Virus record (IMG/VR): IMGVR_UViG_2684622556_000001
DNA length: 64,000 nucleotides
Origin: an uncultured virus (IMG/VR IMGVR_UViG_2684622556_000001)
Taxonomy: Duplodnaviria; Heunggongvirae; Uroviricota; Caudoviricetes
Strand: one strand, 5' to 3'
Every line of letters begins with the position of its first letter. The first letter of the stretch is position 1. The notes under the pieces were generated by a model. That model was given only the letters and a program-made list of their open reading frames with translations. It had not been told where the DNA came from and searched no databases. This document shows, piece after piece, positions 1-64,000 of the stretch. The position numbers and the translations under genes were made by a program.

Positions 1-1842
<1,842 letters not shown>

Positions 1843-2161
1843 ACCCAGCTCCCGACTCACGATGGAAAACACTACCTGCGCTAACTAAGTAAATTCTTAG
1901 CTCGCAGGTGACCCGCCGTACGAGGGGCGGGCGGCAACTTCCAAGGTCGTCGATCGCGCAGTCTGGTGACGAATCAGCACCAGAGTTCTGCGAAATCTGG
2001 TGTCTTTCAAGGGGTATCACTACATGCCGGATAGTTTCAATGTGACGCAAGGGGTGTGTCGCCTACGGGTGTGAGCTTGGTTGTAAACAAGCGGAGCCGC
2101 ACGCGGTGGGATATCGGAGTTGGTGTTGGCGGGCGGGCCTAGTAGAACTAGGTGATCTATG

Positions 2162-2238
2162 GCCCCCATAGCCCAATTGGCAGAGGCAGCGGACTTAAAA
2201 TCCGCCAAGTGTCGGTTCGAGTCCGACTGGGGGCACCA
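2162..2238 (+). tRNA. tRNA-Leu (anticodon TAA); probable prophage attachment site
   Basis: Acceptor stem GCCCCCA/TGGGGGC plus A-CCA; anticodon arm GCGGA-CTTAAAA-TCCGC; T arm GTCGG-TTCGAGT-CCGAC. Confidence 0.95.
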
Positions 2239-2253
2239 GGTCAGGCGCCACTT

Positions 2254-2283
2254 AGTGTAGCCTCACTGTACTCATTACTGTAC
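2254..2283 (+). repeat. Putative integrase arm-type sites
   Basis: AGTGTAG (2254), ACTGTAC (2265), ACTGTAC (2277) at 11-12 bp spacing just 3' of the tRNA. Confidence 0.45.
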
Positions 2284-2373
2284 CCGATCGAAAGGCCGCA
2301 CACCTTACGTGTACACCTCGCGTGCGGAACGCATCCATCTGTCGGGCCATCGGCCATTTAATGAGCTGCTGAG

Positions 2374-3147
2374 CTAGGGGCAGTCAGGGTAGATGGACAT
2401 CGCGGTGCGTACGAACTCCACGGCCTGATCTAGTGGAGTATTCGTCTCTGCGCTGAGGGACTGCTGTACGAACTGCACGGTGTTCCCCTGAGTGAGTAGT
2501 GAGCATGATTGCCGTGCGTTGTGGGTCATCCCGTCCGCATCGGTGATAGTCCAGCCCAGTGCCCGCATCTTGCTCAAGAACTTCTGGTCGTAGACGGCGG
2601 GCTGCACCGCGGCGGGTTTCGGGCAGTAGTGCTCGAGTGCCGCGGTCACCATGATCCGGGCTTTGTCGTACGGGTAGGCGGTCCGCTTTTCGGCGATAGT
2701 CATCGCCAGGTCGACTATCTGCATGGACGGGTTGTCGCGGTGGGTGACGCAGGTGGCTTGGCCCATCTGGATGAGTGACCCGCGGTTTACGTCCGAGACC
2801 GGGATTCCTTGGCTGAAGACATCCGCTAGGTATGCGTCGTCGACGGGTGATTTCGGATCTGCCGCAACAACCTTCGGTGGCTCGGCGACGACGGTGGTCG
2901 GCGGCGGGGTAGTGGGTTTTGGGCTTTGATGAAAGAAGACGTACGCGCCACCGGCAGCCAATCCTGCAACCGCTGCTGTAGCGGCGAAGACGACTCCGCT
3001 GATCAACCAGTTGCGTCGGCGGGGATCGTCGTACGGTTCAGGCTCTTCGAGCTCGTCGGTGTCAGACCAGGCGGTGGGTGCGGTCTCCACAACGCCGGTC
3101 TCAGCCAGAGCGGCAGGCGACACCATTGTCGGCTCTTGCTCTTCCAT
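2374..3147 (-). CDS. Membrane-anchored protein with two DUF732-like domains
   Basis: Acidic N-terminus, one TM helix, Pro/Thr linker, then two domains of the D..(Y/F)L...GxxxC...YCP/YPDCP type. RBS AAGGGAGG before ATG 3147. Confidence 0.7.
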   Translation of the reverse strand: MEEQEPTMVSPAALAETGVVETAPTAWSDTDELEEPEPYDDPRRRNWLISGVVFAATAAVAGLAAGGAYVFFHQSPKPTTPPPTTVVAEPPKVVAADPKSPVDDAYLADVFSQGIPVSDVNRGSLIQMGQATCVTHRDNPSMQIVDLAMTIAEKRTAYPYDKARIMVTAALEHYCPKPAAVQPAVYDQKFLSKMRALGWTITDADGMTHNARQSCSLLTQGNTVQFVQQSLSAETNTPLDQAVEFVRTAMSIYPDCP

Positions 3148-3171
3148 GAGCCCTCCCTTGACCTGCACATT

Positions 3172-3411
3172 CTACGACTTGGGCAGTATGCTGCGTGCCC
3201 ATCTGAGAAGTCGAATGCGGTCTTGGTGCTCACGCTCGGGGTTGTGTTCGCGGCTCAGGTACTCATCGAGGGCGCGTTGCATATCAGGATCGCGCAGAGG
3301 GTTGAGAGTGATGGCTTCCCGTAGGCGTGCCTCTGGTGAGATATCGCGGCGCGACCCAATCCCTAACGCGCAGCGGATGGCTGCAGAGACCACGCCTAGG
3401 CGCTCGCTCAT
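3172..3411 (-). CDS. Hypothetical protein (79 aa)
   Basis: ATGA overlap with the upstream ORF. Confidence 0.6.
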   Translation of the reverse strand: MSERLGVVSAAIRCALGIGSRRDISPEARLREAITLNPLRDPDMQRALDEYLSREHNPEREHQDRIRLLRWARSILPKS

Positions 3412-3785
3412 CTTCCGCCTGTAGTGATGCGCAGTTGTTCCCGAAGGTCTTCGATCTCTGCTATCAGAAGCGGCATGAGGTCGTCAGCGCTGTTAAGAAA
3501 ATTGGCATCGACCGAGTTATAACCGCATTCGGAGCAGCCCAGGTTGTCTTCGTCCGTTTGAAATCGTGTGACGGCTTCCTTGGCCTCCTTGACTAGGTCG
3601 AAGTCCTGGTTTTCGTCAACGAGCTTTAGCGCTACTTCCAGGGCGCTCGACCAGGAGCGGCAAGGGATAAACCTCTCAGGGCCATCCTGGTAGGGCCTAT
3701 AGACGCCCCATCGTGGATGGTTCACTCCATTGAGGTAGTAGTAACTGTTCGGTATGCGGCGCACCCGAAATCGCAAGTCGCTCAT
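3408..3785 (-). CDS. Hypothetical protein (125 aa), cargo of 44-nt element A
   Basis: ATG is the last triplet of element A; CxxC motif and coiled C-terminus. Confidence 0.7.
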   Translation of the reverse strand: MSDLRFRVRRIPNSYYYLNGVNHPRWGVYRPYQDGPERFIPCRSWSSALEVALKLVDENQDFDLVKEAKEAVTRFQTDEDNLGCSECGYNSVDANFLNSADDLMPLLIAEIEDLREQLRITTGGR

Positions 3786-3826
3786 CCCTCAATTATCCGG
3801 CGTTTCAACCGGAGTCGCGGTGTCTA
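3783..3826 (-). promoter_or_regulatory. 44-nt stop-to-start element, copy A
   Basis: TAGACACCGCGACTCCGGTTGAAACGCCGGATAATTGAGGGATG. Confidence 0.8.
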
Positions 3827-4846
3827 GACGGCCACCACTTGCTTCCGTTTCTTCAATGCCAGTGCGCGTTTCTCCACAATGAACCAGCTCATCGCCGCCA
3901 GCGGAAGGGTTAGCAAGGTCGCCAGAATGAAGAACGGGAACACTCCGAGTGTTCCGAGGCCGATGATGACGAGTAGCTGTTGGATGGGGAAGGCGTAGAT
4001 GTACACCCCGTAGGAGAGGTCGTTGCGCAGGTTCGGGCGTTTGAGCATAGCGCCGGACGCTATGACGAGGTACGCCAAGGGGATTGCTGCCAACACCCGA
4101 TAATTCGGTAGCAGCCCGGAGATAAGCACCACTCCTGCTGCTAAGGCGATGAGCGACCAGCGGGCGGGGATCTTGTCTTGGTATTGGTAGATCAACGCCC
4201 CAGCCGCGAACATCACCGCGAACCGGGTAACCATCTGGGGGATGGTCTGCATCGCGAACGCCGGATACCCGAACACCGCCGTCCCACACAGTGCGAGCAC
4301 GAAAGCTACAGGGATGGTCGAGCGGTATTTCAGTAGCCCTGTGACGCCGAGGATGGCGACGAAGATGTAGCAGCCCATCTCAAAGGTGAGGGTCCACAAA
4401 GACCCATTCCACACCCCCGGCCACGGAACATCCTGAGGCGTCCCACCAATCCCCGGGTAGAAGGGGTTCAGTAGGCCACCGTTGATGATGTAGGCCACCG
4501 CCGACATGGGGCTGGGCATCGTCCCGTGCTTGATCCACACACTTACCGGTGCGATCACAAACGCGGTGATCAGTAGGCACACCCACAACCCGGGAAAGAT
4601 CCGTAGGCAGCGGGCGGTGAAGTACGTCTTCGGATTAGGGTGCCGCATCCAACTGGACGTGATCAGGAACCCCGATACCGCGAAGAACCCATCCACCCCC
4701 ACTTGCGAGAGCAGTTGAGTGATCGGCCTGGCGGGGATCTCATGGCCAGTCAGTGGCCAGGTGTGCCACAGGATCACAGACGTGGCCAGGATTAGTCGCC
4801 ATGCGTTGAGCGCGTTGTTGCGTGGGTCGAATACGCGTCCGAGCAC
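3824..4846 (-). CDS. Acyltransferase family 3 (OafA/YrhL-like membrane O-acyltransferase)
   Basis: R..LA..V...H, GVDGFFAVSGFLIT, RCLRIFP, NGSLWTL..E, SYGVYIY, SWFIVEKR; about 10 TM helices. GTG 4846 has GGAGG upstream (ORF extends to 4894). Confidence 0.9.
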   Translation of the reverse strand: MLGRVFDPRNNALNAWRLILATSVILWHTWPLTGHEIPARPITQLLSQVGVDGFFAVSGFLITSSWMRHPNPKTYFTARCLRIFPGLWVCLLITAFVIAPVSVWIKHGTMPSPMSAVAYIINGGLLNPFYPGIGGTPQDVPWPGVWNGSLWTLTFEMGCYIFVAILGVTGLLKYRSTIPVAFVLALCGTAVFGYPAFAMQTIPQMVTRFAVMFAAGALIYQYQDKIPARWSLIALAAGVVLISGLLPNYRVLAAIPLAYLVIASGAMLKRPNLRNDLSYGVYIYAFPIQQLLVIIGLGTLGVFPFFILATLLTLPLAAMSWFIVEKRALALKKRKQVVAV

Positions 4847-5065
4847 TTCCCCTCCAGGGCTTGGTGATTGGACGATACGCCGGTTCAAGATCACCCCGCA
4901 GGAAAATTCTCAGCTTTGGACGCACCTACTACGCTTGTAGTGGGACCTTGATTCGTCTACCGGTAATTCTCCGTACCCCTTCCGTTCAACTGCGAGGCGG
5001 GTGTAATCTACGTCACACGCGCCGGGGCGTGGACCAAATCCCATATCGTTCAAAGGCTTTCGGCG

Positions 5066-5794
5066 ATGCATGCTGCCCTCATCATCTTTACTATCGCAAC
5101 CATCACATGGTCGCTATGGATAAGAAGACTCACGTGGACATGCAATCAAGAGTTAGCCGCAACACTCAACATCGCGTTGCAGGGCGGCGCGGTAATACTA
5201 ATGAGCCCGATCGCCTCCGAGACGGCTGGCCAGCTTCTATACAAGTGGACCAACATGCACAACCTGGAAGATCTGATCGCGCACGACCTCTACATCATCG
5301 CAGCCTCGGCCATCATCATCGATGCCCTCTATCGCCTTGAGATCGATCTGCATGAGAAATTCCATAAGTTCGTTGAGCTACCCGCCCTGCTCGTAATACC
5401 CGCGCTGCTAACGTTCTTCACGTCAGGGGATGCAGTCAAGTCCTATCGGGAAGACTTCTTTCGACTGCCCGTCACGGACGCGTGGATGATGGCCTACTGG
5501 ACCATCCTGTGTGGCGTTCTCGGATACCTGCTCGCGTACTCCATGAGAGCACTGGTACCCCTTTGGCGTGAGCGGGAAAGCCGCATCATCGCCACTGTGT
5601 ACATGATCGCCACGGCCTTCGGCGTAACCGCATGCGGTGCCCGCATGGTGACCGCGCAACTACCCTTCCAAGATCAAGACACTATGTGGGCCAGCCTGCT
5701 CGTGTGGGCGCCAGCGGCTCTCTGTGGCGCGATCTTCGCCGCCGCGGCAGGTCAGTCTTGGATGCGGCAGACAAACATGCTTATCTCCGCTTAA
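5066..5794 (+). CDS. Integral membrane protein (about 7 TM), function unknown
   Basis: 242 aa of alternating hydrophobic helices; convergent with and overlapping the repressor 3' end. Confidence 0.75.
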   Translation: MHAALIIFTIATITWSLWIRRLTWTCNQELAATLNIALQGGAVILMSPIASETAGQLLYKWTNMHNLEDLIAHDLYIIAASAIIIDALYRLEIDLHEKFHKFVELPALLVIPALLTFFTSGDAVKSYREDFFRLPVTDAWMMAYWTILCGVLGYLLAYSMRALVPLWRERESRIIATVYMIATAFGVTACGARMVTAQLPFQDQDTMWASLLVWAPAALCGAIFAAAAGQSWMRQTNMLISA

Positions 5795-6218
5795 GGGATG
5801 CCCGTGATACCGACTTGGACCGGCGGTCCTCCTGGTCTTGACTCGCTTCGCGCGGTGCTCGCGAAAGCGAGCGCATCTGCTCCAAGGTTGACAGCAGGAT
5901 GGCGCGGTCCTTGTCGGAGAGACTGGTATCGAGTCGGATCGCTTGCTCTGGGGTGACGTTCTCGTAGGCGGGCAGCACAAACCCCATTGCCTCGAAGGCT
6001 GCGACAGCAATCTGGGACGGTGCGACCCGTAGGGCGGCCGACAGTTCGTAGATGTTCTCGCGCTTGATTGAGTCGAGCTGACCGCGCAGCCGCGAGATGG
6101 TTGATTTGGATACGACATAGCCCTGCTCCTCAGCGTTCCGTGCCAGGGCCGTGTCCGACCAACCGTTGGCGCTCTTTACGCCTTCGATGAGCTGGTCGAG
6201 TCGATGCCTGGTGGCCAT
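5781..6218 (-). CDS. Immunity repressor (XRE-type HTH)
   Basis: GWSDTALAR...VSKSTISRLR...LSAALRV HTH; divergent from Cro. Start 6218 or 6233. Confidence 0.75.
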   Translation of the reverse strand: MATRHRLDQLIEGVKSANGWSDTALARNAEEQGYVVSKSTISRLRGQLDSIKRENIYELSAALRVAPSQIAVAAFEAMGFVLPAYENVTPEQAIRLDTSLSDKDRAILLSTLEQMRSLSRAPREASQDQEDRRSKSVSRASLKRR

Positions 6219-6245
6219 GTCTTCACCGTCCAACTTAAGTGGTCG

Positions 6246-6424
6246 TCCTGTCCACCGGGCTGGGCACTGCCGAAACCCGACGGGTGGGCACTAATAAATG
6301 TCGTCGTTGCACGTCAATACTTGCAGGTCGGGAGCTATCTCGCAAAACACATCTGTGTAATTCGTTGCATGTTGGGCACCGACTATGATTTGATGGACAG
6401 GAAAGCTGGACACTATGGACAGGA
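6246..6424. promoter_or_regulatory. Lysis/lysogeny switch region with repeated putative operators
   Basis: TGGACAGGA at 6246-6254 (-), 6394-6402 and 6416-6424; TGGACAC at 6407; TGGGCAC at 6261, 6285 and 6373. Confidence 0.55.
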
Positions 6425-6431
6425 AGGTGTA

Positions 6432-6752
6432 ATGTCTCCCACATCCCAGAAGAACCAACTTGGCGAGGTGTACATGTACGTCAGGGATCCCAAGAAGATC
6501 GTCCGCCTGATGATCTGCCAAGAGGTATCGCAGCGTGAAGTGTCGACAGCCGCGGGATGGAAGTCCCATTCCTATCTAGGCCGCATCCTCCGCGGCGAGG
6601 TACGCACACTGGAGACCGACCCGGCGCTCCGCATAGCCCACTTCCTCAAGGTGCCCGTCGATGATCTTTTTGCAACCAAAGTGGACAACAAAACTGTCCG
6701 TAGTGAACAAGAAAAAAGTCGAGGTGCGCGGCGCGTTCGGAGGGTGGCATGA
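6432..6752 (+). CDS. Cro-like HTH protein
   Basis: VSQREVSTAAGWKSHSYLGRILRG...IAHFLKVPVDDLF; RBS AGGAAGG before ATG 6432. Confidence 0.8.
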   Translation: MSPTSQKNQLGEVYMYVRDPKKIVRLMICQEVSQREVSTAAGWKSHSYLGRILRGEVRTLETDPALRIAHFLKVPVDDLFATKVDNKTVRSEQEKSRGARRVRRVA

Positions 6753-7081
6753 GTATCGCCATATTCCCCGTAACGCCGGACATTGCCCAGCAGTGGATCG
6801 ACCGCACAGACCCTAATGAAGTAGCCCAGGCTAGCCCTGCGCATGTTCGACACTATGCGGAGGTCATGGCCAGGGGTGATTGGATGAGGCCCGCTAAGTC
6901 CTCGCCAATCTTGATTGCGGCCAACGATACGAGCGTCATAGACGGCCTACGCCGACTCTTGGCAGTCATCAAGGCTGACGTGCCGGTGAAAATGTATGTA
7001 GCCGAAGTTCCTGGCATTACCAGGTCTGGATTGCGTGCATTTCGATTCGCGGGAGAGTTGCGACGGATGGCCAACTCATGA
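6749..7081 (+). CDS. ParB/Srx-fold-like protein
   Basis: VTPDIAQQW...YAEVMARGDW...PILI...VIDGLRRLLAV, a variant of IDGQHRL. Confidence 0.6.
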   Translation: MSIAIFPVTPDIAQQWIDRTDPNEVAQASPAHVRHYAEVMARGDWMRPAKSSPILIAANDTSVIDGLRRLLAVIKADVPVKMYVAEVPGITRSGLRAFRFAGELRRMANS

Positions 7082-7914
7082 CCGTAATACTGACCGGCGA
7101 AGTGGTCGAGAAGCTTCCATCGGAGGTTGAGAGCAAGGTAGTGGCTCTTCGGCGGCTTGATGGAGATTCCCAGGCGGCAGCTGTGACGGTGATGCTCTCA
7201 CACTCCCGCACGGGATTGTTGGCCGCTATTGCGGCGCAAGATCTTCCGCAGATAGTGGAGTGGAAAGCCAAGGCGTCCGCCATATCCGAGGTCGCCAAGC
7301 AGTTGCGTCTCGGCAAGGACATTCAGCAGGAAGCTGCGGAATTTGTGCGTCGCGCCGAACGTGGACTAGGTGTAGGCATCCGCGAAGGGCAGGCGCGGGG
7401 AGAGGTAGAGACTTGCAACGAGGGGAAGGCGCGGGGAAGCCTAGTTAGGGATCAAGTCGTAACTTACGACAAGGTCAAGCCAAAGCCCACAGACTTCGCA
7501 AGTAAGCACGAGTTGACAAACACCCACGGGGGAATCTACGACCTCGCCGACGGTGTCTCGGACGAACAGTTTGAAGAGGCGATAACCGAGGCTCGCGCAG
7601 AGGGAAACCTGTCTCGCGCCAACGTGGCCCGTAAGTGCAAGGACAAAGCCCGGGCCGTAAGGGAAGTCGTAGATGCCGACGATCCGCTTATCGATGCCGC
7701 CGCGGCCGAGCCTGTCACAACCAAGTGGCCTTTCCGTAACTCGCCCACCGAGTTCCTGGCTGAGATCACCGGCAGCATTGCGGCATTCGCCGAAAACATC
7801 AAATGGATAACCGCCGGTTCGGTTGAGTCTGGCGAGCTGGAAACCCTCACTAAGCAAGCACGTGATGCGTGGTCACGAATCAACAAGCACCTCAAGGAGA
7901 TAAACAATGTCTAG
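7078..7914 (+). CDS. Hypothetical phage protein (278 aa)
   Basis: Coupled ORF; helical, contains the AAEFVRRAERGLG segment. Confidence 0.75.
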   Translation: MTVILTGEVVEKLPSEVESKVVALRRLDGDSQAAAVTVMLSHSRTGLLAAIAAQDLPQIVEWKAKASAISEVAKQLRLGKDIQQEAAEFVRRAERGLGVGIREGQARGEVETCNEGKARGSLVRDQVVTYDKVKPKPTDFASKHELTNTHGGIYDLADGVSDEQFEEAITEARAEGNLSRANVARKCKDKARAVREVVDADDPLIDAAAAEPVTTKWPFRNSPTEFLAEITGSIAAFAENIKWITAGSVESGELETLTKQARDAWSRINKHLKEINNV

Positions 7915-8704
7915 GCCCGAGCGCATTGAGTTCACTTCCCATATCGGATGGGTGCGCCTTGATGAAATGAAGGTGAGCCCGGTTGCGCAGCGCGCATTGA
8001 ATCAGGCGTGGGTGGATCGGCTCAGCGCAGAATTCAATCCAGACGTGATGGGCATGCTGCATGTATCTCACCGTGATGGCTGGTACTACGTTATCGACGG
8101 TCAGCACCGTCGAGCCGCAGCCATTCAGTGGATGGGTTCAGACCAGCAGGTGCAGTGCCACGTCTACAACGGACTGAATTCCGCCGACGAGGCCAATCTG
8201 TTCTTGCGCCTAAATTCCGTCAAGGCGCAGACCCCAATGTCAAAGTACAAGGTTGCACTGACCGCTGGTCGCCCCGTCGAAACCGACATCGATCGTATCG
8301 CCCGATCTGCCGGTCTAGTGATTGGACTGAGCAAGGATCTCGAGGAAATCGGTTGCGTCACTGCACTGATCAACACCTACAACAAGTCTGGTCCGGGTTC
8401 ACTCGCCTTCGCCCTCCGGGTAATCCGGGACGCATATGGGTACGACGGATTCCAGCGCGACCCGATCGCCGCACTAGCCCTCATAAAGGACCGCTACGGC
8501 GATGCCATAGAAGAGGACAAGCTGGTCATGCGGCTCAACAAAATAGGCATCGTGGAGCTGCGGCGTGAAGCGCGCAAGTGGAGGGACACCACCGGAAACC
8601 CTGGCGCGCAATGCTTCGCGCACGCCATGATCACCTTCTATAACCGTGGAAATGGCAAGCGTGTCGACCCCTGGTGGAACCTCGGGATTGTGGGTGTGGC
8701 ATGA
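7907..8704 (+). CDS. DGQHR/ParB-fold protein (DUF6551-like)
   Basis: AQR.L...WV, YYVIDGQHRR, EANLFLRLN. Confidence 0.75.
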   Translation: MSRPERIEFTSHIGWVRLDEMKVSPVAQRALNQAWVDRLSAEFNPDVMGMLHVSHRDGWYYVIDGQHRRAAAIQWMGSDQQVQCHVYNGLNSADEANLFLRLNSVKAQTPMSKYKVALTAGRPVETDIDRIARSAGLVIGLSKDLEEIGCVTALINTYNKSGPGSLAFALRVIRDAYGYDGFQRDPIAALALIKDRYGDAIEEDKLVMRLNKIGIVELRREARKWRDTTGNPGAQCFAHAMITFYNRGNGKRVDPWWNLGIVGVA

Positions 8705-8892
8705 CCGATTCAAACCGGGTGCTCTATGACCGCGACGGAGCCGCCGAGCAGCTGTCAACAAGTGCGCGGCGGGTGGACGACCTCAGGCGCGCACGACTAC
8801 TACTCGCTGTCCGTGATGGACGTGAATGGAAGTACACCGCAGCCGAACTCCGGCGATACGCCGAATCCCTACCCTCGTCGGAATCGGCGTAG
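8701..8892 (+). CDS. Excisionase-like small HTH protein
   Basis: LYDRDGAAEQLSTSARRVDDL...LRRYAESLP; ATGA overlap. Confidence 0.65.
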   Translation: MTDSNRVLYDRDGAAEQLSTSARRVDDLRRARLLLAVRDGREWKYTAAELRRYAESLPSSESA

Positions 8893-8950
8893 ATCCGGCC
8901 ATGACGAAGAAACTGGAGCCGACCAAGGCCCCAAGGCCCAACGTCGCGCG

Positions 8951-9241
8951 ATGGTTGACATCCTGTGCAACAAATCTGACTGCTTCTCCCGTAAGAGGGC
9001 TAAAGCGATTGTGGCTGAAATGATCACCGCCGCCAACCTGAGCGAAGGTTCATCACTAGCTGATGGCATAGCCGAGTACGGACGCGGTGAAAGTGTGTCT
9101 AGCGACTGGATAGCTGACCCAATCGTGACCCCAATGACACGCACCCAAGCCCACGAGGCCTACGCCGCGATTGCGCGGCGGCTGTATCCAGAAGACACCG
9201 AGCTTCACGGACGGATAGCCGAACTCGACACAACTGAATAA
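8951..9241 (+). CDS. Hypothetical protein
   Basis: ORF within the early operon; start uncertain. Confidence 0.5.
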   Translation: MVDILCNKSDCFSRKRAKAIVAEMITAANLSEGSSLADGIAEYGRGESVSSDWIADPIVTPMTRTQAHEAYAAIARRLYPEDTELHGRIAELDTTE

Positions 9242-9267
9242 GCCCAGAGAACTTAAGGAGTAGTGAC

Positions 9268-9684
9268 ATGACCGAGAAACTGAACCCCACTCAAGCTCAA
9301 CTGAAAGCTATGACAGAGGCGGTTAAGGGCTTTGGAGCACGAGCGGTGCCTGAGTCTCTCGTCGATGCCTTGATTGAAGCCGCCAACAAGGTTGCAGATG
9401 GGGCCGAAGTTGGCACGGTGGTTGCAGATCCATCTGGTGCGTACATCGCAGTGCGGGACTGGAACTACAGCAAGGGCCCGTACCAAGTAAGTCCGATTGG
9501 CCGCAAGTGGAACCTCGTCCGGATCGGGCGGGCCGAATTCATACCCAGTGATGAACAAATAGACGCCTGGCCGGTGATCTTTGTGCCATCACAGCAGGCG
9601 ACGCTTGAAGATGCCGCCCAGCACGCATTCGCTCGGATCGCGTCGCGGGCCATCACCCCCGACGTCAACACCACTGACAACTGA
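9268..9684 (+). CDS. Hypothetical protein (138 aa)
   Basis: RBS AAGGAG. Confidence 0.7.
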   Translation: MTEKLNPTQAQLKAMTEAVKGFGARAVPESLVDALIEAANKVADGAEVGTVVADPSGAYIAVRDWNYSKGPYQVSPIGRKWNLVRIGRAEFIPSDEQIDAWPVIFVPSQQATLEDAAQHAFARIASRAITPDVNTTDN

Positions 9685-9696
9685 ATAAACCCCGAA

Positions 9697-9735
9697 CGCT
9701 GGGGCGGGACATCTTGGCGGAAGATCGCCCCAGCG
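9697..9735 (+). other. Strong intergenic hairpin
   Basis: CGCTGGGGCG...CGCCCCAGCG with inner ATCTT/AAGAT; no U-tract. Confidence 0.6.
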
Positions 9736-9765
9736 CCACTGCAACCAACACCTTGGAGGTGTGGC

Positions 9766-10074
9766 GTGTTCAAGCATAGATCCATCACGGCGGTAGCCGT
9801 AACAGTCCTAGTGGTTTCATGTGCTCCACCAGCTCACGCGGACTCGGCTCAAGACCTAGCCGAAAAGTACGGCATCTCAGTGTGTCGCAGCCTGGATGCT
9901 GATCCCACGATCGATGGGGTTCTCAACACCGGGGTATCGCTCACCAAAAAAGCGAACATCGACCCGTATGTAGCGGGACAAGTGTTGGCATACAGCGCCA
10001 TCTGGTTTTGCCCCACGCACATCACTCTCTTGAAGCGGTTCGCTGACTACTACAAGGGAGGGCGAGAAGCATGA
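9766..10074 (+). CDS. Secreted DUF732-like protein
   Basis: Signal peptide ending AHA-D; G..VC..L and WFCPTH motifs. Confidence 0.7.
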   Translation: MFKHRSITAVAVTVLVVSCAPPAHADSAQDLAEKYGISVCRSLDADPTIDGVLNTGVSLTKKANIDPYVAGQVLAYSAIWFCPTHITLLKRFADYYKGGREA

Positions 10075-10379
10075 GCGCGGATGAGCTTATAGACGACTGT
10101 CCCGAATGGATGTTGTACCGCACCGTTTACGACTGCGCAGCTGACATCGACCTCGAAGAAATCGAGGAGATGTTGGCCCCTGTCCGCAGCCAACTACCCA
10201 ACCCAGAGTCGGTGTTGTGGCGGTACGACAAGTGTGAACTGGAGACCTACACGGCGCTTAGCGCTGAACTCAAGGTCAACCCACGGGCATTGAATGCCGA
10301 AATCAAGCACGGATGCGAATTCCACTGGGGCAGCATAGCTCCCGAGTATTCCGAAGACGAAGAAGGTGAAGCGGCATGA
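10071..10379 (+). CDS. Hypothetical protein
   Basis: ATGA-coupled ORF. Confidence 0.65.
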   Translation: MSADELIDDCPEWMLYRTVYDCAADIDLEEIEEMLAPVRSQLPNPESVLWRYDKCELETYTALSAELKVNPRALNAEIKHGCEFHWGSIAPEYSEDEEGEAA

Positions 10380-10527
10380 GCTCACCAGTTGCCGTCATTG
10401 TCGTAACGGTCATTGCCGCGGTCGGCATTCCGATCCTGGCGATCGGGGCATTCTTTGAATGGGAGTGCTGGAAAACCGAGCATCGCCCCGGCTATGTCTC
10501 GCCCCTGCTAGCGCGTGGGGAGGACTG

Positions 10528-10704
10528 ATGCGCGAGCTATTCACGTTCCCAATCTGCCACGCACACCAAGTGTTCCACCCATGCAGGCCGTGCGAGAAGG
10601 AGCAGGCCCGTAACCAAGTCAAGAACTGGACCGCTATCGGGTGGCTGCTCACGTTCTCAGTGTTTTTCATGGTCGTTCTGTGGTACTCGGCAGGTGGGCG
10701 ATGA
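10528..10704 (+). CDS. Small membrane protein
   Basis: RBS GGAGGA; Cys/His motif and C-terminal TM helix. Confidence 0.6.
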   Translation: MRELFTFPICHAHQVFHPCRPCEKEQARNQVKNWTAIGWLLTFSVFFMVVLWYSAGGR

Positions 10705-10931
10705 ACATTCGAGAACTAAGTGCTGTGGATCAGCTGTTCGCGGCAGCCAATGATCACCTTTCTGAAGCAGTGATCACCGTCAAGGAGATGGTTGATGCAC
10801 ATGGCCCAGAAGAGGTGTGGGACAGATTCATCCGTGTGCTGACCGAACGTATTGAAGCAGGCGATTCGGATATCAAGACCATTGTCCATATTCACGCTAC
10901 AGCGTTGATCCGGTTAGCGAGGCAGTCATGA
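10701..10931 (+). CDS. Hypothetical protein
   Basis: ATGA-coupled ORF. Confidence 0.6.
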   Translation: MNIRELSAVDQLFAAANDHLSEAVITVKEMVDAHGPEEVWDRFIRVLTERIEAGDSDIKTIVHIHATALIRLARQS

Positions 10932-11110
10932 TAGCCATCTTCTGCGCCGTGTTGACGATCGCATTGCTGTGGCTGATAGCCGAGAACGGCCTGCTCCGAA
11001 GCGAAAACACCGAACTGCGGCGAGCCGTCGCCCGCCTCTCAAAGCATCCCTCTACCTATGAGCCTGAACCACTCCCTTATATGCAGAGGTTGTATGCGGA
11101 CGATGAGTAG
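10928..11110 (+). CDS. Small membrane/coiled-coil protein
   Basis: N-terminal hydrophobic helix; coupled ORF. Confidence 0.6.
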   Translation: MIAIFCAVLTIALLWLIAENGLLRSENTELRRAVARLSKHPSTYEPEPLPYMQRLYADDE

Positions 11111-11300
11111 GTACACGATCAATCATGACGAGGCTGATGCGCGGGTGTTGTTGATGTGCGCGGAAATGCTCAAGCACCTTGACCTAGCCGGCCGTGGCGG
11201 TGTTGATGTGTCCGCTTCTATTGCCGAGGTTATGGCCAGGCGCGATGAAGTGTTGCGTTCCAGGGGTATTGAGCCGAACGGGCAGGGGACATGCAAATGA
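11103..11300 (+). CDS. Hypothetical protein
   Basis: Overlapping ORF in the operon. Confidence 0.55.
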   Translation: MSRYTINHDEADARVLLMCAEMLKHLDLAGRGGVDVSASIAEVMARRDEVLRSRGIEPNGQGTCK

Positions 11301-11370
11301 GTGGGTTAAGTGATGTGCAGCGTGGGGCGCTCAAGAGTTGCTTGGAAGAGGGCTACAGGGTGGTGGCGTT

Positions 11371-11775
11371 GTGAAGCTGGAACCGACTGAAGCGCAGCGG
11401 AAAGCTATGGCTGTATACCTGGCCGGTGAGTATTGGGAAGACACTCAAGCACGACAGGAACCGCAGGTAGAGGGCAACTTATCGGAAATTCCGAAGAGTT
11501 CAACACAACAGGAACCGGCGTACACCGTCGCCGCCGCGTCTGAAGAGATGGCTAAGCACTGGGACAACAGCATTGTCACCACCACTAAGCGGGAGCCCCG
11601 TGTCGTTGACCGTCTAGGGGTAGACGAGCAGGGATCGCGTTGGCGGAACTGGGCAGATACCGAGTTTTGGTTTCAGGACGAATGCTGGAACTCCCGAACC
11701 CGGGATGGGGAGACTTCATCGTTCGGCTCTGGATACGAACCAAGGGTGGGCATATTCACCGAGGTTCTGTCATGA
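11371..11775 (+). CDS. Hypothetical protein
   Basis: GTG start; N-terminus KLEPTEAQRKAM resembles that of the 9268 ORF. Confidence 0.55.
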   Translation: MKLEPTEAQRKAMAVYLAGEYWEDTQARQEPQVEGNLSEIPKSSTQQEPAYTVAAASEEMAKHWDNSIVTTTKREPRVVDRLGVDEQGSRWRNWADTEFWFQDECWNSRTRDGETSSFGSGYEPRVGIFTEVLS

Positions 11776-11900
11776 GTCGTGGTGTCCGTATGTCTGATTG
11801 GCTCGCTACTGATTACCGGCGTTTGTCTGATCCTAGTCCTGCTGTTCCTGACTGGTTTTGGGTTGATGACGAGTACGACGAGAAGGGGAACCCGCGGTGA
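11772..11900 (+). CDS. Small hypothetical protein
   Basis: Coupled by ATGA/GTGA overlaps on both sides. Confidence 0.45.
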   Translation: MSRGVRMSDWLATDYRRLSDPSPAVPDWFWVDDEYDEKGNPR

Positions 11901-12394
11901 ATCGGCAGATGCGTATCGCTGTGGCGGCCGAGTTCCGCAAGTTGGCGGACAAGATTGAACGCGAAGAGAAGTCGAAGTTCCTTCTCGAAAATGATCCCGG
12001 TACCCGTATCCCGGTGATGTCGGATGTTGAGGTTGACGGCAAGAAACGCCGCATCGGATACGTCCTCATCTCCGACCCCGAGGGGCCACGGGACATGCCC
12101 GTCATCACCGACGAATCAGCGGCTATTGCTTGGGCCCTTGAAGAGTTCAACGACCCTATGCTGGCTGAACACAAACTCACCGAGCAGGGACGCAAAACCG
12201 TACTCACCAGCGCATCAGCAGCGTTGGCTGCTGGCGCCCAACTCCCACCGGGGGTTGAAGTGCAGCACGTCCCCGGTGGGAACCCGACAGTCTCCTGGCG
12301 CGGCGAAGACGACGCCCGGGAACTCTTGGAGGACATGCAATCCCGCGGCCTGTTCACCCTCTCCACGGCTTTGAGGATGAAGGAGCTGCCATGA
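11897..12394 (+). CDS. Hypothetical phage protein (165 aa)
   Basis: Coupled ORF; G...PGVEV C-terminus typical of genes neighbouring recombination genes. Confidence 0.7.
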   Translation: MNRQMRIAVAAEFRKLADKIEREEKSKFLLENDPGTRIPVMSDVEVDGKKRRIGYVLISDPEGPRDMPVITDESAAIAWALEEFNDPMLAEHKLTEQGRKTVLTSASAALAAGAQLPPGVEVQHVPGGNPTVSWRGEDDARELLEDMQSRGLFTLSTALRMKELP

Positions 12395-12561
12395 CACTGC
12401 CCGAAAGGATGCGCGAGCTCGCCCCAGTGCTCGAGGAAGCTGACGCACGATTCCGAGCCGAGTTCCCGCACCGCCTCGACGAACTTGAGGGCGGCTGGTC
12501 CGCCAACGGTTTGAGGACATTCGCGGACATCTGGGAGCGAGCGGAGGCCACTAGTGCCTAG
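12391..12561 (+). CDS. Small hypothetical protein (56 aa)
   Basis: ATGA overlap, RBS AAGGAG; MTLPERMRELAPVL... Confidence 0.5.
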   Translation: MTLPERMRELAPVLEEADARFRAEFPHRLDELEGGWSANGLRTFADIWERAEATSA

Positions 12562-13228
12562 AGCCGGCGAGTTCACCGCGGAAGCCAAAGAGCTGAGCGC
12601 CAAGCTTTGCACCGTAGGTGATTGCACAAAGCCACTACGGGCGCGCGGTATGTGCTGCATGCATTGGGCTCGTTGGCGCAAGTATGGAACCCCAGAGCCC
12701 TGGGCCGAACTCTGCGCCGTAGACGGTTGCGACAATAAGTCCCGTTCTCGCACTAGTGAATACTGCGAGAAGCATTACTACCGGCTGCGCCGCACTGGCA
12801 GCTTGTCGGATCCGCAGTACATCTCAGGTGAGTGTCTTGCGGATGGGTGCGGCAGGCCGGCTGGGCACGGCAAGGAATCTGAAGATGCCCGCGGCTACTG
12901 CCGCATGCACTACCTAAGGCTCAAGAAGCGCGGCGATGTGTGTTGGGAACCAAAGGGTGAGAACAACCCAATATGGGTGGGAGCCGCTGCTGGTAGCACC
13001 ACCGTGCACCAGAGAATCCGTCGAGCACGCGGTTCTGCGACCAACTATCGGTGCATCGACTGCGGTGAGACTGCGGCGCATTGGTCTTATGACCACACCG
13101 ACCCTGATCAGAAATATTGCCCCGATAAAGGCCCCTACAGCCTAGATATCGATCGATACCACCCACGGTGCGTCAGCTGTCATAAGCGATTCGACATGCG
13201 ACGGATCAAGGCGGAGCGGTCGAAATGA
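12554..13228 (+). CDS. HNH-like nuclease with three N-terminal C-x4-C...C-x2-H zinc repeats
   Basis: CTVGDC..GMCCMHW, CAVDGC..YCEKHY, CLADGC..YCRMHY, then CIDCG..YDH..CVSCHKRFD. Confidence 0.7.
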   Translation: MPRAGEFTAEAKELSAKLCTVGDCTKPLRARGMCCMHWARWRKYGTPEPWAELCAVDGCDNKSRSRTSEYCEKHYYRLRRTGSLSDPQYISGECLADGCGRPAGHGKESEDARGYCRMHYLRLKKRGDVCWEPKGENNPIWVGAAAGSTTVHQRIRRARGSATNYRCIDCGETAAHWSYDHTDPDQKYCPDKGPYSLDIDRYHPRCVSCHKRFDMRRIKAERSK

Positions 13229-13539
13229 ACGAACAGAAGTGCCGCAAGTTGGTGTATGAGCGTTCACAAAGGGTCTGTGAGAAGTGTTTTAAGGCTTGGG
13301 CTACCGAGGTTCACCACAGGGTGAATCGCTCCCAGGGCGGCAAGTGGACGCCGGCCAACTGCCTGCATCTATGCCATCCGTGTCACCACTGGTGCACAGA
13401 GCATCCCGAGGAGTCTCGAGAACAGGGCCGGTGGTCGCTGAAGTCCTTCGAGAATCCGCTTAATCACTCGGCTTTGAGGTGTGGCCAATGGGTGTTCCTT
13501 GATGACAGCGGTGACTACCGATTGGACGATGCCGCATGA
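13225..13539 (+). CDS. HNH endonuclease
   Basis: CEKC..EVHHR..SQGG..NCLHLCHPCH. Confidence 0.8.
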   Translation: MNEQKCRKLVYERSQRVCEKCFKAWATEVHHRVNRSQGGKWTPANCLHLCHPCHHWCTEHPEESREQGRWSLKSFENPLNHSALRCGQWVFLDDSGDYRLDDAA

Positions 13540-13618
13540 GGACAGCGCGCGTGTTTTACCGGCATGAGCGTTGGGTGTGGCTTGCCGACGATGGGTCGAT
13601 TCGTGAGGAGCGGGCGGC

Positions 13619-14353
13619 ATGAAGTGCGAACGGGAGAAGTGCCGCAGGAAAGCCAGGGCTCGAGGTTTATGCGAGAAGCATCTTCTGCATGCGGCCTCCC
13701 TTGGCCGAGTGGATGTGGGAATGGTGGATCCGGTTGTGGCGTCGCGGCACATCCAGTTTCTTCTGAACCATGAGGTGTCGTTCCGTGAGATGTCGCGGGC
13801 CTCGGGGTTGGCGTGGAACACGTTGCGGGCTGTGCTCGATCAGGCGCGTCCGATCTTGAAAGAGACCGAGTCTCGTGTTTTAAAGATTCAGCCTTCACTG
13901 GAGCAGAGGGTGGCTGCAACAGCGAAGGTACCGGCGGTTGGTACTGCGCGCAGACTGCAGGGGTTGGCGGCGATCGGCTACGACAATCGTTTCCTGGCTC
14001 AGCGTTTAGGGGCTTCTGAGGTAAGTGTGTGGCGGTGGATGTCTCAGTCGCAGCGGGTGGAGGTGTGGGCCGCGAAAGCTGTTGTGGAGTTGTTCAACGA
14101 ACTGCAGATGATCCCCTGCCCGTCGAGTAGGTCAAGGACTCGTGCCGCCAAGTTCGGGTGGTTGCCGCCGTTCGCTTGGGATGAGGAAGACCTCGACAAC
14201 CCCGATGCCGAACCGCACATGGGCGGGAAGTCGACGTGGATTCAGAAGTACGAGGACTACCGCAGCACAGGTTTGAGTGACGCGGAAGTGGCTGCGGCGA
14301 TGGGGATTCAGCTCGAATCGCTTCGCCGCCAGCTGGAAAGGAAAGCCGCGTGA
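13619..14353 (+). CDS. Multi-HTH DNA-binding protein
   Basis: N-terminal zinc motif; GTARRLQGLAAIG; C-terminal HTH GLSDAEVAAAMGI. Confidence 0.7.
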   Translation: MKCEREKCRRKARARGLCEKHLLHAASLGRVDVGMVDPVVASRHIQFLLNHEVSFREMSRASGLAWNTLRAVLDQARPILKETESRVLKIQPSLEQRVAATAKVPAVGTARRLQGLAAIGYDNRFLAQRLGASEVSVWRWMSQSQRVEVWAAKAVVELFNELQMIPCPSSRSRTRAAKFGWLPPFAWDEEDLDNPDAEPHMGGKSTWIQKYEDYRSTGLSDAEVAAAMGIQLESLRRQLERKAA

Positions 14354-15969
14354 AGCCATACTACCAAGACGATGTAGTGACGCTGCGCCACGGGGACTGC
14401 CTGGACGTGCTGCGCGCTGATGACTACGGATACGACTGGAATCTCGGCTACCGCTCAGCGCGGATGTTCCCGGACAACAGCGTCGACGCGGTGATCACCG
14501 ACCCGCCCTACGGAATTGCGTTCATGGGCAAGGCATGGGACCAGCCCGGCGAATTCGGATCGAACCGCCTGCGCACGGGTGGTGAGAACAAGATCCGCGG
14601 CCACAAAGACGCCGCACTCAATGCAGGCCTGTACGACCTCTCGCCGGCGGCAATGCTCAACTTCCAGCGCTGGTGCACCGCTTGGGCCACCGAGTGCCTG
14701 CGCATCCTCAAGCCCGGTGGCCACCTGCTGGCCTTCGGCGGCTCGCGCACCTGGCACCGGCTTGCGGCCGGAATCGAGGACGCGGGTTTCGCGGTCCGCG
14801 ACAGCATCGCCTGGCTGTACGGGTCCGGGTTCCCGAAGTCGCTGGACGTGTCCAAGGCGATCGACAAGCGGCCTGGCGCCGTGCATCATCGCGAGTTTGC
14901 GCTGCACCTCGCCGAGCGGCGTGAAGCGGCAGGGCTGTCCCGTGCCGACGTGTCAGAACGCATCGTAGGCACTCGTAGCGGCGCCTGCTGGAACTGGGAG
15001 CACCACCAATTCCCAGAGGCTAAGTGGTGGCCCGCGCTCCGCGATCTTCTCGGGATGGACGGTGCTGCTTGGGATCCCGTCATCGCCGAAGCGGAAAGGG
15101 AGAAGACGGGCCAGCGAATCGCCACGAAGTTGGCGGTAGCACCTGGGCAAGGCGCCGACCGCAGCGGCGTCACGCTGGATCTCACGGCCCCGACCACGGA
15201 TGCGGCCAAGCAATGGCAGGGCTGGGGTACCGCACTCAAGCCATCATTCGAGCCCATCGTCGTCGCACGTAAACCGTTGGCGGGCACGGTCGCCCAGAAC
15301 GTGCTCGAGCACGGAACCGGGGCGCTGAACATAGACGCCTGCCGGATACCCACCGGGGATAAACTCGGCGGCGGCTCAACGACGCGCGGCCAGCGGATGA
15401 AAGACGGCTGGCACCGGCCCTGGATGGACGACCCCGACATGGTGGCGGCGAACGCCGAGCGAAGTCGTGCATCGGTGGCCAGATCCGAAGAATTGGGCCG
15501 TTGGCCGACCAACGTTGTCCTCGACGAGCGCCAGGCCGACGCGCTCGACCAGCAGAGCGGCACGTCCACCAGCCGCGTAGGCAAGCCGCGAGGCGCCGCA
15601 TCCGGCGCGGGCTGGGGAATGACCGCTACGGGCGCTGAGTACGCCGACGAGGGTGGAGCTTCCCGATTCTTCCCCGTGTTCCGCTACGAGGCCAAGGCGC
15701 CAACCTCGGAGCGTCCCAACGCCGATGGTGTGCAGCACCCGACGGTAAAGCCGCTGGACCTGATGCGGTGGCTCGTGCGGCTCGTCACCCCGGTCGGCGC
15801 GGTGGTGCTGGAACCGTTCGCCGGCAGCGGCACGACCGCGGAGGCATGTGTGCTGGAGGACCGGCGTTGCATCGCGATTGAACGTGAGGCCGACTATCTG
15901 CCGTTGATTGTGTCCCGGCTACAGAAGCCGGTGCAGCAAGGGCTATTCGGATTGGAGGCGGGCGCGTGA
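14350..15969 (+). CDS. N6A/N4C DNA methyltransferase (beta class) with internal XRE-HTH insertion
   Basis: TDPPY; HPTVKP; EPFAGSGTT. Confidence 0.9.
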   Translation: MKPYYQDDVVTLRHGDCLDVLRADDYGYDWNLGYRSARMFPDNSVDAVITDPPYGIAFMGKAWDQPGEFGSNRLRTGGENKIRGHKDAALNAGLYDLSPAAMLNFQRWCTAWATECLRILKPGGHLLAFGGSRTWHRLAAGIEDAGFAVRDSIAWLYGSGFPKSLDVSKAIDKRPGAVHHREFALHLAERREAAGLSRADVSERIVGTRSGACWNWEHHQFPEAKWWPALRDLLGMDGAAWDPVIAEAEREKTGQRIATKLAVAPGQGADRSGVTLDLTAPTTDAAKQWQGWGTALKPSFEPIVVARKPLAGTVAQNVLEHGTGALNIDACRIPTGDKLGGGSTTRGQRMKDGWHRPWMDDPDMVAANAERSRASVARSEELGRWPTNVVLDERQADALDQQSGTSTSRVGKPRGAASGAGWGMTATGAEYADEGGASRFFPVFRYEAKAPTSERPNADGVQHPTVKPLDLMRWLVRLVTPVGAVVLEPFAGSGTTAEACVLEDRRCIAIEREADYLPLIVSRLQKPVQQGLFGLEAGA

Positions 15970-16118
15970 CTGTTTGGCCTACCTACCACTTCTGCCGTTG
16001 TGGTCATCAGAGATACCAGCATAACGGTCAAGCAGCTGAGTGTTATGGGGCTTTGGATGACGGTGTGACCCTTTGTGATTGCGGAGTGTTTGTTGAAGAC
16101 AAGAAGGAATGCGCATGA
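15966..16118 (+). CDS. Small Cys/His protein (50 aa)
   Basis: MTVWPTYHFCRCGHQRYQH...ECY...CDCGVF; GTGA/ATGA overlaps. Confidence 0.55.
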   Translation: MTVWPTYHFCRCGHQRYQHNGQAAECYGALDDGVTLCDCGVFVEDKKECA

Positions 16119-16672
16119 AGATCGGTGTGGATCTAGACGGTGTGCTGTACGACTTCGGTTCGGCTTTCAAGAAGTACCTAACGAGAAGTCATAAGTGGCC
16201 CGAGGTGTGGTGTTCACAGATTGAGCGTTGGGAGTTCTACGAGGATTGGGGCATCTCTCTTGCAGGTTTCAAACGAATCTGCCATCAGGCGGCAGATGAC
16301 GGTGAGCTCTGGACCGCATGTGGATTGCTCGGCGGGAGCTCAACCCAGAGGGCTCTTGATGACCTAAGGTCCGCTGGGCACTCGATCCATGTGATCACCT
16401 ATCGAGGCTTCGGCACGCATCCATCCGCGTCCCATGTAGCGACAGCTAAATGGCTGGGCGAGTTCAACCTCCCGTACGACACTCTCACCTTCTCGAAGGA
16501 CAAGACCATCATCCAGACGGACTGGATGATCGAGGACAACGTCGATAACTACCTCGCCCTGGAGAAGTCGGGGTGCAACCCGGTGTTGATCACCCGGCCA
16601 TGGAACGAGCACCTAGAGAAGGCCACTCGCGTCACCTCGGTCCGTGAGTTTGTGGACATGGTGAACGCATGA
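16115..16672 (+). CDS. HAD-family 5'(3')-deoxyribonucleotidase (NT5C-like)
   Basis: GVDLDGVL, IT.R, DK, MIEDN, RPWN. Confidence 0.85.
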   Translation: MKIGVDLDGVLYDFGSAFKKYLTRSHKWPEVWCSQIERWEFYEDWGISLAGFKRICHQAADDGELWTACGLLGGSSTQRALDDLRSAGHSIHVITYRGFGTHPSASHVATAKWLGEFNLPYDTLTFSKDKTIIQTDWMIEDNVDNYLALEKSGCNPVLITRPWNEHLEKATRVTSVREFVDMVNA

Positions 16673-17004
16673 GCACCAACGAAACCATGAACGTGTCCGC
16701 TACTGGCGCCAAGAAGGCGGGTAACGATGAACGGTACGACCTGATACCTGCTGAGCCGCTGCGGCTTCTAGCTCGCCACTACGGCGTCGGCTCGAAGAAG
16801 TATGACGACAACAACTGGCGCAAGGGCTACGACTGGAAACTCTCATTCGCCGCGCTGAATCGGCACCTGTGGCAGTTCTGGGCCGGTGAGGATATCGACG
16901 CCGAGACTGGCACCCCGCACATCATCGCGGTCGCCTGGCACGCATTCGCGTTGGCGGAGTTCATGAACACCCACCCTGATTACGACTCGCGGGTGCGGCC
17001 ATGA
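16669..17004 (+). CDS. DUF5664 / dATP-dGTP diphosphohydrolase-domain protein
   Basis: RYDLIP...GSKKYDDNNWRKG...RHL...GEDIDAETG.PH..AVAW. Confidence 0.8.
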   Translation: MSTNETMNVSATGAKKAGNDERYDLIPAEPLRLLARHYGVGSKKYDDNNWRKGYDWKLSFAALNRHLWQFWAGEDIDAETGTPHIIAVAWHAFALAEFMNTHPDYDSRVRP

Positions 17005-17150
17005 CCGACATCTGCACCTGCGGCCACGATCTAGATGAGCATCAACGTCACTACGGCACTTGTAAAGCCACCATCCCCGGTTCTTTTGAGCCTCTTTACC
17101 GGTACTGCCCCTGTGGGGGATTCGAGCGAGACAACCAGGAGGCGGTGTAG
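17001..17150 (+). CDS. Small Cys/His protein (49 aa)
   Basis: MTDICTCGHDLDEH...TCK...CPCGGF; ATGA overlap. Confidence 0.55.
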   Translation: MTDICTCGHDLDEHQRHYGTCKATIPGSFEPLYRYCPCGGFERDNQEAV

Positions 17151-17152
17151 GT

Positions 17153-17941
17153 ATGCGCATTAGGTCTACCCGCCCCGAGTTTTGGCGCAGCAAGACGATC
17201 GCCCAACTCGACTGGGATGTACGGCTGGTCCTCAAGGGCCTAGAGGCGTACGTGGATGACAACGGGGTAGGGAAAGACGACATCGAATTGATCGCCGCAG
17301 ATGTGTTCCCGCGAGACCTTTTCCGGAACTCTTCCGGAACCCTCCGGAGGCTTTCGGAAGCCGTAACCCTGCTCTGCGAGGTCGGTTTGGTGGTCCGATA
17401 CGAGGTCCATGGCGAGCAATTGCTCTACGTAGACAAGTGGAAACAGATCCAGTACGTGCAGAAGCCGAAGGCGGGACGTTTTCCCAGGCCAGACGGCACT
17501 TTTAACTACAACGAGAACGTCAATCCGGAAAGTTACCGGAAACCTCCGGAGGACTTCCAGACTAAAGCAGGGGAGCAGGGGAGCAGGGGAGCAGGACAAA
17601 CAGAGAGAGAACGCGCGCGCGAGCCGATCTACCCACCCCTCTCCTCGATCCCAGAAGACTGGGAACCCAGCCTCACTCACCGCGCCAAAGCCAAGGCTCT
17701 TGGAATCAAAGACCTCGCCGCCGTCGCCGAATCATTCCGGAACCACGCACTCGCCCAGGGGCGCGTGCTGTCGAACTGGGACGCCGGATTCTCAAACTGG
17801 CTCGCCTCAGCCAAGACACTCGCCGCCGACCGCGAGCGCCGCCAGCCGGACGGCCTGTCGAACACCGACGCGAAAGTCGTCGGCTGGCACGACCTCGGAA
17901 CCCCAGAAGACCCCGACGACCAGAAAGCGATAACCGGATGA
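17153..17941 (+). CDS. Phage replication initiator (RepA/replisome organizer-like)
   Basis: MRIRSTRPEFW...YVDDNG.G N-terminus; C-terminal IPEDWEPS...FRNH...NWDA.F.NWL; internal iterons. Confidence 0.8.
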   Translation: MRIRSTRPEFWRSKTIAQLDWDVRLVLKGLEAYVDDNGVGKDDIELIAADVFPRDLFRNSSGTLRRLSEAVTLLCEVGLVVRYEVHGEQLLYVDKWKQIQYVQKPKAGRFPRPDGTFNYNENVNPESYRKPPEDFQTKAGEQGSRGAGQTERERAREPIYPPLSSIPEDWEPSLTHRAKAKALGIKDLAAVAESFRNHALAQGRVLSNWDAGFSNWLASAKTLAADRERRQPDGLSNTDAKVVGWHDLGTPEDPDDQKAITG

Positions 17942-18838
17942 ACTACACACAGATCGCCGCAGATGCTCTCGCCAAGTGCGCCGGGTACGACCCTTGGTTC
18001 CCGAAGCCTGCGCAGGCCACCGTGAACGCGTGGGCCGAGCAGATCGCCATCTACAAGCTTGATCGAGCAGATGTGTTCCCGCGAGACCTTTTCCGGAACT
18101 CTTCCGGAACCCTCCGGAGGCTTTCGGAAGCCGTAACCCTGCTCTGCGAGGTCGGTTTGGTGGTCCGATACGAGGTCCATGGCGAGCAATTGCTCTACGT
18201 AGACAAGTGGAAACAGATCCAGTACGTGCAGAAGCCGAAGGCGGGACGTTTTCCCAGGCCAGACGGCACTTTTAACTACAACGAGAACGTCAATCCGGAA
18301 AGTTACCGGAAACCTCCGGAGGACTTCCAGACTAAAGCAGGGGAGCAGGGGAGCAGGGGAGCAGGACAAACAGAGAGAGAACGCGCGCGCGAGCCGATCT
18401 ACCCACCCCTCTCCTCGATCCCAGAAGACTGGGAACCCAGCCTCACTCACCGCGCCAAAGCCAAGGCTCTTGGAATCAAAGACCTCGCCGCCGTCGCCGA
18501 ATCATTCCGGAACCACGCACTCGCCCAGGGGCGCGTGCTGTCGAACTGGGACGCCGGATTCTCAAACTGGCTCGCCTCAGCCAAGACACTCGCCGCCGAC
18601 CGCGAGCGCCGCCAGCCGGACGGCCTGTCGAACACCGACGCGAAAGTCGTCGGCTGGCACGACCTCGGAACCCCAGAAGACCCCGACGACCAGAAAGCGA
18701 TAACCGGATGAACTACACACAGATCGCCGCAGATGCTCTCGCCAAGTGCGCCGGGTACGACCCTTGGTTCCCGAAGCCTGCGCAGGCCACCGTGAACGCG
18801 TGGGCCGAGCAGATCGCCATCTACAAGCTTGATCGAGC
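17297..18838. repeat. Perfect 770-bp tandem duplication
   Basis: 17297-18068 matches 18067-18838 line by line. Confidence 0.95.
17938..18711 (+). CDS. Chimeric ORF made by the duplication (N-terminus of the downstream gene fused to the Rep C-terminal part)
   Basis: MNYTQ...KLDR joined in frame to ADVFPRDLF... Confidence 0.7.
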   Translation: MNYTQIAADALAKCAGYDPWFPKPAQATVNAWAEQIAIYKLDRADVFPRDLFRNSSGTLRRLSEAVTLLCEVGLVVRYEVHGEQLLYVDKWKQIQYVQKPKAGRFPRPDGTFNYNENVNPESYRKPPEDFQTKAGEQGSRGAGQTERERAREPIYPPLSSIPEDWEPSLTHRAKAKALGIKDLAAVAESFRNHALAQGRVLSNWDAGFSNWLASAKTLAADRERRQPDGLSNTDAKVVGWHDLGTPEDPDDQKAITG

Positions 18839-19061
18839 TGATGTTCTCGCTGGCGTCGCGATGATGTACCGCGACAACGGCGCCGGATTCAAACCTCTGC
18901 CGAAGGACATGATCCAGGCGGCCCGTGAGATTCGGCGCCAGCGCGCCGAAGTTGAGAAGGGTCTAGAGGTCGTCCAGGACGCCGTGAACTACCGGCTGGA
19001 ATCTTCCCGCCGCGCCCAGATCGGCACGTTCGCCGACGATTTCGGGGAGGTTCAGTCATGA
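18708..19061 (+). CDS. Replication-associated protein (helicase loader/inhibitor position)
   Basis: Follows Rep; LAKCAGYDP...AW...P.D pattern. Confidence 0.6.
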   Translation: MNYTQIAADALAKCAGYDPWFPKPAQATVNAWAEQIAIYKLDRADVLAGVAMMYRDNGAGFKPLPKDMIQAAREIRRQRAEVEKGLEVVQDAVNYRLESSRRAQIGTFADDFGEVQS

Positions 19062-19345
19062 CAACCCAAGCAGTAACAGACATCAAAGAACTCGTAGGAG
19101 AAATGCCAGCGAGGGGATGTGAGTGCCGGATCCATGGCTGCAACGGCAGGCAGCATGCCATGAATGCATGCGATCACCAGGCTGCGTGGTCGGCACTGGT
19201 TCATGGCATGGACCACACCGGCCATGGAGACTTCGAGCTCAATCTGTGCGACCGATGCCTAGACACCGCGGCGAGCATCGCGGACTTCACGGGCGAGTGC
19301 CGCGTCTGCGGTAACGGGTATGCGCTGCGGGTGATGCCGCTATGA
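19058..19345 (+). CDS. Cys-rich hypothetical protein
   Basis: Several CxxC motifs; coupled ORF. Confidence 0.65.
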   Translation: MTTQAVTDIKELVGEMPARGCECRIHGCNGRQHAMNACDHQAAWSALVHGMDHTGHGDFELNLCDRCLDTAASIADFTGECRVCGNGYALRVMPL

Positions 19346-19686
19346 CCGCCTGGTTTAAACGCACACAGCCCAAACCCCAACCAGTGGTGTCACTACAACC
19401 CCGAACCGGTGTAGAGACCCCTACGGCGTTCCTAGCCCGATTAAAGATCGAATGCACACCCCCATGCCAAGACTGCTACAAGCCCGCGGACTTCATGGTC
19501 ACCATCCACCTCGTAGACCACTGCGACAGACCAGCTGTTGAAGTGTTCATCTGTGCAGAGCATGTATCCACGATCGGGAACTTCGTAGACACGACGATCA
19601 AGAGCCTCCCCTGCGGCAGCTGCTCCACATGTGGACAGAAGGTCTCGGCGCCACACGACCTCATAGAAGACATGGTGAAGCTATGA
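19342..19686 (+). CDS. Cys-rich hypothetical protein
   Basis: CQDC, CAEH, CSTC; coupled ORF. Confidence 0.65.
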   Translation: MTAWFKRTQPKPQPVVSLQPRTGVETPTAFLARLKIECTPPCQDCYKPADFMVTIHLVDHCDRPAVEVFICAEHVSTIGNFVDTTIKSLPCGSCSTCGQKVSAPHDLIEDMVKL

Positions 19687-19847
19687 GCGAGATGACTTTC
19701 AAGTGGGGAATCTGGAAGGGCGCAGGCGGTTCATGGGCGATTGGACGCATTGTTCATTGCTGCCCTGGTCGCCAAACCAGGTACCACTGGGCGCTGTTCG
19801 CCTCTGGTGCTGAGGCTATAGCAGCATTCGCAAGGGGTGGGCGATGA
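19683..19847 (+). CDS. Small hypothetical protein
   Basis: ATGA overlaps; ends IAAFARGGR. Confidence 0.55.
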   Translation: MSEMTFKWGIWKGAGGSWAIGRIVHCCPGRQTRYHWALFASGAEAIAAFARGGR

Positions 19848-20170
19848 GTGCACAAACGTTCCGTAGAAAACCCAACAGGGTGGAAGCGCGAAAGTTCAAC
19901 GCACTCGATGGATGGGACGCCGCGCTGGATCTCGCCGCCTGGTGCGGCGGTGAAGCTGTCAGAGACGAAAACCCCGGGCAAGAAGACAAGACGTACTACT
20001 GGTCGATCTTCATTTCGTCATGCCGATCTGGCCAAGTCGGGACCCCACGCGCTACCCCCGGTTGGTGGATTGTCAAGGAAGCGGACGGTGCGTTCTCGGC
20101 TATAAGCCCGTATGTATTTGAGCGAGAGTATGAGCCTGACATCGCAGCATTCGCGGCAGGTGGAAGATGA
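19844..20170 (+). CDS. Hypothetical phage protein
   Basis: FRRKPNRVEA...G.WIVK...F.REYEP family pattern. Confidence 0.7.
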   Translation: MSAQTFRRKPNRVEARKFNALDGWDAALDLAAWCGGEAVRDENPGQEDKTYYWSIFISSCRSGQVGTPRATPGWWIVKEADGAFSAISPYVFEREYEPDIAAFAAGGR

Positions 20171-20532
20171 GCGAGACGAGAGCACGCCGAAGAATCCGTG
20201 AAGCTGTCGAATCGCGTGGATACGCAATCGAATCTATCGATTATGAGCCGATCTACAACGCGGGCGAAATGGCAGGGTTAGCTGGTGGATGGTGGGTTGA
20301 GCTTGACCGACCCTTCCTAGAACGGTGCTTCCCCGGCAATGATCTCTGTGGATTTAGCGTTGATGAGGTTCTAGCGGAAGTCGATTACTGGCTTAAGCCC
20401 GCAACCCCGTGCGAATGCGACCGCAGCCACCATCCCATCATGGCGGCAGGCGTTAAAGGTGATCCTCAGAAGCCCACTCACGGCGTTGATTGCCGTCACC
20501 ACATCAAATACCGGCTGCGATGGTGGTCATGA
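20167..20532 (+). CDS. Hypothetical protein
   Basis: Coupled ORF. Confidence 0.65.
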   Translation: MSETRARRRIREAVESRGYAIESIDYEPIYNAGEMAGLAGGWWVELDRPFLERCFPGNDLCGFSVDEVLAEVDYWLKPATPCECDRSHHPIMAAGVKGDPQKPTHGVDCRHHIKYRLRWWS

Positions 20533-20783
20533 CTGACCCTGCAATCGAAGCCGCACAACGGGCTGCTAACGAATTTTTCGCACCTATCGGGACGGTCAGG
20601 GAAGCTGCAATGGTGGCGGCTGCTCGTGAGATGGCTAAGTCGGTACAGGAACTACACAAGCCGGAGCCGGGGCCTCTCATCCATGACGACACCCCTTGGA
20701 CTTGTTGCGCCGATTGTGGCGACGAGTGGCCCTGTGAGACCGCGAAGCGCGTTTATCCATCGTCGGAATTGGGATTGACATGA
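20529..20783 (+). CDS. Hypothetical protein
   Basis: MTDPAIEAAQRA...CADC..WPCETAK. Confidence 0.65.
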   Translation: MTDPAIEAAQRAANEFFAPIGTVREAAMVAAAREMAKSVQELHKPEPGPLIHDDTPWTCCADCGDEWPCETAKRVYPSSELGLT

Positions 20784-21562
20784 GTAGGTCTACGGAGAGA
20801 TGGCTCGCCATAGCTGGGTTCGACGGACACTACGAGGTTTCCGACATGGGGAGGGTTCGATCCATGTCGCGCGTCGTCAATCGGTCGGACGGGCGATCTA
20901 TGCGCTTGCCATCGCGGATTCTGAATCTAAAGTCACACCGGGACGGGTACGTCTACACCACGCTTTCGCGGGACGGTCAAGCTTCCTCATTCCTAGTGCA
21001 CCGCCTGGTCGCAGCGGCATTCATGGAGTGTCCGACTGGCCGGATCAGGCATGTGAGCGGTGATCGATCAGACAACCGCCTGGTGAATCTCCTAGATGCG
21101 GACACCATCAGTCCGGTTGAGCGCTTATGGGAACGAACGACTGTCGATGAATCGACTGGATGCTGGGTTTTCGCCGGAGCGCTAAATAGAGGCTACGGGA
21201 TGATATCGGTTGACGGAGTCGCGAAGTTGGCACACCGCGTGGCGTACAGGGAACTAATCGACCAAGACCTGTCGGACGACTTGACGATTGATCATGTCAC
21301 CGCACGCGGATGTCGCTCCAAAGCATGTTGGAACCCGGAGCACCTCGAAGCGGTAACCACACAGGAGAACACGCGGCGGCGCGACAGCAATCTGGCACGC
21401 GCAATACGAGGCCCCCGCCCACGCGAGACCCATTGCCTACGAGGGCATGAGCGGACGGCAGCCAACGTCGAGAAAAGCGGGAACTGCCGAGAGTGTGCGA
21501 ACGAGCGTCGGCGTGAGCGCAGGCGGCGAGCTAAACGGGTCTACCCAAGTGAGGAACTATGA
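20780..21562 (+). CDS. NUMOD4-HNH homing endonuclease with a second HNH domain
   Basis: W..I.GF.G.YEVSD.GRVRS; VHRLVA; CWVF.G...AHR..IDH...C.NPEHLE. Confidence 0.85.
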   Translation: MSRSTERWLAIAGFDGHYEVSDMGRVRSMSRVVNRSDGRSMRLPSRILNLKSHRDGYVYTTLSRDGQASSFLVHRLVAAAFMECPTGRIRHVSGDRSDNRLVNLLDADTISPVERLWERTTVDESTGCWVFAGALNRGYGMISVDGVAKLAHRVAYRELIDQDLSDDLTIDHVTARGCRSKACWNPEHLEAVTTQENTRRRDSNLARAIRGPRPRETHCLRGHERTAANVEKSGNCRECANERRRERRRRAKRVYPSEEL

Positions 21563-21795
21563 GCCGAATCGAACTGTCAGACGGATCATCCTGGCCGCGC
21601 CCCTGCATGGGTAGGGACGACCGATCAGTCACATGGGCGGCACGCTACTCCACCCTCACCCGAGAAGAACTCATGCAGTTGGTGACCTTAGCTGACGCCT
21701 ACGGGTATCTCGTATGTGAGACAACGCAGAAGCGTCGGGATCAGGTGGTCAGGGAGATTCGCCGGTCCTTGCGAGAAGAGGAACTAGGACTATGA
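21559..21795 (+). CDS. Hypothetical protein
   Basis: Coupled ORF. Confidence 0.6.
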   Translation: MSRIELSDGSSWPRPCMGRDDRSVTWAARYSTLTREELMQLVTLADAYGYLVCETTQKRRDQVVREIRRSLREEELGL

Positions 21796-22010
21796 GCGAT
21801 CCAGCAGTAGAGGCGGCACAGCGGGCGGAGGATGAAAACACGGGTCGGATACCGCCGTTTGGGTGGGACGACGCCCTAGACGGTGCCATTCAGGCTTTGA
21901 AACCGATACAGGACTGGTTTGACCGCAACTACGGCATGTCGTCAATCACTGACCATCTGCTCGATGATCTCGCCCCCTTGATTTTCACAACAGAGGAGCT
22001 GAACCAATGA
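21792..22010 (+). CDS. Hypothetical protein
   Basis: N-terminus MSDPAVEAAQRA paralogous to the 20529 ORF. Confidence 0.6.
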   Translation: MSDPAVEAAQRAEDENTGRIPPFGWDDALDGAIQALKPIQDWFDRNYGMSSITDHLLDDLAPLIFTTEELNQ

Positions 22011-22336
22011 CAACTACACACGTCTATCCGCCACTCACCCCGGAAGATTTCGAAACACAGTACGACGAGACGCATCGCTACATGTTCACTGAGGATGAGA
22101 ACGGTGACATGTACTACGCCTACGGGCATGACCGGGATAGTGAATTCGTAAGGCAGCTAAGGGAATACTGCATCGAAATCGGTGGGGTCGATCCCGATGA
22201 GGTGGACATCGACGGAGTGGGTATAAGGCATCTGTGGGCGGTAACCGTTGAGCCTGCCCCAGAGTGGGGATTCACCTGGATTGATGTAACTGAGCACACC
22301 CCCGGCGCTTTCCCCGTGTCCGTGGTTGTCCTGTGA
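22007..22336 (+). CDS. Hypothetical protein
   Basis: Coupled ORF. Confidence 0.65.
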   Translation: MTTTHVYPPLTPEDFETQYDETHRYMFTEDENGDMYYAYGHDRDSEFVRQLREYCIEIGGVDPDEVDIDGVGIRHLWAVTVEPAPEWGFTWIDVTEHTPGAFPVSVVVL

Positions 22337-22352
22337 CAGAGGAACTAGAGCG

Positions 22353-22472
22353 ATGAGCGACAACGAGACTGCTAACGCCGAGTACCTGGAGCGGGTTGGG
22401 CGAACCATCTCAGAGGAGTATGTGCCGGTCTACAACGCCCTCAAAGCTATGCGCGGTTCGGAGGCGCGATGA
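22353..22472 (+). CDS. Small hypothetical protein (39 aa)
   Basis: RBS GAGGA; ATGA overlap downstream. Confidence 0.4.
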   Translation: MSDNETANAEYLERVGRTISEEYVPVYNALKAMRGSEAR

Positions 22473-22588
22473 GTGAGCTTGTATACCGCGCTAAAGCATC
22501 CCTAGAAGGCGTAACCGGAGGACCGTGGGCGACGACCCACGCATGGAACCCATCTACGAATCCCGGTTTGTGTCTGGCTGGACGGTGA
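22469..22588 (+). CDS. Small or truncated protein (MSELVYRAKASLEGVTGGPW...)
   Basis: RBS GGAGG; the T.GPW N-terminus usually belongs to longer phage proteins. Confidence 0.4.
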   Translation: MSELVYRAKASLEGVTGGPWATTHAWNPSTNPGLCLAGR

Positions 22589-22592
22589 CCGA

Positions 22593-22769
22593 ATGAGCTA
22601 CATCGACATGTTCGGTATCGAGTGGTCCGACGATGAAGCGTCGCAGGTTTGGGTATGCCTAACGCATAAAAGGCTGGTCCCATGCCGCCGAACATCTGGC
22701 ATCTGCGAATTGTCATGTGACACCACTGACGTGGAGCAGGTTCGGCAATGGCAGGCCGACCGTGACTGA
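22593..22769 (+). CDS. Small Cys-containing protein (58 aa)
   Basis: MSYIDMFGIEWSDD...CLTH...PC; fills the gap between neighbours. Confidence 0.45.
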   Translation: MSYIDMFGIEWSDDEASQVWVCLTHKRLVPCRRTSGICELSCDTTDVEQVRQWQADRD

Positions 22770-22950
22770 CTACCAAGACACCGGTAGCCGACGGAAACCT
22801 ACGGCATACACCGAAACAGGGGCCGCTGAGCGGGTGTGCCCGGACTGTAGTGCCCCAGAAGGGCATCCCTGTAGATGGATAGCCATGGATGGGCAGGGGG
22901 ATTTGGGGAAACCAAGGCATTGGCCGCATGAGACACGTTGGAGGCGTTAG
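22762..22950 (+). CDS. Small zinc-finger protein
   Basis: CPDCSAPEGHPC...PHETR. Confidence 0.55.
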   Translation: MTDYQDTGSRRKPTAYTETGAAERVCPDCSAPEGHPCRWIAMDGQGDLGKPRHWPHETRWRR

Positions 22951-23246
22951 TGAGAAACATTCACCCCGGACCAAGAATCATAGACGGTGGCGCCGACATG
23001 TGGTCCATCAACCACGAGCCCTGGACCGAACAAGCCCTTTGCCCCGAGACAGATCCCGAGTTGTTTTACCCAACCCCGGGTAGTCCGGGGAGGACGATGG
23101 CCAAAGCTGCGAAAGCGATTTGTGCTCAATGCCCGGTCGCTGCCGAGTGTCTGGAATACGCCTTCAGGGCTAATGAAGAGTACGGGATTTTTGGTGGGGT
23201 CACCGCCCATGAGCGAATGGTGATGAAGCGGGGGAGGGCAAGCTGA
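22950..23246 (+). CDS. whiB: WhiB-family transcriptional regulator
   Basis: ALCPETDPELFYP...AKAICAQCPV..ECLEYA...GIFGG. Confidence 0.9.
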   Translation: MRNIHPGPRIIDGGADMWSINHEPWTEQALCPETDPELFYPTPGSPGRTMAKAAKAICAQCPVAAECLEYAFRANEEYGIFGGVTAHERMVMKRGRAS

Positions 23247-23560
23247 TGCCGCACTCAAGCCCTACCGACTGGATAGCAGGCGGAAGTGTTGCCGCAGACA
23301 TCGTTGGATGCCTCACGGGTTTGGTCGCGGACCTGTCGTGGCAAGACGAAGCGGCGTGCCGTGGACTCCCTACGGAGTGGTGGTTCCCAGATCAAGGCGC
23401 CAGCCGGGAATCTAAGAGGGCCAAGGAAATCTGCCACGGCTGCCCTGTCAAACTCCAATGCCTCCAATTCGCGATAGAGGTACACGACCAGCACGGTATT
23501 TACGGGGAGCTGTCATTGAAGGACAGGCGTAGGTGGAACCAGGAAAGGAAAGCGGGCTAG
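23246..23560 (+). CDS. whiB: WhiB-family transcriptional regulator (second copy)
   Basis: WQDEAAC...WWFP...AKEICHGCPVK.QCL.FA...GIYG. Confidence 0.9.
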   Translation: MPHSSPTDWIAGGSVAADIVGCLTGLVADLSWQDEAACRGLPTEWWFPDQGASRESKRAKEICHGCPVKLQCLQFAIEVHDQHGIYGELSLKDRRRWNQERKAG

Positions 23561-23601
23561 ACACCGCGACTTGTCCTGAAACGGAGGATAATTGAGGTAT
23601 G
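23558..23601 (+). promoter_or_regulatory. 44-nt stop-to-start element, copy B
   Basis: TAGACACCGCGACTTGTCCTGAAACGGAGGATAATTGAGGTATG. Confidence 0.8.
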
Positions 23602-23922
23602 GGCACATTACCTGATGCAGTACCACAGATGCCCGCATGTGGTGCTTGCGGCGGCGAGACTAGATCTGACGGCGAGCACTTCTATTGCGAATACTGCCTA
23701 CTTGGATTCGCGCCCATCACACTAATTGCATTCTTCCTTGATCCCAATGCCGAAACATGTGGGGCTCCATGTGACAACAGCTGGCACGGCGACCACAGAA
23801 TCCGGCAAGGGTGGGGCTATGACTGTGGATCGTGTGGGCTCCCTGCCGGTCACGAATCGATGCATTGGACCAACTGTCAACCGAAGCAACTGGCGGCAAT
23901 TCCCGGAGGTAGTGAGAGTTGA
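23599..23922 (+). CDS. Cys-rich protein, cargo of element B
   Basis: CGAC, CEYC, CGSC.LPAGH...H. Confidence 0.7.
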   Translation: MGTLPDAVPQMPACGACGGETRSDGEHFYCEYCLLGFAPITLIAFFLDPNAETCGAPCDNSWHGDHRIRQGWGYDCGSCGLPAGHESMHWTNCQPKQLAAIPGGSES

Positions 23923-24203
23923 GTGAGTACAAGATGCCCAACCCGCCTGCTGGCATGTGGTGGGAGGTCAAGTTTGATACGCCACTGGCGCAAACATTTT
24001 TGATGGTGAAGCTGCGCCGCAAGGCCTACGGGATCTTCAATAAGACCGTTGACTGGTCATGCTATCAGCCGAGTAGCGATCCCGAAGAAAATGCGTATCG
24101 CGCTACATGGCTTGCTGACTATATCCTCAAAGGCAAAGGTGCGGTTGACCTTAAGCGACGTGGGTATGACCTGAATGGACTGACGGGGTACCGCCGTGGC
24201 TGA
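23919..24203 (+). CDS. Hypothetical protein
   Basis: MPNPPAGMWWEV...; paralogous to the 62786 ORF. Confidence 0.65.
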   Translation: MSEYKMPNPPAGMWWEVKFDTPLAQTFLMVKLRRKAYGIFNKTVDWSCYQPSSDPEENAYRATWLADYILKGKGAVDLKRRGYDLNGLTGYRRG

Positions 24204-24498
24204 GTTAAGTGCTGAACCGCTGCAATGGGAGCCGTATCATCGTTCAACAGGCTGGGCCGCCCTTTCAGGGGTTGGGATGTACGTGGTTATCCACGTTGTG
24301 CATAACGCTGATGAGCAGGAGTGGATCTGCGAGTGGCGTGAAAAGCTCTGGTTGATAGGAGTCCCCATCTATAGGGGCGATTCGCCGGATGAAGCCAAGG
24401 CCGCCGCAGCTGCCCACCGTGCCGCTACTGCTCGTGCCGCCGCCTGGGAACGCTATATGGCAGAGAACGATCCACCGTCGAACAGAGAAGCCTTGTGA
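24196..24498 (+). CDS. Hypothetical protein
   Basis: Overlapping ORF. Confidence 0.6.
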   Translation: MAELSAEPLQWEPYHRSTGWAALSGVGMYVVIHVVHNADEQEWICEWREKLWLIGVPIYRGDSPDEAKAAAAAHRAATARAAAWERYMAENDPPSNREAL

Positions 24499-24761
24499 GG
24501 GATTGGGCTGACACGCACCTTGTGTTCCATAAGTGGGACTGGCGTCAGAAGATCTCCTACGCGCTGTACATGATCGGAGATTGGTTGATGGGCGAACACT
24601 CGCACGATTTGGTGATCCGCGACGGAGCCGGAAACCCCCTCATGCATGCCAATGGTCGATGCCTGACGTACTCGATGCCGCCGTTGCCGTACTCGGTTTG
24701 GTGCTGCGATGGGCGAATTGATAACGGCGAGGGTGGCATCCGCGACGGTGAGGAGACCTAA
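24495..24761 (+). CDS. Hypothetical protein
   Basis: GTGA-coupled ORF. Confidence 0.55.
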   Translation: MRDWADTHLVFHKWDWRQKISYALYMIGDWLMGEHSHDLVIRDGAGNPLMHANGRCLTYSMPPLPYSVWCCDGRIDNGEGGIRDGEET

Positions 24762-24764
24762 TAG

Positions 24765-25442
24765 ATGTCCGTCTCTGACAGCTTCTTTCTCGATAAGGGC
24801 AGTCAACACAAGCTCCGTGAAGAGTTGGCCAGCATCCCCCGCATGATCGGGGAGTTGTCCGTCACCCTCACCCGCCAGGCCCGCATCCAGAGGCCAGGGT
24901 TAAGTATGTCCCGACGACCCAAACCGGAGTCTCAAGTCCCCATCCATATTGGGGCACACAACGCCGCTGACCTACTGCACAACTGTTTGGGTACGTGGGT
25001 GAGGCTGGTGTGCGAACAGCGAGCGATTGTGTGGGATAAGGGCAACGACATCATCACCCTCGCTAAGTGGCTGCGTATCAACATGATCGCCCTAGCCCTC
25101 ACCGAAGGATCAGAAGAAGCCTACGAGGACATCAAGGCCGCTATCGATGAGTGCTGGCGACAGATAGACATCCCTGCCGACGATGACATAGTGATCGACC
25201 GGGGACGAGTACATGAAGCGAACAAGCACATCGTCACCGCCGACACCATCGAACCTATCGCCCGCCGGATAGGGGAGATGGGCAAGAAGCTGAACGCCCA
25301 GCGGGTGCACTCACTGACCCGTGGTGGGCATCTACGGCCAGTCTCCAGTGACCCGGACACGGGTAAGAAGTTCTACCGACTAGGGGATGTGCTGCACGCG
25401 CACAACAACTGTGAGAAGCGAGACCGGAAAAAGGGCGCGTAG
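24765..25442 (+). CDS. Conserved phage protein; putative late transcription regulator by position
   Basis: Last gene of the early operon; C-terminal wHTH-like YRLGDVL. Confidence 0.6.
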   Translation: MSVSDSFFLDKGSQHKLREELASIPRMIGELSVTLTRQARIQRPGLSMSRRPKPESQVPIHIGAHNAADLLHNCLGTWVRLVCEQRAIVWDKGNDIITLAKWLRINMIALALTEGSEEAYEDIKAAIDECWRQIDIPADDDIVIDRGRVHEANKHIVTADTIEPIARRIGEMGKKLNAQRVHSLTRGGHLRPVSSDPDTGKKFYRLGDVLHAHNNCEKRDRKKGA

Positions 25443-25476
25443 AGGCTACGCGCCTTGGGCGCGTGAGCAACTAAGG

Positions 25477-25734
25477 TCAGCCGTTGTCGCGGATGTAGTC
25501 GTTCAGGCTGACGTGGTTCCCGTCGTCTGCGGCTACGGCGGCGTCGAAGTCGGCAATGTCGTCAACCATGTCGAGTGCCTCCAATCGGGCTAGGTCTTCA
25601 GGGGAAATGAGTGCGGCGGCGGGTCGGCCGTGGCGAGTGATCACCACGCGCTCCCCGGTGTATGCAGTGCGTGCCACGAAATCACCGAGGGTCGCACGGA
25701 GCTCGGCAACGGGTACTTCATGGGCTGCGGTCAT
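25477..25734 (-). CDS. Phd/YefM-family antitoxin
   Basis: V.VAELRATLGDFV...GERVVITRHGRPAAALIS; acidic C-terminus. Confidence 0.85.
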   Translation of the reverse strand: MTAAHEVPVAELRATLGDFVARTAYTGERVVITRHGRPAAALISPEDLARLEALDMVDDIADFDAAVAADDGNHVSLNDYIRDNG

Positions 25735-25815
25735 GAACCCATAGTACTTTTATAGTCCAAATTGTGTCAACCGCATTATCTGTACAAATTGTACAAACCA
25801 TGTTACGCTACCAAC
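25735..25815. promoter_or_regulatory. Divergent leaderless promoters with paired TGTACA operator
   Basis: Minus strand TTGACA-N18-TACTAT-N6-ATG; plus strand TACGCT-N6-ATG (25816); TGTACA-AAT-TGTACA at 25781-25795. Confidence 0.7.
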
Positions 25816-26076
25816 ATGTACGAGGTAGAGATCACCGAGAGCGCCACCAAGGAATTGGTGCGCATCAAGCGGGCCGATGGCAAGCTGCACCGCCAAATCC
25901 TCGACGCCCTCAAAGGTCTCGCCACCGACCCACGCCCGCATGGCTACATCAAACTCTCAGGCCGTGATGGCTACCGGATTCGCGTCCGCGACTACCGCAT
26001 CCTCTACAGCATTGACGACGGCAAGCTGCTCATCCTCGTGGTGAAGGTGGACAAACGCGGCCAGGTCTACAGGTGA
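25816..26076 (+). CDS. relE: RelE/ParE-family toxin
   Basis: MYEVEITESATKEL...LATDPRPHG..KLSG..GYRIRVRDYRILYSI...RGQVYR. Confidence 0.9.
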   Translation: MYEVEITESATKELVRIKRADGKLHRQILDALKGLATDPRPHGYIKLSGRDGYRIRVRDYRILYSIDDGKLLILVVKVDKRGQVYR

Positions 26077-26156
26077 CACGCCGACCAGGGGATATACCCC
26101 TTAACCACCGTCAAGTAGTAAACTGCGCCTAGGCGCGACTTGCACCCATTCTTTTG

Positions 26157-26190
26157 AACCCCCATCGACATCCGTTCGGTGGGGGTTTTT
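26157..26190 (+). terminator. Intrinsic terminator
   Basis: AACCCCCATCGA-loop-TCGGTGGGGGTT followed by TTT. Confidence 0.75.
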
Positions 26191-26359
26191 CTATGCCCAA
26201 ACGGAGGTTTCCCCCCATGCCTCTGTCTCGTGTCCGCTGCTGCATCCCCTGTGGCCGTATCCGCTACGCCCCCTGCTCTACAGGGTGTCGAGTAGATCCC
26301 GAGAACGACCCAACAAGCTGGACAGAACAGGTGACGCCGCGCGATGAAACTGATCCGTC

Positions 26360-26680
26360 GTGATCCGGTGCCGCATCGGCTGGCATCACTGGGAGAAATG
26401 GCGCCTCAATAAGCGCTTCATCGACACCTCATGGGACTGCGAAATCCCCTCGGCGCAGTACAAGCGCTGCTGCATCCGCTGCGGTAAGCCGCAAACCGAG
26501 TCCATCCGCGACTTCTCCTGGATACGCACCCACGATCTGCACTGGATAGCAGTAGTGCAGGTTGAAGCCCAATCGGAGAACGAAATGTCATCGGTGACGA
26601 TGACATTGTGGCTGTCGCCGAAGATGTTCCAGTTGGACAGACCCGAGGGTTTCTACGAGCCGTACCGGAGACGGTTGTAG
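26360..26680 (+). CDS. Hypothetical protein
   Basis: C.IG.H.W...R.C.RCGK motif; its TAG begins element C. Confidence 0.6.
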   Translation: MIRCRIGWHHWEKWRLNKRFIDTSWDCEIPSAQYKRCCIRCGKPQTESIRDFSWIRTHDLHWIAVVQVEAQSENEMSSVTMTLWLSPKMFQLDRPEGFYEPYRRRL

Positions 26681-26721
26681 ACACCGCGACTTCCGCTGCA
26701 GCTCGGTAAAATTGAGGTATG
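26678..26721 (+). promoter_or_regulatory. 44-nt stop-to-start element, copy C
   Basis: TAGACACCGCGACTTCCGCTGCAGCTCGGTAAAATTGAGGTATG. Confidence 0.8.
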
Positions 26722-26952
26722 GATGATCCCATTGAAGTCGCTGAGGCGGTGTGTAAACGGCACAACTGGGACGGCATGATGTTTTGCGCTTGCACTGCCG
26801 CTGCTCGTGAAGCTTTGAAGCGAGTGGGCGCCGATCTGCAATCCGTCGATGGCGTCTTAGGTCTGCTTCATCATCGAGGGCTTGTTGACTCCGAGCGCAA
26901 TAGAGCTGATGTGAAAGCTGCCCTCGAAATCGTACAGAGGTACACCCGATGA
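26719..26952 (+). CDS. Hypothetical protein, cargo of element C
   Basis: MDDPIEVA...AAAREALK resembles the 20529 family. Confidence 0.7.
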   Translation: MDDPIEVAEAVCKRHNWDGMMFCACTAAAREALKRVGADLQSVDGVLGLLHHRGLVDSERNRADVKAALEIVQRYTR

Positions 26953-27224
26953 CTGAACCATCTCAAGCCCATATAGACCGGGCACGTGAACTCGGCCTCT
27001 CTTTCGATCCTTCTGATACATCGGATGAAGAGTTAAGCCGTGCTATCGCAACGTATGAGCGGGTTTACATCGAGGCGATGACCGAGAATGCTGGTAGGGA
27101 CACTGATACTCCTACTGAGCGCCGCAAGATGCTGGGCGTATGGACTCAGCGCGATGAAGAAGAGGCCAAGGAAGCCGCTGAACGGCGGCGGATGTTCGGC
27201 TCCCGACGAATCCCACCCGCCTAG
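26949..27224 (+). CDS. Hypothetical protein
   Basis: ATGA-coupled; its TAG begins element D. Confidence 0.65.
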   Translation: MTEPSQAHIDRARELGLSFDPSDTSDEELSRAIATYERVYIEAMTENAGRDTDTPTERRKMLGVWTQRDEEEAKEAAERRRMFGSRRIPPA

Positions 27225-27265
27225 ACACCGCCGATCCCGTTGAAACACGGGATAATTGAGGTATG
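27222..27265 (+). promoter_or_regulatory. 44-nt stop-to-start element, copy D
   Basis: TAGACACCGCCGATCCCGTTGAAACACGGGATAATTGAGGTATG. Confidence 0.8.
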
Positions 27266-27595
27266 GAAGACGCGCAAGAATTACTTGCAAGGGCCGCCGA
27301 GAAACATCGACCATATGGGCTGGACTGCAAATGCGGCCGACCGATCAACAGCGACGCGGACTGGTCAAGACACCTTGCCGCCGAGATCGCCGATTTTGTC
27401 TATCTCCGCGTGGACACGGAAGAGAAACTAAAGGACGTCTACCCCCAGTCGGTAATCCTGGACGCCGACGGTGATTTGTACGCCATGGATGAGTACGGGC
27501 ACGCCGTGCTTCTCACAGGCTGGAAGGGCATGCCCTATGAGCCACCGGCGCTCCCGGCTAGAGTCCTCTGGTCCCCGGACAGTTCGTCCAGGTAG
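27263..27595 (+). CDS. Hypothetical protein, cargo of element D
   Basis: H...CKCG...H motif; SVILDADG...LPARVLWSP. Confidence 0.7.
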   Translation: MEDAQELLARAAEKHRPYGLDCKCGRPINSDADWSRHLAAEIADFVYLRVDTEEKLKDVYPQSVILDADGDLYAMDEYGHAVLLTGWKGMPYEPPALPARVLWSPDSSSR

Positions 27596-27672
27596 GAGTC
27601 ATCGTCCGCGTATGCCGCGGGCGCGAAAACAATGCTGGCCGCTACGGCGGCTGCAGCTGCGATCTTGATCAT
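27535..27672 (-). pseudogene. Truncated secreted DUF732-like gene remnant
   Basis: MIKIAAAAAVAASIVFAPAAYA-DDDSYLDELS then an unrelated tail; TACGAT-N6-ATG upstream. Confidence 0.55.
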
Positions 27673-27877
27673 TGGCGGATCGTAGACCTCCACCCTGACG
27701 GGTACAGGCGAAACGGGAGATTAGATGGCCGTGCAGCACTGCGAGGGTTGCCCCTCGTGAGGCGATCCAAGGATTGGGAGACCCCCCGAATTCGTAAGCG
27801 AGACTTGGGACGGGCGGTCGACCCAACTACCTGTTCTTGCGGGGACGCCGAATGCCCAGAATGCATGGACTGGCTAG

Positions 27878-28474
27878 ATGACTAGCCTAATCGACACATG
27901 CGCGGTATTTGGGTGTGGCATAAAGCGTCGGACGCGCGGTCTATGTCCATCGCATTACCAGCGATGGCGCCGACACGGGGATCCACTAGCTGGAGGCCTG
28001 CCAGCCGGCGCACCATTTGAGGATAGGTATTGGTCCAAGGTGGATAAGTCGGGCCGCTGCTGGCTATGGACCGGGGCGAAGAATGATGCCGGATACGGTC
28101 AGATCAGCGTGGGCGGGAAGATGGTTTACGCCCACCGCCTCTCCCTGGAGATGTCCACGGGGAGCACAATCCCACCCGGGATGGACGTTGACCACATGTG
28201 CCATACCCGGCACTGCGTAAACCCTAATCACCTCAGGCTGGCGACGCGTAAGCAGAACTTGGAAAATAGGCGGACCGCCAACTCATCATCTAAGTCGGGC
28301 ATCCGTGGCGTCTCATACTCAATCAGCTCACGTCGTTACCTAAAGCCCTGGCTAGCGCAGGTCAGGTCAAAGGGGCAGCCGACCTACTCGGGCTATTTCA
28401 GCACTAAAGAGGAAGCTGCCGCAGCGGTCGTTTCAGCTCGACTTCGCATGATGACACACAGTCAAGAGGATTAG
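27878..28474 (+). CDS. HNH homing endonuclease with AP2-like C-terminus
   Basis: CWLWTG...YAHR..VDHMC..R.CVNPNHL...N; SGIRGVS...W.A...GYFSTKEEAA. Confidence 0.85.
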   Translation: MTSLIDTCAVFGCGIKRRTRGLCPSHYQRWRRHGDPLAGGLPAGAPFEDRYWSKVDKSGRCWLWTGAKNDAGYGQISVGGKMVYAHRLSLEMSTGSTIPPGMDVDHMCHTRHCVNPNHLRLATRKQNLENRRTANSSSKSGIRGVSYSISSRRYLKPWLAQVRSKGQPTYSGYFSTKEEAAAAVVSARLRMMTHSQED

Positions 28475-28476
28475 CG

Positions 28477-29751
28477 ATGACCGGGCGTCGTCTCGGGGTA
28501 GCGATCACCACCCACAACCGCCGAGATGTTCTCCTCAACGCGCTGACGCATTGGATCGAGCACACGCCGGCTGATGTGCCGATTGTTGTTGTGGACGACG
28601 GCAGTGACGAGCCGCTGTGCCTGGAGGGCTGGCGCGGTATCCCGCTGCATCGAGTTCCTAGCGTGAGTGTTGTTCGTCATCCACAACCCATGGGTATTGC
28701 GGTGGCGAAGAACCGATGCATCGCCGAGCTCATGGACTTGGGGTGCGATCACCTGTTTCTGGCTGACGATGATGTGTGGCCCACGACGGATGAGTGGTGG
28801 AAGCCCTACGTCGAGTCTCCGGAACCGCATTTGTCGTTCCAGTGGCCCAGCGGTGGCCGACACAGCGTCACCTACCAGGACGAGCAGCATTTCGCTATCG
28901 GATTCCCCCGTGGAGTTCTCCTATATGCCGAACGTCGAGTGATCGACACGGTGGGCGGCATGGACATCGGATATGGGGCGCACGGCGGCGAACACGTCGA
29001 CTGGTCGCAGAGAATCCACGACGCAGGGTTGACGCGCTGGCCGTTCGCCGATGTCCGCGGATCACACAACTTGATCTACTCCCGCGACAAAGCCGAAGGA
29101 AACCGAACGGGTTCTTCCCGGTTTGCGCTTCCCGAGCGTGCCCGGATGTGCGAGGCGAACGGAAACCGTTGGGGCCACAAGCACCCAACATGGCCGTACT
29201 TTCCCTACCGGGAAGGCGAAGGTGTCCAGGACTACCAGTTAGGCCCATACTTCCCGCCCGTGGAGCACTATTCGCTGCTGCGGCATGTGGTCGGTTTGAG
29301 GCCTTCCGGTGTGGCTTTGGAGTTCGGTGTAGGTAAAGGCGAATCGACCCGCATCATCGCCGAGCACATGCCGGTGATTGGGTTCGACAGCTTCACCGGT
29401 TTACCCGAGGATTGGCGCGAAGGCTTCCCTAAGGGGTCGTTCGCGCATAAACCACCGGCCATCAACAACACTCGCCTAGTGATAGGCCGGTACGCCGACA
29501 CCCTGCCAGGGTTCACGTTCCCTGAGTGTGGTTTGGTGCATATCGACTGTGACCTTTACTCGTCCACGGCAACAGCTTTGGAGCACCTACAGCTCAGGCC
29601 TGGAACTTATGTCGTTTTTGACGAATGGCACAGCTACGACGGCTGCGAAGACCATGAAATGAAAGCCTGGCAAGAGTACGCCGACCGCACCGGCATCAAC
29701 TGGTGTGTGGTGGGGCATTCGCATGAGGCTTGGGCGATTCGGATCACCTAG
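28477..29751 (+). CDS. Glycosyltransferase family 2 fused to a class I SAM methyltransferase
   Basis: ITTHNR, VVDDGS, LADDD, YGAHGGEH; C-terminal LEFGV.KG, GFDSF.GLPE, HIDCDLYSS, VFDE (TylF/MycF-like). Confidence 0.85.
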   Translation: MTGRRLGVAITTHNRRDVLLNALTHWIEHTPADVPIVVVDDGSDEPLCLEGWRGIPLHRVPSVSVVRHPQPMGIAVAKNRCIAELMDLGCDHLFLADDDVWPTTDEWWKPYVESPEPHLSFQWPSGGRHSVTYQDEQHFAIGFPRGVLLYAERRVIDTVGGMDIGYGAHGGEHVDWSQRIHDAGLTRWPFADVRGSHNLIYSRDKAEGNRTGSSRFALPERARMCEANGNRWGHKHPTWPYFPYREGEGVQDYQLGPYFPPVEHYSLLRHVVGLRPSGVALEFGVGKGESTRIIAEHMPVIGFDSFTGLPEDWREGFPKGSFAHKPPAINNTRLVIGRYADTLPGFTFPECGLVHIDCDLYSSTATALEHLQLRPGTYVVFDEWHSYDGCEDHEMKAWQEYADRTGINWCVVGHSHEAWAIRIT

Positions 29752-29757
29752 GGAGTT

Positions 29758-30579
29758 GTGTTGCGAGTCATCCTCTTTGTGTTCGCGGGCCGCAAAGCCA
29801 ACATGGAGCTCCAGGTCCCGTACATCAAACGCATCCTAGCTGAGCATCCGAACGTCGAATACCACGTATGGAACCTCGCCCGCGACCCCAAGGATGCGGA
29901 GTATCTGCAAACCATAACGGGGGAGCGGATCACCGTCCGCAACGACTTCCACGGCGGATGCCACTGGACTGGATTCAACAAGGTGTGGTGGCACTACGCC
30001 CAACCCGAATACCGGGACTGTTTGTTCGTCAAGGTCGACGACGATGACGTGTTCTTTGAGACCGCTCGTTTCGGTGAATTCCTTGAGGCGATAGACAACA
30101 ACCGGGGAAGTGTTGTCTCCGCGCTGACCGTGAACAATGGCGCCTCAACATGGTTGGAGCCGCTGATCTGGCGCGGCTTCGAGAACCTGAACATCCCCTT
30201 GTTGGATGTGCACATGTCCGGCGACTACGCCCACATGTCTCACGAGCATTTCCTCGCCAATTGGCGGGATGTGACTGGTCAGCCCGATCAGGTCATCCCG
30301 ACGACGGATTGGTTGTCGATCAACTGCATCGGACTCGACCACCCCACCCTCAAACGCATCGCGGACCTACTGGACACACCGTCGCCCGCCCATATCGCCG
30401 GTAGGGATTGGCCGCCAGGCTTCAAGATCGGTGACGAGGGTGCAGCCAACATGCAGCCCCGAGTCATCCATAGAGGGTTTGTGGTGTCGCACCTGTCATT
30501 TGGACCGCAGCAGCTCCCCGATGAGACATGGGACCTACTGCGCCGAGGCTACGCCAAGGTCGCAGGGGAGTACCTGTGA
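29758..30579 (+). CDS. Glycosyltransferase (GT-A fold)
   Basis: VFAGR, FVKVDDDDVF, WLSINCI, HLSFGPQ. Confidence 0.7.
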   Translation: MLRVILFVFAGRKANMELQVPYIKRILAEHPNVEYHVWNLARDPKDAEYLQTITGERITVRNDFHGGCHWTGFNKVWWHYAQPEYRDCLFVKVDDDDVFFETARFGEFLEAIDNNRGSVVSALTVNNGASTWLEPLIWRGFENLNIPLLDVHMSGDYAHMSHEHFLANWRDVTGQPDQVIPTTDWLSINCIGLDHPTLKRIADLLDTPSPAHIAGRDWPPGFKIGDEGAANMQPRVIHRGFVVSHLSFGPQQLPDETWDLLRRGYAKVAGEYL

Positions 30580-31271
30580 ACATCGCCGTGATCATCCCGT
30601 TCCGGGACCGCGGTAAGGACCCTCTAAGGCCCGCGAATCTGCGACGCGTCCTGATGGGCATGGAGGGGCTGTATCGCATCCATGTTGTTGATGACGGCCG
30701 CTCGGGCTATGAGTCGTTCAACCGATCCGCCGCATATAACCGCGGTGCCGACATGGTTGACGCCGACGTGCTTGTCTATTGCGAATCAGATCTGCTGGTC
30801 AACGCTCTCCAGATTCGGGAAGCGGTCGCGCTGGCTTCGTCGGCGCCAGGTTTAGTCGTTCCGTTCTCACGCTTCATGGCCATTACCCCCGAGGACTCGG
30901 TTCGCGTCCGAGACCTTGAGTTAGAGCCCGAACAAGCTGTATCGCATCAGGTCCGCGGCGACCGTCAGTCGATCGGTGCCGTGAATGTCGTCTCCCGGGA
31001 ATCACTCTCACTCATCGGCCAGTACGACGAGTCGTTTGAGGGTGCTTGGTATGACGACGATGCGATGTGCCGAGCGTTTGAGGTGTGCTGCGGCCCAACC
31101 CGCTTCATCGACGGACCGGGTTATCACCTGTACCACCTACCTGGTGCCAGCGGTGATCATTTGACGGACGCTGATCGTGCCGCCACTGAACGCAACAAGG
31201 CCCGCTACCAGCTGTACCGGCAGGCGGCAACACCTGAACGTATCCGCGAACTCACCGCAGGGGGTGTGTGA
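30576..31271 (+). CDS. Glycosyltransferase (GT2/GT7-like)
   Basis: IIPFRDRG, FNRSAAYNRG, ESD, GQYDESFEG.WYDD, YHLYH; GTGA overlap at 30576. Confidence 0.8.
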   Translation: MNIAVIIPFRDRGKDPLRPANLRRVLMGMEGLYRIHVVDDGRSGYESFNRSAAYNRGADMVDADVLVYCESDLLVNALQIREAVALASSAPGLVVPFSRFMAITPEDSVRVRDLELEPEQAVSHQVRGDRQSIGAVNVVSRESLSLIGQYDESFEGAWYDDDAMCRAFEVCCGPTRFIDGPGYHLYHLPGASGDHLTDADRAATERNKARYQLYRQAATPERIRELTAGGV

Positions 31272-31516
31272 TGGCCGAACACCTCATCGCCGGCCCTGAT
31301 GGCACCCAATACACCTTGTTGGAGTGGGTGAACTCCCACATCGTCGGAACGTTCGAGCAGATGCTCCCTGGCGGCAAGACCCGCAAGGGCGGCGCCTGCT
31401 CCTGCGGGTGGCGCACTCCACCTTTCGATCCTGTCGGTGACCGCGCTCAAGCGATGGCCGATGAACATAAGCGTCTAGAAGACCTCGCTGATGAGATGCG
31501 AAGGGAGAACGGTTAA
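31268..31516 (+). CDS. Hypothetical protein
   Basis: CSCGW motif; coupled ORF. Confidence 0.6.
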   Translation: MMAEHLIAGPDGTQYTLLEWVNSHIVGTFEQMLPGGKTRKGGACSCGWRTPPFDPVGDRAQAMADEHKRLEDLADEMRRENG

Positions 31517-31932
31517 TGGCAGCCTTCGTGTACTTCACTGTGGCCGACACCTATCAGGCCATCGTCTCTGACGGGTCCGATGACGGTAATGAGCCGGACC
31601 TGAAGATGATTTCCGGCACCGTCACTTTCACCCCGTCGGTAAAGGAAGTGCTGGCCACCATCTCCGATATCCCCACCACGGTGCGTTTGGAGCCGATCAT
31701 CGGCCGCATCGAGGAAGACGGCGTCCTCAAGACTCTCGATTCCACACCGGGCGTGAAGCTGCTCGCCAACACCGAAGCGATCGGGCCGCTGCCCGAGCTG
31801 ACGTATCGGGTGGACTTCACGAACGTGGTCTACAACCGCAAGACCAATCAGCGCATCGAACCCTTCCGGTTCGCCGCCGCCACAAGCGCCACCACGCTGC
31901 GCTTGTCTTCGGTTGAGCGCCTGCCACTGTGA
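31516..31932 (+). CDS. Hypothetical protein (beta-rich, virion-protein-like)
   Basis: D..D.GNEPD...ISGTVTFTP pattern. Confidence 0.65.
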   Translation: MAAFVYFTVADTYQAIVSDGSDDGNEPDLKMISGTVTFTPSVKEVLATISDIPTTVRLEPIIGRIEEDGVLKTLDSTPGVKLLANTEAIGPLPELTYRVDFTNVVYNRKTNQRIEPFRFAAATSATTLRLSSVERLPL

Positions 31933-32225
31933 TCATGCAAACTGCTGAGCCGTTCACCGCGGTCGCCGAATGCCCATCCTGCGGAGAAATTGGGGTCCAC
32001 TGGCTAGATGAACCGCGCCTAGCCACCCCCGAAGAGTGGGATGAGTACGAGCGCTGCGTCATTGATTACGAATATGAACCGCATGACACGGAGAAAGTGG
32101 TCACCTGGGGCGGTAGAACGGTCCGCGAGATCCCGGTGCAGCGCGCACCGAAGCCGCCATGCGATGAGGGCTTCGCCGTAGCCCGAATCTGCCGGTCCTG
32201 TGCCCACCGCTGGGGCAATGACTAA
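31929..32225 (+). CDS. Zinc-ribbon hypothetical protein
   Basis: CPSCG...CRSC.H.W. Confidence 0.6.
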   Translation: MIMQTAEPFTAVAECPSCGEIGVHWLDEPRLATPEEWDEYERCVIDYEYEPHDTEKVVTWGGRTVREIPVQRAPKPPCDEGFAVARICRSCAHRWGND

Positions 32226-32234
32226 CCGGAACCT

Positions 32235-32870
32235 GTGACCGACTACCGAATCGGCATAGTCGCCCACAACAAGCGGTCCGCCGCGGCCCACAACCTGATG
32301 GAAGCTACTGGCGCAGCGTTCCTGTCATTAGACAACGGATCTAAGGGCTGCAACGGCAACCACCGCCACGTACTTGAGTGGCTATCCACTAGCCCTACCG
32401 AATGGGTTGTGGTTCTCGAGGATGACGCCCAACCTGTAGACGACTTCCGTGCACAGCTCGAGGCTGCGCTCACCGCGGCTCCTTGCGACATTGTGTCCCT
32501 GTATCTGGGGACCAACTATCCACGTCTATGGCAGCGCGGCATCCAGCGCGCCACAACCAAGGCCGACCAAACTGATTCACCCTGGCTGGTATCGGAGCAT
32601 CTTCTGCACGCAGTTGGGTATTGCATCCGCACCAACCTGGTACCCGACCTACTCAAGGCTCTACCCGAGATGCCTATCGATGACGCGATCACCACATGGG
32701 CCAGAGACCAAGAGCACCGCATCGCATACACATGGCCAAGCCTTGTAGACCACGAGGACGCAGACACCTTGATCTCCAAGCGCCCCACACGCAACGCCCC
32801 ACGCAAAGCCCACCGCACAGGCACACGCACCCAATGGGCTGGACCTACAACAGAGCTGGAGTACTGCTGA
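32235..32870 (+). CDS. Glycosyltransferase (GT25-like)
   Basis: GC.GNH, VVLEDDA, IVSLYLG, HAVGY, PIDD, PSLVDH.D. Confidence 0.75.
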   Translation: MTDYRIGIVAHNKRSAAAHNLMEATGAAFLSLDNGSKGCNGNHRHVLEWLSTSPTEWVVVLEDDAQPVDDFRAQLEAALTAAPCDIVSLYLGTNYPRLWQRGIQRATTKADQTDSPWLVSEHLLHAVGYCIRTNLVPDLLKALPEMPIDDAITTWARDQEHRIAYTWPSLVDHEDADTLISKRPTRNAPRKAHRTGTRTQWAGPTTELEYC

Positions 32871-33154
32871 TGCCCGTCCTGGTCTGCTCACGAGGCAAGG
32901 AATACGTACACCCATCAGGCACTCACTACCTGTCCAGCCCCACCAATGTGCTGCACATCTTCAACGGTGAAACCAACGTCGCGTCCTACCGTGAATGGGA
33001 CTACGCCTGGATACCCAACGGAGAACCCGGCACAGGCCAGCGTGTGGACACCACGGTCAACTTCAACGGACCGGTCAGCGTTACCACCGTGGAGGAGCAG
33101 CAGAAGCGCGCACGACTGCAGCTGTCCCGAGACGGACATGCCCCGCGCACCTAA
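32870..33154 (+). CDS. Hypothetical protein
   Basis: TGATG overlap; MPVLVCSRGKEY... Confidence 0.55.
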   Translation: MPVLVCSRGKEYVHPSGTHYLSSPTNVLHIFNGETNVASYREWDYAWIPNGEPGTGQRVDTTVNFNGPVSVTTVEEQQKRARLQLSRDGHAPRT

Positions 33155-33485
33155 GGTCTGCTCCCACAAGGACTGCACAGAGCTAGTGCACGGCGACACC
33201 CGCTGCCCCCAACACAAGGTAAGCGGCTGGTCCTCCAGCCCACGCACCGCATCCGCAGGACGCACAGGAACCAGCGCATGGAGACGCACCAGAGCCTACG
33301 TCCTACACCGCGACAACCACACATGCCAGATACGCGGACCACGATGCACCACCCAAGCCACCGAAGTAGACCACATCAAACCAGTCAGCCTCGGCGGCAC
33401 AGACTTCGCAATCAACTGCCAAGCAACCTGCCACACCTGCCACGCCTGGAAAACCGCACAGGAAGCCAACACGGCCCGGCAATAA
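33138..33485 (+). CDS. Terminase-associated HNH endonuclease
   Basis: MPRAPKVC...RDNHTCQ...EVDHI....GG...NCQ..C.TCH..KT; immediately upstream of terS. Confidence 0.85.
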   Translation: MPRAPKVCSHKDCTELVHGDTRCPQHKVSGWSSSPRTASAGRTGTSAWRRTRAYVLHRDNHTCQIRGPRCTTQATEVDHIKPVSLGGTDFAINCQATCHTCHAWKTAQEANTARQ

Positions 33486-33611
33486 CCCCCTAGGGACCAC
33501 CCCCCACCCACCCCACGCCCGGACATCGGCCAGACGCCGTCTTTTCGGTCTGTACGGGTTCCCCAGCTTTTCCGGCCCCGAAACGGGGCGTCCAAGTCCC
33601 GAAACGGGAGG
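33486..33611. other. Probable cos/packaging region
   Basis: Intergenic gap between HNH and terS; CCCGAAACGGG twice; base-composition skew flips here. Confidence 0.55.
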
Positions 33612-34073
33612 TTGATGATGCCTGGACCCACCAAGAAAGATCCGAGTCTGGTTGCTCGGCGCAATAAGACGACGACCAGGGCTGTTTTGTCTGCCGATCA
33701 CGACATTGAAGCGCCCGAGCTCCCTGCGGAGATCGCGTGGCATTCGATGACAAAGCGTTGGTGGGCTGATATTTGGTCGTCGCCGATGGCTCCCGAGTAT
33801 GCGGAGTCGGACATCAACGGTTTGTTGCGTGTGGCGATGCTGTACAACGACTTTTGGTTGGCGGAGACAGCGAAAGAGCGGGCTGAGATTCAGGTTCGGC
33901 TCGAGAAGGCCGATGTCGACTACGGAACTAACCCGATGGCTCGGCGCCGGCTGGAATGGCAGATCGAGCAGTCGGAGGATTCGAAGGCAAAGGGACAGAA
34001 GCGCCGCGGCGTCCCCAACCCCGCCCCGATGCCAGAACCCGACTCCGATCCGCGGCTCAAGCTAGTCCAATAG
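33612..34073 (+). CDS. Terminase small subunit
   Basis: MPGP..K...RRN...WH..T..WW..IWSSPMA...YG.NP..RRRL.W; position. Confidence 0.85.
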   Translation: MMMPGPTKKDPSLVARRNKTTTRAVLSADHDIEAPELPAEIAWHSMTKRWWADIWSSPMAPEYAESDINGLLRVAMLYNDFWLAETAKERAEIQVRLEKADVDYGTNPMARRRLEWQIEQSEDSKAKGQKRRGVPNPAPMPEPDSDPRLKLVQ

Positions 34074-34080
34074 TCCCGCC

Positions 34081-35733
34081 ATGGCGGTTCTGATTGTTCC
34101 GCCGCTCGACCTGTCCTATCCAACCTTGGGGCCGCAGGTCTGCCAGTTCATCGAAGAGCGGATGGTGTTCGGCCCCGGATCCCTATCGGGGCAGCCGGCA
34201 CGCCTCGATGACGAGAAGCGCGGCATCATCTACCGCCTCTACGAGATCTACCCGCAAGGGCACCGGCTTGCGGGGCGGCGCAGGTTTCAGCGCGGAGCTA
34301 TCGAGGTCCGTAAGGGGCTGGCGAAAACCGAGCTCGCCGCTTGGATATCGGGTTGCGAGCTGCACCCCGAGGCTCCGGTTCGGTGCGACGGGTTCGACGC
34401 CAGCGGCAATCCGGTCGGCCGGCCCGTGGAGTCGCCCGTCATTCCGATGATGGCGGTCACCGAGGAGCAGGTGGAAGAGCTCGCGTACGGCGTGCTCAAG
34501 TATGTGCTCGAAAATGGGCCTGACGCGGAACTGTTCGTGATCACTAAAGAGAAGATCATCAGAAAGGGCTGGAACGGAACCGAAGACGGCTTTGTCGTCG
34601 CGGTATCCAACGCCCCCGGATCTCGAGATGGTGCGCGAACCACCTTCCAGCACTTCGACGAACCACACCGACTGTTCATGCAGCGGATGCGGGACGCGCA
34701 CGAAACGATGCTCCAGAACATGCCGAAGCGTCCCCTTGAGGATCCGTGGACGCTGTACACCTCCACCGCCGGGCAGCCGGGGCAGAACAGCATCGAAGAG
34801 GATGTTCTCGCCGAAGCGGAAGCTATCGACAAGGGTGAGGTTGACGACCCTAGCCTGTTCTTTTTCCGCCGATGGGCCGGCGACGAGCACCGCGACCTAT
34901 CTACGGTGGAGAACCGGATCGCAGCCGTCGCAGACGCTACTGGCCCCGTAGGGGAGTGGGGCGTAGGCCAGTTTGAGCGGATCGCAAAGGACTACGACCG
35001 CAAGGGCATCGACAAAGCCTATTGGGAACGGGTGTGGCTGAATCGGTGGCGCAAATCTGGCTACCAGGCATTCGACATGCTCAAAGTCGAATCCCTCCGA
35101 TTCCAGGATGAAGACAAACCATGGGGTCCGATACCGGACGGCGCATTCGTCACTGCGGGGTTCGACGGCGCGAGATTCCGTGACGCCACCGCACTCACCA
35201 TCACGGATATCGAGACCGGACGGCAGATGCTTCTAGGCTGCTGGGCGCGCCCCGAAAACGCTGAGGACTGGGAAGTCCCAGAGGACGAGGTCACCGACCT
35301 AGTCACGGACATGATGTCCCGGTATGAGGTGTGGCGCCTCTACTGCGACCCGCCGCACTGGACAGAAACGGTCGCTTCATGGGCGGCGCGGTTCCCGGAT
35401 CAAGTTGTCGAGTGGTTCACGCAGCGAAAGACGCCTATGGCTGCCGCGGTCAGGGCGTATGTCGAAGCTATCGACTCGGGGATCGTCACTTATGGCGAAA
35501 ACGCCTGGCAAGACACGCTGATTAAGCATATGGGAAACGCTGGACGGCACGAGTTGAAGCTCCTTGACGACCAGGGAGCTCCGCTGTGGATCCTCCAGAA
35601 GCAAGACGGGCGCCTCGAGGACAAGTTCGACGCCGCAATGTCCGCGGTCCTGTCATGGACGGCATGCGTGGACGCTCGACGATCCGGGGCTAAGCCGCGA
35701 CCGAAATCTTATGTGCCGAGGCGCATCTACTAA
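34081..35733 (+). CDS. Terminase large subunit
   Basis: RKGLAKTE (Walker A-like), FDEPH, STAG, GFDG..F.D.T, KFDAAM. Confidence 0.92.
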   Translation: MAVLIVPPLDLSYPTLGPQVCQFIEERMVFGPGSLSGQPARLDDEKRGIIYRLYEIYPQGHRLAGRRRFQRGAIEVRKGLAKTELAAWISGCELHPEAPVRCDGFDASGNPVGRPVESPVIPMMAVTEEQVEELAYGVLKYVLENGPDAELFVITKEKIIRKGWNGTEDGFVVAVSNAPGSRDGARTTFQHFDEPHRLFMQRMRDAHETMLQNMPKRPLEDPWTLYTSTAGQPGQNSIEEDVLAEAEAIDKGEVDDPSLFFFRRWAGDEHRDLSTVENRIAAVADATGPVGEWGVGQFERIAKDYDRKGIDKAYWERVWLNRWRKSGYQAFDMLKVESLRFQDEDKPWGPIPDGAFVTAGFDGARFRDATALTITDIETGRQMLLGCWARPENAEDWEVPEDEVTDLVTDMMSRYEVWRLYCDPPHWTETVASWAARFPDQVVEWFTQRKTPMAAAVRAYVEAIDSGIVTYGENAWQDTLIKHMGNAGRHELKLLDDQGAPLWILQKQDGRLEDKFDAAMSAVLSWTACVDARRSGAKPRPKSYVPRRIY

Positions 35734-35751
35734 ATGACAGAAGGGAGTCCC

Positions 35752-37116
35752 ATGGCGTCTACACCAGAAGAATGGCTCCCCATCCTGACCAAGCGCATCG
35801 ACGACAACATGCCGCGAGTCCGGCTCTTGGACCGGTATGTGTCCGGCGACGCACCGCTACCGGAGCAGTCGAAGAACACGAAAGCATCCTGGAAGGCCTT
35901 CCAGAAGATGTCCCGCACCAACTGGGGCATGCTGATACGAGACTCTGTTTCTGATCGCATCGTGCCAAACGGAATCACGGTAGACGGGTCTGCGGACTCG
36001 GAAATCGCCAAGCAGGCACAACGCATCTACCGCGATAACCGTATGGATGCCGTTGTGCGGCAGTGGCTCGACTACGGGTTGACATTCCGTGATTCGTACC
36101 TGACTTGCTGGCAGGGAAATGACGGCCAGGCGATAATCACCGCCGATTCCCCCGAAACCATGTACGCCGCAGTAGATCCACTGCAGCCTTGGCGAGTACG
36201 TGCCGCGATCCGCTACTGGCGCGACATAGACGAAGAGAAAGACTTTGCGTTTGTCTGGGTGAACGGTGCGCGCCAGAAGTTCTCACGCCCCTGCTACGTG
36301 CAGAACATCAACTCCAAGCGCCTCATGACCAGAATCTCAGGCGGTTGGGAGCCTGAAACCAACCCGATCGAGACAGACGGCGCCCCACCTGTGGTTGTGT
36401 ACACCAACCCGGGTGGAGCAGGGGTTTTCGAAACCCATATAGATCTCATCAACCGCATCAATTCTGGCGTTCTGCAGCGCTTGTCGACGATGGCGATGCA
36501 AGCGTTCCGTCAGCGCGCTCTAAAGAAGGAGGGCGACAAGCCCCTACCTGCGGTCGATGACAAAGGCAACGCCATCGACTATGCGGCCATCTTTGAACCA
36601 GCCCCCGGAGCGCTGTGGGATCTCCCACCAGGTGTTGACATTTGGGAGTCCGAGACAACCGATGTGAATCCCATGCTAGCCGCGTCGAAAGAAGACATCA
36701 GGCAGCTCTCAGCCGCCACGAAAACTCCGCTGCCAATGTTGATGCCCGACAGCGCGAATCAGTCGGCAGAGGGCGCTATGAACACCGAGAAGGGCTTCAT
36801 CTTCAAGTGTGAAGCCTGTCTTGCGGTAGTAAAACTCGGCCTGGAAGCCATCATCGTTAAGGCACTGGAGACCGAAGGTGTCGCTAACGTCGGCAACATA
36901 GAGGTGTCATTCGAGGCACCAGCCCGCGTGACCCTGTCCGAAAAGTACTCTGCCGCAGCACAAGCATCGGCGGCAGGGGAGTCGTGGGGCTCTATTGCGC
37001 GGAACATCCTCAAGTACTCACCCGATCAGATTGCGCAAGATGAAAAGGATCGGGCCAAGGAAGCGGCGATGGCGCCACAAGTAGCGCCACCTGCTCCACA
37101 AGACTTCCCCCAGTAG
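35752..37116 (+). CDS. Portal protein (SPP1 gp6-like)
   Basis: YVSG..P, TNW..LI.DS..DR, DLINRIN, QAFRQR; position. Confidence 0.9.
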   Translation: MASTPEEWLPILTKRIDDNMPRVRLLDRYVSGDAPLPEQSKNTKASWKAFQKMSRTNWGMLIRDSVSDRIVPNGITVDGSADSEIAKQAQRIYRDNRMDAVVRQWLDYGLTFRDSYLTCWQGNDGQAIITADSPETMYAAVDPLQPWRVRAAIRYWRDIDEEKDFAFVWVNGARQKFSRPCYVQNINSKRLMTRISGGWEPETNPIETDGAPPVVVYTNPGGAGVFETHIDLINRINSGVLQRLSTMAMQAFRQRALKKEGDKPLPAVDDKGNAIDYAAIFEPAPGALWDLPPGVDIWESETTDVNPMLAASKEDIRQLSAATKTPLPMLMPDSANQSAEGAMNTEKGFIFKCEACLAVVKLGLEAIIVKALETEGVANVGNIEVSFEAPARVTLSEKYSAAAQASAAGESWGSIARNILKYSPDQIAQDEKDRAKEAAMAPQVAPPAPQDFPQ

Positions 37117-37166
37117 GGGGTTCGCCCGTACGGGCGCCACCAATGCGAAACGCAAAGGAATTTCAC

Positions 37167-37781
37167 ATGTCTGATGTGACCCCGAATGACATGCCGGGAG
37201 CCGTAACGGAACCGGGCGAACCAGAAGGAACCGTAGACGCCATCAAGGCGCCGAAATCCGAAGCCAAAACCGATGGTTTGACCGCCGAGGAACGGCAAGA
37301 GCTGGACAGACTTCGCGCCACCCGCGTTGAGGAACGACGCTGGGAAAAACGCGCGAAGGAGAACTACGACGACGCCACCAAGTGGCGCGAGCTCATCGAG
37401 AAGAGCGGCGGAGACAAGAAAGAGTTCGACCCCAGGGCCGAAATCGACAAGATCCGAGCCGAACTGACCACTGAACGCACCGAACGGTTGCGATCAGAGG
37501 TCGCCAGAATCACCGGAGTTGACCCTGAGGACATCAAGGGCGGCACCGAAGAAGAGATGCGCGAATCCGCCGAACGGTGGAAGGTGCGTTTCAACGCTCG
37601 ACTCGAAGAAGCGATCAAGTCGAAGTCCGCACCGGCCGCAGCGCCGGCAGCCGAGGTTACTTCAGACAAGAAAGTCACCGGTCCCAAGCAGTTGACCCAT
37701 GATGACCTCAAAAACATGTCCCCCAAGGCGATTCGAGAAGCCCGCGAGAGCGGGCAGCTCGACGAGCTGATGGGGAAGTAA
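37167..37781 (+). CDS. Scaffolding protein
   Basis: Charged, helical, RRWEKRAKEN; directly upstream of the capsid gene. Confidence 0.8.
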   Translation: MSDVTPNDMPGAVTEPGEPEGTVDAIKAPKSEAKTDGLTAEERQELDRLRATRVEERRWEKRAKENYDDATKWRELIEKSGGDKKEFDPRAEIDKIRAELTTERTERLRSEVARITGVDPEDIKGGTEEEMRESAERWKVRFNARLEEAIKSKSAPAAAPAAEVTSDKKVTGPKQLTHDDLKNMSPKAIREARESGQLDELMGK

Positions 37782-37802
37782 GCATAGGAAGGAGCCAGTC
37801 AG

Positions 37803-38633
37803 ATGGCTGTTACCCATTTCATCCCCGAAATCTGGTCGTCCTACATTCTTGAGCGCTACATGGCCAAGAATGTGTTCGCCTCCCTCGTTGACCGCAAGTA
37901 CGAAGGTGAAGCCCGCAAGGGCAACACCATCCACATCCCCGGTGTGGTCGCCCCGGCGGTCAAGGACTACAAGGCGGCTAGCCGCACCACGTCGGCAGAC
38001 GCCATCAGCGACACCGGAATCGACATCCTGATCGATCAGGAGAAGAACTTCGACTTCTACGTCGACGACATCGACAACGCGCAGTCGAACGAAAACCTGC
38101 TGCCGCTGTACACCGACGCCGCCGGTGACTCGCTGGCCACCGACGCCGACCAGTTCATCGCCAACCTGCTTGTCGCCAACGCCACCGGCATGCCATGGTC
38201 GTCCAACCCCACCACGGGAGATGGCGCGTTCAACGTCGTCAAGGACGCCCGCAAGCTGATGAACAAGGCCAACGTTCCTGACGACGATCTGCGTGTCGCG
38301 GTTGTGAACGCCGAGTTCGAAGCCTTGCTGGTCGGTGCTGATTCGAAGCTCACCAGCTTCGATTCGTCCGGCGACACCGCTGGTCTGCGCAACGCCACTG
38401 TTGGAAAGCTGCTCGGATTCCGTGTGGTTACCTCGAACAACCTGCCTGAGTCTGACTCGCCGCAGGCCGTGTTCTTCCACCAGCGTGCCGCAGCGTTCGT
38501 GTCTCAGATTGACGAGGTCGAAGGCATGCGCGCACAGGACAAGTTCGCCGACCGCATCCGCGGCCTGCATGTGTACGGCGGCAAGGTCGTCAAGGCCCCC
38601 GGCGTACTCGTCTTCAACCGGGCCGGCAGCTAG
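37803..38633 (+). CDS. Major capsid protein
   Basis: FIPEIWS, YEGE..KG.T..I, IDQEKNF.F.VDDID, RGLHVYG; ends NRAGS. Confidence 0.9.
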   Translation: MAVTHFIPEIWSSYILERYMAKNVFASLVDRKYEGEARKGNTIHIPGVVAPAVKDYKAASRTTSADAISDTGIDILIDQEKNFDFYVDDIDNAQSNENLLPLYTDAAGDSLATDADQFIANLLVANATGMPWSSNPTTGDGAFNVVKDARKLMNKANVPDDDLRVAVVNAEFEALLVGADSKLTSFDSSGDTAGLRNATVGKLLGFRVVTSNNLPESDSPQAVFFHQRAAAFVSQIDEVEGMRAQDKFADRIRGLHVYGGKVVKAPGVLVFNRAGS

Positions 38634-39205
38634 TGCTGGCATCTCCCGCTGACGTCGCCCACGCCCTAGGGCTGGACGATGAGAACGAGCTCACCGCCTC
38701 CCAGCAGGCCCGTGTCGAGGGTCTGCTGGAGAGGGTGTCTCGAAGGTTTCAGCGGGAGGCCGGACGAACCCTGACCGCAGGGGCGGTGACCGTGCGTGCA
38801 CTCACGGTGGAGGGCCGGGTACATCTACCTGACCCTCCGTCTGGGGACACTGTTACGGTCACCGACCTCTGTGGGAACACGCTCGAAGGTGTCATCGAGG
38901 GCGACTACGTAGATGTCACCCGCAACGGGTGCCCTGTCGCCACGGGTGAGATCCTTGTCGTCGAATACACCCGAGATGAGCCGCCCCAGGCCGCAATAGA
39001 TGTGGTAGCGGCTATCGTCGCGCGCCACCTCACGGTGGAACCCGGTTCACCCGAATCGAAGTCCACCGACCTCACCGCGGGCGCGGATTTTCGGCAGCGT
39101 CTTGCCGACTGGGTATCCGACACATCCTTGTTCACCGACGAGGAACTAGCGGAGGCGAGAAGCTACCGCTACCCCGTCCCTAATGTGATCATCCACCGCC
39201 TGTGA
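38633..39205 (+). CDS. Head-to-tail adaptor
   Basis: LASPADV..ALG N-terminus; position. Confidence 0.75.
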   Translation: MLASPADVAHALGLDDENELTASQQARVEGLLERVSRRFQREAGRTLTAGAVTVRALTVEGRVHLPDPPSGDTVTVTDLCGNTLEGVIEGDYVDVTRNGCPVATGEILVVEYTRDEPPQAAIDVVAAIVARHLTVEPGSPESKSTDLTAGADFRQRLADWVSDTSLFTDEELAEARSYRYPVPNVIIHRL

Positions 39206-39537
39206 CCTTCGAATCACTGGCCAGAATCCCGGTCACGTACACCCCATACACGGGTGTCACCCAGGATGCGCTAGGGAACGATGTTCCCTCATTCGGCCCC
39301 ACAGTGGACCTGAAGGCGTACTCGTATGCCCCGCACCGTACTGAAGACACGGACGGGCACACCTCACGCGATATCGCAGAAGTCGATCTAGCCATGCCCC
39401 CCATGACCGTTGATCTGATGTCCCGATTCGGGATCAACGGGAAAACCTACGAGGTGGTGGGTGAACGCGACGAAACAGGCGGATTCCACGGCTGGAAGCC
39501 AGGAATCATCGTCGAGCTGAAAAGGGTGACCGGATAG
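39202..39537 (+). CDS. Head-to-tail stopper
   Basis: DALGN, YEVVG, FHGWKPG..V.LKRV.G. Confidence 0.75.
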   Translation: MTFESLARIPVTYTPYTGVTQDALGNDVPSFGPTVDLKAYSYAPHRTEDTDGHTSRDIAEVDLAMPPMTVDLMSRFGINGKTYEVVGERDETGGFHGWKPGIIVELKRVTG

Positions 39538-39803
39538 TGGCCCAGTTCAGGCTGAATCGTAAGGCGCAGAGCGAATTGACGAAGGAAATCGTCGAGAAGG
39601 TCTGCGTTCCCATGATGCAGCGGGTCGCTGACGCCTGCAACCAAGAAGCGGGACTGGAAGACGGTTTCCGCGTCTCGGTAGAAGGCGATGATCCTTTGGA
39701 TAAGCGCGACTACCGGGCAACAGCTATCGCCGCAACGGCAGAGGCCATCCGGTACGACCACAAGCACGACGCACTGCTACACAACTTCGGCGAGGCTGGC
39801 TGA
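39537..39803 (+). CDS. Tail completion/neck protein
   Basis: Position and size. Confidence 0.65.
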   Translation: MAQFRLNRKAQSELTKEIVEKVCVPMMQRVADACNQEAGLEDGFRVSVEGDDPLDKRDYRATAIAATAEAIRYDHKHDALLHNFGEAG

Positions 39804-40180
39804 TGTTCGCCTACCACGCACAGGTAGTCAGGGACTGGCTGGACGAAAACATGCCGGTTCGGGTATCCACTGACGTTCCGAAAACGCGCCCAGCGCAGCT
39901 GATCACGATCGATTCGGCGCCAATATCTAGTGGATATTCGGGAACCAAAGCCCGCGTGCTGACACGGCGCCGACTGATCATCTACTCATGGGGCGCCAAC
40001 GAACTGGACGCCTACAACCTGATCGAGCAGACGCGTGAATGGCTCCTCAAACTCCCCGGTAAAGGCCGCGGAGTCCACGCGGTAGACATCGCTGGTGAGC
40101 CCGCTCGCCGCGATGACATCGAAAGCGAAACGCGACGGTTCGTGATGACCGTCGATGTAGTAATGCGTTCAAATCCCTGA
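39803..40180 (+). CDS. Tail terminator
   Basis: VST.VPK.RP; position before the major tail gene. Confidence 0.7.
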   Translation: MFAYHAQVVRDWLDENMPVRVSTDVPKTRPAQLITIDSAPISSGYSGTKARVLTRRRLIIYSWGANELDAYNLIEQTREWLLKLPGKGRGVHAVDIAGEPARRDDIESETRRFVMTVDVVMRSNP

Positions 40181-40246
40181 ATTTACAACTAAATACACCC
40201 TTTCAAAGGCTCGGCTGCACCGATCTGCTTCTGAAAGGGGCACATC

Positions 40247-40834
40247 ATGGCTGAAGAAGTCGGCAACGTTTTCGCCGCAGAGCCGTCCGCCGCCGGGGCC
40301 GCGTTCGTCGCCCCGCTAGGAACTACCCTCCCAACCAGTGTCGACGGAGTACTTGACGCCGCGTTCGTCGGTCTCGGGTATGTCGGCGAGGACGGTATCA
40401 CTGAAACCTCGGAGCGGTCCACCGATGAGAAGAAAGACATGGGTGGCCGCATCGTCAAGGTGCTGCAGACCGAGTACAACCACTCGTTCAAGTTCGTGCT
40501 CCTGGAATCGCTGAATGCCGATGTCCTGAAGGCGATCTACGGTGCTTCAAATGTCACCGTTACCCCCGCTGACGGTACTCACGGCACCCAGGTGAAGGTC
40601 CGCAAGACCAGCAGGAAGCTGCCGCACCAGACGTGGGTGTTCGACACCATCGACTCGGAGCTGTCCGCGAAGTACCGCAACTGCGTCGCCGACGGACAGG
40701 TCATCTCCGTTGGTGATGTGACCTTGGCCAGCAAGGACACCATCGAATACGAAGTTGAGCTCAAGGTCTTCGAGTCGTCCACCGGCGAGTACGTGACCAC
40801 GTACACCGACGACGGACGGATTGCGGGCTCTTAA
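40247..40834 (+). CDS. Major tail (tube) protein
   Basis: APLGT.LP, LGYVGEDGIT, F.F.LLES; ends IAGS. Confidence 0.9.
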   Translation: MAEEVGNVFAAEPSAAGAAFVAPLGTTLPTSVDGVLDAAFVGLGYVGEDGITETSERSTDEKKDMGGRIVKVLQTEYNHSFKFVLLESLNADVLKAIYGASNVTVTPADGTHGTQVKVRKTSRKLPHQTWVFDTIDSELSAKYRNCVADGQVISVGDVTLASKDTIEYEVELKVFESSTGEYVTTYTDDGRIAGS

Positions 40835-40928
40835 TAGACGCGGCGGGGCCGAATTCCCCTGCAGCCGAGCGCGGCCCCGCCGCTCTCCAAGCGCTACGGC
40901 TGCACACAAATCCCTGAAAGGGGCGCTC

Positions 40929-41195
40929 ATGGCTGCAAAAAACGCGACACCCTACGTCCACACTGTGGAAATCGAAGGCGTCGAAAAGAAGATCAACCTC
41001 AAACCCTTCGGGTCCGTTCCATCTGGTGTCATTCGACGGAACCGCAAGAATCCTGAACAGGGTATGTGGGAAATCATCGAGTGGGGCGCCGTCTCGGAAG
41101 CAGATCTCGCGGTGTTCGACGAGCTGCCCCTAACTGAGGTGGAGGACCTGTTCACCGCCTGGCAGGAGGCCGGACAGGTCACAGTGGGGGAATAG
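40929..41195 (+). CDS. Tail assembly chaperone (short form)
   Basis: Ends VTVGE over the GGGGGAA slippery site (41186-41192). Confidence 0.85.
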   Translation: MAAKNATPYVHTVEIEGVEKKINLKPFGSVPSGVIRRNRKNPEQGMWEIIEWGAVSEADLAVFDELPLTEVEDLFTAWQEAGQVTVGE

Positions 41196-41623
41196 TCGCG
41201 CTTCTCGACCTCATCGAGAAGCATGGCACCGCACTAGAATACGACCTCATCAAAGACGGACTACGCCTAAGAGATTGCCCGTCTGACGAATTCAACTGGC
41301 GCGACCTGTGGGTGTATGTCAACCACCCGGAAGAGACAAGCGCCCTGTGGAAGTCCAGGAACCCGAAGTATGCGGGCTGGACTCTCACTACCCGCCTTCT
41401 GGCGATTATCGCCAACGCGCTGCGCTGGCTGGTGTGGGCGAAAACCAAGGACGGACACCGTAACCGGAACCGTCCGGTGCCAATCGGCCCGGATATGGGC
41501 GATCAGCAGTCACGCCCCGGCCTGAAAGTCAAAGCCGCACCCCTGTCGAAGGTCAAAGAGCTACTTGGCCTTTCGGGCGAAGAGCGGCGCGAGAAGAAAC
41601 TGCGAAACCTGTTCGGAAATTAG
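40929..41623 (+). CDS. Tail assembly chaperone, -1 frameshifted long form
   Basis: The -1 frame after GGGGGAA is open (IVALLDLIEKHGTALEYDL...) to 41623. Confidence 0.8.
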
Positions 41624-41633
41624 GAGGTGACAC

Positions 41634-44600
41634 ATGGCTGTTGAACTCTCATCGGGGTATGTGTCTGCCACCGTCAGGTTCGATGGGGTCAATAAGGGCA
41701 TCAGCAAGCTCTTCGACAACGTCCAGAAGCAGGCAATCGGCGCGGGAAAAAGGACCGGCTCCGCTTACGCTAAAGCTCTTGCCGACGAGGCGAAAACCGC
41801 TGCGGATCAGGTTAAAAAGATCTCCGAAACGGTCGCCAAGTCTCGCGACAAAGAAGCTGACGCCGCGGGCAAGCTCAAGGTGGCCCTTGAGAAGCTGAAT
41901 GAGGCGCGTGAGGCGGGAACCAAGGGCTCGAAGCTCACCGCCTTGTCCGAGGCGCATGCGTCGGCGCTGCGTAGGCAGCAGTCTGCGGCTAGTGAACTCG
42001 CCAAGGACTTGGATGCTGTAGCACGTGCCCAGAAGCGCGCCTCCGACGCGCAGTCTGCGATCGACAAGTCGTCCAAGCCGATACGTAACCAGGTATCCAG
42101 GCTCCTCTCTGGCTCATCTGACGCCGCAGGACGTGAAGGCGGGCGTGCGGGCCGCTGGTTTGGCGACTCGTTCTCCAGTGCTCTACGCACAACCGGGATT
42201 GTTGCCGCAGGTACCGCGGTAGGAAACCTGGCCGCCAATGCGATGACAAAGGCCGCCAACCTGGCCACAAGCGGTGTTTCGGCGATCGTCACCAAGGGTT
42301 TGGACTTCGAGAAGACCATGAACACCCTCTCTGGTGTCACAGGTGCTTCGGCAGACGTGATGCAGCGGTTCCGTGACACCGCCAAGGCTCTCGGTAACGA
42401 CATGACGTTGTCGAACACCTCGGCTGCCGATGCGGCGCAGGCCATGACGGAGCTTGCCAAAGCCGGTTTCTCGGTGGATGAGTCGATAACCGCAGCCAAG
42501 GGCACCCTGCAACTAGCCGCCGCCGCGCAGGTGAGTGCCGGACAAGCTGCCGAGATCCAAGCCAATGCGCTACAGGCATTCGGATTGAAGGCTGACTACG
42601 CCTCTAAAGCTGCCGATGTGCTGTCCAATGCCGCTAATGCATCATCGGCAGAGATAACCGATGTCGCGTTCGCTCTTCAGGCTGGCGGTTCTGTCGCACG
42701 ACAGACGGGGGTGTCCCTCGAGGACACTGCGGCGAGTATCGCACTGTTGGCTAACAACGGAATTAAAGGTAGTGACGCTGGAACCCTGCTGAAGTCGGCG
42801 CTTTTGAAGCTCTCTGCCCCGAGTGACCAAGCCTCGGGGGCGCTGCAAGAGCTTGGCGTGAGCGCTTTCGATGCGCAGGGCAATTTCGTTGGCATGGAGG
42901 CGCTGTTCGGTCAGTTGCAGGCCGCGTCCAAGCGTATGACGCCCGAAATGTACGCGATGGACACCGCCCTCGCATTCGGATCGGATGCCGCACGCCTGGC
43001 AGGTGTGGCAGCCAAGGACGGCGCAGCAGGATTCGACAAGATGCGCGACGCCATGAACCAGGAAGGTTCAGCCTCGAAGCTGGCGGCTGCGCAAAACCAG
43101 GGCCTACCGGGTGTCATTGAGCGGCTGAAGAACGCTGCGGAAACCCTGGCCATCACATTGTTTGAGAAGATCCAAGGCCCGTTGTCGAGCATCGGCGATG
43201 GACTGACCGGCTTCACGAACAAGATGCAGGACGCTTTCGAGAACCCTGCCGTGAGCCAAGCCGCGGGGAATATCGGAGCTGCGCTGTCCACCATCGGAAC
43301 TGCGTTCGGAAACGTGCTGTCGGCTGTCGGCCCGTCGTTGGTGAGCGGACTATCCGATGCGGTCAACCTCATCGTCCGTTTCAAGGACTTCCTCATCCCC
43401 CTGGTGGCGGGTCTGGCCGCATACAAGACAGTGATGCTGGCCATCACAATTGCCACCAAGGCGTGGGCTGCTGTGCAGGCGCTGTTGAATATTGCACTCA
43501 CAGCGAACCCGATCGGCCTGATTATCGCCGCGATCGCCGGTTTGGTGGCTGGAATTGTCCTGCTATACAACCGGAATGAGACTTTCCGCAAGATAGTTCA
43601 GGTCACCTGGGCTGCCATCAAGAACGTTATCGGCGCGGTCTGGGGATGGTTATCCACCACCGTATTCCCGGGCCTGAAGGCTGCATTCACGGTCATTGGT
43701 GCCGCAGCAACATGGCTGTGGAACAACGCCATCACACCCGCCTGGAACGGCATCAAAGAAGTTATCGGCCTCGCGTGGGAAGTAGCCTCCGACCTGTTCG
43801 ACAACTGGAAGCGCGCAATGGACCTTTTGGGTCAGGGCGCCCTGTGGCTGTGGAACAACGCGATTTCCCCTGCCTGGGAAGGCATCAAGACCGCGATCAG
43901 CGCGGCCTGGAACTTCGTGTCACCCATTCTCGATAAGTTCTCCGCAGGATGGGATGCGCTCAAGTCCGGCATCTCTGGCGCTTCAAGCGCGATCAAAGAC
44001 GCTGTCACCTCCGCATTCTCGGGTCTCGCAGCGGTCATTAAGGCACCCCTTAAGGTGTTGGGAACGTTCCTGGCTTCCATTCCTTCTGAGGTGTTCGGAT
44101 TCCAGGTCCCGGGCGCGGACAAACTCAACTCGTGGGGTAAGTCCCTACAGGGCTTCGCTGCAGGTGGCATGGTCCGCGGCGCTGGCACGGGCACAAGCGA
44201 CTCCATTCTGGCGTGGCTGTCTAACGGCGAGGGTGTTGTCACTGCCAAGGGAATGAAGAACGGCGGCGCGGGCATCGTCGCTGCCCTCAACTCAGGTTGG
44301 GTGCCATCTGCTGCATACCTGCACGACATGATGCGTGCCCCCGGATACGCACAGGGCCTCAACCCTGGGGCTGACTATCTGCGGTCACTGGTCATGAAGA
44401 TGTGGCCGCAGATCAAGAACATTTATGGCCGGCGTGCGGAAGACGGATATGGCGAGCACTCCTCCGGCAACGCCATCGACATCATGATCCCCGGCTGGGA
44501 TACGCCCCAAGGCAAGGCGTTGGGTGACGCGGTCGCGGCGTTCATTGCCAAGAACGCGTCAGCGCTGGGGCTTGACGGATTCATTTGGCGTCAGCAGAGC

Positions 44601-45644
44601 TACGGATATGGCGGCTCGCTGACCTCCGGTAAGCAGATGCCCGACCGGGGTAGCAGCACCCAGAACCACATGGATCACGTGCACGTGATGCTAGGCAAGG
44701 GCCGCGGTGCTGGCGCCGCAGCTGTGGGGCTCCCGACAAGCAGCATCTCCCTTCCCTCGGGTGGTGGTTCGGTATCCGCTTTGGGATTCGGGGGCTCATC
44801 ATCGGGATCTGCGGGATCCTCGGGTGCCAGCCCGAAGCAGGTCCGCGAAGCCGACGACCGTATCAATGATCTATCCAACCGCCTGGACGTGACCGAGCAG
44901 GAGCTAGCCGACCTCGAGTCCAATCCTAAGGCGAAAGAAACGACCAAGCAGCGTAAACGCGACATGGTCGACAAGCTCAAGCGGGATCTTCAGCAGGCCA
45001 AGGATGACCGAGCGGCCCTAGACCTCGGTGGCTCCAGTGGCGGCTTCGGAGGCGGCAACAACCCGTACGCCAAGATCATGGAGGGAATCTCCGAGATCTT
45101 GCCGGACTTCGGCGGCCTCGCTGACATCGGAATCGGCGGGCTCAAGGAATCTCTTTTGCCCCCCGGATTCTCTGACCCAACCCAGTGGGGATTAGTCCAG
45201 GCCGGCTCCACGCTCCTGAAGTTCTTTGGCGGCCTGCGCAACAACTCCGACGGCTCACCCCTCCTCGGCGAGGGTGGAGCGCTGTTCGCGAACATCGCCG
45301 GATCTGCCATGTCTGGATCTGGTGGCGGGATTGTCGACGCGATAAAGACCGTCATCCCAGCGCCGTTCGGCAGCATGGAGGCTAAGCAGCTTCAGGGCGC
45401 CCCAGGCGATATCAACCCCGTCAATCCCGGCGCACAACTCCCCGGAACCGGATACGGCGACATGGGAGCGGCCTTCTCTCAAGGCAGCCCAGGCCCGAAC
45501 CCGAGCGGAAACGCGCCGACGGTTGATCAATCAGTCACGGTCAACGCAACTAACACGGATGCCGCTATTGCCAAAAACAATGCAGCCCAACTGCAACAGT
45601 ACCGCCGGAGCAATAGCACGGGCACAATGCCAGGACCACGCTGA
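41634..45644 (+). CDS. Tape measure protein with C-terminal zinc-peptidase-like domain
   Basis: 1336 aa, Ala-rich, W-periodic repeats; EHSSGNAID...NHMDHVHV. Confidence 0.92.
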   Translation: MAVELSSGYVSATVRFDGVNKGISKLFDNVQKQAIGAGKRTGSAYAKALADEAKTAADQVKKISETVAKSRDKEADAAGKLKVALEKLNEAREAGTKGSKLTALSEAHASALRRQQSAASELAKDLDAVARAQKRASDAQSAIDKSSKPIRNQVSRLLSGSSDAAGREGGRAGRWFGDSFSSALRTTGIVAAGTAVGNLAANAMTKAANLATSGVSAIVTKGLDFEKTMNTLSGVTGASADVMQRFRDTAKALGNDMTLSNTSAADAAQAMTELAKAGFSVDESITAAKGTLQLAAAAQVSAGQAAEIQANALQAFGLKADYASKAADVLSNAANASSAEITDVAFALQAGGSVARQTGVSLEDTAASIALLANNGIKGSDAGTLLKSALLKLSAPSDQASGALQELGVSAFDAQGNFVGMEALFGQLQAASKRMTPEMYAMDTALAFGSDAARLAGVAAKDGAAGFDKMRDAMNQEGSASKLAAAQNQGLPGVIERLKNAAETLAITLFEKIQGPLSSIGDGLTGFTNKMQDAFENPAVSQAAGNIGAALSTIGTAFGNVLSAVGPSLVSGLSDAVNLIVRFKDFLIPLVAGLAAYKTVMLAITIATKAWAAVQALLNIALTANPIGLIIAAIAGLVAGIVLLYNRNETFRKIVQVTWAAIKNVIGAVWGWLSTTVFPGLKAAFTVIGAAATWLWNNAITPAWNGIKEVIGLAWEVASDLFDNWKRAMDLLGQGALWLWNNAISPAWEGIKTAISAAWNFVSPILDKFSAGWDALKSGISGASSAIKDAVTSAFSGLAAVIKAPLKVLGTFLASIPSEVFGFQVPGADKLNSWGKSLQGFAAGGMVRGAGTGTSDSILAWLSNGEGVVTAKGMKNGGAGIVAALNSGWVPSAAYLHDMMRAPGYAQGLNPGADYLRSLVMKMWPQIKNIYGRRAEDGYGEHSSGNAIDIMIPGWDTPQGKALGDAVAAFIAKNASALGLDGFIWRQQSYGYGGSLTSGKQMPDRGSSTQNHMDHVHVMLGKGRGAGAAAVGLPTSSISLPSGGGSVSALGFGGSSSGSAGSSGASPKQVREADDRINDLSNRLDVTEQELADLESNPKAKETTKQRKRDMVDKLKRDLQQAKDDRAALDLGGSSGGFGGGNNPYAKIMEGISEILPDFGGLADIGIGGLKESLLPPGFSDPTQWGLVQAGSTLLKFFGGLRNNSDGSPLLGEGGALFANIAGSAMSGSGGGIVDAIKTVIPAPFGSMEAKQLQGAPGDINPVNPGAQLPGTGYGDMGAAFSQGSPGPNPSGNAPTVDQSVTVNATNTDAAIAKNNAAQLQQYRRSNSTGTMPGPR

Positions 45645-46747
45645 TGGCACTTTCTAACCCGTGGATCCACGGTCCCGAAACCGGCGAGGACTTTAACAAT
45701 CTGCCACCACACCTGCAGGGTGTGGAGACGAAGATCGTCTACGTCGGCGTGGTCCACCCGATTCACAAGAAGCGATTCACCTGGAATCTGCTGGGATCTC
45801 ATCACGGCAAAGAGGGCGTCGTAATGGCGCCGACAGCGGTGGGGCTCTTCCACACACCATTCGAAACCCTAATGTCCGAAGGGCCTTACCAGATCGGCGC
45901 CGAACCAGAACGCACCGACTGGAAAAAACGCATGATCTCCCTGGCTGTCCATGTGAATCCGGACATTGCCCCCTGGGATAACAACGGCAAGCTCATCGAC
46001 ACCCCATTCCGGTATCGGATGATCGAAGAGCGCTGGTGGGGTTCATGGTCGGCCACCGAAGACGGATACCTGGGAGTCTTCACCCGCACCCATGGATGGC
46101 GGTGGCTTCGAGTCCGCCTAGCCGAAGAGCCCAAAGACGCATGGGAACTCGATCCCGTGGCATTTGGCAACAACTTCATGACATGGAACATGAGCATCGT
46201 TGCCACACAGCCCTACTTCGCCAAGCGAACCGAGTTCAAGACGTGGCAGAACGATATCGACACCTCCACCCTGTGGGACAAGATCGAGGACCTGCTCAAC
46301 GAATTCATCCCCGGGCTGGATGTGGGCGAAGGGGCCATTCGGGTCCCTAACCGGGGGGATATCGCTGTCTATCCGAAATTCCTCGTGTCCTCACCTGGCA
46401 AGTGCTGGATCCAGGAAGGGGACCGGTGGGTTGAGCTGCCGCTACTGAGCCCGCAAGACGGCTACGTGATGGTAGATACCGACCCAAACGCGCAAACACT
46501 CACCGCAACAACAGATCCAGTGGACCCGCTGTTCATGCGGATCCAGCGTAACTCTCAACTCCTAGATGTCCTTCTACATGACCTGCTTTCCATCACCCTG
46601 CCGATGTGGAGGCGTATGGAGGACCGATTCACCGAAGCATCCAAGATCCCGCCCCGCACGCTCGCGGCGGTCAAGGTGCGCCACTCCAACGCTGACGGGC
46701 GGGTCACCATGTTTGTTCCCCAACGCTATTCAAAGGGCTTCGCGTAG
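45644..46747 (+). CDS. Minor tail protein (distal tail position)
   Basis: Follows the tape measure; GWRWLRVRL, NRGD..VYP. Confidence 0.8.
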   Translation: MALSNPWIHGPETGEDFNNLPPHLQGVETKIVYVGVVHPIHKKRFTWNLLGSHHGKEGVVMAPTAVGLFHTPFETLMSEGPYQIGAEPERTDWKKRMISLAVHVNPDIAPWDNNGKLIDTPFRYRMIEERWWGSWSATEDGYLGVFTRTHGWRWLRVRLAEEPKDAWELDPVAFGNNFMTWNMSIVATQPYFAKRTEFKTWQNDIDTSTLWDKIEDLLNEFIPGLDVGEGAIRVPNRGDIAVYPKFLVSSPGKCWIQEGDRWVELPLLSPQDGYVMVDTDPNAQTLTATTDPVDPLFMRIQRNSQLLDVLLHDLLSITLPMWRRMEDRFTEASKIPPRTLAAVKVRHSNADGRVTMFVPQRYSKGFA

Positions 46748-46749
46748 CA

Positions 46750-48546
46750 GTGTCAGGTGATTGGTCGATTGATCTGACCGACTTCACAAGCCTGCAAGGA
46801 ATCCTGGACCGGCTGCTCCGCGAGACGCAGACCACCCCAGACCTCGGCGACCCGATGGTGGCATACCGCTACCTCAACGCGCGCCGGCAGGCAATGAAGG
46901 ACGCCTACAAACAGCGGCCTTTGCTGCGGATCTGGGACAAGCACCATCGCTACATCGCCGACTTGGCTGGCGAAAAGTCAGTCGTTGTCGAGGAAGTCAT
47001 GGCGGACTCCGGTACCGCCACCGTCGTCATCAAGCACTCCAACTGGCTGTCCAAATTCCTGCTCTACGACCGCCGCGCTGAAGAAGATATCCAATTCACG
47101 CTAGATCCAAACCCCACCAACCGTTCCTGGCAGAACCGTTGGGGCGGAAAGATCGTGAACGTCAACGCCGTCCGCGACAAAGACGGCCTACACACCGTCG
47201 AACTCGAAATGGTGCACAACCGGGAACACGCCAAACACATCCTCGGTGGCGCCAATCCTCTACTCCCGCCGGAAATCCAATTTCCGAAGATGTTCTTCCT
47301 TCCCTGGAACATGCGCACCGCCGGCTCCATCATCATGTTCCTGAACCTCGCTCGGCAGTTCTTCCCGCTACTGAGTATCCCCACGAACATCTTCAACCCT
47401 GGCGCCTGGCTGGGGGTTCGGGACGTCATCGGCGGCCTGAACCCGTTGGCGTGGCCTATCCAGGTCCAATTCGTCAACCCACTGTTCGATCAGTCTCGTA
47501 CCACAATCCTGTCGTCCCGGTGGCAAGACCTGCACACCGTTTTGGCTGCGCCGATGCAGGACGCCGGCTGCATGCTGCGCGCCTACACCTGGCTGACCGA
47601 AGATGACACCTCGCCGCACCCAGAACTGGAGGCACTCGGGGATGCGCTGGCACGCCCAACACGAAACTGCGTTGTCTTCGCATTCGAAGACAAGTCCGGG
47701 GTTACTGGACCCACGGGGACCTTGATTGACGGCCCGCTGCGGCTCATCGCGGAGACCGCAGACGACCTGATCACCAACGTCATCGTCCCGCCCGGCATGT
47801 ACGACGAAGACGGCGACGGCAAAACCGATCCACTGATCAGGAAATGGCTGGGGTTCGCCCCCGCTAAGCCCAAGGTTGTTTTCCGCGAGGGGGAATACAC
47901 CGGGATCATCGACGCTAAGCGGTCCATGAAGGGATCGACAGCAAAGACTGTGATGACGGGCTCCCGGTCACCGGCATGGCTGAATCAACTCCAAACATTC
48001 GGCATCAAGTACGGGCTGTCCCAGCTATCAGCTGTCATCTCTTACGGTTTGGGCGCTTACCAGCAGCCCGGAACCCCCGGTTTGGAGGAGCTATACCAAG
48101 GGCAGCTGGATAACACGCTGTTCGCATGGCAACGATTCACCGATCCGCGCCGCGTCCTGCTCATGGGCGACCTGGGGTTTCTGGAGCATTTCGAGCAAGG
48201 CCAAGGGACCGCCTACACGTCAGCGGGAATCCTGGATCTGCGCAACGGGCATTGGAAGACAAGGGCGTTCGTCAGCTTCAAGACAAGTATCCGAAACGGC
48301 ATGCCTTGGATAGCCGATGAGCATTTCACGCTCGGTGACAGGGTCGCGTTCCAGTTGGGAAGCGTCCTGCACGTCGACCAAGTGTCGGCGATCCGCCGCT
48401 CATACGACGCTGACTCGCCACTACTGGTTGAACTATCGCTCGGCCAGGACTTGGACGAAGAAGACCCGGTAGCCAAGGCGATGCGAACACTCGCGGGCTT
48501 CTGGAACCTCGCCGGAACCTTCTTCGGTTCCGACTCAATGTTCTGA
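46750..48546 (+). CDS. Minor tail protein (baseplate hub position)
   Basis: RPLLRIWDK, RWGG, HFTLGDRV. Confidence 0.8.
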   Translation: MSGDWSIDLTDFTSLQGILDRLLRETQTTPDLGDPMVAYRYLNARRQAMKDAYKQRPLLRIWDKHHRYIADLAGEKSVVVEEVMADSGTATVVIKHSNWLSKFLLYDRRAEEDIQFTLDPNPTNRSWQNRWGGKIVNVNAVRDKDGLHTVELEMVHNREHAKHILGGANPLLPPEIQFPKMFFLPWNMRTAGSIIMFLNLARQFFPLLSIPTNIFNPGAWLGVRDVIGGLNPLAWPIQVQFVNPLFDQSRTTILSSRWQDLHTVLAAPMQDAGCMLRAYTWLTEDDTSPHPELEALGDALARPTRNCVVFAFEDKSGVTGPTGTLIDGPLRLIAETADDLITNVIVPPGMYDEDGDGKTDPLIRKWLGFAPAKPKVVFREGEYTGIIDAKRSMKGSTAKTVMTGSRSPAWLNQLQTFGIKYGLSQLSAVISYGLGAYQQPGTPGLEELYQGQLDNTLFAWQRFTDPRRVLLMGDLGFLEHFEQGQGTAYTSAGILDLRNGHWKTRAFVSFKTSIRNGMPWIADEHFTLGDRVAFQLGSVLHVDQVSAIRRSYDADSPLLVELSLGQDLDEEDPVAKAMRTLAGFWNLAGTFFGSDSMF

Positions 48547-48560
48547 GCAAAGGAACGAAA

Positions 48561-49079
48561 TTGGCTGCAGATAAGTACGTTCCGCGTGCCCTACAAGCCT
48601 ATGCGGAGAAGCAGAAGGCCCAGGACGCGCAGAAAGCGGAGATGGAAAGCGCCTATCAGGACTTTCTGACGGACTGCCACTACCCGCAGGACAAAGACGG
48701 AAACCGCATGGACTCGGCGCATTTCGTGTGGCTTGTGGGTTACCACATGATCAGGTGCGGGTGGCGGCGCTCGGCGCAACCCCTCATCAAACCACGGGCC
48801 GTCGAGGCACCCGGAGTAGTCGAAGGCGCCATCGAATGGGTCCCTATCGACGCACCCGACGACCCCCTAGAGGGCGTCGAGAACATGACGTTCGCACAGA
48901 TCAACGCCCTACCAGAGTGGCTGAAACGCAAAGCGATACAGCGACTCAACGGCAACCAAGACGCAGATGACGACCTACCCGAAATGGCCGAACCGGCATG
49001 GCGGGTGACTCCGAACATCGCCATCAAAGATGAGCGACCCATCGGGGATGACTTCGTGAAGGGAATCGAGAATGGCTGA
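48561..49079 (+). CDS. Tail-region protein (DUF2744/gp29-like)
   Basis: H..RCGW...IKPR...W motif; position. Confidence 0.65.
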   Translation: MAADKYVPRALQAYAEKQKAQDAQKAEMESAYQDFLTDCHYPQDKDGNRMDSAHFVWLVGYHMIRCGWRRSAQPLIKPRAVEAPGVVEGAIEWVPIDAPDDPLEGVENMTFAQINALPEWLKRKAIQRLNGNQDADDDLPEMAEPAWRVTPNIAIKDERPIGDDFVKGIENG

Positions 49080-50157
49080 ACCGGGCGATACCCCCTACCT
49101 TGGGTCGATCCTTGCGCGCCTGCACTTCTGGGGTGTCGTCTCCGACATGGACGTGCCTGGCGGTGTCACAGGCACATTTGAGCTTGCCGACCAAGACGGC
49201 GCAGTCACCATGGACGCCCTCGTCGGCCCTCCTGGTCCTGCTGGTGAGAATGCCCCCATCGTCAAGATGCAGTATCAGTCCAGCATCGACGACCCCGCCG
49301 ATCTTCCCCAAAACCTCACCGACGATCCGATTGATATCGGAAAAGCCTGGTGGGTAGGCAACATCGTCTACCTGTGGGACGGCGAACACTACGTCCAGAA
49401 GCAGATGGGCACACAAGGCCCCCCGGGACCGCTGCCGAACATCACTCCCACGGTCCAACTACTGGACCCAGACAACCCCAGTTTGACCTCAGAGATCATC
49501 GTTTCGGGCACCTCCGCCAACCCGACATGGCTCCTGAAGCTCAAAGCACCGCGTGGTCCGCAAGGCGATAACGCCACCATCCGAGACGCAACCGACTATG
49601 ACGACTCGGTCGCGCCCGCCGCAGGACAGGTCATTGCTTGGAACGGCGTCGACTACGCGCCAGCCGACTTCAACCCCTTGGCGACACGTTTCTACACCGT
49701 CCCCGAGTCTGCGTTCACCGACTTCACGGGTCTAGCCACACGGCAGACGATCGGCTCATTCATCATCCCACCGATGCCGTTCGACTACGTCCCCGTAGTG
49801 CACGGGCATTTCAAGGCCAACGGCATCGAACTCGACGCCGACCCATTCATTATCGGCTCCGAGGTCCGCATCGGTAACGCCACAAGCGGCCAGCTGATCG
49901 CCAAGGGCGCCGGCAACATGTCCTCCTGGTCCGCCCTGTTCCCGCATGCCTCATCCACGGGCTCCCCGAACACCGCTATCACCCCAGACAACGGGATCGG
50001 CATGATCCCGGCCTACAGCACCGGTACAACGTCAACTTTGTACGTGAACCTCGTCAACGAGGGCATGGCAGGCTTCTACTCCTTCAACAAAGCGGGTGCG
50101 CAGCTCTCAATCCTCATCGTCCCCGTCTCTCCGTTGAAGCCTGAGGACGGCTCCTAG
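49072..50157 (+). CDS. Minor tail protein with short collagen-like motifs
   Basis: GPPGPAG, GTQGPPGP, GPQG. Confidence 0.8.
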   Translation: MAEPGDTPYLGSILARLHFWGVVSDMDVPGGVTGTFELADQDGAVTMDALVGPPGPAGENAPIVKMQYQSSIDDPADLPQNLTDDPIDIGKAWWVGNIVYLWDGEHYVQKQMGTQGPPGPLPNITPTVQLLDPDNPSLTSEIIVSGTSANPTWLLKLKAPRGPQGDNATIRDATDYDDSVAPAAGQVIAWNGVDYAPADFNPLATRFYTVPESAFTDFTGLATRQTIGSFIIPPMPFDYVPVVHGHFKANGIELDADPFIIGSEVRIGNATSGQLIAKGAGNMSSWSALFPHASSTGSPNTAITPDNGIGMIPAYSTGTTSTLYVNLVNEGMAGFYSFNKAGAQLSILIVPVSPLKPEDGS

Positions 50158-53100
50158 TGCCACGGTCTTTCGACCGAATCCCGCTGCCGTTCAACGACCC
50201 TAACCAGGGGCTCGAGTTCCATATCGGCACCGCTTTCCAGCAAGGGCTGGAAATGTGGAAGGCAATCATCGATGGAATCATCGAGTACGCCGAAAGCCTG
50301 ATCAAGGAACTCATTCAGAAGCTCCTGGGCTTGGATGTTGACCCGGAGCAGGCGCTCGAGGATCTGTGGAATCTACTCACCGGCTGGGTAGATGACATCC
50401 CGATCATCGGCGACATCATCGAGATAATCAAGGACTTCCTGAACGGAAACCTGTTCGGGCGTGACGGATTCATTCTGTCGAACCTGATCCCGGCGTTGTC
50501 GTTCAGCTGGATCACCGATGAGCAGCCCAACCTGTTGGTGGCGGGTAACTTCCAGGACGGCGCCAGCATCGCCGACAACCCGTACTGGACGTGGGAGTCC
50601 GGTGTCACGCATAGCGCTGACAGTTCGGGCAGCGTGAAGGTCACCGCGAACGGTGTCACGAAAGCTTTGCGGTCCAACGAGATCCTTGCTAACCCTGGCC
50701 AAACCATGTCGCTGGAGATGTGGGTTAAGTGGTCCGGGTACACGGGTACTAATTCGCCGATCAAGTTGCAGATGGTCGAGTTCTCCGGTCGCGGGGATAG
50801 CGCTGTGCAGGTTGGTGTTGAGGACGTTGCGACGCTGAACCCGAACACGTCAACGGGGGATTGGCGTCAAATGGTCGGGAACTACTCGGTTCCCGACGGT
50901 GTGCATGCGGTGCGTGTGCGCATCCTGGTCGGCAAGGATGCCACCTCGGGTGTCTTCAACTTTGATGACGGTGTCGGTAAGAAGACCAACAAGATTCAGC
51001 AGGGCTGGATCGACGGGTTGTCGAACACGTTCCAGGAAGTGCTGTCGCGGTGGCAGTTGATCATTGACACCGTAGTCAACGGGATCACGGGCTCTAACAA
51101 CGCGTTCCACACTCTGGAAGATCTGTTCGAGGCTGTCACCCATATCCCGTTGTTCAAGATCCTCGGATTCGGTGGCCCTGGGGATGCGAACACAACGTTC
51201 GAGGAGTTCCTTTCTCATCTTCTCGGGGGAATGCAGGGCTCAACCGACCCAAATTCTAATGGTGGGTTCGCGGACCTGTTCAACGTCGCCAAGCTTTTGC
51301 AGACGGCGGCGGCGATGGGGGAGAGCGCCTTCCAGATCCTCTCTCGCCGCGACAACACCCCCGTCAACACGGGTCTATTGCCGTCGGGGCGGTCGAACTA
51401 CGGCCTGACCAGCGTCAACACGACTCTTTCCGCTACTCAGAGTGCGTCGCTGATCGCGACAATGCGGGTGGAGCAAGACATCGCCCTGGGGGTGGTGTCG
51501 TGGCTTGGCTGCGGGACCAGCGGCATCACAGCGTTCTACGTCAACATCTGGAAACTTGACGGGGTTTCCGGTGACTGGGCTTTGGTGCATCACTCCCCGA
51601 ACATCCTGTCCGAGCTGACCGCCGGTACTACACCGAACTGGACGTTCTACCAGCTCGACACCCCAGTTGATCAGAAGGCGGGGGAAACCTACGCCTACGA
51701 ACTCGTCCCCGTCGGCGGAACCCACAGTGTCCGCGGCATCTCGACGACGGACGATATTCCTGATCACCCGTTCGCGCAGGTTGTTGGCTTGGCCGCGACA
51801 CGGGACAACTCGTCGTCACCGAACACACCCCCCTCGACCATTGCCAAATCCAGTGTTGTCCGGTCCGGGAACATCCCGTGGATTGAAACAGCCATCGACA
51901 CCGGAAACGGTGTGGGCTACTACGACCCCATCTCCGTCTACGTGGTGGATTCAGGCACGATCCCGATCCCGTCGTGGGCGAATTTCGTTGATGTCACCGC
52001 TGTTGGTGGGGCCGGTGGAGCGCAACAAGGCTTGACCCTCGGCTTCCATGGTGAATCCGGTTCGCCTGGTCTCTATAAATCCACGACGTGGCAGCGGGGA
52101 GTGCATTTCGCTGACGACGCGGTGCTGACGTTCACCAAAGGTGTCGGCGGGCTCGGCGGGCAAGGCGATGGCGCCGACGGCACCGCGAGTATCTGGTCCA
52201 TCCCCGACTACAGCATCACCGCCGAGCCCGGGGTGGGTGGTACCGAACTACAGCTTGGCGCCAACCCGATCGGTCGAGGACCTGGGAATTTCGAGTACAA
52301 GGGCGAGAACCATGTCGGTGGCGCGGACCAAAAGGTCCCAGGCCGCGACGGCGTATCCCCGGGCGGTGGCGGTAACGGCGGCAACGGGCTGACGTTCCAG
52401 TTCGGCGGTAACGGCGCCGACGGCGCCGGCTGGGTGCGGTTCCGGCAGAACCCGCTTGACGGGGAGTCGGTCATCGGCGGCCCCGGACAAGTCTTGGTTC
52501 CTAGCATCGAATCCACTGCCTCGCTGGGCACACCCACTGTCTCGGGTGGGTTGTCGCTGCTTCCGCTGGAGGATCAGGCCGCTATCGACGCGATCGTGGC
52601 CGCGAACATGACCGCACCAGGCGGGGTGTTGGCCATCCAGTCCCCAGATGGGTACTACACGAAGGCTTACGGCAAGGTCTCCACCGCCGCGGGGGCACGG
52701 AACGTGATCCTAGAGGACCACTTCCGTATCGGCTCCTGCACCAAGTCATTCACGGCCACCATGATCTTGCAGGCGGTTGATCGTGGCTTGTTGTCGTTGG
52801 ATGACCCGCTGGAGAAGTTCCTTCCCGGCGTCCCGGGCGGCACCAAGATAACGGTCCGGCACATGATGTGTCTGCGGTCGGGTCTGTTCAACGAACAAAC
52901 CGACCTCGGCATGATGATGCGCTACTTCCTGATGCCGACCTCTGACTGGACGGACGAAGAAACACTCGCGATCGTCAAACAGCACGAACCGTCCTTTGAA
53001 CCGGGCCAAGGTTGGGCGTACGTCAACTCGAACTACTTCCTGCTGGGGATGATTGTTTCGATCGTCAATGGCCGACCCACACGTGATGTGCTACAGACGG

Positions 53101-54272
53101 ACATTCTGGATCCGTTGGGTTTGACGCAAACCAGTTGGCCTACCACCGCGAAGATGCCCGAGCCGTATGCGAATGGGCATGCCTGGGCCACCGGTATTTT
53201 CGGTGGTGGAGCCTGGCAGGACGCCACTGAAACCGGGCCGGGATATGCGAGCGCTGCCGGTGTCATGATTTCCACCGCCCACGATCTGCTGCTGTGGGCC
53301 AAGGAATTACGTGACGGAACTCTACTGAGCCCTGAACTGCATGAGCTGAGAACTAAATGCTACTGGCCCGTGCCATGGGGCAATGATGATCAGCTGACCT
53401 ATTTCGGGTACGGGCACGGCATGTTCGAGCTCGGACAGTGGCGCGGCCACGGTGGGTCGTGGCGCGGCTACGAAGTCTCGGTCTACTACCTGCCGAACGG
53501 CACGTTGTTCGCGATGTGTGAGAACGCCCAGACCCCGACCGTTGAGGTTGAGGTGTCGATGATGTTCAAAATCGGCAAGTACCTGTACCCGGATTCTCTG
53601 ACCGTCCCTGATTATCAGGCGAATCGAGTGTTCGGTATCCCGTCGAAAGCTTCGGTCGGTAAACCGATCGTCGGAAGTATCGATGTCAAGTTCGACAACA
53701 AGAGCACCGTGGGCACAAGCCAGGCGACGATCCCGGAATTCACGCTGGACCCCGAAGCGAACATTGTGTTCGCCTATATGGCAACGCAATCCGGCATAGA
53801 CATGTCCGGGGTGACGGCGAAAATCGGTGGCGTCACCATGAACAAACTGCCGGTTATCTCCAATGGATCTAACCGGCTGGTGGTGTGGTGGCTACTCGAT
53901 CCCCCCACTGGGGCAAGGTCGATCAACCTGATCGGCACACCATATGGGTCGAACTACGCAACCGGTGCGGCATCCTACAAACTCGCCGCACCTGCAGGGA
54001 TTGAAACACCCGTAATCACTCAGGGCTACAGCGCATCCCCATCAGTCAGTGCCTCCACCAATAGCCACGGCAGGATCGTCAACGCCTTCCTGTACGGGGG
54101 TCAGACCAGCGCCTACAACCAAACCGAGCGTGGACATTTGGATGCCGTCGCGTTCGGTGCGGGACTGATATTCGGTGATGCACCAGGGGGTTCGGTGACG
54201 TTCACCCAAACCCTCACAGCTGCCGCCCCATGGATCGGTATCGCGATCCCCATCGTCTCCAACGCGGAATAG
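50157..54272 (+). CDS. Large minor tail protein with Gly-rich region and serine beta-lactamase/D-Ala-D-Ala carboxypeptidase domain
   Basis: FRIGSCTKSF (SxxK), YVN (YxN), GHGG; carbohydrate-binding-like N-terminal region. Confidence 0.85.
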   Translation: MPRSFDRIPLPFNDPNQGLEFHIGTAFQQGLEMWKAIIDGIIEYAESLIKELIQKLLGLDVDPEQALEDLWNLLTGWVDDIPIIGDIIEIIKDFLNGNLFGRDGFILSNLIPALSFSWITDEQPNLLVAGNFQDGASIADNPYWTWESGVTHSADSSGSVKVTANGVTKALRSNEILANPGQTMSLEMWVKWSGYTGTNSPIKLQMVEFSGRGDSAVQVGVEDVATLNPNTSTGDWRQMVGNYSVPDGVHAVRVRILVGKDATSGVFNFDDGVGKKTNKIQQGWIDGLSNTFQEVLSRWQLIIDTVVNGITGSNNAFHTLEDLFEAVTHIPLFKILGFGGPGDANTTFEEFLSHLLGGMQGSTDPNSNGGFADLFNVAKLLQTAAAMGESAFQILSRRDNTPVNTGLLPSGRSNYGLTSVNTTLSATQSASLIATMRVEQDIALGVVSWLGCGTSGITAFYVNIWKLDGVSGDWALVHHSPNILSELTAGTTPNWTFYQLDTPVDQKAGETYAYELVPVGGTHSVRGISTTDDIPDHPFAQVVGLAATRDNSSSPNTPPSTIAKSSVVRSGNIPWIETAIDTGNGVGYYDPISVYVVDSGTIPIPSWANFVDVTAVGGAGGAQQGLTLGFHGESGSPGLYKSTTWQRGVHFADDAVLTFTKGVGGLGGQGDGADGTASIWSIPDYSITAEPGVGGTELQLGANPIGRGPGNFEYKGENHVGGADQKVPGRDGVSPGGGGNGGNGLTFQFGGNGADGAGWVRFRQNPLDGESVIGGPGQVLVPSIESTASLGTPTVSGGLSLLPLEDQAAIDAIVAANMTAPGGVLAIQSPDGYYTKAYGKVSTAAGARNVILEDHFRIGSCTKSFTATMILQAVDRGLLSLDDPLEKFLPGVPGGTKITVRHMMCLRSGLFNEQTDLGMMMRYFLMPTSDWTDEETLAIVKQHEPSFEPGQGWAYVNSNYFLLGMIVSIVNGRPTRDVLQTDILDPLGLTQTSWPTTAKMPEPYANGHAWATGIFGGGAWQDATETGPGYASAAGVMISTAHDLLLWAKELRDGTLLSPELHELRTKCYWPVPWGNDDQLTYFGYGHGMFELGQWRGHGGSWRGYEVSVYYLPNGTLFAMCENAQTPTVEVEVSMMFKIGKYLYPDSLTVPDYQANRVFGIPSKASVGKPIVGSIDVKFDNKSTVGTSQATIPEFTLDPEANIVFAYMATQSGIDMSGVTAKIGGVTMNKLPVISNGSNRLVVWWLLDPPTGARSINLIGTPYGSNYATGAASYKLAAPAGIETPVITQGYSASPSVSASTNSHGRIVNAFLYGGQTSAYNQTERGHLDAVAFGAGLIFGDAPGGSVTFTQTLTAAAPWIGIAIPIVSNAE

Positions 54273-54282
54273 GGAGAACCTT

Positions 54283-54681
54283 ATGGTCAACGCTTTGTTC
54301 GATCACGCCCGAGAAGCATTCCTTAAGGGCGACCTCGATTGGGAAGTACACAACTTCAAAGTCTGCGGGGTGGACGCCACCTACACCCCTAATATCGCAA
54401 CCCACCAGTACCTTTCGGACCTCACGGGGATTGTGTGCACATCCTCCAACCTGTCCAGCAAGTCGTGGACTGCTGGTGTCGCTGACGCTGCTGATGTGGT
54501 ATTCCCGACCGTCACGGGTGCAACGATCGTGCGCTGGATCATCTACCAAGACACCGGAACCGCGGGGACATCGCAGCTTGTCGCGTTATACGACACAGCA
54601 TCCGGGTTGCCAACCATCCCCGATGGCACCAACATCACCGTCACCTGGGACAACGGGGCTAGTCGGATCTTCCGCATCTAG
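54283..54681 (+). CDS. Minor tail/structural protein
   Basis: GVADAADV.F..V.G, LP..PDG.NIT..WDNG..RIF. Confidence 0.7.
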   Translation: MVNALFDHAREAFLKGDLDWEVHNFKVCGVDATYTPNIATHQYLSDLTGIVCTSSNLSSKSWTAGVADAADVVFPTVTGATIVRWIIYQDTGTAGTSQLVALYDTASGLPTIPDGTNITVTWDNGASRIFRI

Positions 54682-54683
54682 CT

Positions 54684-55904
54684 ATGGCTGGTGTAACCGG
54701 CTGGTGGGCCGAAACATTCATCGAGACTACGGGCGCAACACTCACGCTCACTGGCGGGCGCCCACAGGTCACTGCAACGCAAGACAACCATATCTCCCCA
54801 ACTCCGGCAGTCATAACCGTGACCGGCGGGCGACCAAGTGTGGACGGCCCGCCAATCCAACCCACTCCAGCCCAGCTCACGATTACCGGCGGGCAGCCAG
54901 GCATCAGGGTGGGCACCGTCGTTGCCCCAACAGCTGCCGGATTGACGATTACCGGCGGTACCCCATCGATTGTTCAGTCCCAGAACAACATAGTTTCCCC
55001 GGCTGGCGCATCGGTGACTATTACTGGTGGACGGCCCGTGGTGACTACGGGACCGATCGTGACACCTACCGCTGCGGCTGTGACCGTCACCGGGGGCACT
55101 CCGTCGCTCGCTGCACAGATAGCCCCGACGCCCGCCACTGTGACCATTACAGGCGGACGCCCATTGATAGATGTTCGGTACCCTCCACCTGCCGCGTCTC
55201 TGACCATCACGGGTGGACGCCCGGTTATCGATACGCGGGTGGCGCCCGCTGGGGCCTCTGTGACCATTACGGGCGGAACGCCTGTGGTCACAACCATCCA
55301 CACCGTGTCCTTTGTTGGCGCCAATGGAAATGCGAGCAGTTCGGTCACTATCCCGACTCATCAAATCGGCGACTTGATTGTTCTGTTCGCGTACAACCCG
55401 TTCTCAACATCTGCTCCCACGAAGCCATCGGCGGGCGGCACGGTACCGGACTACACCTATATCGACAACGCCAACAGTGGTAGCGGCTCGGGCTGCGCTA
55501 CCGCATATTTCAAGGCCACTGCGACCAACACAACGTCTGGTTCCTGGGGTAGCGCTTCACACATGATCGCGGTGGTGATACGGGATCAAAACGCATCCTC
55601 GCCGATCGGTGGTCATGCCCGAGCCGCTGGAACTGGCGCCTCATCCACTGCGCCGTCGGTGACATTGACCCACACAGACGGATCCTCGGTGCTGCTGCAT
55701 TTCCATGGGCACGCCAGCTTGGGGGCGGGCGGATGGGATGCCGCGCCAGCGGGATACACGCGCCAGGCGTCATCTGGTTCTGCGTTCGGTTCGGCCTCTG
55801 CATTCAACACCAAGAACGTGACCACCACCGATGGATCTGTGGCTCAGACGGGTGGGCAGTCCGGCCAGAACTACGCGGCAGCAACCGTCGAAATCATCAA
55901 CTAA
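54684..55904 (+). CDS. Thr-rich tail fibre-like protein with nine TxTGGxP repeats
   Basis: Nine repeats of about 20-22 aa followed by a beta-rich C-terminal domain. Confidence 0.75.
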   Translation: MAGVTGWWAETFIETTGATLTLTGGRPQVTATQDNHISPTPAVITVTGGRPSVDGPPIQPTPAQLTITGGQPGIRVGTVVAPTAAGLTITGGTPSIVQSQNNIVSPAGASVTITGGRPVVTTGPIVTPTAAAVTVTGGTPSLAAQIAPTPATVTITGGRPLIDVRYPPPAASLTITGGRPVIDTRVAPAGASVTITGGTPVVTTIHTVSFVGANGNASSSVTIPTHQIGDLIVLFAYNPFSTSAPTKPSAGGTVPDYTYIDNANSGSGSGCATAYFKATATNTTSGSWGSASHMIAVVIRDQNASSPIGGHARAAGTGASSTAPSVTLTHTDGSSVLLHFHGHASLGAGGWDAAPAGYTRQASSGSAFGSASAFNTKNVTTTDGSVAQTGGQSGQNYAAATVEIIN

Positions 55905-55919
55905 CGAAAGGACACCCCA

Positions 55920-56357
55920 ATGACTGCAGGAACATGGACGTATCCCACTGCGGCTCGGAAGAACGTCATAGACGGCACGTTCGATGTGGACTCCGACACC
56001 TGGCGAGTTGCCCTGGTAACCGCTTCGTCCAATATTGGTGCATCAACCACCACATGGGCTGGTGTCACCAATGAAGTGGCGAACGGAAATGGTTACACCA
56101 CAGGCGGTGTCGCTGTATCGCTCACCATCGGTGGAACGACCAGCCCGTCCGTAACTTTCGCCACCAACCCATCGTGGACTGCATCCGGCGGCAGTATCAC
56201 GGCCCGCTACGCGGTTCTCTACGAGCTGGGCGGCAACGTGATGTGCTACGTGCTCTTAGACAACACCCCTGCCGATGTGGTGACTACCAACGGCAACTCT
56301 CTCACGATTGATGGCGACGGAACTCCTTCACCGATCTACACGGTGACATTCGCTTAG
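55920..56357 (+). CDS. Minor tail/structural protein
   Basis: D.DSDT...AL, EV..GNGYTTGG, WTASGGSITARYAV.Y. Confidence 0.7.
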   Translation: MTAGTWTYPTAARKNVIDGTFDVDSDTWRVALVTASSNIGASTTTWAGVTNEVANGNGYTTGGVAVSLTIGGTTSPSVTFATNPSWTASGGSITARYAVLYELGGNVMCYVLLDNTPADVVTTNGNSLTIDGDGTPSPIYTVTFA

Positions 56358-56374
56358 CACTCTCACCTCCTTGT

Positions 56375-56401
56375 GGGCCTCGCTAGTGCGGGGTCTTTTT
56401 T
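56375..56401 (+). terminator. Intrinsic terminator after the tail genes
   Basis: GGGCCTCGC-TAGT-GCGGGGTCT followed by a T-run. Confidence 0.7.
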
Positions 56402-56420
56402 AATGCCCGAAAGAGGTCGC

Positions 56421-56561
56421 ATGTTCTCTCAACTGCTGCGGTACCCCGCCTTCTACGCCGCTATCGGGTTGGCGGGGTTCGGGTTCGGAGTGTGGTTCCG
56501 GCGCTCCCGCTGGGTGTCGGCGGGTCGGCCAGGGCTCGATCCCCGGATTGGAGGCATCTGA
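56421..56561 (+). CDS. Small membrane protein
   Basis: RBS GAGG; one TM helix; TGATG overlap with lysin A. Confidence 0.5.
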   Translation: MFSQLLRYPAFYAAIGLAGFGFGVWFRRSRWVSAGRPGLDPRIGGI

Positions 56562-57883
56562 TGCCGCGGGTCGTGTATGGAAATTCGTTCTCAAGTAACG
56601 GCTGGCCCATGGTCAACGGTGACGAGTGCACCTGGGTCACCGTGCCGGGTACATCGGTGAGTCTGCAGATTCAGAACGGGCATCCGTTGGCGATTCTGCG
56701 GGCGTTCGCAGCGGATTTCAACGCATATGTTGAGCCGCTGCGTGACCCGGACTCGGCGTGCTGGACGCCGACCAACTCGGTGTCCACGTCGAATCACCTG
56801 TCAGGTACGGCGATGGATCTGAACTGGGAAAGCCATCCCTTTCAGGTCGTAAATGCCGGGTTTAGTGCCGCGCAGATCGCCACCATAAAGGAAATACAGG
56901 CGTTCTACGAGGGGACCGTCTTCTGGGGCAATGACTGGTCAGATCCTAAAGATGCGATGCACTTTCAGCTAGCGAGCCTCGCCAATGGCGGTGACATTAA
57001 CACCTACCAGAATCCGCATACTGCAGACTTCATCGCCCGCAAGATCCGCGCCGACGGATTCTCCACGTTCCGGCGCGGCAACTCGGTGGTGCTGTCAACC
57101 AAGGATCGACACGCGCTAGCGACTATCAACGAGGGTAAGCGACTCGGCATCACCCCCAAGGGAATCTGCATCGCCATCGCGGTGGAGCTGGTGGAAACCA
57201 ACCTCACGATGTACGCGAACAGCAATGTCCCTGCGAGCCTCGGCTACCCACACGAGAAAGTCGGTAGCGACCACGACTCCACTGGGCTGTTCCAGCAGCG
57301 CCAGGCATGGGGTCCTTTGTCGGAAACCATGGACCCCACTCTGTCGGCGCGGCTGTTCTTCCTTGGCGGACACAGCGGGCAGCGCGGTCTGACCGACTTC
57401 GACTACAACTCCAACTCTCGTACGCCCGGCGGATGGGCGCAGGCCGTGCAGGTGAGTGCTTTCCCGTACCGCTACGACGAGCGCTACACCGAGGCCCAGC
57501 AGATCTACGCCCGACTCAGCAATCTAGGAGATGAAGACATGGCCCAAGTGCCACAGGACCAGTGGGACACCCTCTATCGGCTATTCACTCAGCCCACAGT
57601 GGGATCGGTGTCCATGTACGCCACACCGGGCGAAGGCCCGATCTACAACCTGGTGCAGCTGATTCAGTCGATCGACGGAGCTGCACATAAGGACCTGACC
57701 GTCGAGGCCGACGCCAAGCTCGGAGACCTCGAGGCCATCGGCCGTATTGCTCGTGTGGCCGCCGGGCAGGGATCGCGCACTGACGCCGCCGCAGTCGCCC
57801 ATGCCAAGGCATTCCTCGCCGAGCTCGAGGCCACCAACCCTGCAGTCCTGCAGGAGTTCATCTCTCAGAAGGGACAGTCATGA
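56561..57883 (+). CDS. Lysin A (M15-type peptidase plus lysozyme-like domain)
   Basis: SNHLSGTAMD...DAMHFQ; VETNL..YAN...DHDSTGLFQQR...AQAVQVSAFP.RY. Confidence 0.85.
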   Translation: MPRVVYGNSFSSNGWPMVNGDECTWVTVPGTSVSLQIQNGHPLAILRAFAADFNAYVEPLRDPDSACWTPTNSVSTSNHLSGTAMDLNWESHPFQVVNAGFSAAQIATIKEIQAFYEGTVFWGNDWSDPKDAMHFQLASLANGGDINTYQNPHTADFIARKIRADGFSTFRRGNSVVLSTKDRHALATINEGKRLGITPKGICIAIAVELVETNLTMYANSNVPASLGYPHEKVGSDHDSTGLFQQRQAWGPLSETMDPTLSARLFFLGGHSGQRGLTDFDYNSNSRTPGGWAQAVQVSAFPYRYDERYTEAQQIYARLSNLGDEDMAQVPQDQWDTLYRLFTQPTVGSVSMYATPGEGPIYNLVQLIQSIDGAAHKDLTVEADAKLGDLEAIGRIARVAAGQGSRTDAAAVAHAKAFLAELEATNPAVLQEFISQKGQS

Positions 57884-58296
57884 CAGACCAGATTCGTAAG
57901 TGGTACTACCTCATTGGCGCGGCAGCTCTGTCGATTATTCCCATCTTGGTCACTTCGGGTGTGGTCAGTGACACGGTCGGGCAGTCTTGGGTCAACGCGG
58001 TCATCGCCATTGGTGGCGTCTTCGGCGTGGCCGGTCTCGGGACAGCGGGCGTGGTGCTGCACAAGCAGATCAAGAACGCCCCCGGTGCTGCAGCGGACAA
58101 GGCCGTGACCAGCTTGCAGGACATCCAGGCGCAGCTGAACTCCACCGCGCAGGCCGCGCAGGACCAGCTTGCCGCCGCCACCCAGGTTGCCGTGGACAGC
58201 ATCACCAAGATTCAGGCCACCGTAGGCAATGTCGTCGGCCCGCAGGTTTCCCTCGGCCCGCTGGCTGCCGAGGTCATCAAGAGCGTGACTGAGTGA
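57880..58296 (+). CDS. Holin
   Basis: Two N-terminal TM helices; between lysin A and lysin B. Confidence 0.75.
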   Translation: MTDQIRKWYYLIGAAALSIIPILVTSGVVSDTVGQSWVNAVIAIGGVFGVAGLGTAGVVLHKQIKNAPGAAADKAVTSLQDIQAQLNSTAQAAQDQLAAATQVAVDSITKIQATVGNVVGPQVSLGPLAAEVIKSVTE

Positions 58297-59261
58297 TCCT
58301 CACCCTCGGTTCCCATGGGGAGGTAGTAGCGAGGTGGCAGCGGGTCATGTTGGCCCGCTACGCCTCCTACGCGAAAGCCGCTGACGGGGGACCGCTGAAG
58401 GTTGATTCGTATTTCGGGTACGACGACCAGGCGGTCCAGAAGGAATACCAGCGCCGCACAAACCAACCCCAGACGGGCGAGGTTTCTCAAGCGGATCTGG
58501 TGAAGCTGGGTTTGACGCCGCTGTTCTTCACGGTCGAGGGACATCTGTCCGACATGTTTGTCGGGCCTTGCGCTTTCGTGGCCTCTACTTTGGAGCGTGA
58601 AGGGCGGGCGGTGTGGCGGCCCACCGGCTACGACAACGTACGGCTGCCGTTCAACAACCAGTCCGGTGTGGACGAACTCGTGAACCGTTTGGATACTAAG
58701 CTGTTTGATGACGGCACACCATTCCCCGAAGGAACGCCGTGGAATCTGGCGATCTTCAGCCAGGGTGCGATGGTTGGCTGCGAGGTCATGGAAAAGCATG
58801 TTCTACCCGTCAATGGCAGGTTGCATTACCGGCTGAAGGACTTCCGCAAGGGCATAGCTTTCGGGAACCCCTACCGCCTGATCAACCAGTGCGCCCCTTG
58901 GGTTCCCGACCCGCCCCAGCCCAACACTCAGGGGATCATGGACTGGCACTTTGACTTCCTGAAATACCCCGAGCTGGCGGGGAAGTGGCAAGAGCATGCC
59001 CGCACCCGCGACTGGTACGCCGAGAACCGGTTGGATGAAGCCGGGGTCAACATGACAGCGATAGCCCGCATAATCACCCAATCCTCGTGGACCGGTGGGG
59101 CTTCCTCGATAGTGGCCCGAATCATGGACCTCTTCATCAACCCATTCGACGGGCTGATCGACATCGTATGGGCCATCGTGCGGACCTTCCAAGGCATCGC
59201 CCATCTGGAAGCCCACGGGACGTACGACCTGAATCCAGTCCTCGACTGGTTCCGCGCTTAG
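58293..59261 (+). CDS. Lysin B (cutinase-like esterase)
   Basis: N-terminal peptidoglycan-binding-like domain; FSQGA, FGNP, D.YA, H..Y. Confidence 0.88.
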   Translation: MILTLGSHGEVVARWQRVMLARYASYAKAADGGPLKVDSYFGYDDQAVQKEYQRRTNQPQTGEVSQADLVKLGLTPLFFTVEGHLSDMFVGPCAFVASTLEREGRAVWRPTGYDNVRLPFNNQSGVDELVNRLDTKLFDDGTPFPEGTPWNLAIFSQGAMVGCEVMEKHVLPVNGRLHYRLKDFRKGIAFGNPYRLINQCAPWVPDPPQPNTQGIMDWHFDFLKYPELAGKWQEHARTRDWYAENRLDEAGVNMTAIARIITQSSWTGGASSIVARIMDLFINPFDGLIDIVWAIVRTFQGIAHLEAHGTYDLNPVLDWFRA

Positions 59262-59476
59262 CCCCTAAGCCAACGCTGCACCGTGTTGGTGGATCGGTTA
59301 ATTAGCGCGGCAATCTCCCGCACTGAGCCTCCGGCGGCTTTCGCTTCACGGACAGCGGCGCGGAGGTCTTCTGTGGCCATGTCGGCTTGTGTGGCGGCTG
59401 CGAGCAGCCTGGATCGTTGAGGCTCGGGGGTTTCTCCCCGCCTCAACGCTTTCCATCCAACTGAAGGTCGGCCCAT
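59258..59476 (-). CDS. Small HTH protein
   Basis: G.SVREIAALINRSTNTVQRWLR; true start may be the TTG at 59446. Confidence 0.7.
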   Translation of the reverse strand: MGRPSVGWKALRRGETPEPQRSRLLAAATQADMATEDLRAAVREAKAAGGSVREIAALINRSTNTVQRWLRG

Positions 59477-59616
59477 GCCTTCAGGAGGTCTGTGTACTTT
59501 TCGTATGGAACAACGATTGCCACCGGCTTTTCGTCGCCGACGGCGATCGGGTAGTCACTCCCACCCTTGATCGCTTTCCACAGGTTATCTATGTCGATTT
59601 CCGGCAAGTCTGGCAT
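59443..59616 (-). CDS. Small Phd/YefM-like protein, leaderless
   Basis: PIAV....KPVAIVVPYEKY..L; TACAAT-N6-ATG upstream. Confidence 0.55.
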   Translation of the reverse strand: MPDLPEIDIDNLWKAIKGGSDYPIAVGDEKPVAIVVPYEKYTDLLKAWADLQLDGKR

Positions 59617-59711
59617 GTCTCGATTGTAGCGCTTATCGCTACGGTGTGACACCCCAAATCCAACAACTGAATAGAGCCCTCGAAGCGCCCCATGAAAGGC
59701 GGTTCAAACAA

Positions 59712-59930
59712 ATGTCCATCCGAGATCTACTCACTGAGCGATCCAAGCCAAAGCCAGCGGTATGTACCACATGCCAATGGTTCGCAACTCAGCCAGAAGA
59801 TGAGCAGGCTGCAGCCAAAGAATGGGCGGCGGCAGGCTTCTCCAGCGCGGAGTTGTGGCGCGGCATAAGGGAGTTGGGGTATCCATTGGGCGAGGCAGCA
59901 TTACGCCGCCATTTCAAGGAATGTAGTTGA
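59712..59930 (+). CDS. Small Cys/His protein
   Basis: CTTC.W...LRRHFKEC; RBS GAAAGG. Confidence 0.65.
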   Translation: MSIRDLLTERSKPKPAVCTTCQWFATQPEDEQAAAKEWAAAGFSSAELWRGIRELGYPLGEAALRRHFKECS

Positions 59931-61123
59931 GTATCCGCGACAGCCTGAACAAGCGGCGTCCCGTGGCCGAGGAGTCGGCGCCGGAGCAGGCGAAGATGCG
60001 TGCGGAGTGGGACGGCACCGCTGGATTCATTCAGACCGGCAAGGTCTCAGATGACTTCGACGAGCAGGACTTCGAGGGCATCCTTCGCGAGTTCGCCGAC
60101 GAACTGCACTACGACCCAGCCAAGGTTGAGATAGCCGGTAACCCACAGGTCGTGGTGTGGGAGACAGGCTTCCGCAACAAAGATGGGGAGTGGGAGAAGC
60201 ACAAGCACCACTCATGGCGCTATCACCTCGCTGTGCGGCGCTGGGCTGTCGACCTACCCGCCTTGTATGCGGAGGTCCGCAGAACCAAGCCGGTGCAGCC
60301 GAAGAAACCCACAGGTGAATCAACGGTTGTGGTGTGCTGGGCTGATATTCAGACCGGGAAGGTCGACCACCTCGGCGGTGTCAAAGAGCTGTTGCTGCGC
60401 CTTCAGGAAAAGCGGGAAAACCTGAATGCCTACCTGAAACGTTCAAGGTTCGATCGCATCATCATCGCGGACGTGGGTGACATTGTGGAGGGCTTCGACA
60501 ATGTAACAGCCCAAACCCGCACCAACGGACTATCTCTCATGGATCAGGTCGAGGTCGCCGCCACGGAGTTCTGGAAGACCATCACCCTGTGCGCCAAGCA
60601 TGCCCCCGTGGATGTGCTGTCCATCCCGTCCAATCACGGCCAGTGGCGGCGTGGAAAGGATCTGATCGGGAAGCCCACCGATGACTGGGGATTGGCTATT
60701 TCTAAGCGTCTTGAATGGCACAATAACCCCGACAACCAGGGCCCGAATCTGCCGGTAGAGTTCCACCGGCCGCCCGAGTGGTGCGAGACGCTGCAGTTCG
60801 ATGTACGCGGCACCAGGTTAGGACTGGCGCACGGCCACCAAGCCTCCGGTGCTGACCGGGTTAAGACGTGGTGGGAGAAGATGACCCACGGCGGCGTTAT
60901 GGACTGCCACGTCCTGCTGACTGGACATTTCCACTACGCCAGCCTCCGGCCACATGGGCGGGATCAAGTCACAGGTAAGGCGCGCTGGCACATCCAAGCC
61001 TCAACCCTGGACAACGGTTCAGCGTGGGTGATGAACAAGATGGGCGAAGACGGAGATCCGGCATTGACGGTGTTCCAGATCAACAACGACGGCTTCGACG
61101 TACAGAGCTTTGCACTCCTTTGA
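59927..61123 (+). CDS. Calcineurin-like metallophosphoesterase
   Basis: AD.Q.GK, GDIVEG, SNHG, AHGH, TGHFH. Confidence 0.8.
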   Translation: MSIRDSLNKRRPVAEESAPEQAKMRAEWDGTAGFIQTGKVSDDFDEQDFEGILREFADELHYDPAKVEIAGNPQVVVWETGFRNKDGEWEKHKHHSWRYHLAVRRWAVDLPALYAEVRRTKPVQPKKPTGESTVVVCWADIQTGKVDHLGGVKELLLRLQEKRENLNAYLKRSRFDRIIIADVGDIVEGFDNVTAQTRTNGLSLMDQVEVAATEFWKTITLCAKHAPVDVLSIPSNHGQWRRGKDLIGKPTDDWGLAISKRLEWHNNPDNQGPNLPVEFHRPPEWCETLQFDVRGTRLGLAHGHQASGADRVKTWWEKMTHGGVMDCHVLLTGHFHYASLRPHGRDQVTGKARWHIQASTLDNGSAWVMNKMGEDGDPALTVFQINNDGFDVQSFALL

Positions 61124-61148
61124 TACCCACTGATACTTGGGAGCCGCG

Positions 61149-61373
61149 ATGAGTGAACACCCCGACGAACTCATGCAGAAGTACGTCGAAGCGATGGATC
61201 AAGAACCCGGCTGGCGGGTATCAGATTTCGTGCTCATGGTCGGTTTCGAGAGAGTCCAAGCGGACGGCACCATAGAGCACACCTACGGCGTGTATGAAGG
61301 TGAGAACCAATCGACCTGGGCTACACACGGTTTAGTCGCCAACGGTATAGAACACCTAGAACGAACTGAGTGA
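61149..61373 (+). CDS. Hypothetical protein
   Basis: RBS GGGAG; W.V.DFVL...Q..W...GL. Confidence 0.65.
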   Translation: MSEHPDELMQKYVEAMDQEPGWRVSDFVLMVGFERVQADGTIEHTYGVYEGENQSTWATHGLVANGIEHLERTE

Positions 61374-61376
61374 CTA

Positions 61377-61694
61377 TTACTGGCTGTTCCAGTGGGCTAG
61401 GTCTTCATCGTCGATCAGTGTGACGACGATCTGAGCGATTCGCTCGTCGCTCTCGTCAGTGCCGTAGTCCACGATCCACGCCCAGATGTCGTAGCCGCCG
61501 TCGCCGAATCCTGCCGAAAACTGCACCCCGGACCCGTACTTACTGAATAGGTTGTGACCGCTACCGATTCCTGGATACTTGGCCGGAGCAAAAGCGGGGT
61601 CGGTGATCGCGGCCATGGCCGAGTCGACCGAGACGCCGCCGATGCGTTCCCATCGACCGTTGCGGCCCGGGGCTGGTGTTGGTGGTTGACCCAT
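61377..61694 (-). CDS. Hypothetical protein, cargo of element F
   Basis: IG.V.VDSA...I.DP...SAGFGDGGY motif (DUF4241-like). Confidence 0.7.
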   Translation of the reverse strand: MGQPPTPAPGRNGRWERIGGVSVDSAMAAITDPAFAPAKYPGIGSGHNLFSKYGSGVQFSAGFGDGGYDIWAWIVDYGTDESDERIAQIVVTLIDDEDLAHWNSQ

Positions 61695-61735
61695 CCCTCA
61701 ATTTTACGGCGCTACAGCAGTATCCACGGGGTCTA
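61692..61735 (-). promoter_or_regulatory. 44-nt element, copy F
   Basis: TAGACCCCGTGGATACTGCTGTAGCGCCGTAAAATTGAGGGATG. Confidence 0.75.
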
Positions 61736-61739
61736 ACTG

Positions 61740-61925
61740 TTACGTCCGAGGGTCATCCGACTTTCGGGTGAATAAAAACTGGCGTCCACAATCCTCACTC
61801 GGACAAACGGCAACATCGCCCCATGCATGACGTGACGGCGGAACTTCTGTGACACGGGCAAGACTTGGCCCGCACCGATCGATTTGCCCGGCCAGATCGC
61901 ATGCCGCACATTCGGGGTTGGTCAT
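61740..61925 (-). CDS. Small Cys-rich protein (61 aa), cargo of element E
   Basis: MTNPECAAC...CPSEDCGRQF. Confidence 0.65.
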   Translation of the reverse strand: MTNPECAACDLAGQIDRCGPSLARVTEVPPSRHAWGDVAVCPSEDCGRQFLFTRKSDDPRT

Positions 61926-61967
61926 ACCCTCAATTATCCGGCGTTTCAACCGGAGTCGCGGTGTTTA
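61923..61967 (-). promoter_or_regulatory. 45-nt element, copy E (38 bp identical to copy A)
   Basis: TAAACACCGCGACTCCGGTTGAAACGCCGGATAATTGAGGGTATG. Confidence 0.8.
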
Positions 61968-61998
61968 GGCCCCGCGCGAGGAGAGCGCGCAGGGAACT

Positions 61999-62022
61999 AG
62001 CGCACTGTACCGTGCGCTTTTT
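61999..62022 (+). terminator. Intrinsic terminator
   Basis: AGCGCAC-TGTACC-GTGCGCT followed by TTTT. Confidence 0.65.
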
Positions 62023-62106
62023 CAGATGTATCCGGCAGAACGCCCAAATCCGGGCTTCTACCTGCGTGTTTCTTTTTCATCCACAACCTAATCGGGGAGG
62101 GTTCCC

Positions 62107-62349
62107 ATGGCTTTACATCCATCTGATTGGGCGTGGATCACTATGGCTGCTGGGATCGTCGCCTACGAGATAGCTTGCCCACCGGGGGAGCTGCTATCGG
62201 ACGCCACTACCCGCTACGGGCAGTCCCACATGTTCCTCAGCTCCGCCGTGATCGGAGTAGTGGCCGTACATCTGCTGCGCACCACCGGACTGCTTCGGTT
62301 CATCCCTGAACAGCTCGACCTAATCCATTTGTTGGCTTCACTGAAATGA
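62107..62349 (+). CDS. Small membrane protein
   Basis: AW.......YE..CP.GELLS; two hydrophobic segments; RBS GGAGG. Confidence 0.7.
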   Translation: MALHPSDWAWITMAAGIVAYEIACPPGELLSDATTRYGQSHMFLSSAVIGVVAVHLLRTTGLLRFIPEQLDLIHLLASLK

Positions 62350-62411
62350 GAGGACACCGCTATGTGCAGAGTTGAGACTTGGAAGTGTGGCCTGCCGACT
62401 GGTACTCCGCG

Positions 62412-62747
62412 GTGAATGTGGCTGAGGTAGTCGGCTTGATCGCTGGCTCATCGCTCCTGTCCTCGCTTGGTGTCGCACTCCTTTCCCGCAAGAGCAACAC
62501 CTTCTCCAAATTCACCGAAGCCTATGAAGCCCTCGCTGATCGGGTGACCAAGCTTGAGGAGAAGCTGGAAACCGTAGAGGGTGCGCTCGAGGTTGAGCGT
62601 GACCAGCACTCAAAGGCCCGCGATCTACTGCGGATTGCGCTGCGCTACATCCGCGATGTTCTTTCCTGGGGGGTGGGAGACCGCGCCCATCCGCTACCTG
62701 AACCGCCCCCGGAGCTCTTTCGGCACCTCGAGCAGCAAGACTCCTAG
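62412..62747 (+). CDS. Membrane protein with coiled coil
   Basis: N-terminal TM helix, coiled coil, PxPP tail; ORF extends to 62379; its TAG begins element G. Confidence 0.65.
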   Translation: MNVAEVVGLIAGSSLLSSLGVALLSRKSNTFSKFTEAYEALADRVTKLEEKLETVEGALEVERDQHSKARDLLRIALRYIRDVLSWGVGDRAHPLPEPPPELFRHLEQQDS

Positions 62748-62788
62748 ACCCCGCCGTTAGCGCTTACCGCCAATAGAATTGGGGTATG
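62745..62788 (+). promoter_or_regulatory. 44-nt stop-to-start element, copy G
   Basis: TAGACCCCGCCGTTAGCGCTTACCGCCAATAGAATTGGGGTATG. Confidence 0.7.
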
Positions 62789-63070
62789 GAGCTGACCGAG
62801 GGCAACATGCCGGACCCGCCCGAAGGGTGTGAGTGGGCGGTATCTACCATCCAGAACCCCGCAAGTATCTGCGTGAAGCTAAGGATGTCCAACGGCAACA
62901 CTTACGAGGGCACATACACCGTGCCCACACTGAACGACGAGGACTACAACCACAGAGCAGCCGCCTGGATGGCGGCCGAAATCCTGGAGTATCTACCCGG
63001 AACACTGCCCTACATAGGCAGTGGAAGACCTAAGCCCACACCTCCGCTGTCGGTCACCGGTACGACATAG
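62786..63070 (+). CDS. Hypothetical protein, cargo of element G
   Basis: MPDPPEGCEW.V...VKLR...A.WMA.EIL; paralog of the 23919 ORF. Confidence 0.7.
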   Translation: MELTEGNMPDPPEGCEWAVSTIQNPASICVKLRMSNGNTYEGTYTVPTLNDEDYNHRAAAWMAAEILEYLPGTLPYIGSGRPKPTPPLSVTGTT

Positions 63071-63093
63071 AAGTCACCCCTCGCTTCACAGCC

Positions 63094-63144
63094 GCCCCCG
63101 GCTCCCGTGCTTCCCCCCAGCATGGTTGAGCCGGGGGCTTTTTT
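63094..63144 (+). terminator. Intrinsic terminator between element G cargo and integrase
   Basis: GCCCCCGGCTC/GAGCCGGGGGC stem followed by T6. Confidence 0.75.
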
Positions 63145-63168
63145 GCGTTTCCGGTGGTTGGTTTCGAA

Positions 63169-64000
63169 TCAGCTGCCTGGCACTAGCACTGCGAGGGCGT
63201 CCATCATCGTCGAGTTCCTTGCCTGATCGGCGTGTGCGTAGATCCTCGTGACTTCCGGGGAGTTGTGTCCCAGGATCTCCATGCGAGTCTGCTCGTCCGC
63301 GCCCGCGGCGCGCAGCACTGTGGCGGTGGTGTGGCGGGTGCTATGCAGCGGCATGGTCTCGCCCTCCCCGATGATCCCGGCGTCCCGCAGGAGTTTGTGC
63401 CATGCCTGGTTATCGTCATTCGGAATGACTGGTGCGCCGTCGGCGCGGTGGAACACAAGGTTATGCGGATTGGGTCCGCAATCCTTCTCGCGGAGCTGCG
63501 CCAGTGCCAGCCGTAGCGGCTCAATGACGGGCACCCACCGCTTCCCCGCCTCTGATTTAGGTCGGGTTAGCGCCAGGGATGCATGTAGCGGTTCGTACTC
63601 AAACTTCACGGGCATATCCCATTTCGGGTCGGTGCAGTGGCCACCATTCTTGCGACCACACGGCCACTTCTCGCCGACCTTTTCACCGCAGCCGTGTGCG
63701 CGCTTGAGCTGCTGTAGCTGCCAAGTGATGTCCACCGCCCCGCCTTTGAGGTCCACTCGATCCCATGTCAGCCCAAGCGATTCACCTTGCCGAGTCCCCG
63801 TAAGGAAGAGGAATAACCACCGGGTGGCCTCCATCTGATTGCGGTGTTTGACCGCGTACGCGAGCAGCTTGTGCACGTCGCCGATAGATAGCGCCGTCCG
63901 ATCACCCTTGGATACTTCGGGCGCATCCACCGGGGCGGCGACGTTCCGTTTGATAAGACCCTCTGCGACCGCATCCTTGAGGGCCTTGTGCAACACCACG
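63169..64000 (-). CDS. int: Tyrosine integrase, C-terminal part (5' end beyond the window)
   Basis: TGTRQGE.LGL.W, K, HSTRHT, LGH, TRIYAH catalytic residues. Confidence 0.92.
   Translation of the reverse strand, partial: VVLHKALKDAVAEGLIKRNVAAPVDAPEVSKGDRTALSIGDVHKLLAYAVKHRNQMEATRWLFLFLTGTRQGESLGLTWDRVDLKGGAVDITWQLQQLKRAHGCGEKVGEKWPCGRKNGGHCTDPKWDMPVKFEYEPLHASLALTRPKSEAGKRWVPVIEPLRLALAQLREKDCGPNPHNLVFHRADGAPVIPNDDNQAWHKLLRDAGIIGEGETMPLHSTRHTTATVLRAAGADEQTRMEILGHNSPEVTRIYAHADQARNSTMMDALAVLVPGS

Follow-up and report, generated by a model that had tools for sequence, protein, structure and literature searches.

The window analysed here, a 64,000-nucleotide stretch of DNA, comes from a Cluster MabA prophage of Mycobacterium abscessus and holds seven copies of a short element that runs from a stop triplet, at the head of a 5' box, through 20 variable bases (N20) to a hexamer, a 3' box and the ATG of a small gene. 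The existence of this stop-to-start family is confirmed: the sequence-only reading that first pointed it out was correct in the coordinates, strands and sequence of the seven 44-base copies, which align without gaps save for one extra base in copy E. In this alignment 20 columns do not vary, and identity per column averages 81%. When a position weight matrix (PWM) built from the seven copies was run over the window, only these seven sites exceeded 12 bits (scores of 44–63 bits), and the 3' box AATTGAGGNATG, allowing at most one mismatch, was matched six times against 0.76 expected, a count reached by none of 100 shuffles. The ATG opens a small ORF (61–125 aa) in 7/7 copies, and in five of them (A, B, C, D and G) an upstream ORF (356, 104, 106, 91 and 122 aa, respectively) does end on the initial TAG. 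Copies A, E, F and G lie close to the prophage ends, and B, C and D within the early region. A further exact 5' box, solitary and without a -10, lies inside an ORF at 19260-19270.

Each copy was compared over 40 bases with copies whose transcription start sites (TSSs) are verified in G001, the nearest genome used for transcript evidence, the prophage of which is a 99.998%-identical copy of the relative prophiGD17-2. Copy A (3783..3826, minus strand; PWM 63.0 bits) is made up of the 5' box TAGACACCG, N20, GATAAT, TGAGGG and ATG, and is 2/40 bases off its verified counterpart at G001 1756936. Its TAG ends an Acyl_transf_3 (atf-like) acyltransferase gene (3824..4894, minus strand; PF01757, E = 2.8e-29), the relative's orthologue of which acetylates glycopeptidolipid according to the part of PMC10400925 drawn on here; its cargo (3408..3785, minus strand; 125 aa) has no Pfam match and a weak match to a PHROG of unknown function. 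Copy B (23558..23601, plus strand; 62.2 bits), 5/40 bases off its nearest verified copy, takes its TAG from a second WhiB gene (23246-23560, plus strand; Pfam E = 7.1e-19) and heads a 107-aa gene (23599..23922, plus strand) that matches phrog_36479 (unknown function) at E = 2e-37. Copy C (26678..26721, plus strand; hexamer TAAAAT; 62.4 bits) shares its TAG with the ORF at 26360-26680 (plus strand) and matches the verified copy at G001 1778637 (TSS value 1808) in all but 2/40 bases. Its 77-aa cargo (26719..26952, plus strand) is 98.7% identical to the G001 protein encoded at 1778637-1778873, for which there are 74.9 RPKM of RNA, 21.3 RPKM of ribosome footprints and 4 peptides. Copy D (27222..27265, plus strand; 63.4 bits), 2/40 bases off the verified copy at G001 1779496, abuts the ORF at 26949-27224 (plus strand), the stop of which is the module's TAG, and heads a 110-aa gene (27263..27595, plus strand; phrog_2021, unknown function, E = 3.4e-6).

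Copy E (61923..61967, minus strand) begins with TAA, has no in-frame upstream ORF and, with its extra base, places 7 nt between hexamer and ATG; it is 3/40 bases off a verified copy, shares its N20 type with copy A, and heads a 61-aa gene (61740..61925, minus strand) with no Pfam or PHROG match. Copy F (61692..61735, minus strand; hexamer TAAAAT; 58.8 bits) is at least 9/40 bases off any verified copy, through its N20. Its 105-aa cargo (61377..61694, minus strand) is 99% identical to the G001 protein starting at 1814774, where the ATG is a mapped TSS (value 733.5; RNA 36 RPKM). Copy G (62745..62788, plus strand; 5' box TAGACCCCG, hexamer TAGAAT; 47.6 bits) takes its TAG from the ORF at 62379-62747 (plus strand), equals the verified copy at G001 1815646 in 40/40 bases (TSS value 736), and heads a 94-aa gene (62786..63070, plus strand) with no Pfam, PHROG or PADLOC match. 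Overall, one window copy is identical to a verified copy and five differ from one by 2–5 bases, a resemblance from which the window copies would be expected to act as those of G001 do.

Geometry and transcription of the element

Nine relatives of the window prophage carry 7–9 elements per genome, and a 74%-identical relative has six with both boxes kept; elements are found on either strand and at each end of the prophage. The window and the nine relatives together supply 78 copies, 43 of them distinct. In all 78 hexamers the second base is A and the sixth is T, the gap to the start codon being 6 nt in 65 copies and 7 nt in 13; the start codon is ATG in 76 and GTG in 2. The invariance claimed for T20 holds among the seven window copies, but not in the 43 distinct copies, where it falls below 90%. 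The distance of 23 nt given for TAGACA and the hexamer was right: the 5' box holds a -35-like word, but at 23-bp spacing. No distinct copy has a -35-like hexamer at 15–22 bp (0/43) or the TG of an extended -10 (0/43). A plain -10-only promoter therefore does not account for how strictly the 5' box and the 6-nt distance from -10 to +1 are conserved.

Leaderless-promoter geometry had been proposed, and mapping in the relative agrees with it. The G001 prophage has eight copies, and published dRNA-seq places a TSS on the A of the ATG in 8/8 (PMC4974804, supplement 1), with a 5'UTR length of 0 for all seven copies entered as primary TSSs (PMC4974804). TSS values range from 165.5 to 1887.5, reaching 733–1887 for TANNNT hexamers (TAAAAT, TAGAAT) versus 165–508 for GATAAT. 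The promoter strings printed in the TSS table are the element itself for all copies but one. The exception is the primary TSS of MAB_1812c (1814774), for which the table prints a wrong string; this site was checked in G001's own sequence. RNA levels step up at the elements (2.1 to 13.9, 0.9 to 46.3 and 3.1 to 9.1 RPKM; PMC4974804, supplement 2); the genes just upstream are nearly silent, and the structural genes of the prophage stand at 0–0.7 RPKM in the lysogen. Ribosome footprints lie downstream of the elements, and peptides are recorded for four genes of the block. An independent stranded RNA run from 2026 gave an RNA-strand depth of 0.7–2.1 before the first element, 5–7 after it and 15.7 past the second, with a depth of 0 across the structural genes. 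Because of low depth, no start peaks were called at the elements in the raw-read RNA run. The RNA runs contain at most 9–16% of the window prophage's sampled words.

These data bear on whether the conserved GAGG-containing box might instead serve translation, as the ribosome-binding site of an initiation element like the SAS of Cluster K, carried on read-through mRNA. The box does sit immediately 5' of the ATG, a position analogous to that of the SAS, but its GAGG ends only 1–2 nt before the ATG, too near for a Shine-Dalgarno sequence. The lysogen mRNA begins at the ATG, so that the box falls outside the transcript, and the SAS consensus with two mismatches occurs once in the window against 1.5 expected. 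Such a role is very improbable, and for the lysogen it is already contradicted by the TSS data.

We consider it very probable that the element is a self-contained leaderless SigA-type promoter module heading small accessory genes. Host RNA polymerase (SigA-type) would read each 44–45-nt element as a promoter, with the hexamer (G/T)A(T/A/G)AAT as the -10 and, at a distance of exactly 6 nt (in some copies 7), the A that opens the ATG as +1. With +1 at that base, the small gene would be transcribed, and its message translated, with neither leader nor Shine-Dalgarno sequence, and the abutment of the module on the preceding stop codon would produce the fixed stop-to-start junction. We infer that SigA is the sigma factor and that no phage factor is needed. 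The promoters would be active in the lysogen beside nearly silent upstream and structural genes and, since they would fire in an otherwise near-silent prophage, the genes they head may act as morons, that is, as prophage-expressed accessory genes. A common M. abscessus prophage family would in this way keep its accessory genes on, with the remainder of the prophage silent.

The upstream box and the dyad

The 5' box, the dyad or both could bind a factor of host or phage origin (an activator, anti-silencer or conditional repressor) that tunes all copies, which is compatible with the promoter reading; we think this possible, but would not bet on it. The box, TAGAC(A/C)CCG, shows little or no variation across the 43 distinct copies and in the 74%-identical relative, and it spans -41 to -33, around which class II activators bind. 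It also occurs at two strong host promoters, in one of them in the identical position, and orthologues of the latter keep a -35-like word 23–25 nt from the hexamer. The dyad shows partial compensatory change, and the analogous inverted repeat of the Cluster K ESAS is suspected, in the part of PMC11373665 drawn on here, to bind a regulator. However, no factor was identified, and two host matches among 7,218 TSSs are about the number expected by chance. The N20 and its dyad vary in sequence and are therefore unreadable by one sequence-specific dimer; the TSS-proven copy at 1773427 is nearly without a stem, and the phage WhiB gene beside copy B is nearly silent (2.1 RPKM) when the promoters are active. 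Of the regulon suggested by the sequence-only reading, co-expression of the copies in the lysogen stands, and a dedicated factor would be conjectural. The box is present at only two other mapped host promoters.

The dyad described within the N20 likewise survives in part, being limited to a partial tendency of a single register, in which columns 13–19 pair with 26–32 in 66.8% of cells versus 56.0% in shuffles (0/500 shuffles reach this). The TTGTCCT/AGGATAA register is at the level of shuffles (52.8% vs 53.3%), and the inner palindrome is a weak one, with similar covariation when its partners are shifted by +2 or -3 columns. Mean MFE of the N20 is -6.08 versus -4.27 kcal/mol in shuffles (0/200 reach it), with short stems (mean longest Watson-Crick run 3.9 bp) in registers that differ between copies. 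A dyad that terminates, insulates or is processed in read-through RNA, making the cassette independent of the upstream operon, would fit this better-than-shuffled folding and the compensatory change in one register, and classical morons have a terminator in addition to their promoter. Yet the short stems, in their differing registers, are followed by no U-tract, and a hairpin here would stand before, not behind, its own cassette. The upstream genes are silent in the lysogen, and the data are therefore uninformative on termination. We regard an RNA role for the dyad as unlikely.

Cargo reassortment and recombination

The idea of a portable promoter before variable cargo was upheld: the elements head 36 cargo families, and N20 type is incongruent with both flanks. 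One upstream gene may be followed by 2–5 cargo families, and one cargo may stand behind differing upstream genes. At least two cargo families are found with 7/19 N20 types and at least two upstream contexts with 6/19; in four genomes the same N20 type occurs twice, as in window copies A and E. The 44-nt architecture is preserved in every combination of N20, flank and cargo. Such reassortment, and the sharing of N20 types across cargo families, contexts and single genomes, would be expected if the conserved ends were short homology handles through which the homologous recombination of phage or host moves cassettes of promoter and gene from one prophage or locus to another in exchange. This needs no dedicated recombinase and is compatible with the promoter reading, but we put it forward tentatively, as the less probable case. 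Change-points of 53/53 discordant distinct pairs fall at motif coordinates 0, 10–15, 27 and 38–46, with one at 53, as handles would predict; because shared boxes force box-edge change-points in unrelated cassettes, however, the count is not independent evidence. Nor was a special recombination hotspot at the element borne out: homology blocks of prophiGD11-1 end at 5/6 element junctions versus 39/76 ordinary junctions (Fisher p = 0.21), 98/107 window block ends are distant from elements, and the genomes are few and related.

A site-specific cassette system with a dedicated recombinase, using integron-like attC sites or REP/HUH-type single-stranded DNA hairpins, is highly doubtful. Arrays of an element with one or two small genes, varying cargo and the dyad tendency of the N20 recall such systems. 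Against them, neither an integron integrase (IntI) nor a Y1/HUH transposase was found among the 40 larger ORFs of the window, where the sole recombinase match is a phage tyrosine integrase at the prophage end. The element length is fixed at 44–45 nt, the stem is weak and often missing, every cassette is equipped with a promoter of its own, just the reverse of the integron case, and the copies are spread over the two strands and the two prophage ends, not gathered in one array beside an integrase. The interpretation first attached to the family is partly supported.

Relation to known systems

Integron attC arrays resemble the MabA elements in that small cassettes are split by a repeated element with some dyad symmetry; they differ in that the MabA cassettes are promoter-bearing, fixed-length in their element, dispersed on both strands and without IntI among the 40 larger ORFs. 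Cluster A stoperators, as far as the source material drawn on goes, are also short asymmetric intergenic motifs, oriented with transcription and often at stop/start junctions, but they bind the immunity repressor and silence transcription, whereas the MabA elements are active in the lysogen. The stoperator consensus has 5 matches in the window versus 4.05 expected, which is chance level. As with morons, cargo is present, absent or replaced at the same position between related prophages, and each cassette has its own promoter and is expressed in the lysogen beside silent neighbours; classical morons each have an unrelated promoter and terminator, whereas the MabA cassettes share one promoter module.

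Mycobacterial leaderless SigA promoters have a -10 TANNNT 6–8 nt upstream of the A or G with which the start codon begins. The MabA module matches them in hexamer, spacing, mapped +1 on the ATG and ribosome footprints on leaderless mRNAs. Ordinary ones are individual sequences, whereas the module is repeated 6–9 times per prophage and has an invariant upstream box, a conserved TGAGG discriminator and a fixed stop-codon abutment.

The proposal that this was not a described element holds within the literature searched, but a module of the same kind is in print: the ESAS of Cluster K, described with the SAS by Pope 2011 (PMC3203893) and reinterpreted for Adephagia in 2024 (PMC11373665). In the parts of these papers drawn on here, the ESAS is a conserved intergenic module (46–47 bp), with about seven copies per temperate mycobacteriophage genome, that precedes small non-structural genes of differing families; it combines a putative SigA-like promoter with an inverted repeat, expression during lysogeny is described for some of the genes behind it, and the upstream stop codon is sometimes within the motif. 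The two sequences are unrelated, and the window lacks the SAS consensus. In those same parts, ESAS -35 and -10 hexamers are 17–18 bp apart, whereas the MabA element has no -35 at canonical spacing, and a 13-bp SAS with AGGAG 3–9 bp before the start codon lies between ESAS and gene, so that ESAS genes are leadered, whereas MabA transcription starts on the ATG. The ESAS repeat is there conserved in sequence, whereas the MabA dyad varies, and its promoters are described as putative, whereas MabA promoter activity is mapped in a relative. The MabA module is useful, yet not a new kind of element, and the Cluster K ESAS is its closest described analogue.

Seven copies and their wider family

The seven copies reported by the sequence-only reading, A (3783-3826, minus strand), B (23558-23601), C (26678-26721), D (27222-27265), E (61923-61967, minus), F (61692-61735, minus) and G (62745-62788), were confirmed in the sequence at these positions and on these strands, and their common alignment holds over 44 columns, 20 of which are invariant, with a single extra base in E. 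Each copy runs from a 5' box through a variable 20-nt stretch (N20), a hexamer and a discriminator to the ATG of a small gene, its cargo, which is an ORF of 61-125 aa in all seven. The first TAG, proposed to be the stop codon of the preceding gene, ends the upstream ORF in A, B, C, D and G, as had been claimed. With a position weight matrix (PWM) built from the seven copies, these score 44-63 bits and no other site of the 64-kb window exceeds 12 bits. Allowing up to one mismatch, the 3' box has six matches in the window versus 0.76 expected. A lone exact 5' box (11/11 bases) lies within an ORF at 19260-19270 (plus strand), with neither a -10 nor a 3' box.

Bases 1-2236 of the window are host DNA, 97% identical to G001, the genome with the nearest relative prophage, at 1.19 Mb, and carry an AMP-binding enzyme gene (Pfam); attL thus lies near 2236. 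The rest of the window is a prophage akin to prophiGD11-1, phiGD23-1 and others, a group that Table 1 of PMC8092301 assigns to Cluster MabA; that paper describes MabA as the prophage cluster found most often in M. abscessus. A tyrosine integrase gene (phage integrase family, Pfam) at 63172-63999 crosses the right edge, so the prophage extends beyond the window. The stop codon of an atf-like acyltransferase gene (3824-4894, minus) is the TAG of copy A; PMC10400925 reports experiments in which the orthologue of the relative acetylates glycopeptidolipid, and states that roughly half of the MabA prophages have the gene. Two tandem WhiB-family genes (22938-23560, plus) lie directly upstream of copy B, and a ParE-like toxin gene (25762-26076, plus) lies between copies B and C. 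At the equivalent place in the relative, translation is strongest, for the whole prophage, at a toxin-antitoxin pair (1177 and 1658 RPKM of ribosome footprints) that has its own leaderless promoter, which is not of the module type. The provirus record G002 represents the same provirus (its bases 1-36738 equal window 27263-64000) and its first base is that of copy D's ATG (27263).

When copy A was compared by blastn with 50,697 phage records, matches were obtained to 17 records of M. abscessus phages or prophages, and six other records matched partially (E about 3). Nine whole relatives, taken as full sequences and scanned with the PWM, carry 7-9 copies each, in four neighbourhoods: among the leftward genes close to attL, behind the WhiB genes, in a small-gene block at 23-27 kb, and near attR, where copies occur on both strands. 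Including those of the window, 78 copies score above 25 bits, with 43 distinct full sequences. The first triplet is TAG in 74 (TGA in 2, TAA in 1, CAG in 1). In 65 of the 78 copies this triplet terminates an upstream ORF 40 aa or more in length, and these ORFs belong to 16 families. The start codon is ATG in 76 copies and GTG in two, and stands 6 nt (65 copies) or 7 nt (13 copies) from the hexamer, which reads GATAAT (38), TAAAAT (26), TAGAAT (10), GACAAT (3) or AATAAT (1); A2 and T6 are present in 43/43 distinct copies and T1 in 19/43. A more distant relative, G403, 74% identical across the 27 kb that can be aligned, retains six copies with both boxes intact. In prophiGD91-2 (L045 2227-2480, minus), two modules stand in tandem behind an acetyltransferase gene with one 68-aa gene between them, a minimal two-cassette array where the window has one module. 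Among 401 genomes of the family, a search at up to one mismatch returned 17 single near-matches, none above 1.0 bit by PWM. The 50 loci scanned from the species-genome collection all scored 6.9 bits or less, and nine loci from the viral collection included one real match (L114), the other eight scoring at most 6.9 bits.

Leaderless transcription in the lysogen

Mapped start sites and expression steps in the relative establish that the element is a promoter for leaderless mRNAs, active in the lysogen. The prophage of G001, 99.998% identical to prophiGD17-2, has eight module copies. In a published dRNA-seq study (PMC4974804, supplement 1), the TSS falls on the A of the ATG in all eight (8/8), in agreement with the leaderless promoter geometry recognised from sequence. 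Seven are listed as primary TSSs with a 5'UTR length of 0; the remaining one (1756936), listed as secondary, coincides with the first base of a CDS that the study newly annotated. These eight, with TSS values of 165.5-1887.5, are among 29 TSSs on the sheet for the G001 prophage genes. The sheet Primary+Secondary of the same supplement gives an identical 52-mer promoter string for the primary TSS of many multi-TSS minus-strand genes, which looks like a table error; as the printed string is suspect, the minus-strand copy at 1814774 was verified on the G001 sequence instead.

The expression table of that study shows the structural genes at 0-0.7 RPKM in the lysogen and the genes just upstream of elements at 0.9-3.1 RPKM, versus 9-94 RPKM behind elements. 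The WhiB gene of the relative is nearly silent (2.1 RPKM) and the module behind it is active. Genes behind elements show ribosome footprints, and peptides are recorded for four genes of the block. An independent stranded RNA run from 2026 reproduces the expression step over the four-element block at low depth, at which no start peaks were called at the elements. RNA runs for the window prophage contain at most 0.16 of its words, and three contig-kept RNA runs cover the entire stretch examined and are uninformative on transcription. For the window's own copies we infer that transcription begins with the start codon from their likeness to the verified ones: G is identical, the differences from the closest verified copy number 2 bases in A, C and D, 3 in E, 5 in B and 9 in F, and the cargo proteins of C and F are 99% identical to two expressed G001 proteins. 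Dependence on SigA is predicted from the likeness of the hexamer to a -10 and from the higher TSS values of G001 copies with TANNNT hexamers (733-1887) than of those with GATAAT (165-508).

The data that reveal the module's function were published yet unremarked. The main text of PMC4974804 never mentions the prophage, and term queries of the M. abscessus prophage papers PMC8092301 and PMC8092298 did not find the module. The literal 5' box string is absent from the main texts searched (subscription journals and bioRxiv supplements were outside the scope), and no paper searched, again outside subscription journals, names the cargo genes MAB_1766, MAB_1768 and MAB_1812c. An earlier description in print may exist.

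The 5' box spans -41 to -32. A -35-like hexamer (at least 4/6 matches to TTGACA) at 15-22 bp spacing was found in 0/43 distinct copies, and the TG of an extended -10 is absent from all 43. The distance of 23 nt between TAGACA and the -10 was correctly read, and at 23-bp spacing 42/43 copies match TTGACA at 4/6 or better. How a -35-like box at this distance acts in the promoter is a question that the module raises. The proposal of a dyad in N20 survives in part. N20 folds more stably than its own shuffles, and compensatory change is seen in part in a single register (columns 13-19 with 26-32, -29 to -10), where 66.8% of the cells pair versus 56.0% in shuffles and 33-50% with a slid partner. The other two pairings put forward, in the register 14-20/28-34 and in the inner palindrome, are unsupported and were discarded as structures. 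A third of the cells are unpaired in the best register, and one copy with a proven TSS is nearly stemless. Two further ideas, that a cruciform shortens the 23-bp spacer and that an alternative -35 at TTGAAA serves a -10 on the ATG, were dropped because the distances are unsuitable.

Outside the prophage, the 5' box occurs at two host promoters in the TSS table, about the number expected by chance, and both are very strong. At the promoter of an AAA-ATPase gene (G001:C1 about 2175909-2175951; L130 1909-1951) the box starts at -41 and the discriminator is TGAAGC. Orthologous promoters (30 loci of the genus, L133-L161) keep CCGG-TAGC(G/T)T-TG and have a -35-like word 23-25 nt upstream of the hexamer, and many of their discriminators read TGAGGTAT, like the phage 3' box. 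Membership of this promoter in the family was rejected (-2.6 bits by PWM), and its likeness is a lead, not a finding. The second, the leaderless promoter of a phosphoglycerate mutase gene (G001:C1 about 4095875-4095925, minus; L131), matches the 5' box at 12/12 bases and has GATAAG 18 nt after it. Here the box is not conserved, as the upstream region differs in other species of the genus, and it could be a chance occurrence or a remnant of a module. A joint explanation of promoter and mobility can be imagined, which we consider unlikely: the prophage would have copied either a mycobacterial promoter class not yet recognised or the site of some host factor, one that escapes prophage silencing, and its cassettes would be exchanged without an integrase. 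The 5' box would then be a -35-like word 23 bp from the -10, across the dyad, and the long-spacer layout and the discriminator TGAGGTAT would be common to the strong, genus-wide AAA-ATPase housekeeping promoter. The conserved module ends would serve as homology handles by which promoter-plus-gene cassettes are swapped.

Exchange of cassettes and the nature of the cargo

Comparison of orthologous loci, suggested by the sequence-only reading, revealed different cargo behind one upstream gene, and one cargo was also found behind differing upstream genes and N20 types. Seven of 19 N20 types accompany at least two cargo families, six of 19 occur in at least two upstream contexts, and in four genomes a single type is present twice, as with copies A and E of the window. 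Since N20 is incongruent with both flanks and repeated within genomes, the module has moved between loci. The change-points of all 53 discordant distinct pairs lie at motif coordinates 0, 10-15, 27 or 38-46 (one at 53), positions affected by an artefact that forces box edges wherever unrelated cassettes have boxes in common; the N20 incongruence is independent of it. Homology-block ends fall at an element in 9/107 cases in the window versus 0.8 expected by area. The anticipated special breakpoints did not emerge: in prophiGD11-1, a homology-block end is present at 5/6 element junctions and at 39/76 ordinary gene junctions (p = 0.21). This control used the deposited prophiGD11-1 gene coordinates because GC3-based calling left the small early genes of the window unseparated.

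Genes headed by elements behave as morons, their own promoters being active in the lysogen. Cargo is replaced at the same position, with four families found after the acetyltransferase and five after WhiB, and in the relative cargo has its own promoter and is expressed from the prophage amid silent flanking genes (TSS tables, RPKM steps). The block is followed by silent structural genes, but no terminator was located. Of the 36 cargo families, one passes the Pfam cut-off (a DUF), 16 have PHROG matches, all of unknown function, and none (0/36) matches models of anti-phage defence. The module marks which orphan genes of MabA prophages are made in the lysogen and fixes the start codons of the cargo genes. 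Because the genes so marked belong to 36 families with no known function, they form a short list of candidates for effects of the prophage on its host (e.g. defence against other phages or changes in the cell envelope). In addition, the module could serve mycobacterial genetics as a constitutive leaderless promoter of only 44 bp, for which nature supplies variants of differing strength.

Comparison with known systems

The suggestion of an integron-like or HUH/REP-like system was rejected, as no such machinery was found by Pfam among the 40 larger ORFs of the window. Instead of an IntI-type integrase with attI and Pc, the only such match was to the phage integrase family, and a Y1 HUH transposase (REPtron-like) had no match among these ORFs, though one may be encoded elsewhere in the genome. 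Unlike in integron (attC) arrays, no array of elements adjoins the integrase. Integron attC sites have conserved paired R/L boxes and vary in length, whereas the module is fixed at 44-45 nt and its best register pairs at 66.8%. Integron cassettes are promoterless, whereas every module cassette has a mapped or predicted promoter.

Among phage elements, the asymmetric 13-bp consensus of Cluster A stoperators occurs at chance in the window (5 matches versus 4.05 expected), and stoperators silence via the immunity repressor, whereas the module elements are active in the lysogen. In Cluster O phages, leaderless SigA promoters have been predicted, and the 17-bp palindromes of these phages are unrelated. 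A match to an already described start-associated motif was not obtained: the Cluster K SAS consensus has one match, with 2 mismatches and in the host flank, versus 1.5 expected. SAS is a 13-bp consensus 3-9 bp before the start codon, an arrangement the module does not share. ESAS has a -35 and a -10 17-18 bp apart within a conserved 15-17-bp inverted repeat, whereas the module has no such -35 and the sequence of its dyad varies. A 2024 reinterpretation (PMC11373665) treats ESAS as an intergenic module of 46-47 bp, present in seven copies, that combines an inverted repeat with a putative SigA-like promoter, some downstream genes being expressed in lysogeny; a 2025 survey calls the function of ESAS/SAS still unverified. 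The ESAS/SAS system of Cluster K is the closest described analogue, and the feature itself is of a known kind, a promoter module that recurs within the genomes of one cluster of temperate mycobacteriophages, here with a conserved upstream box and evidence of mobility.
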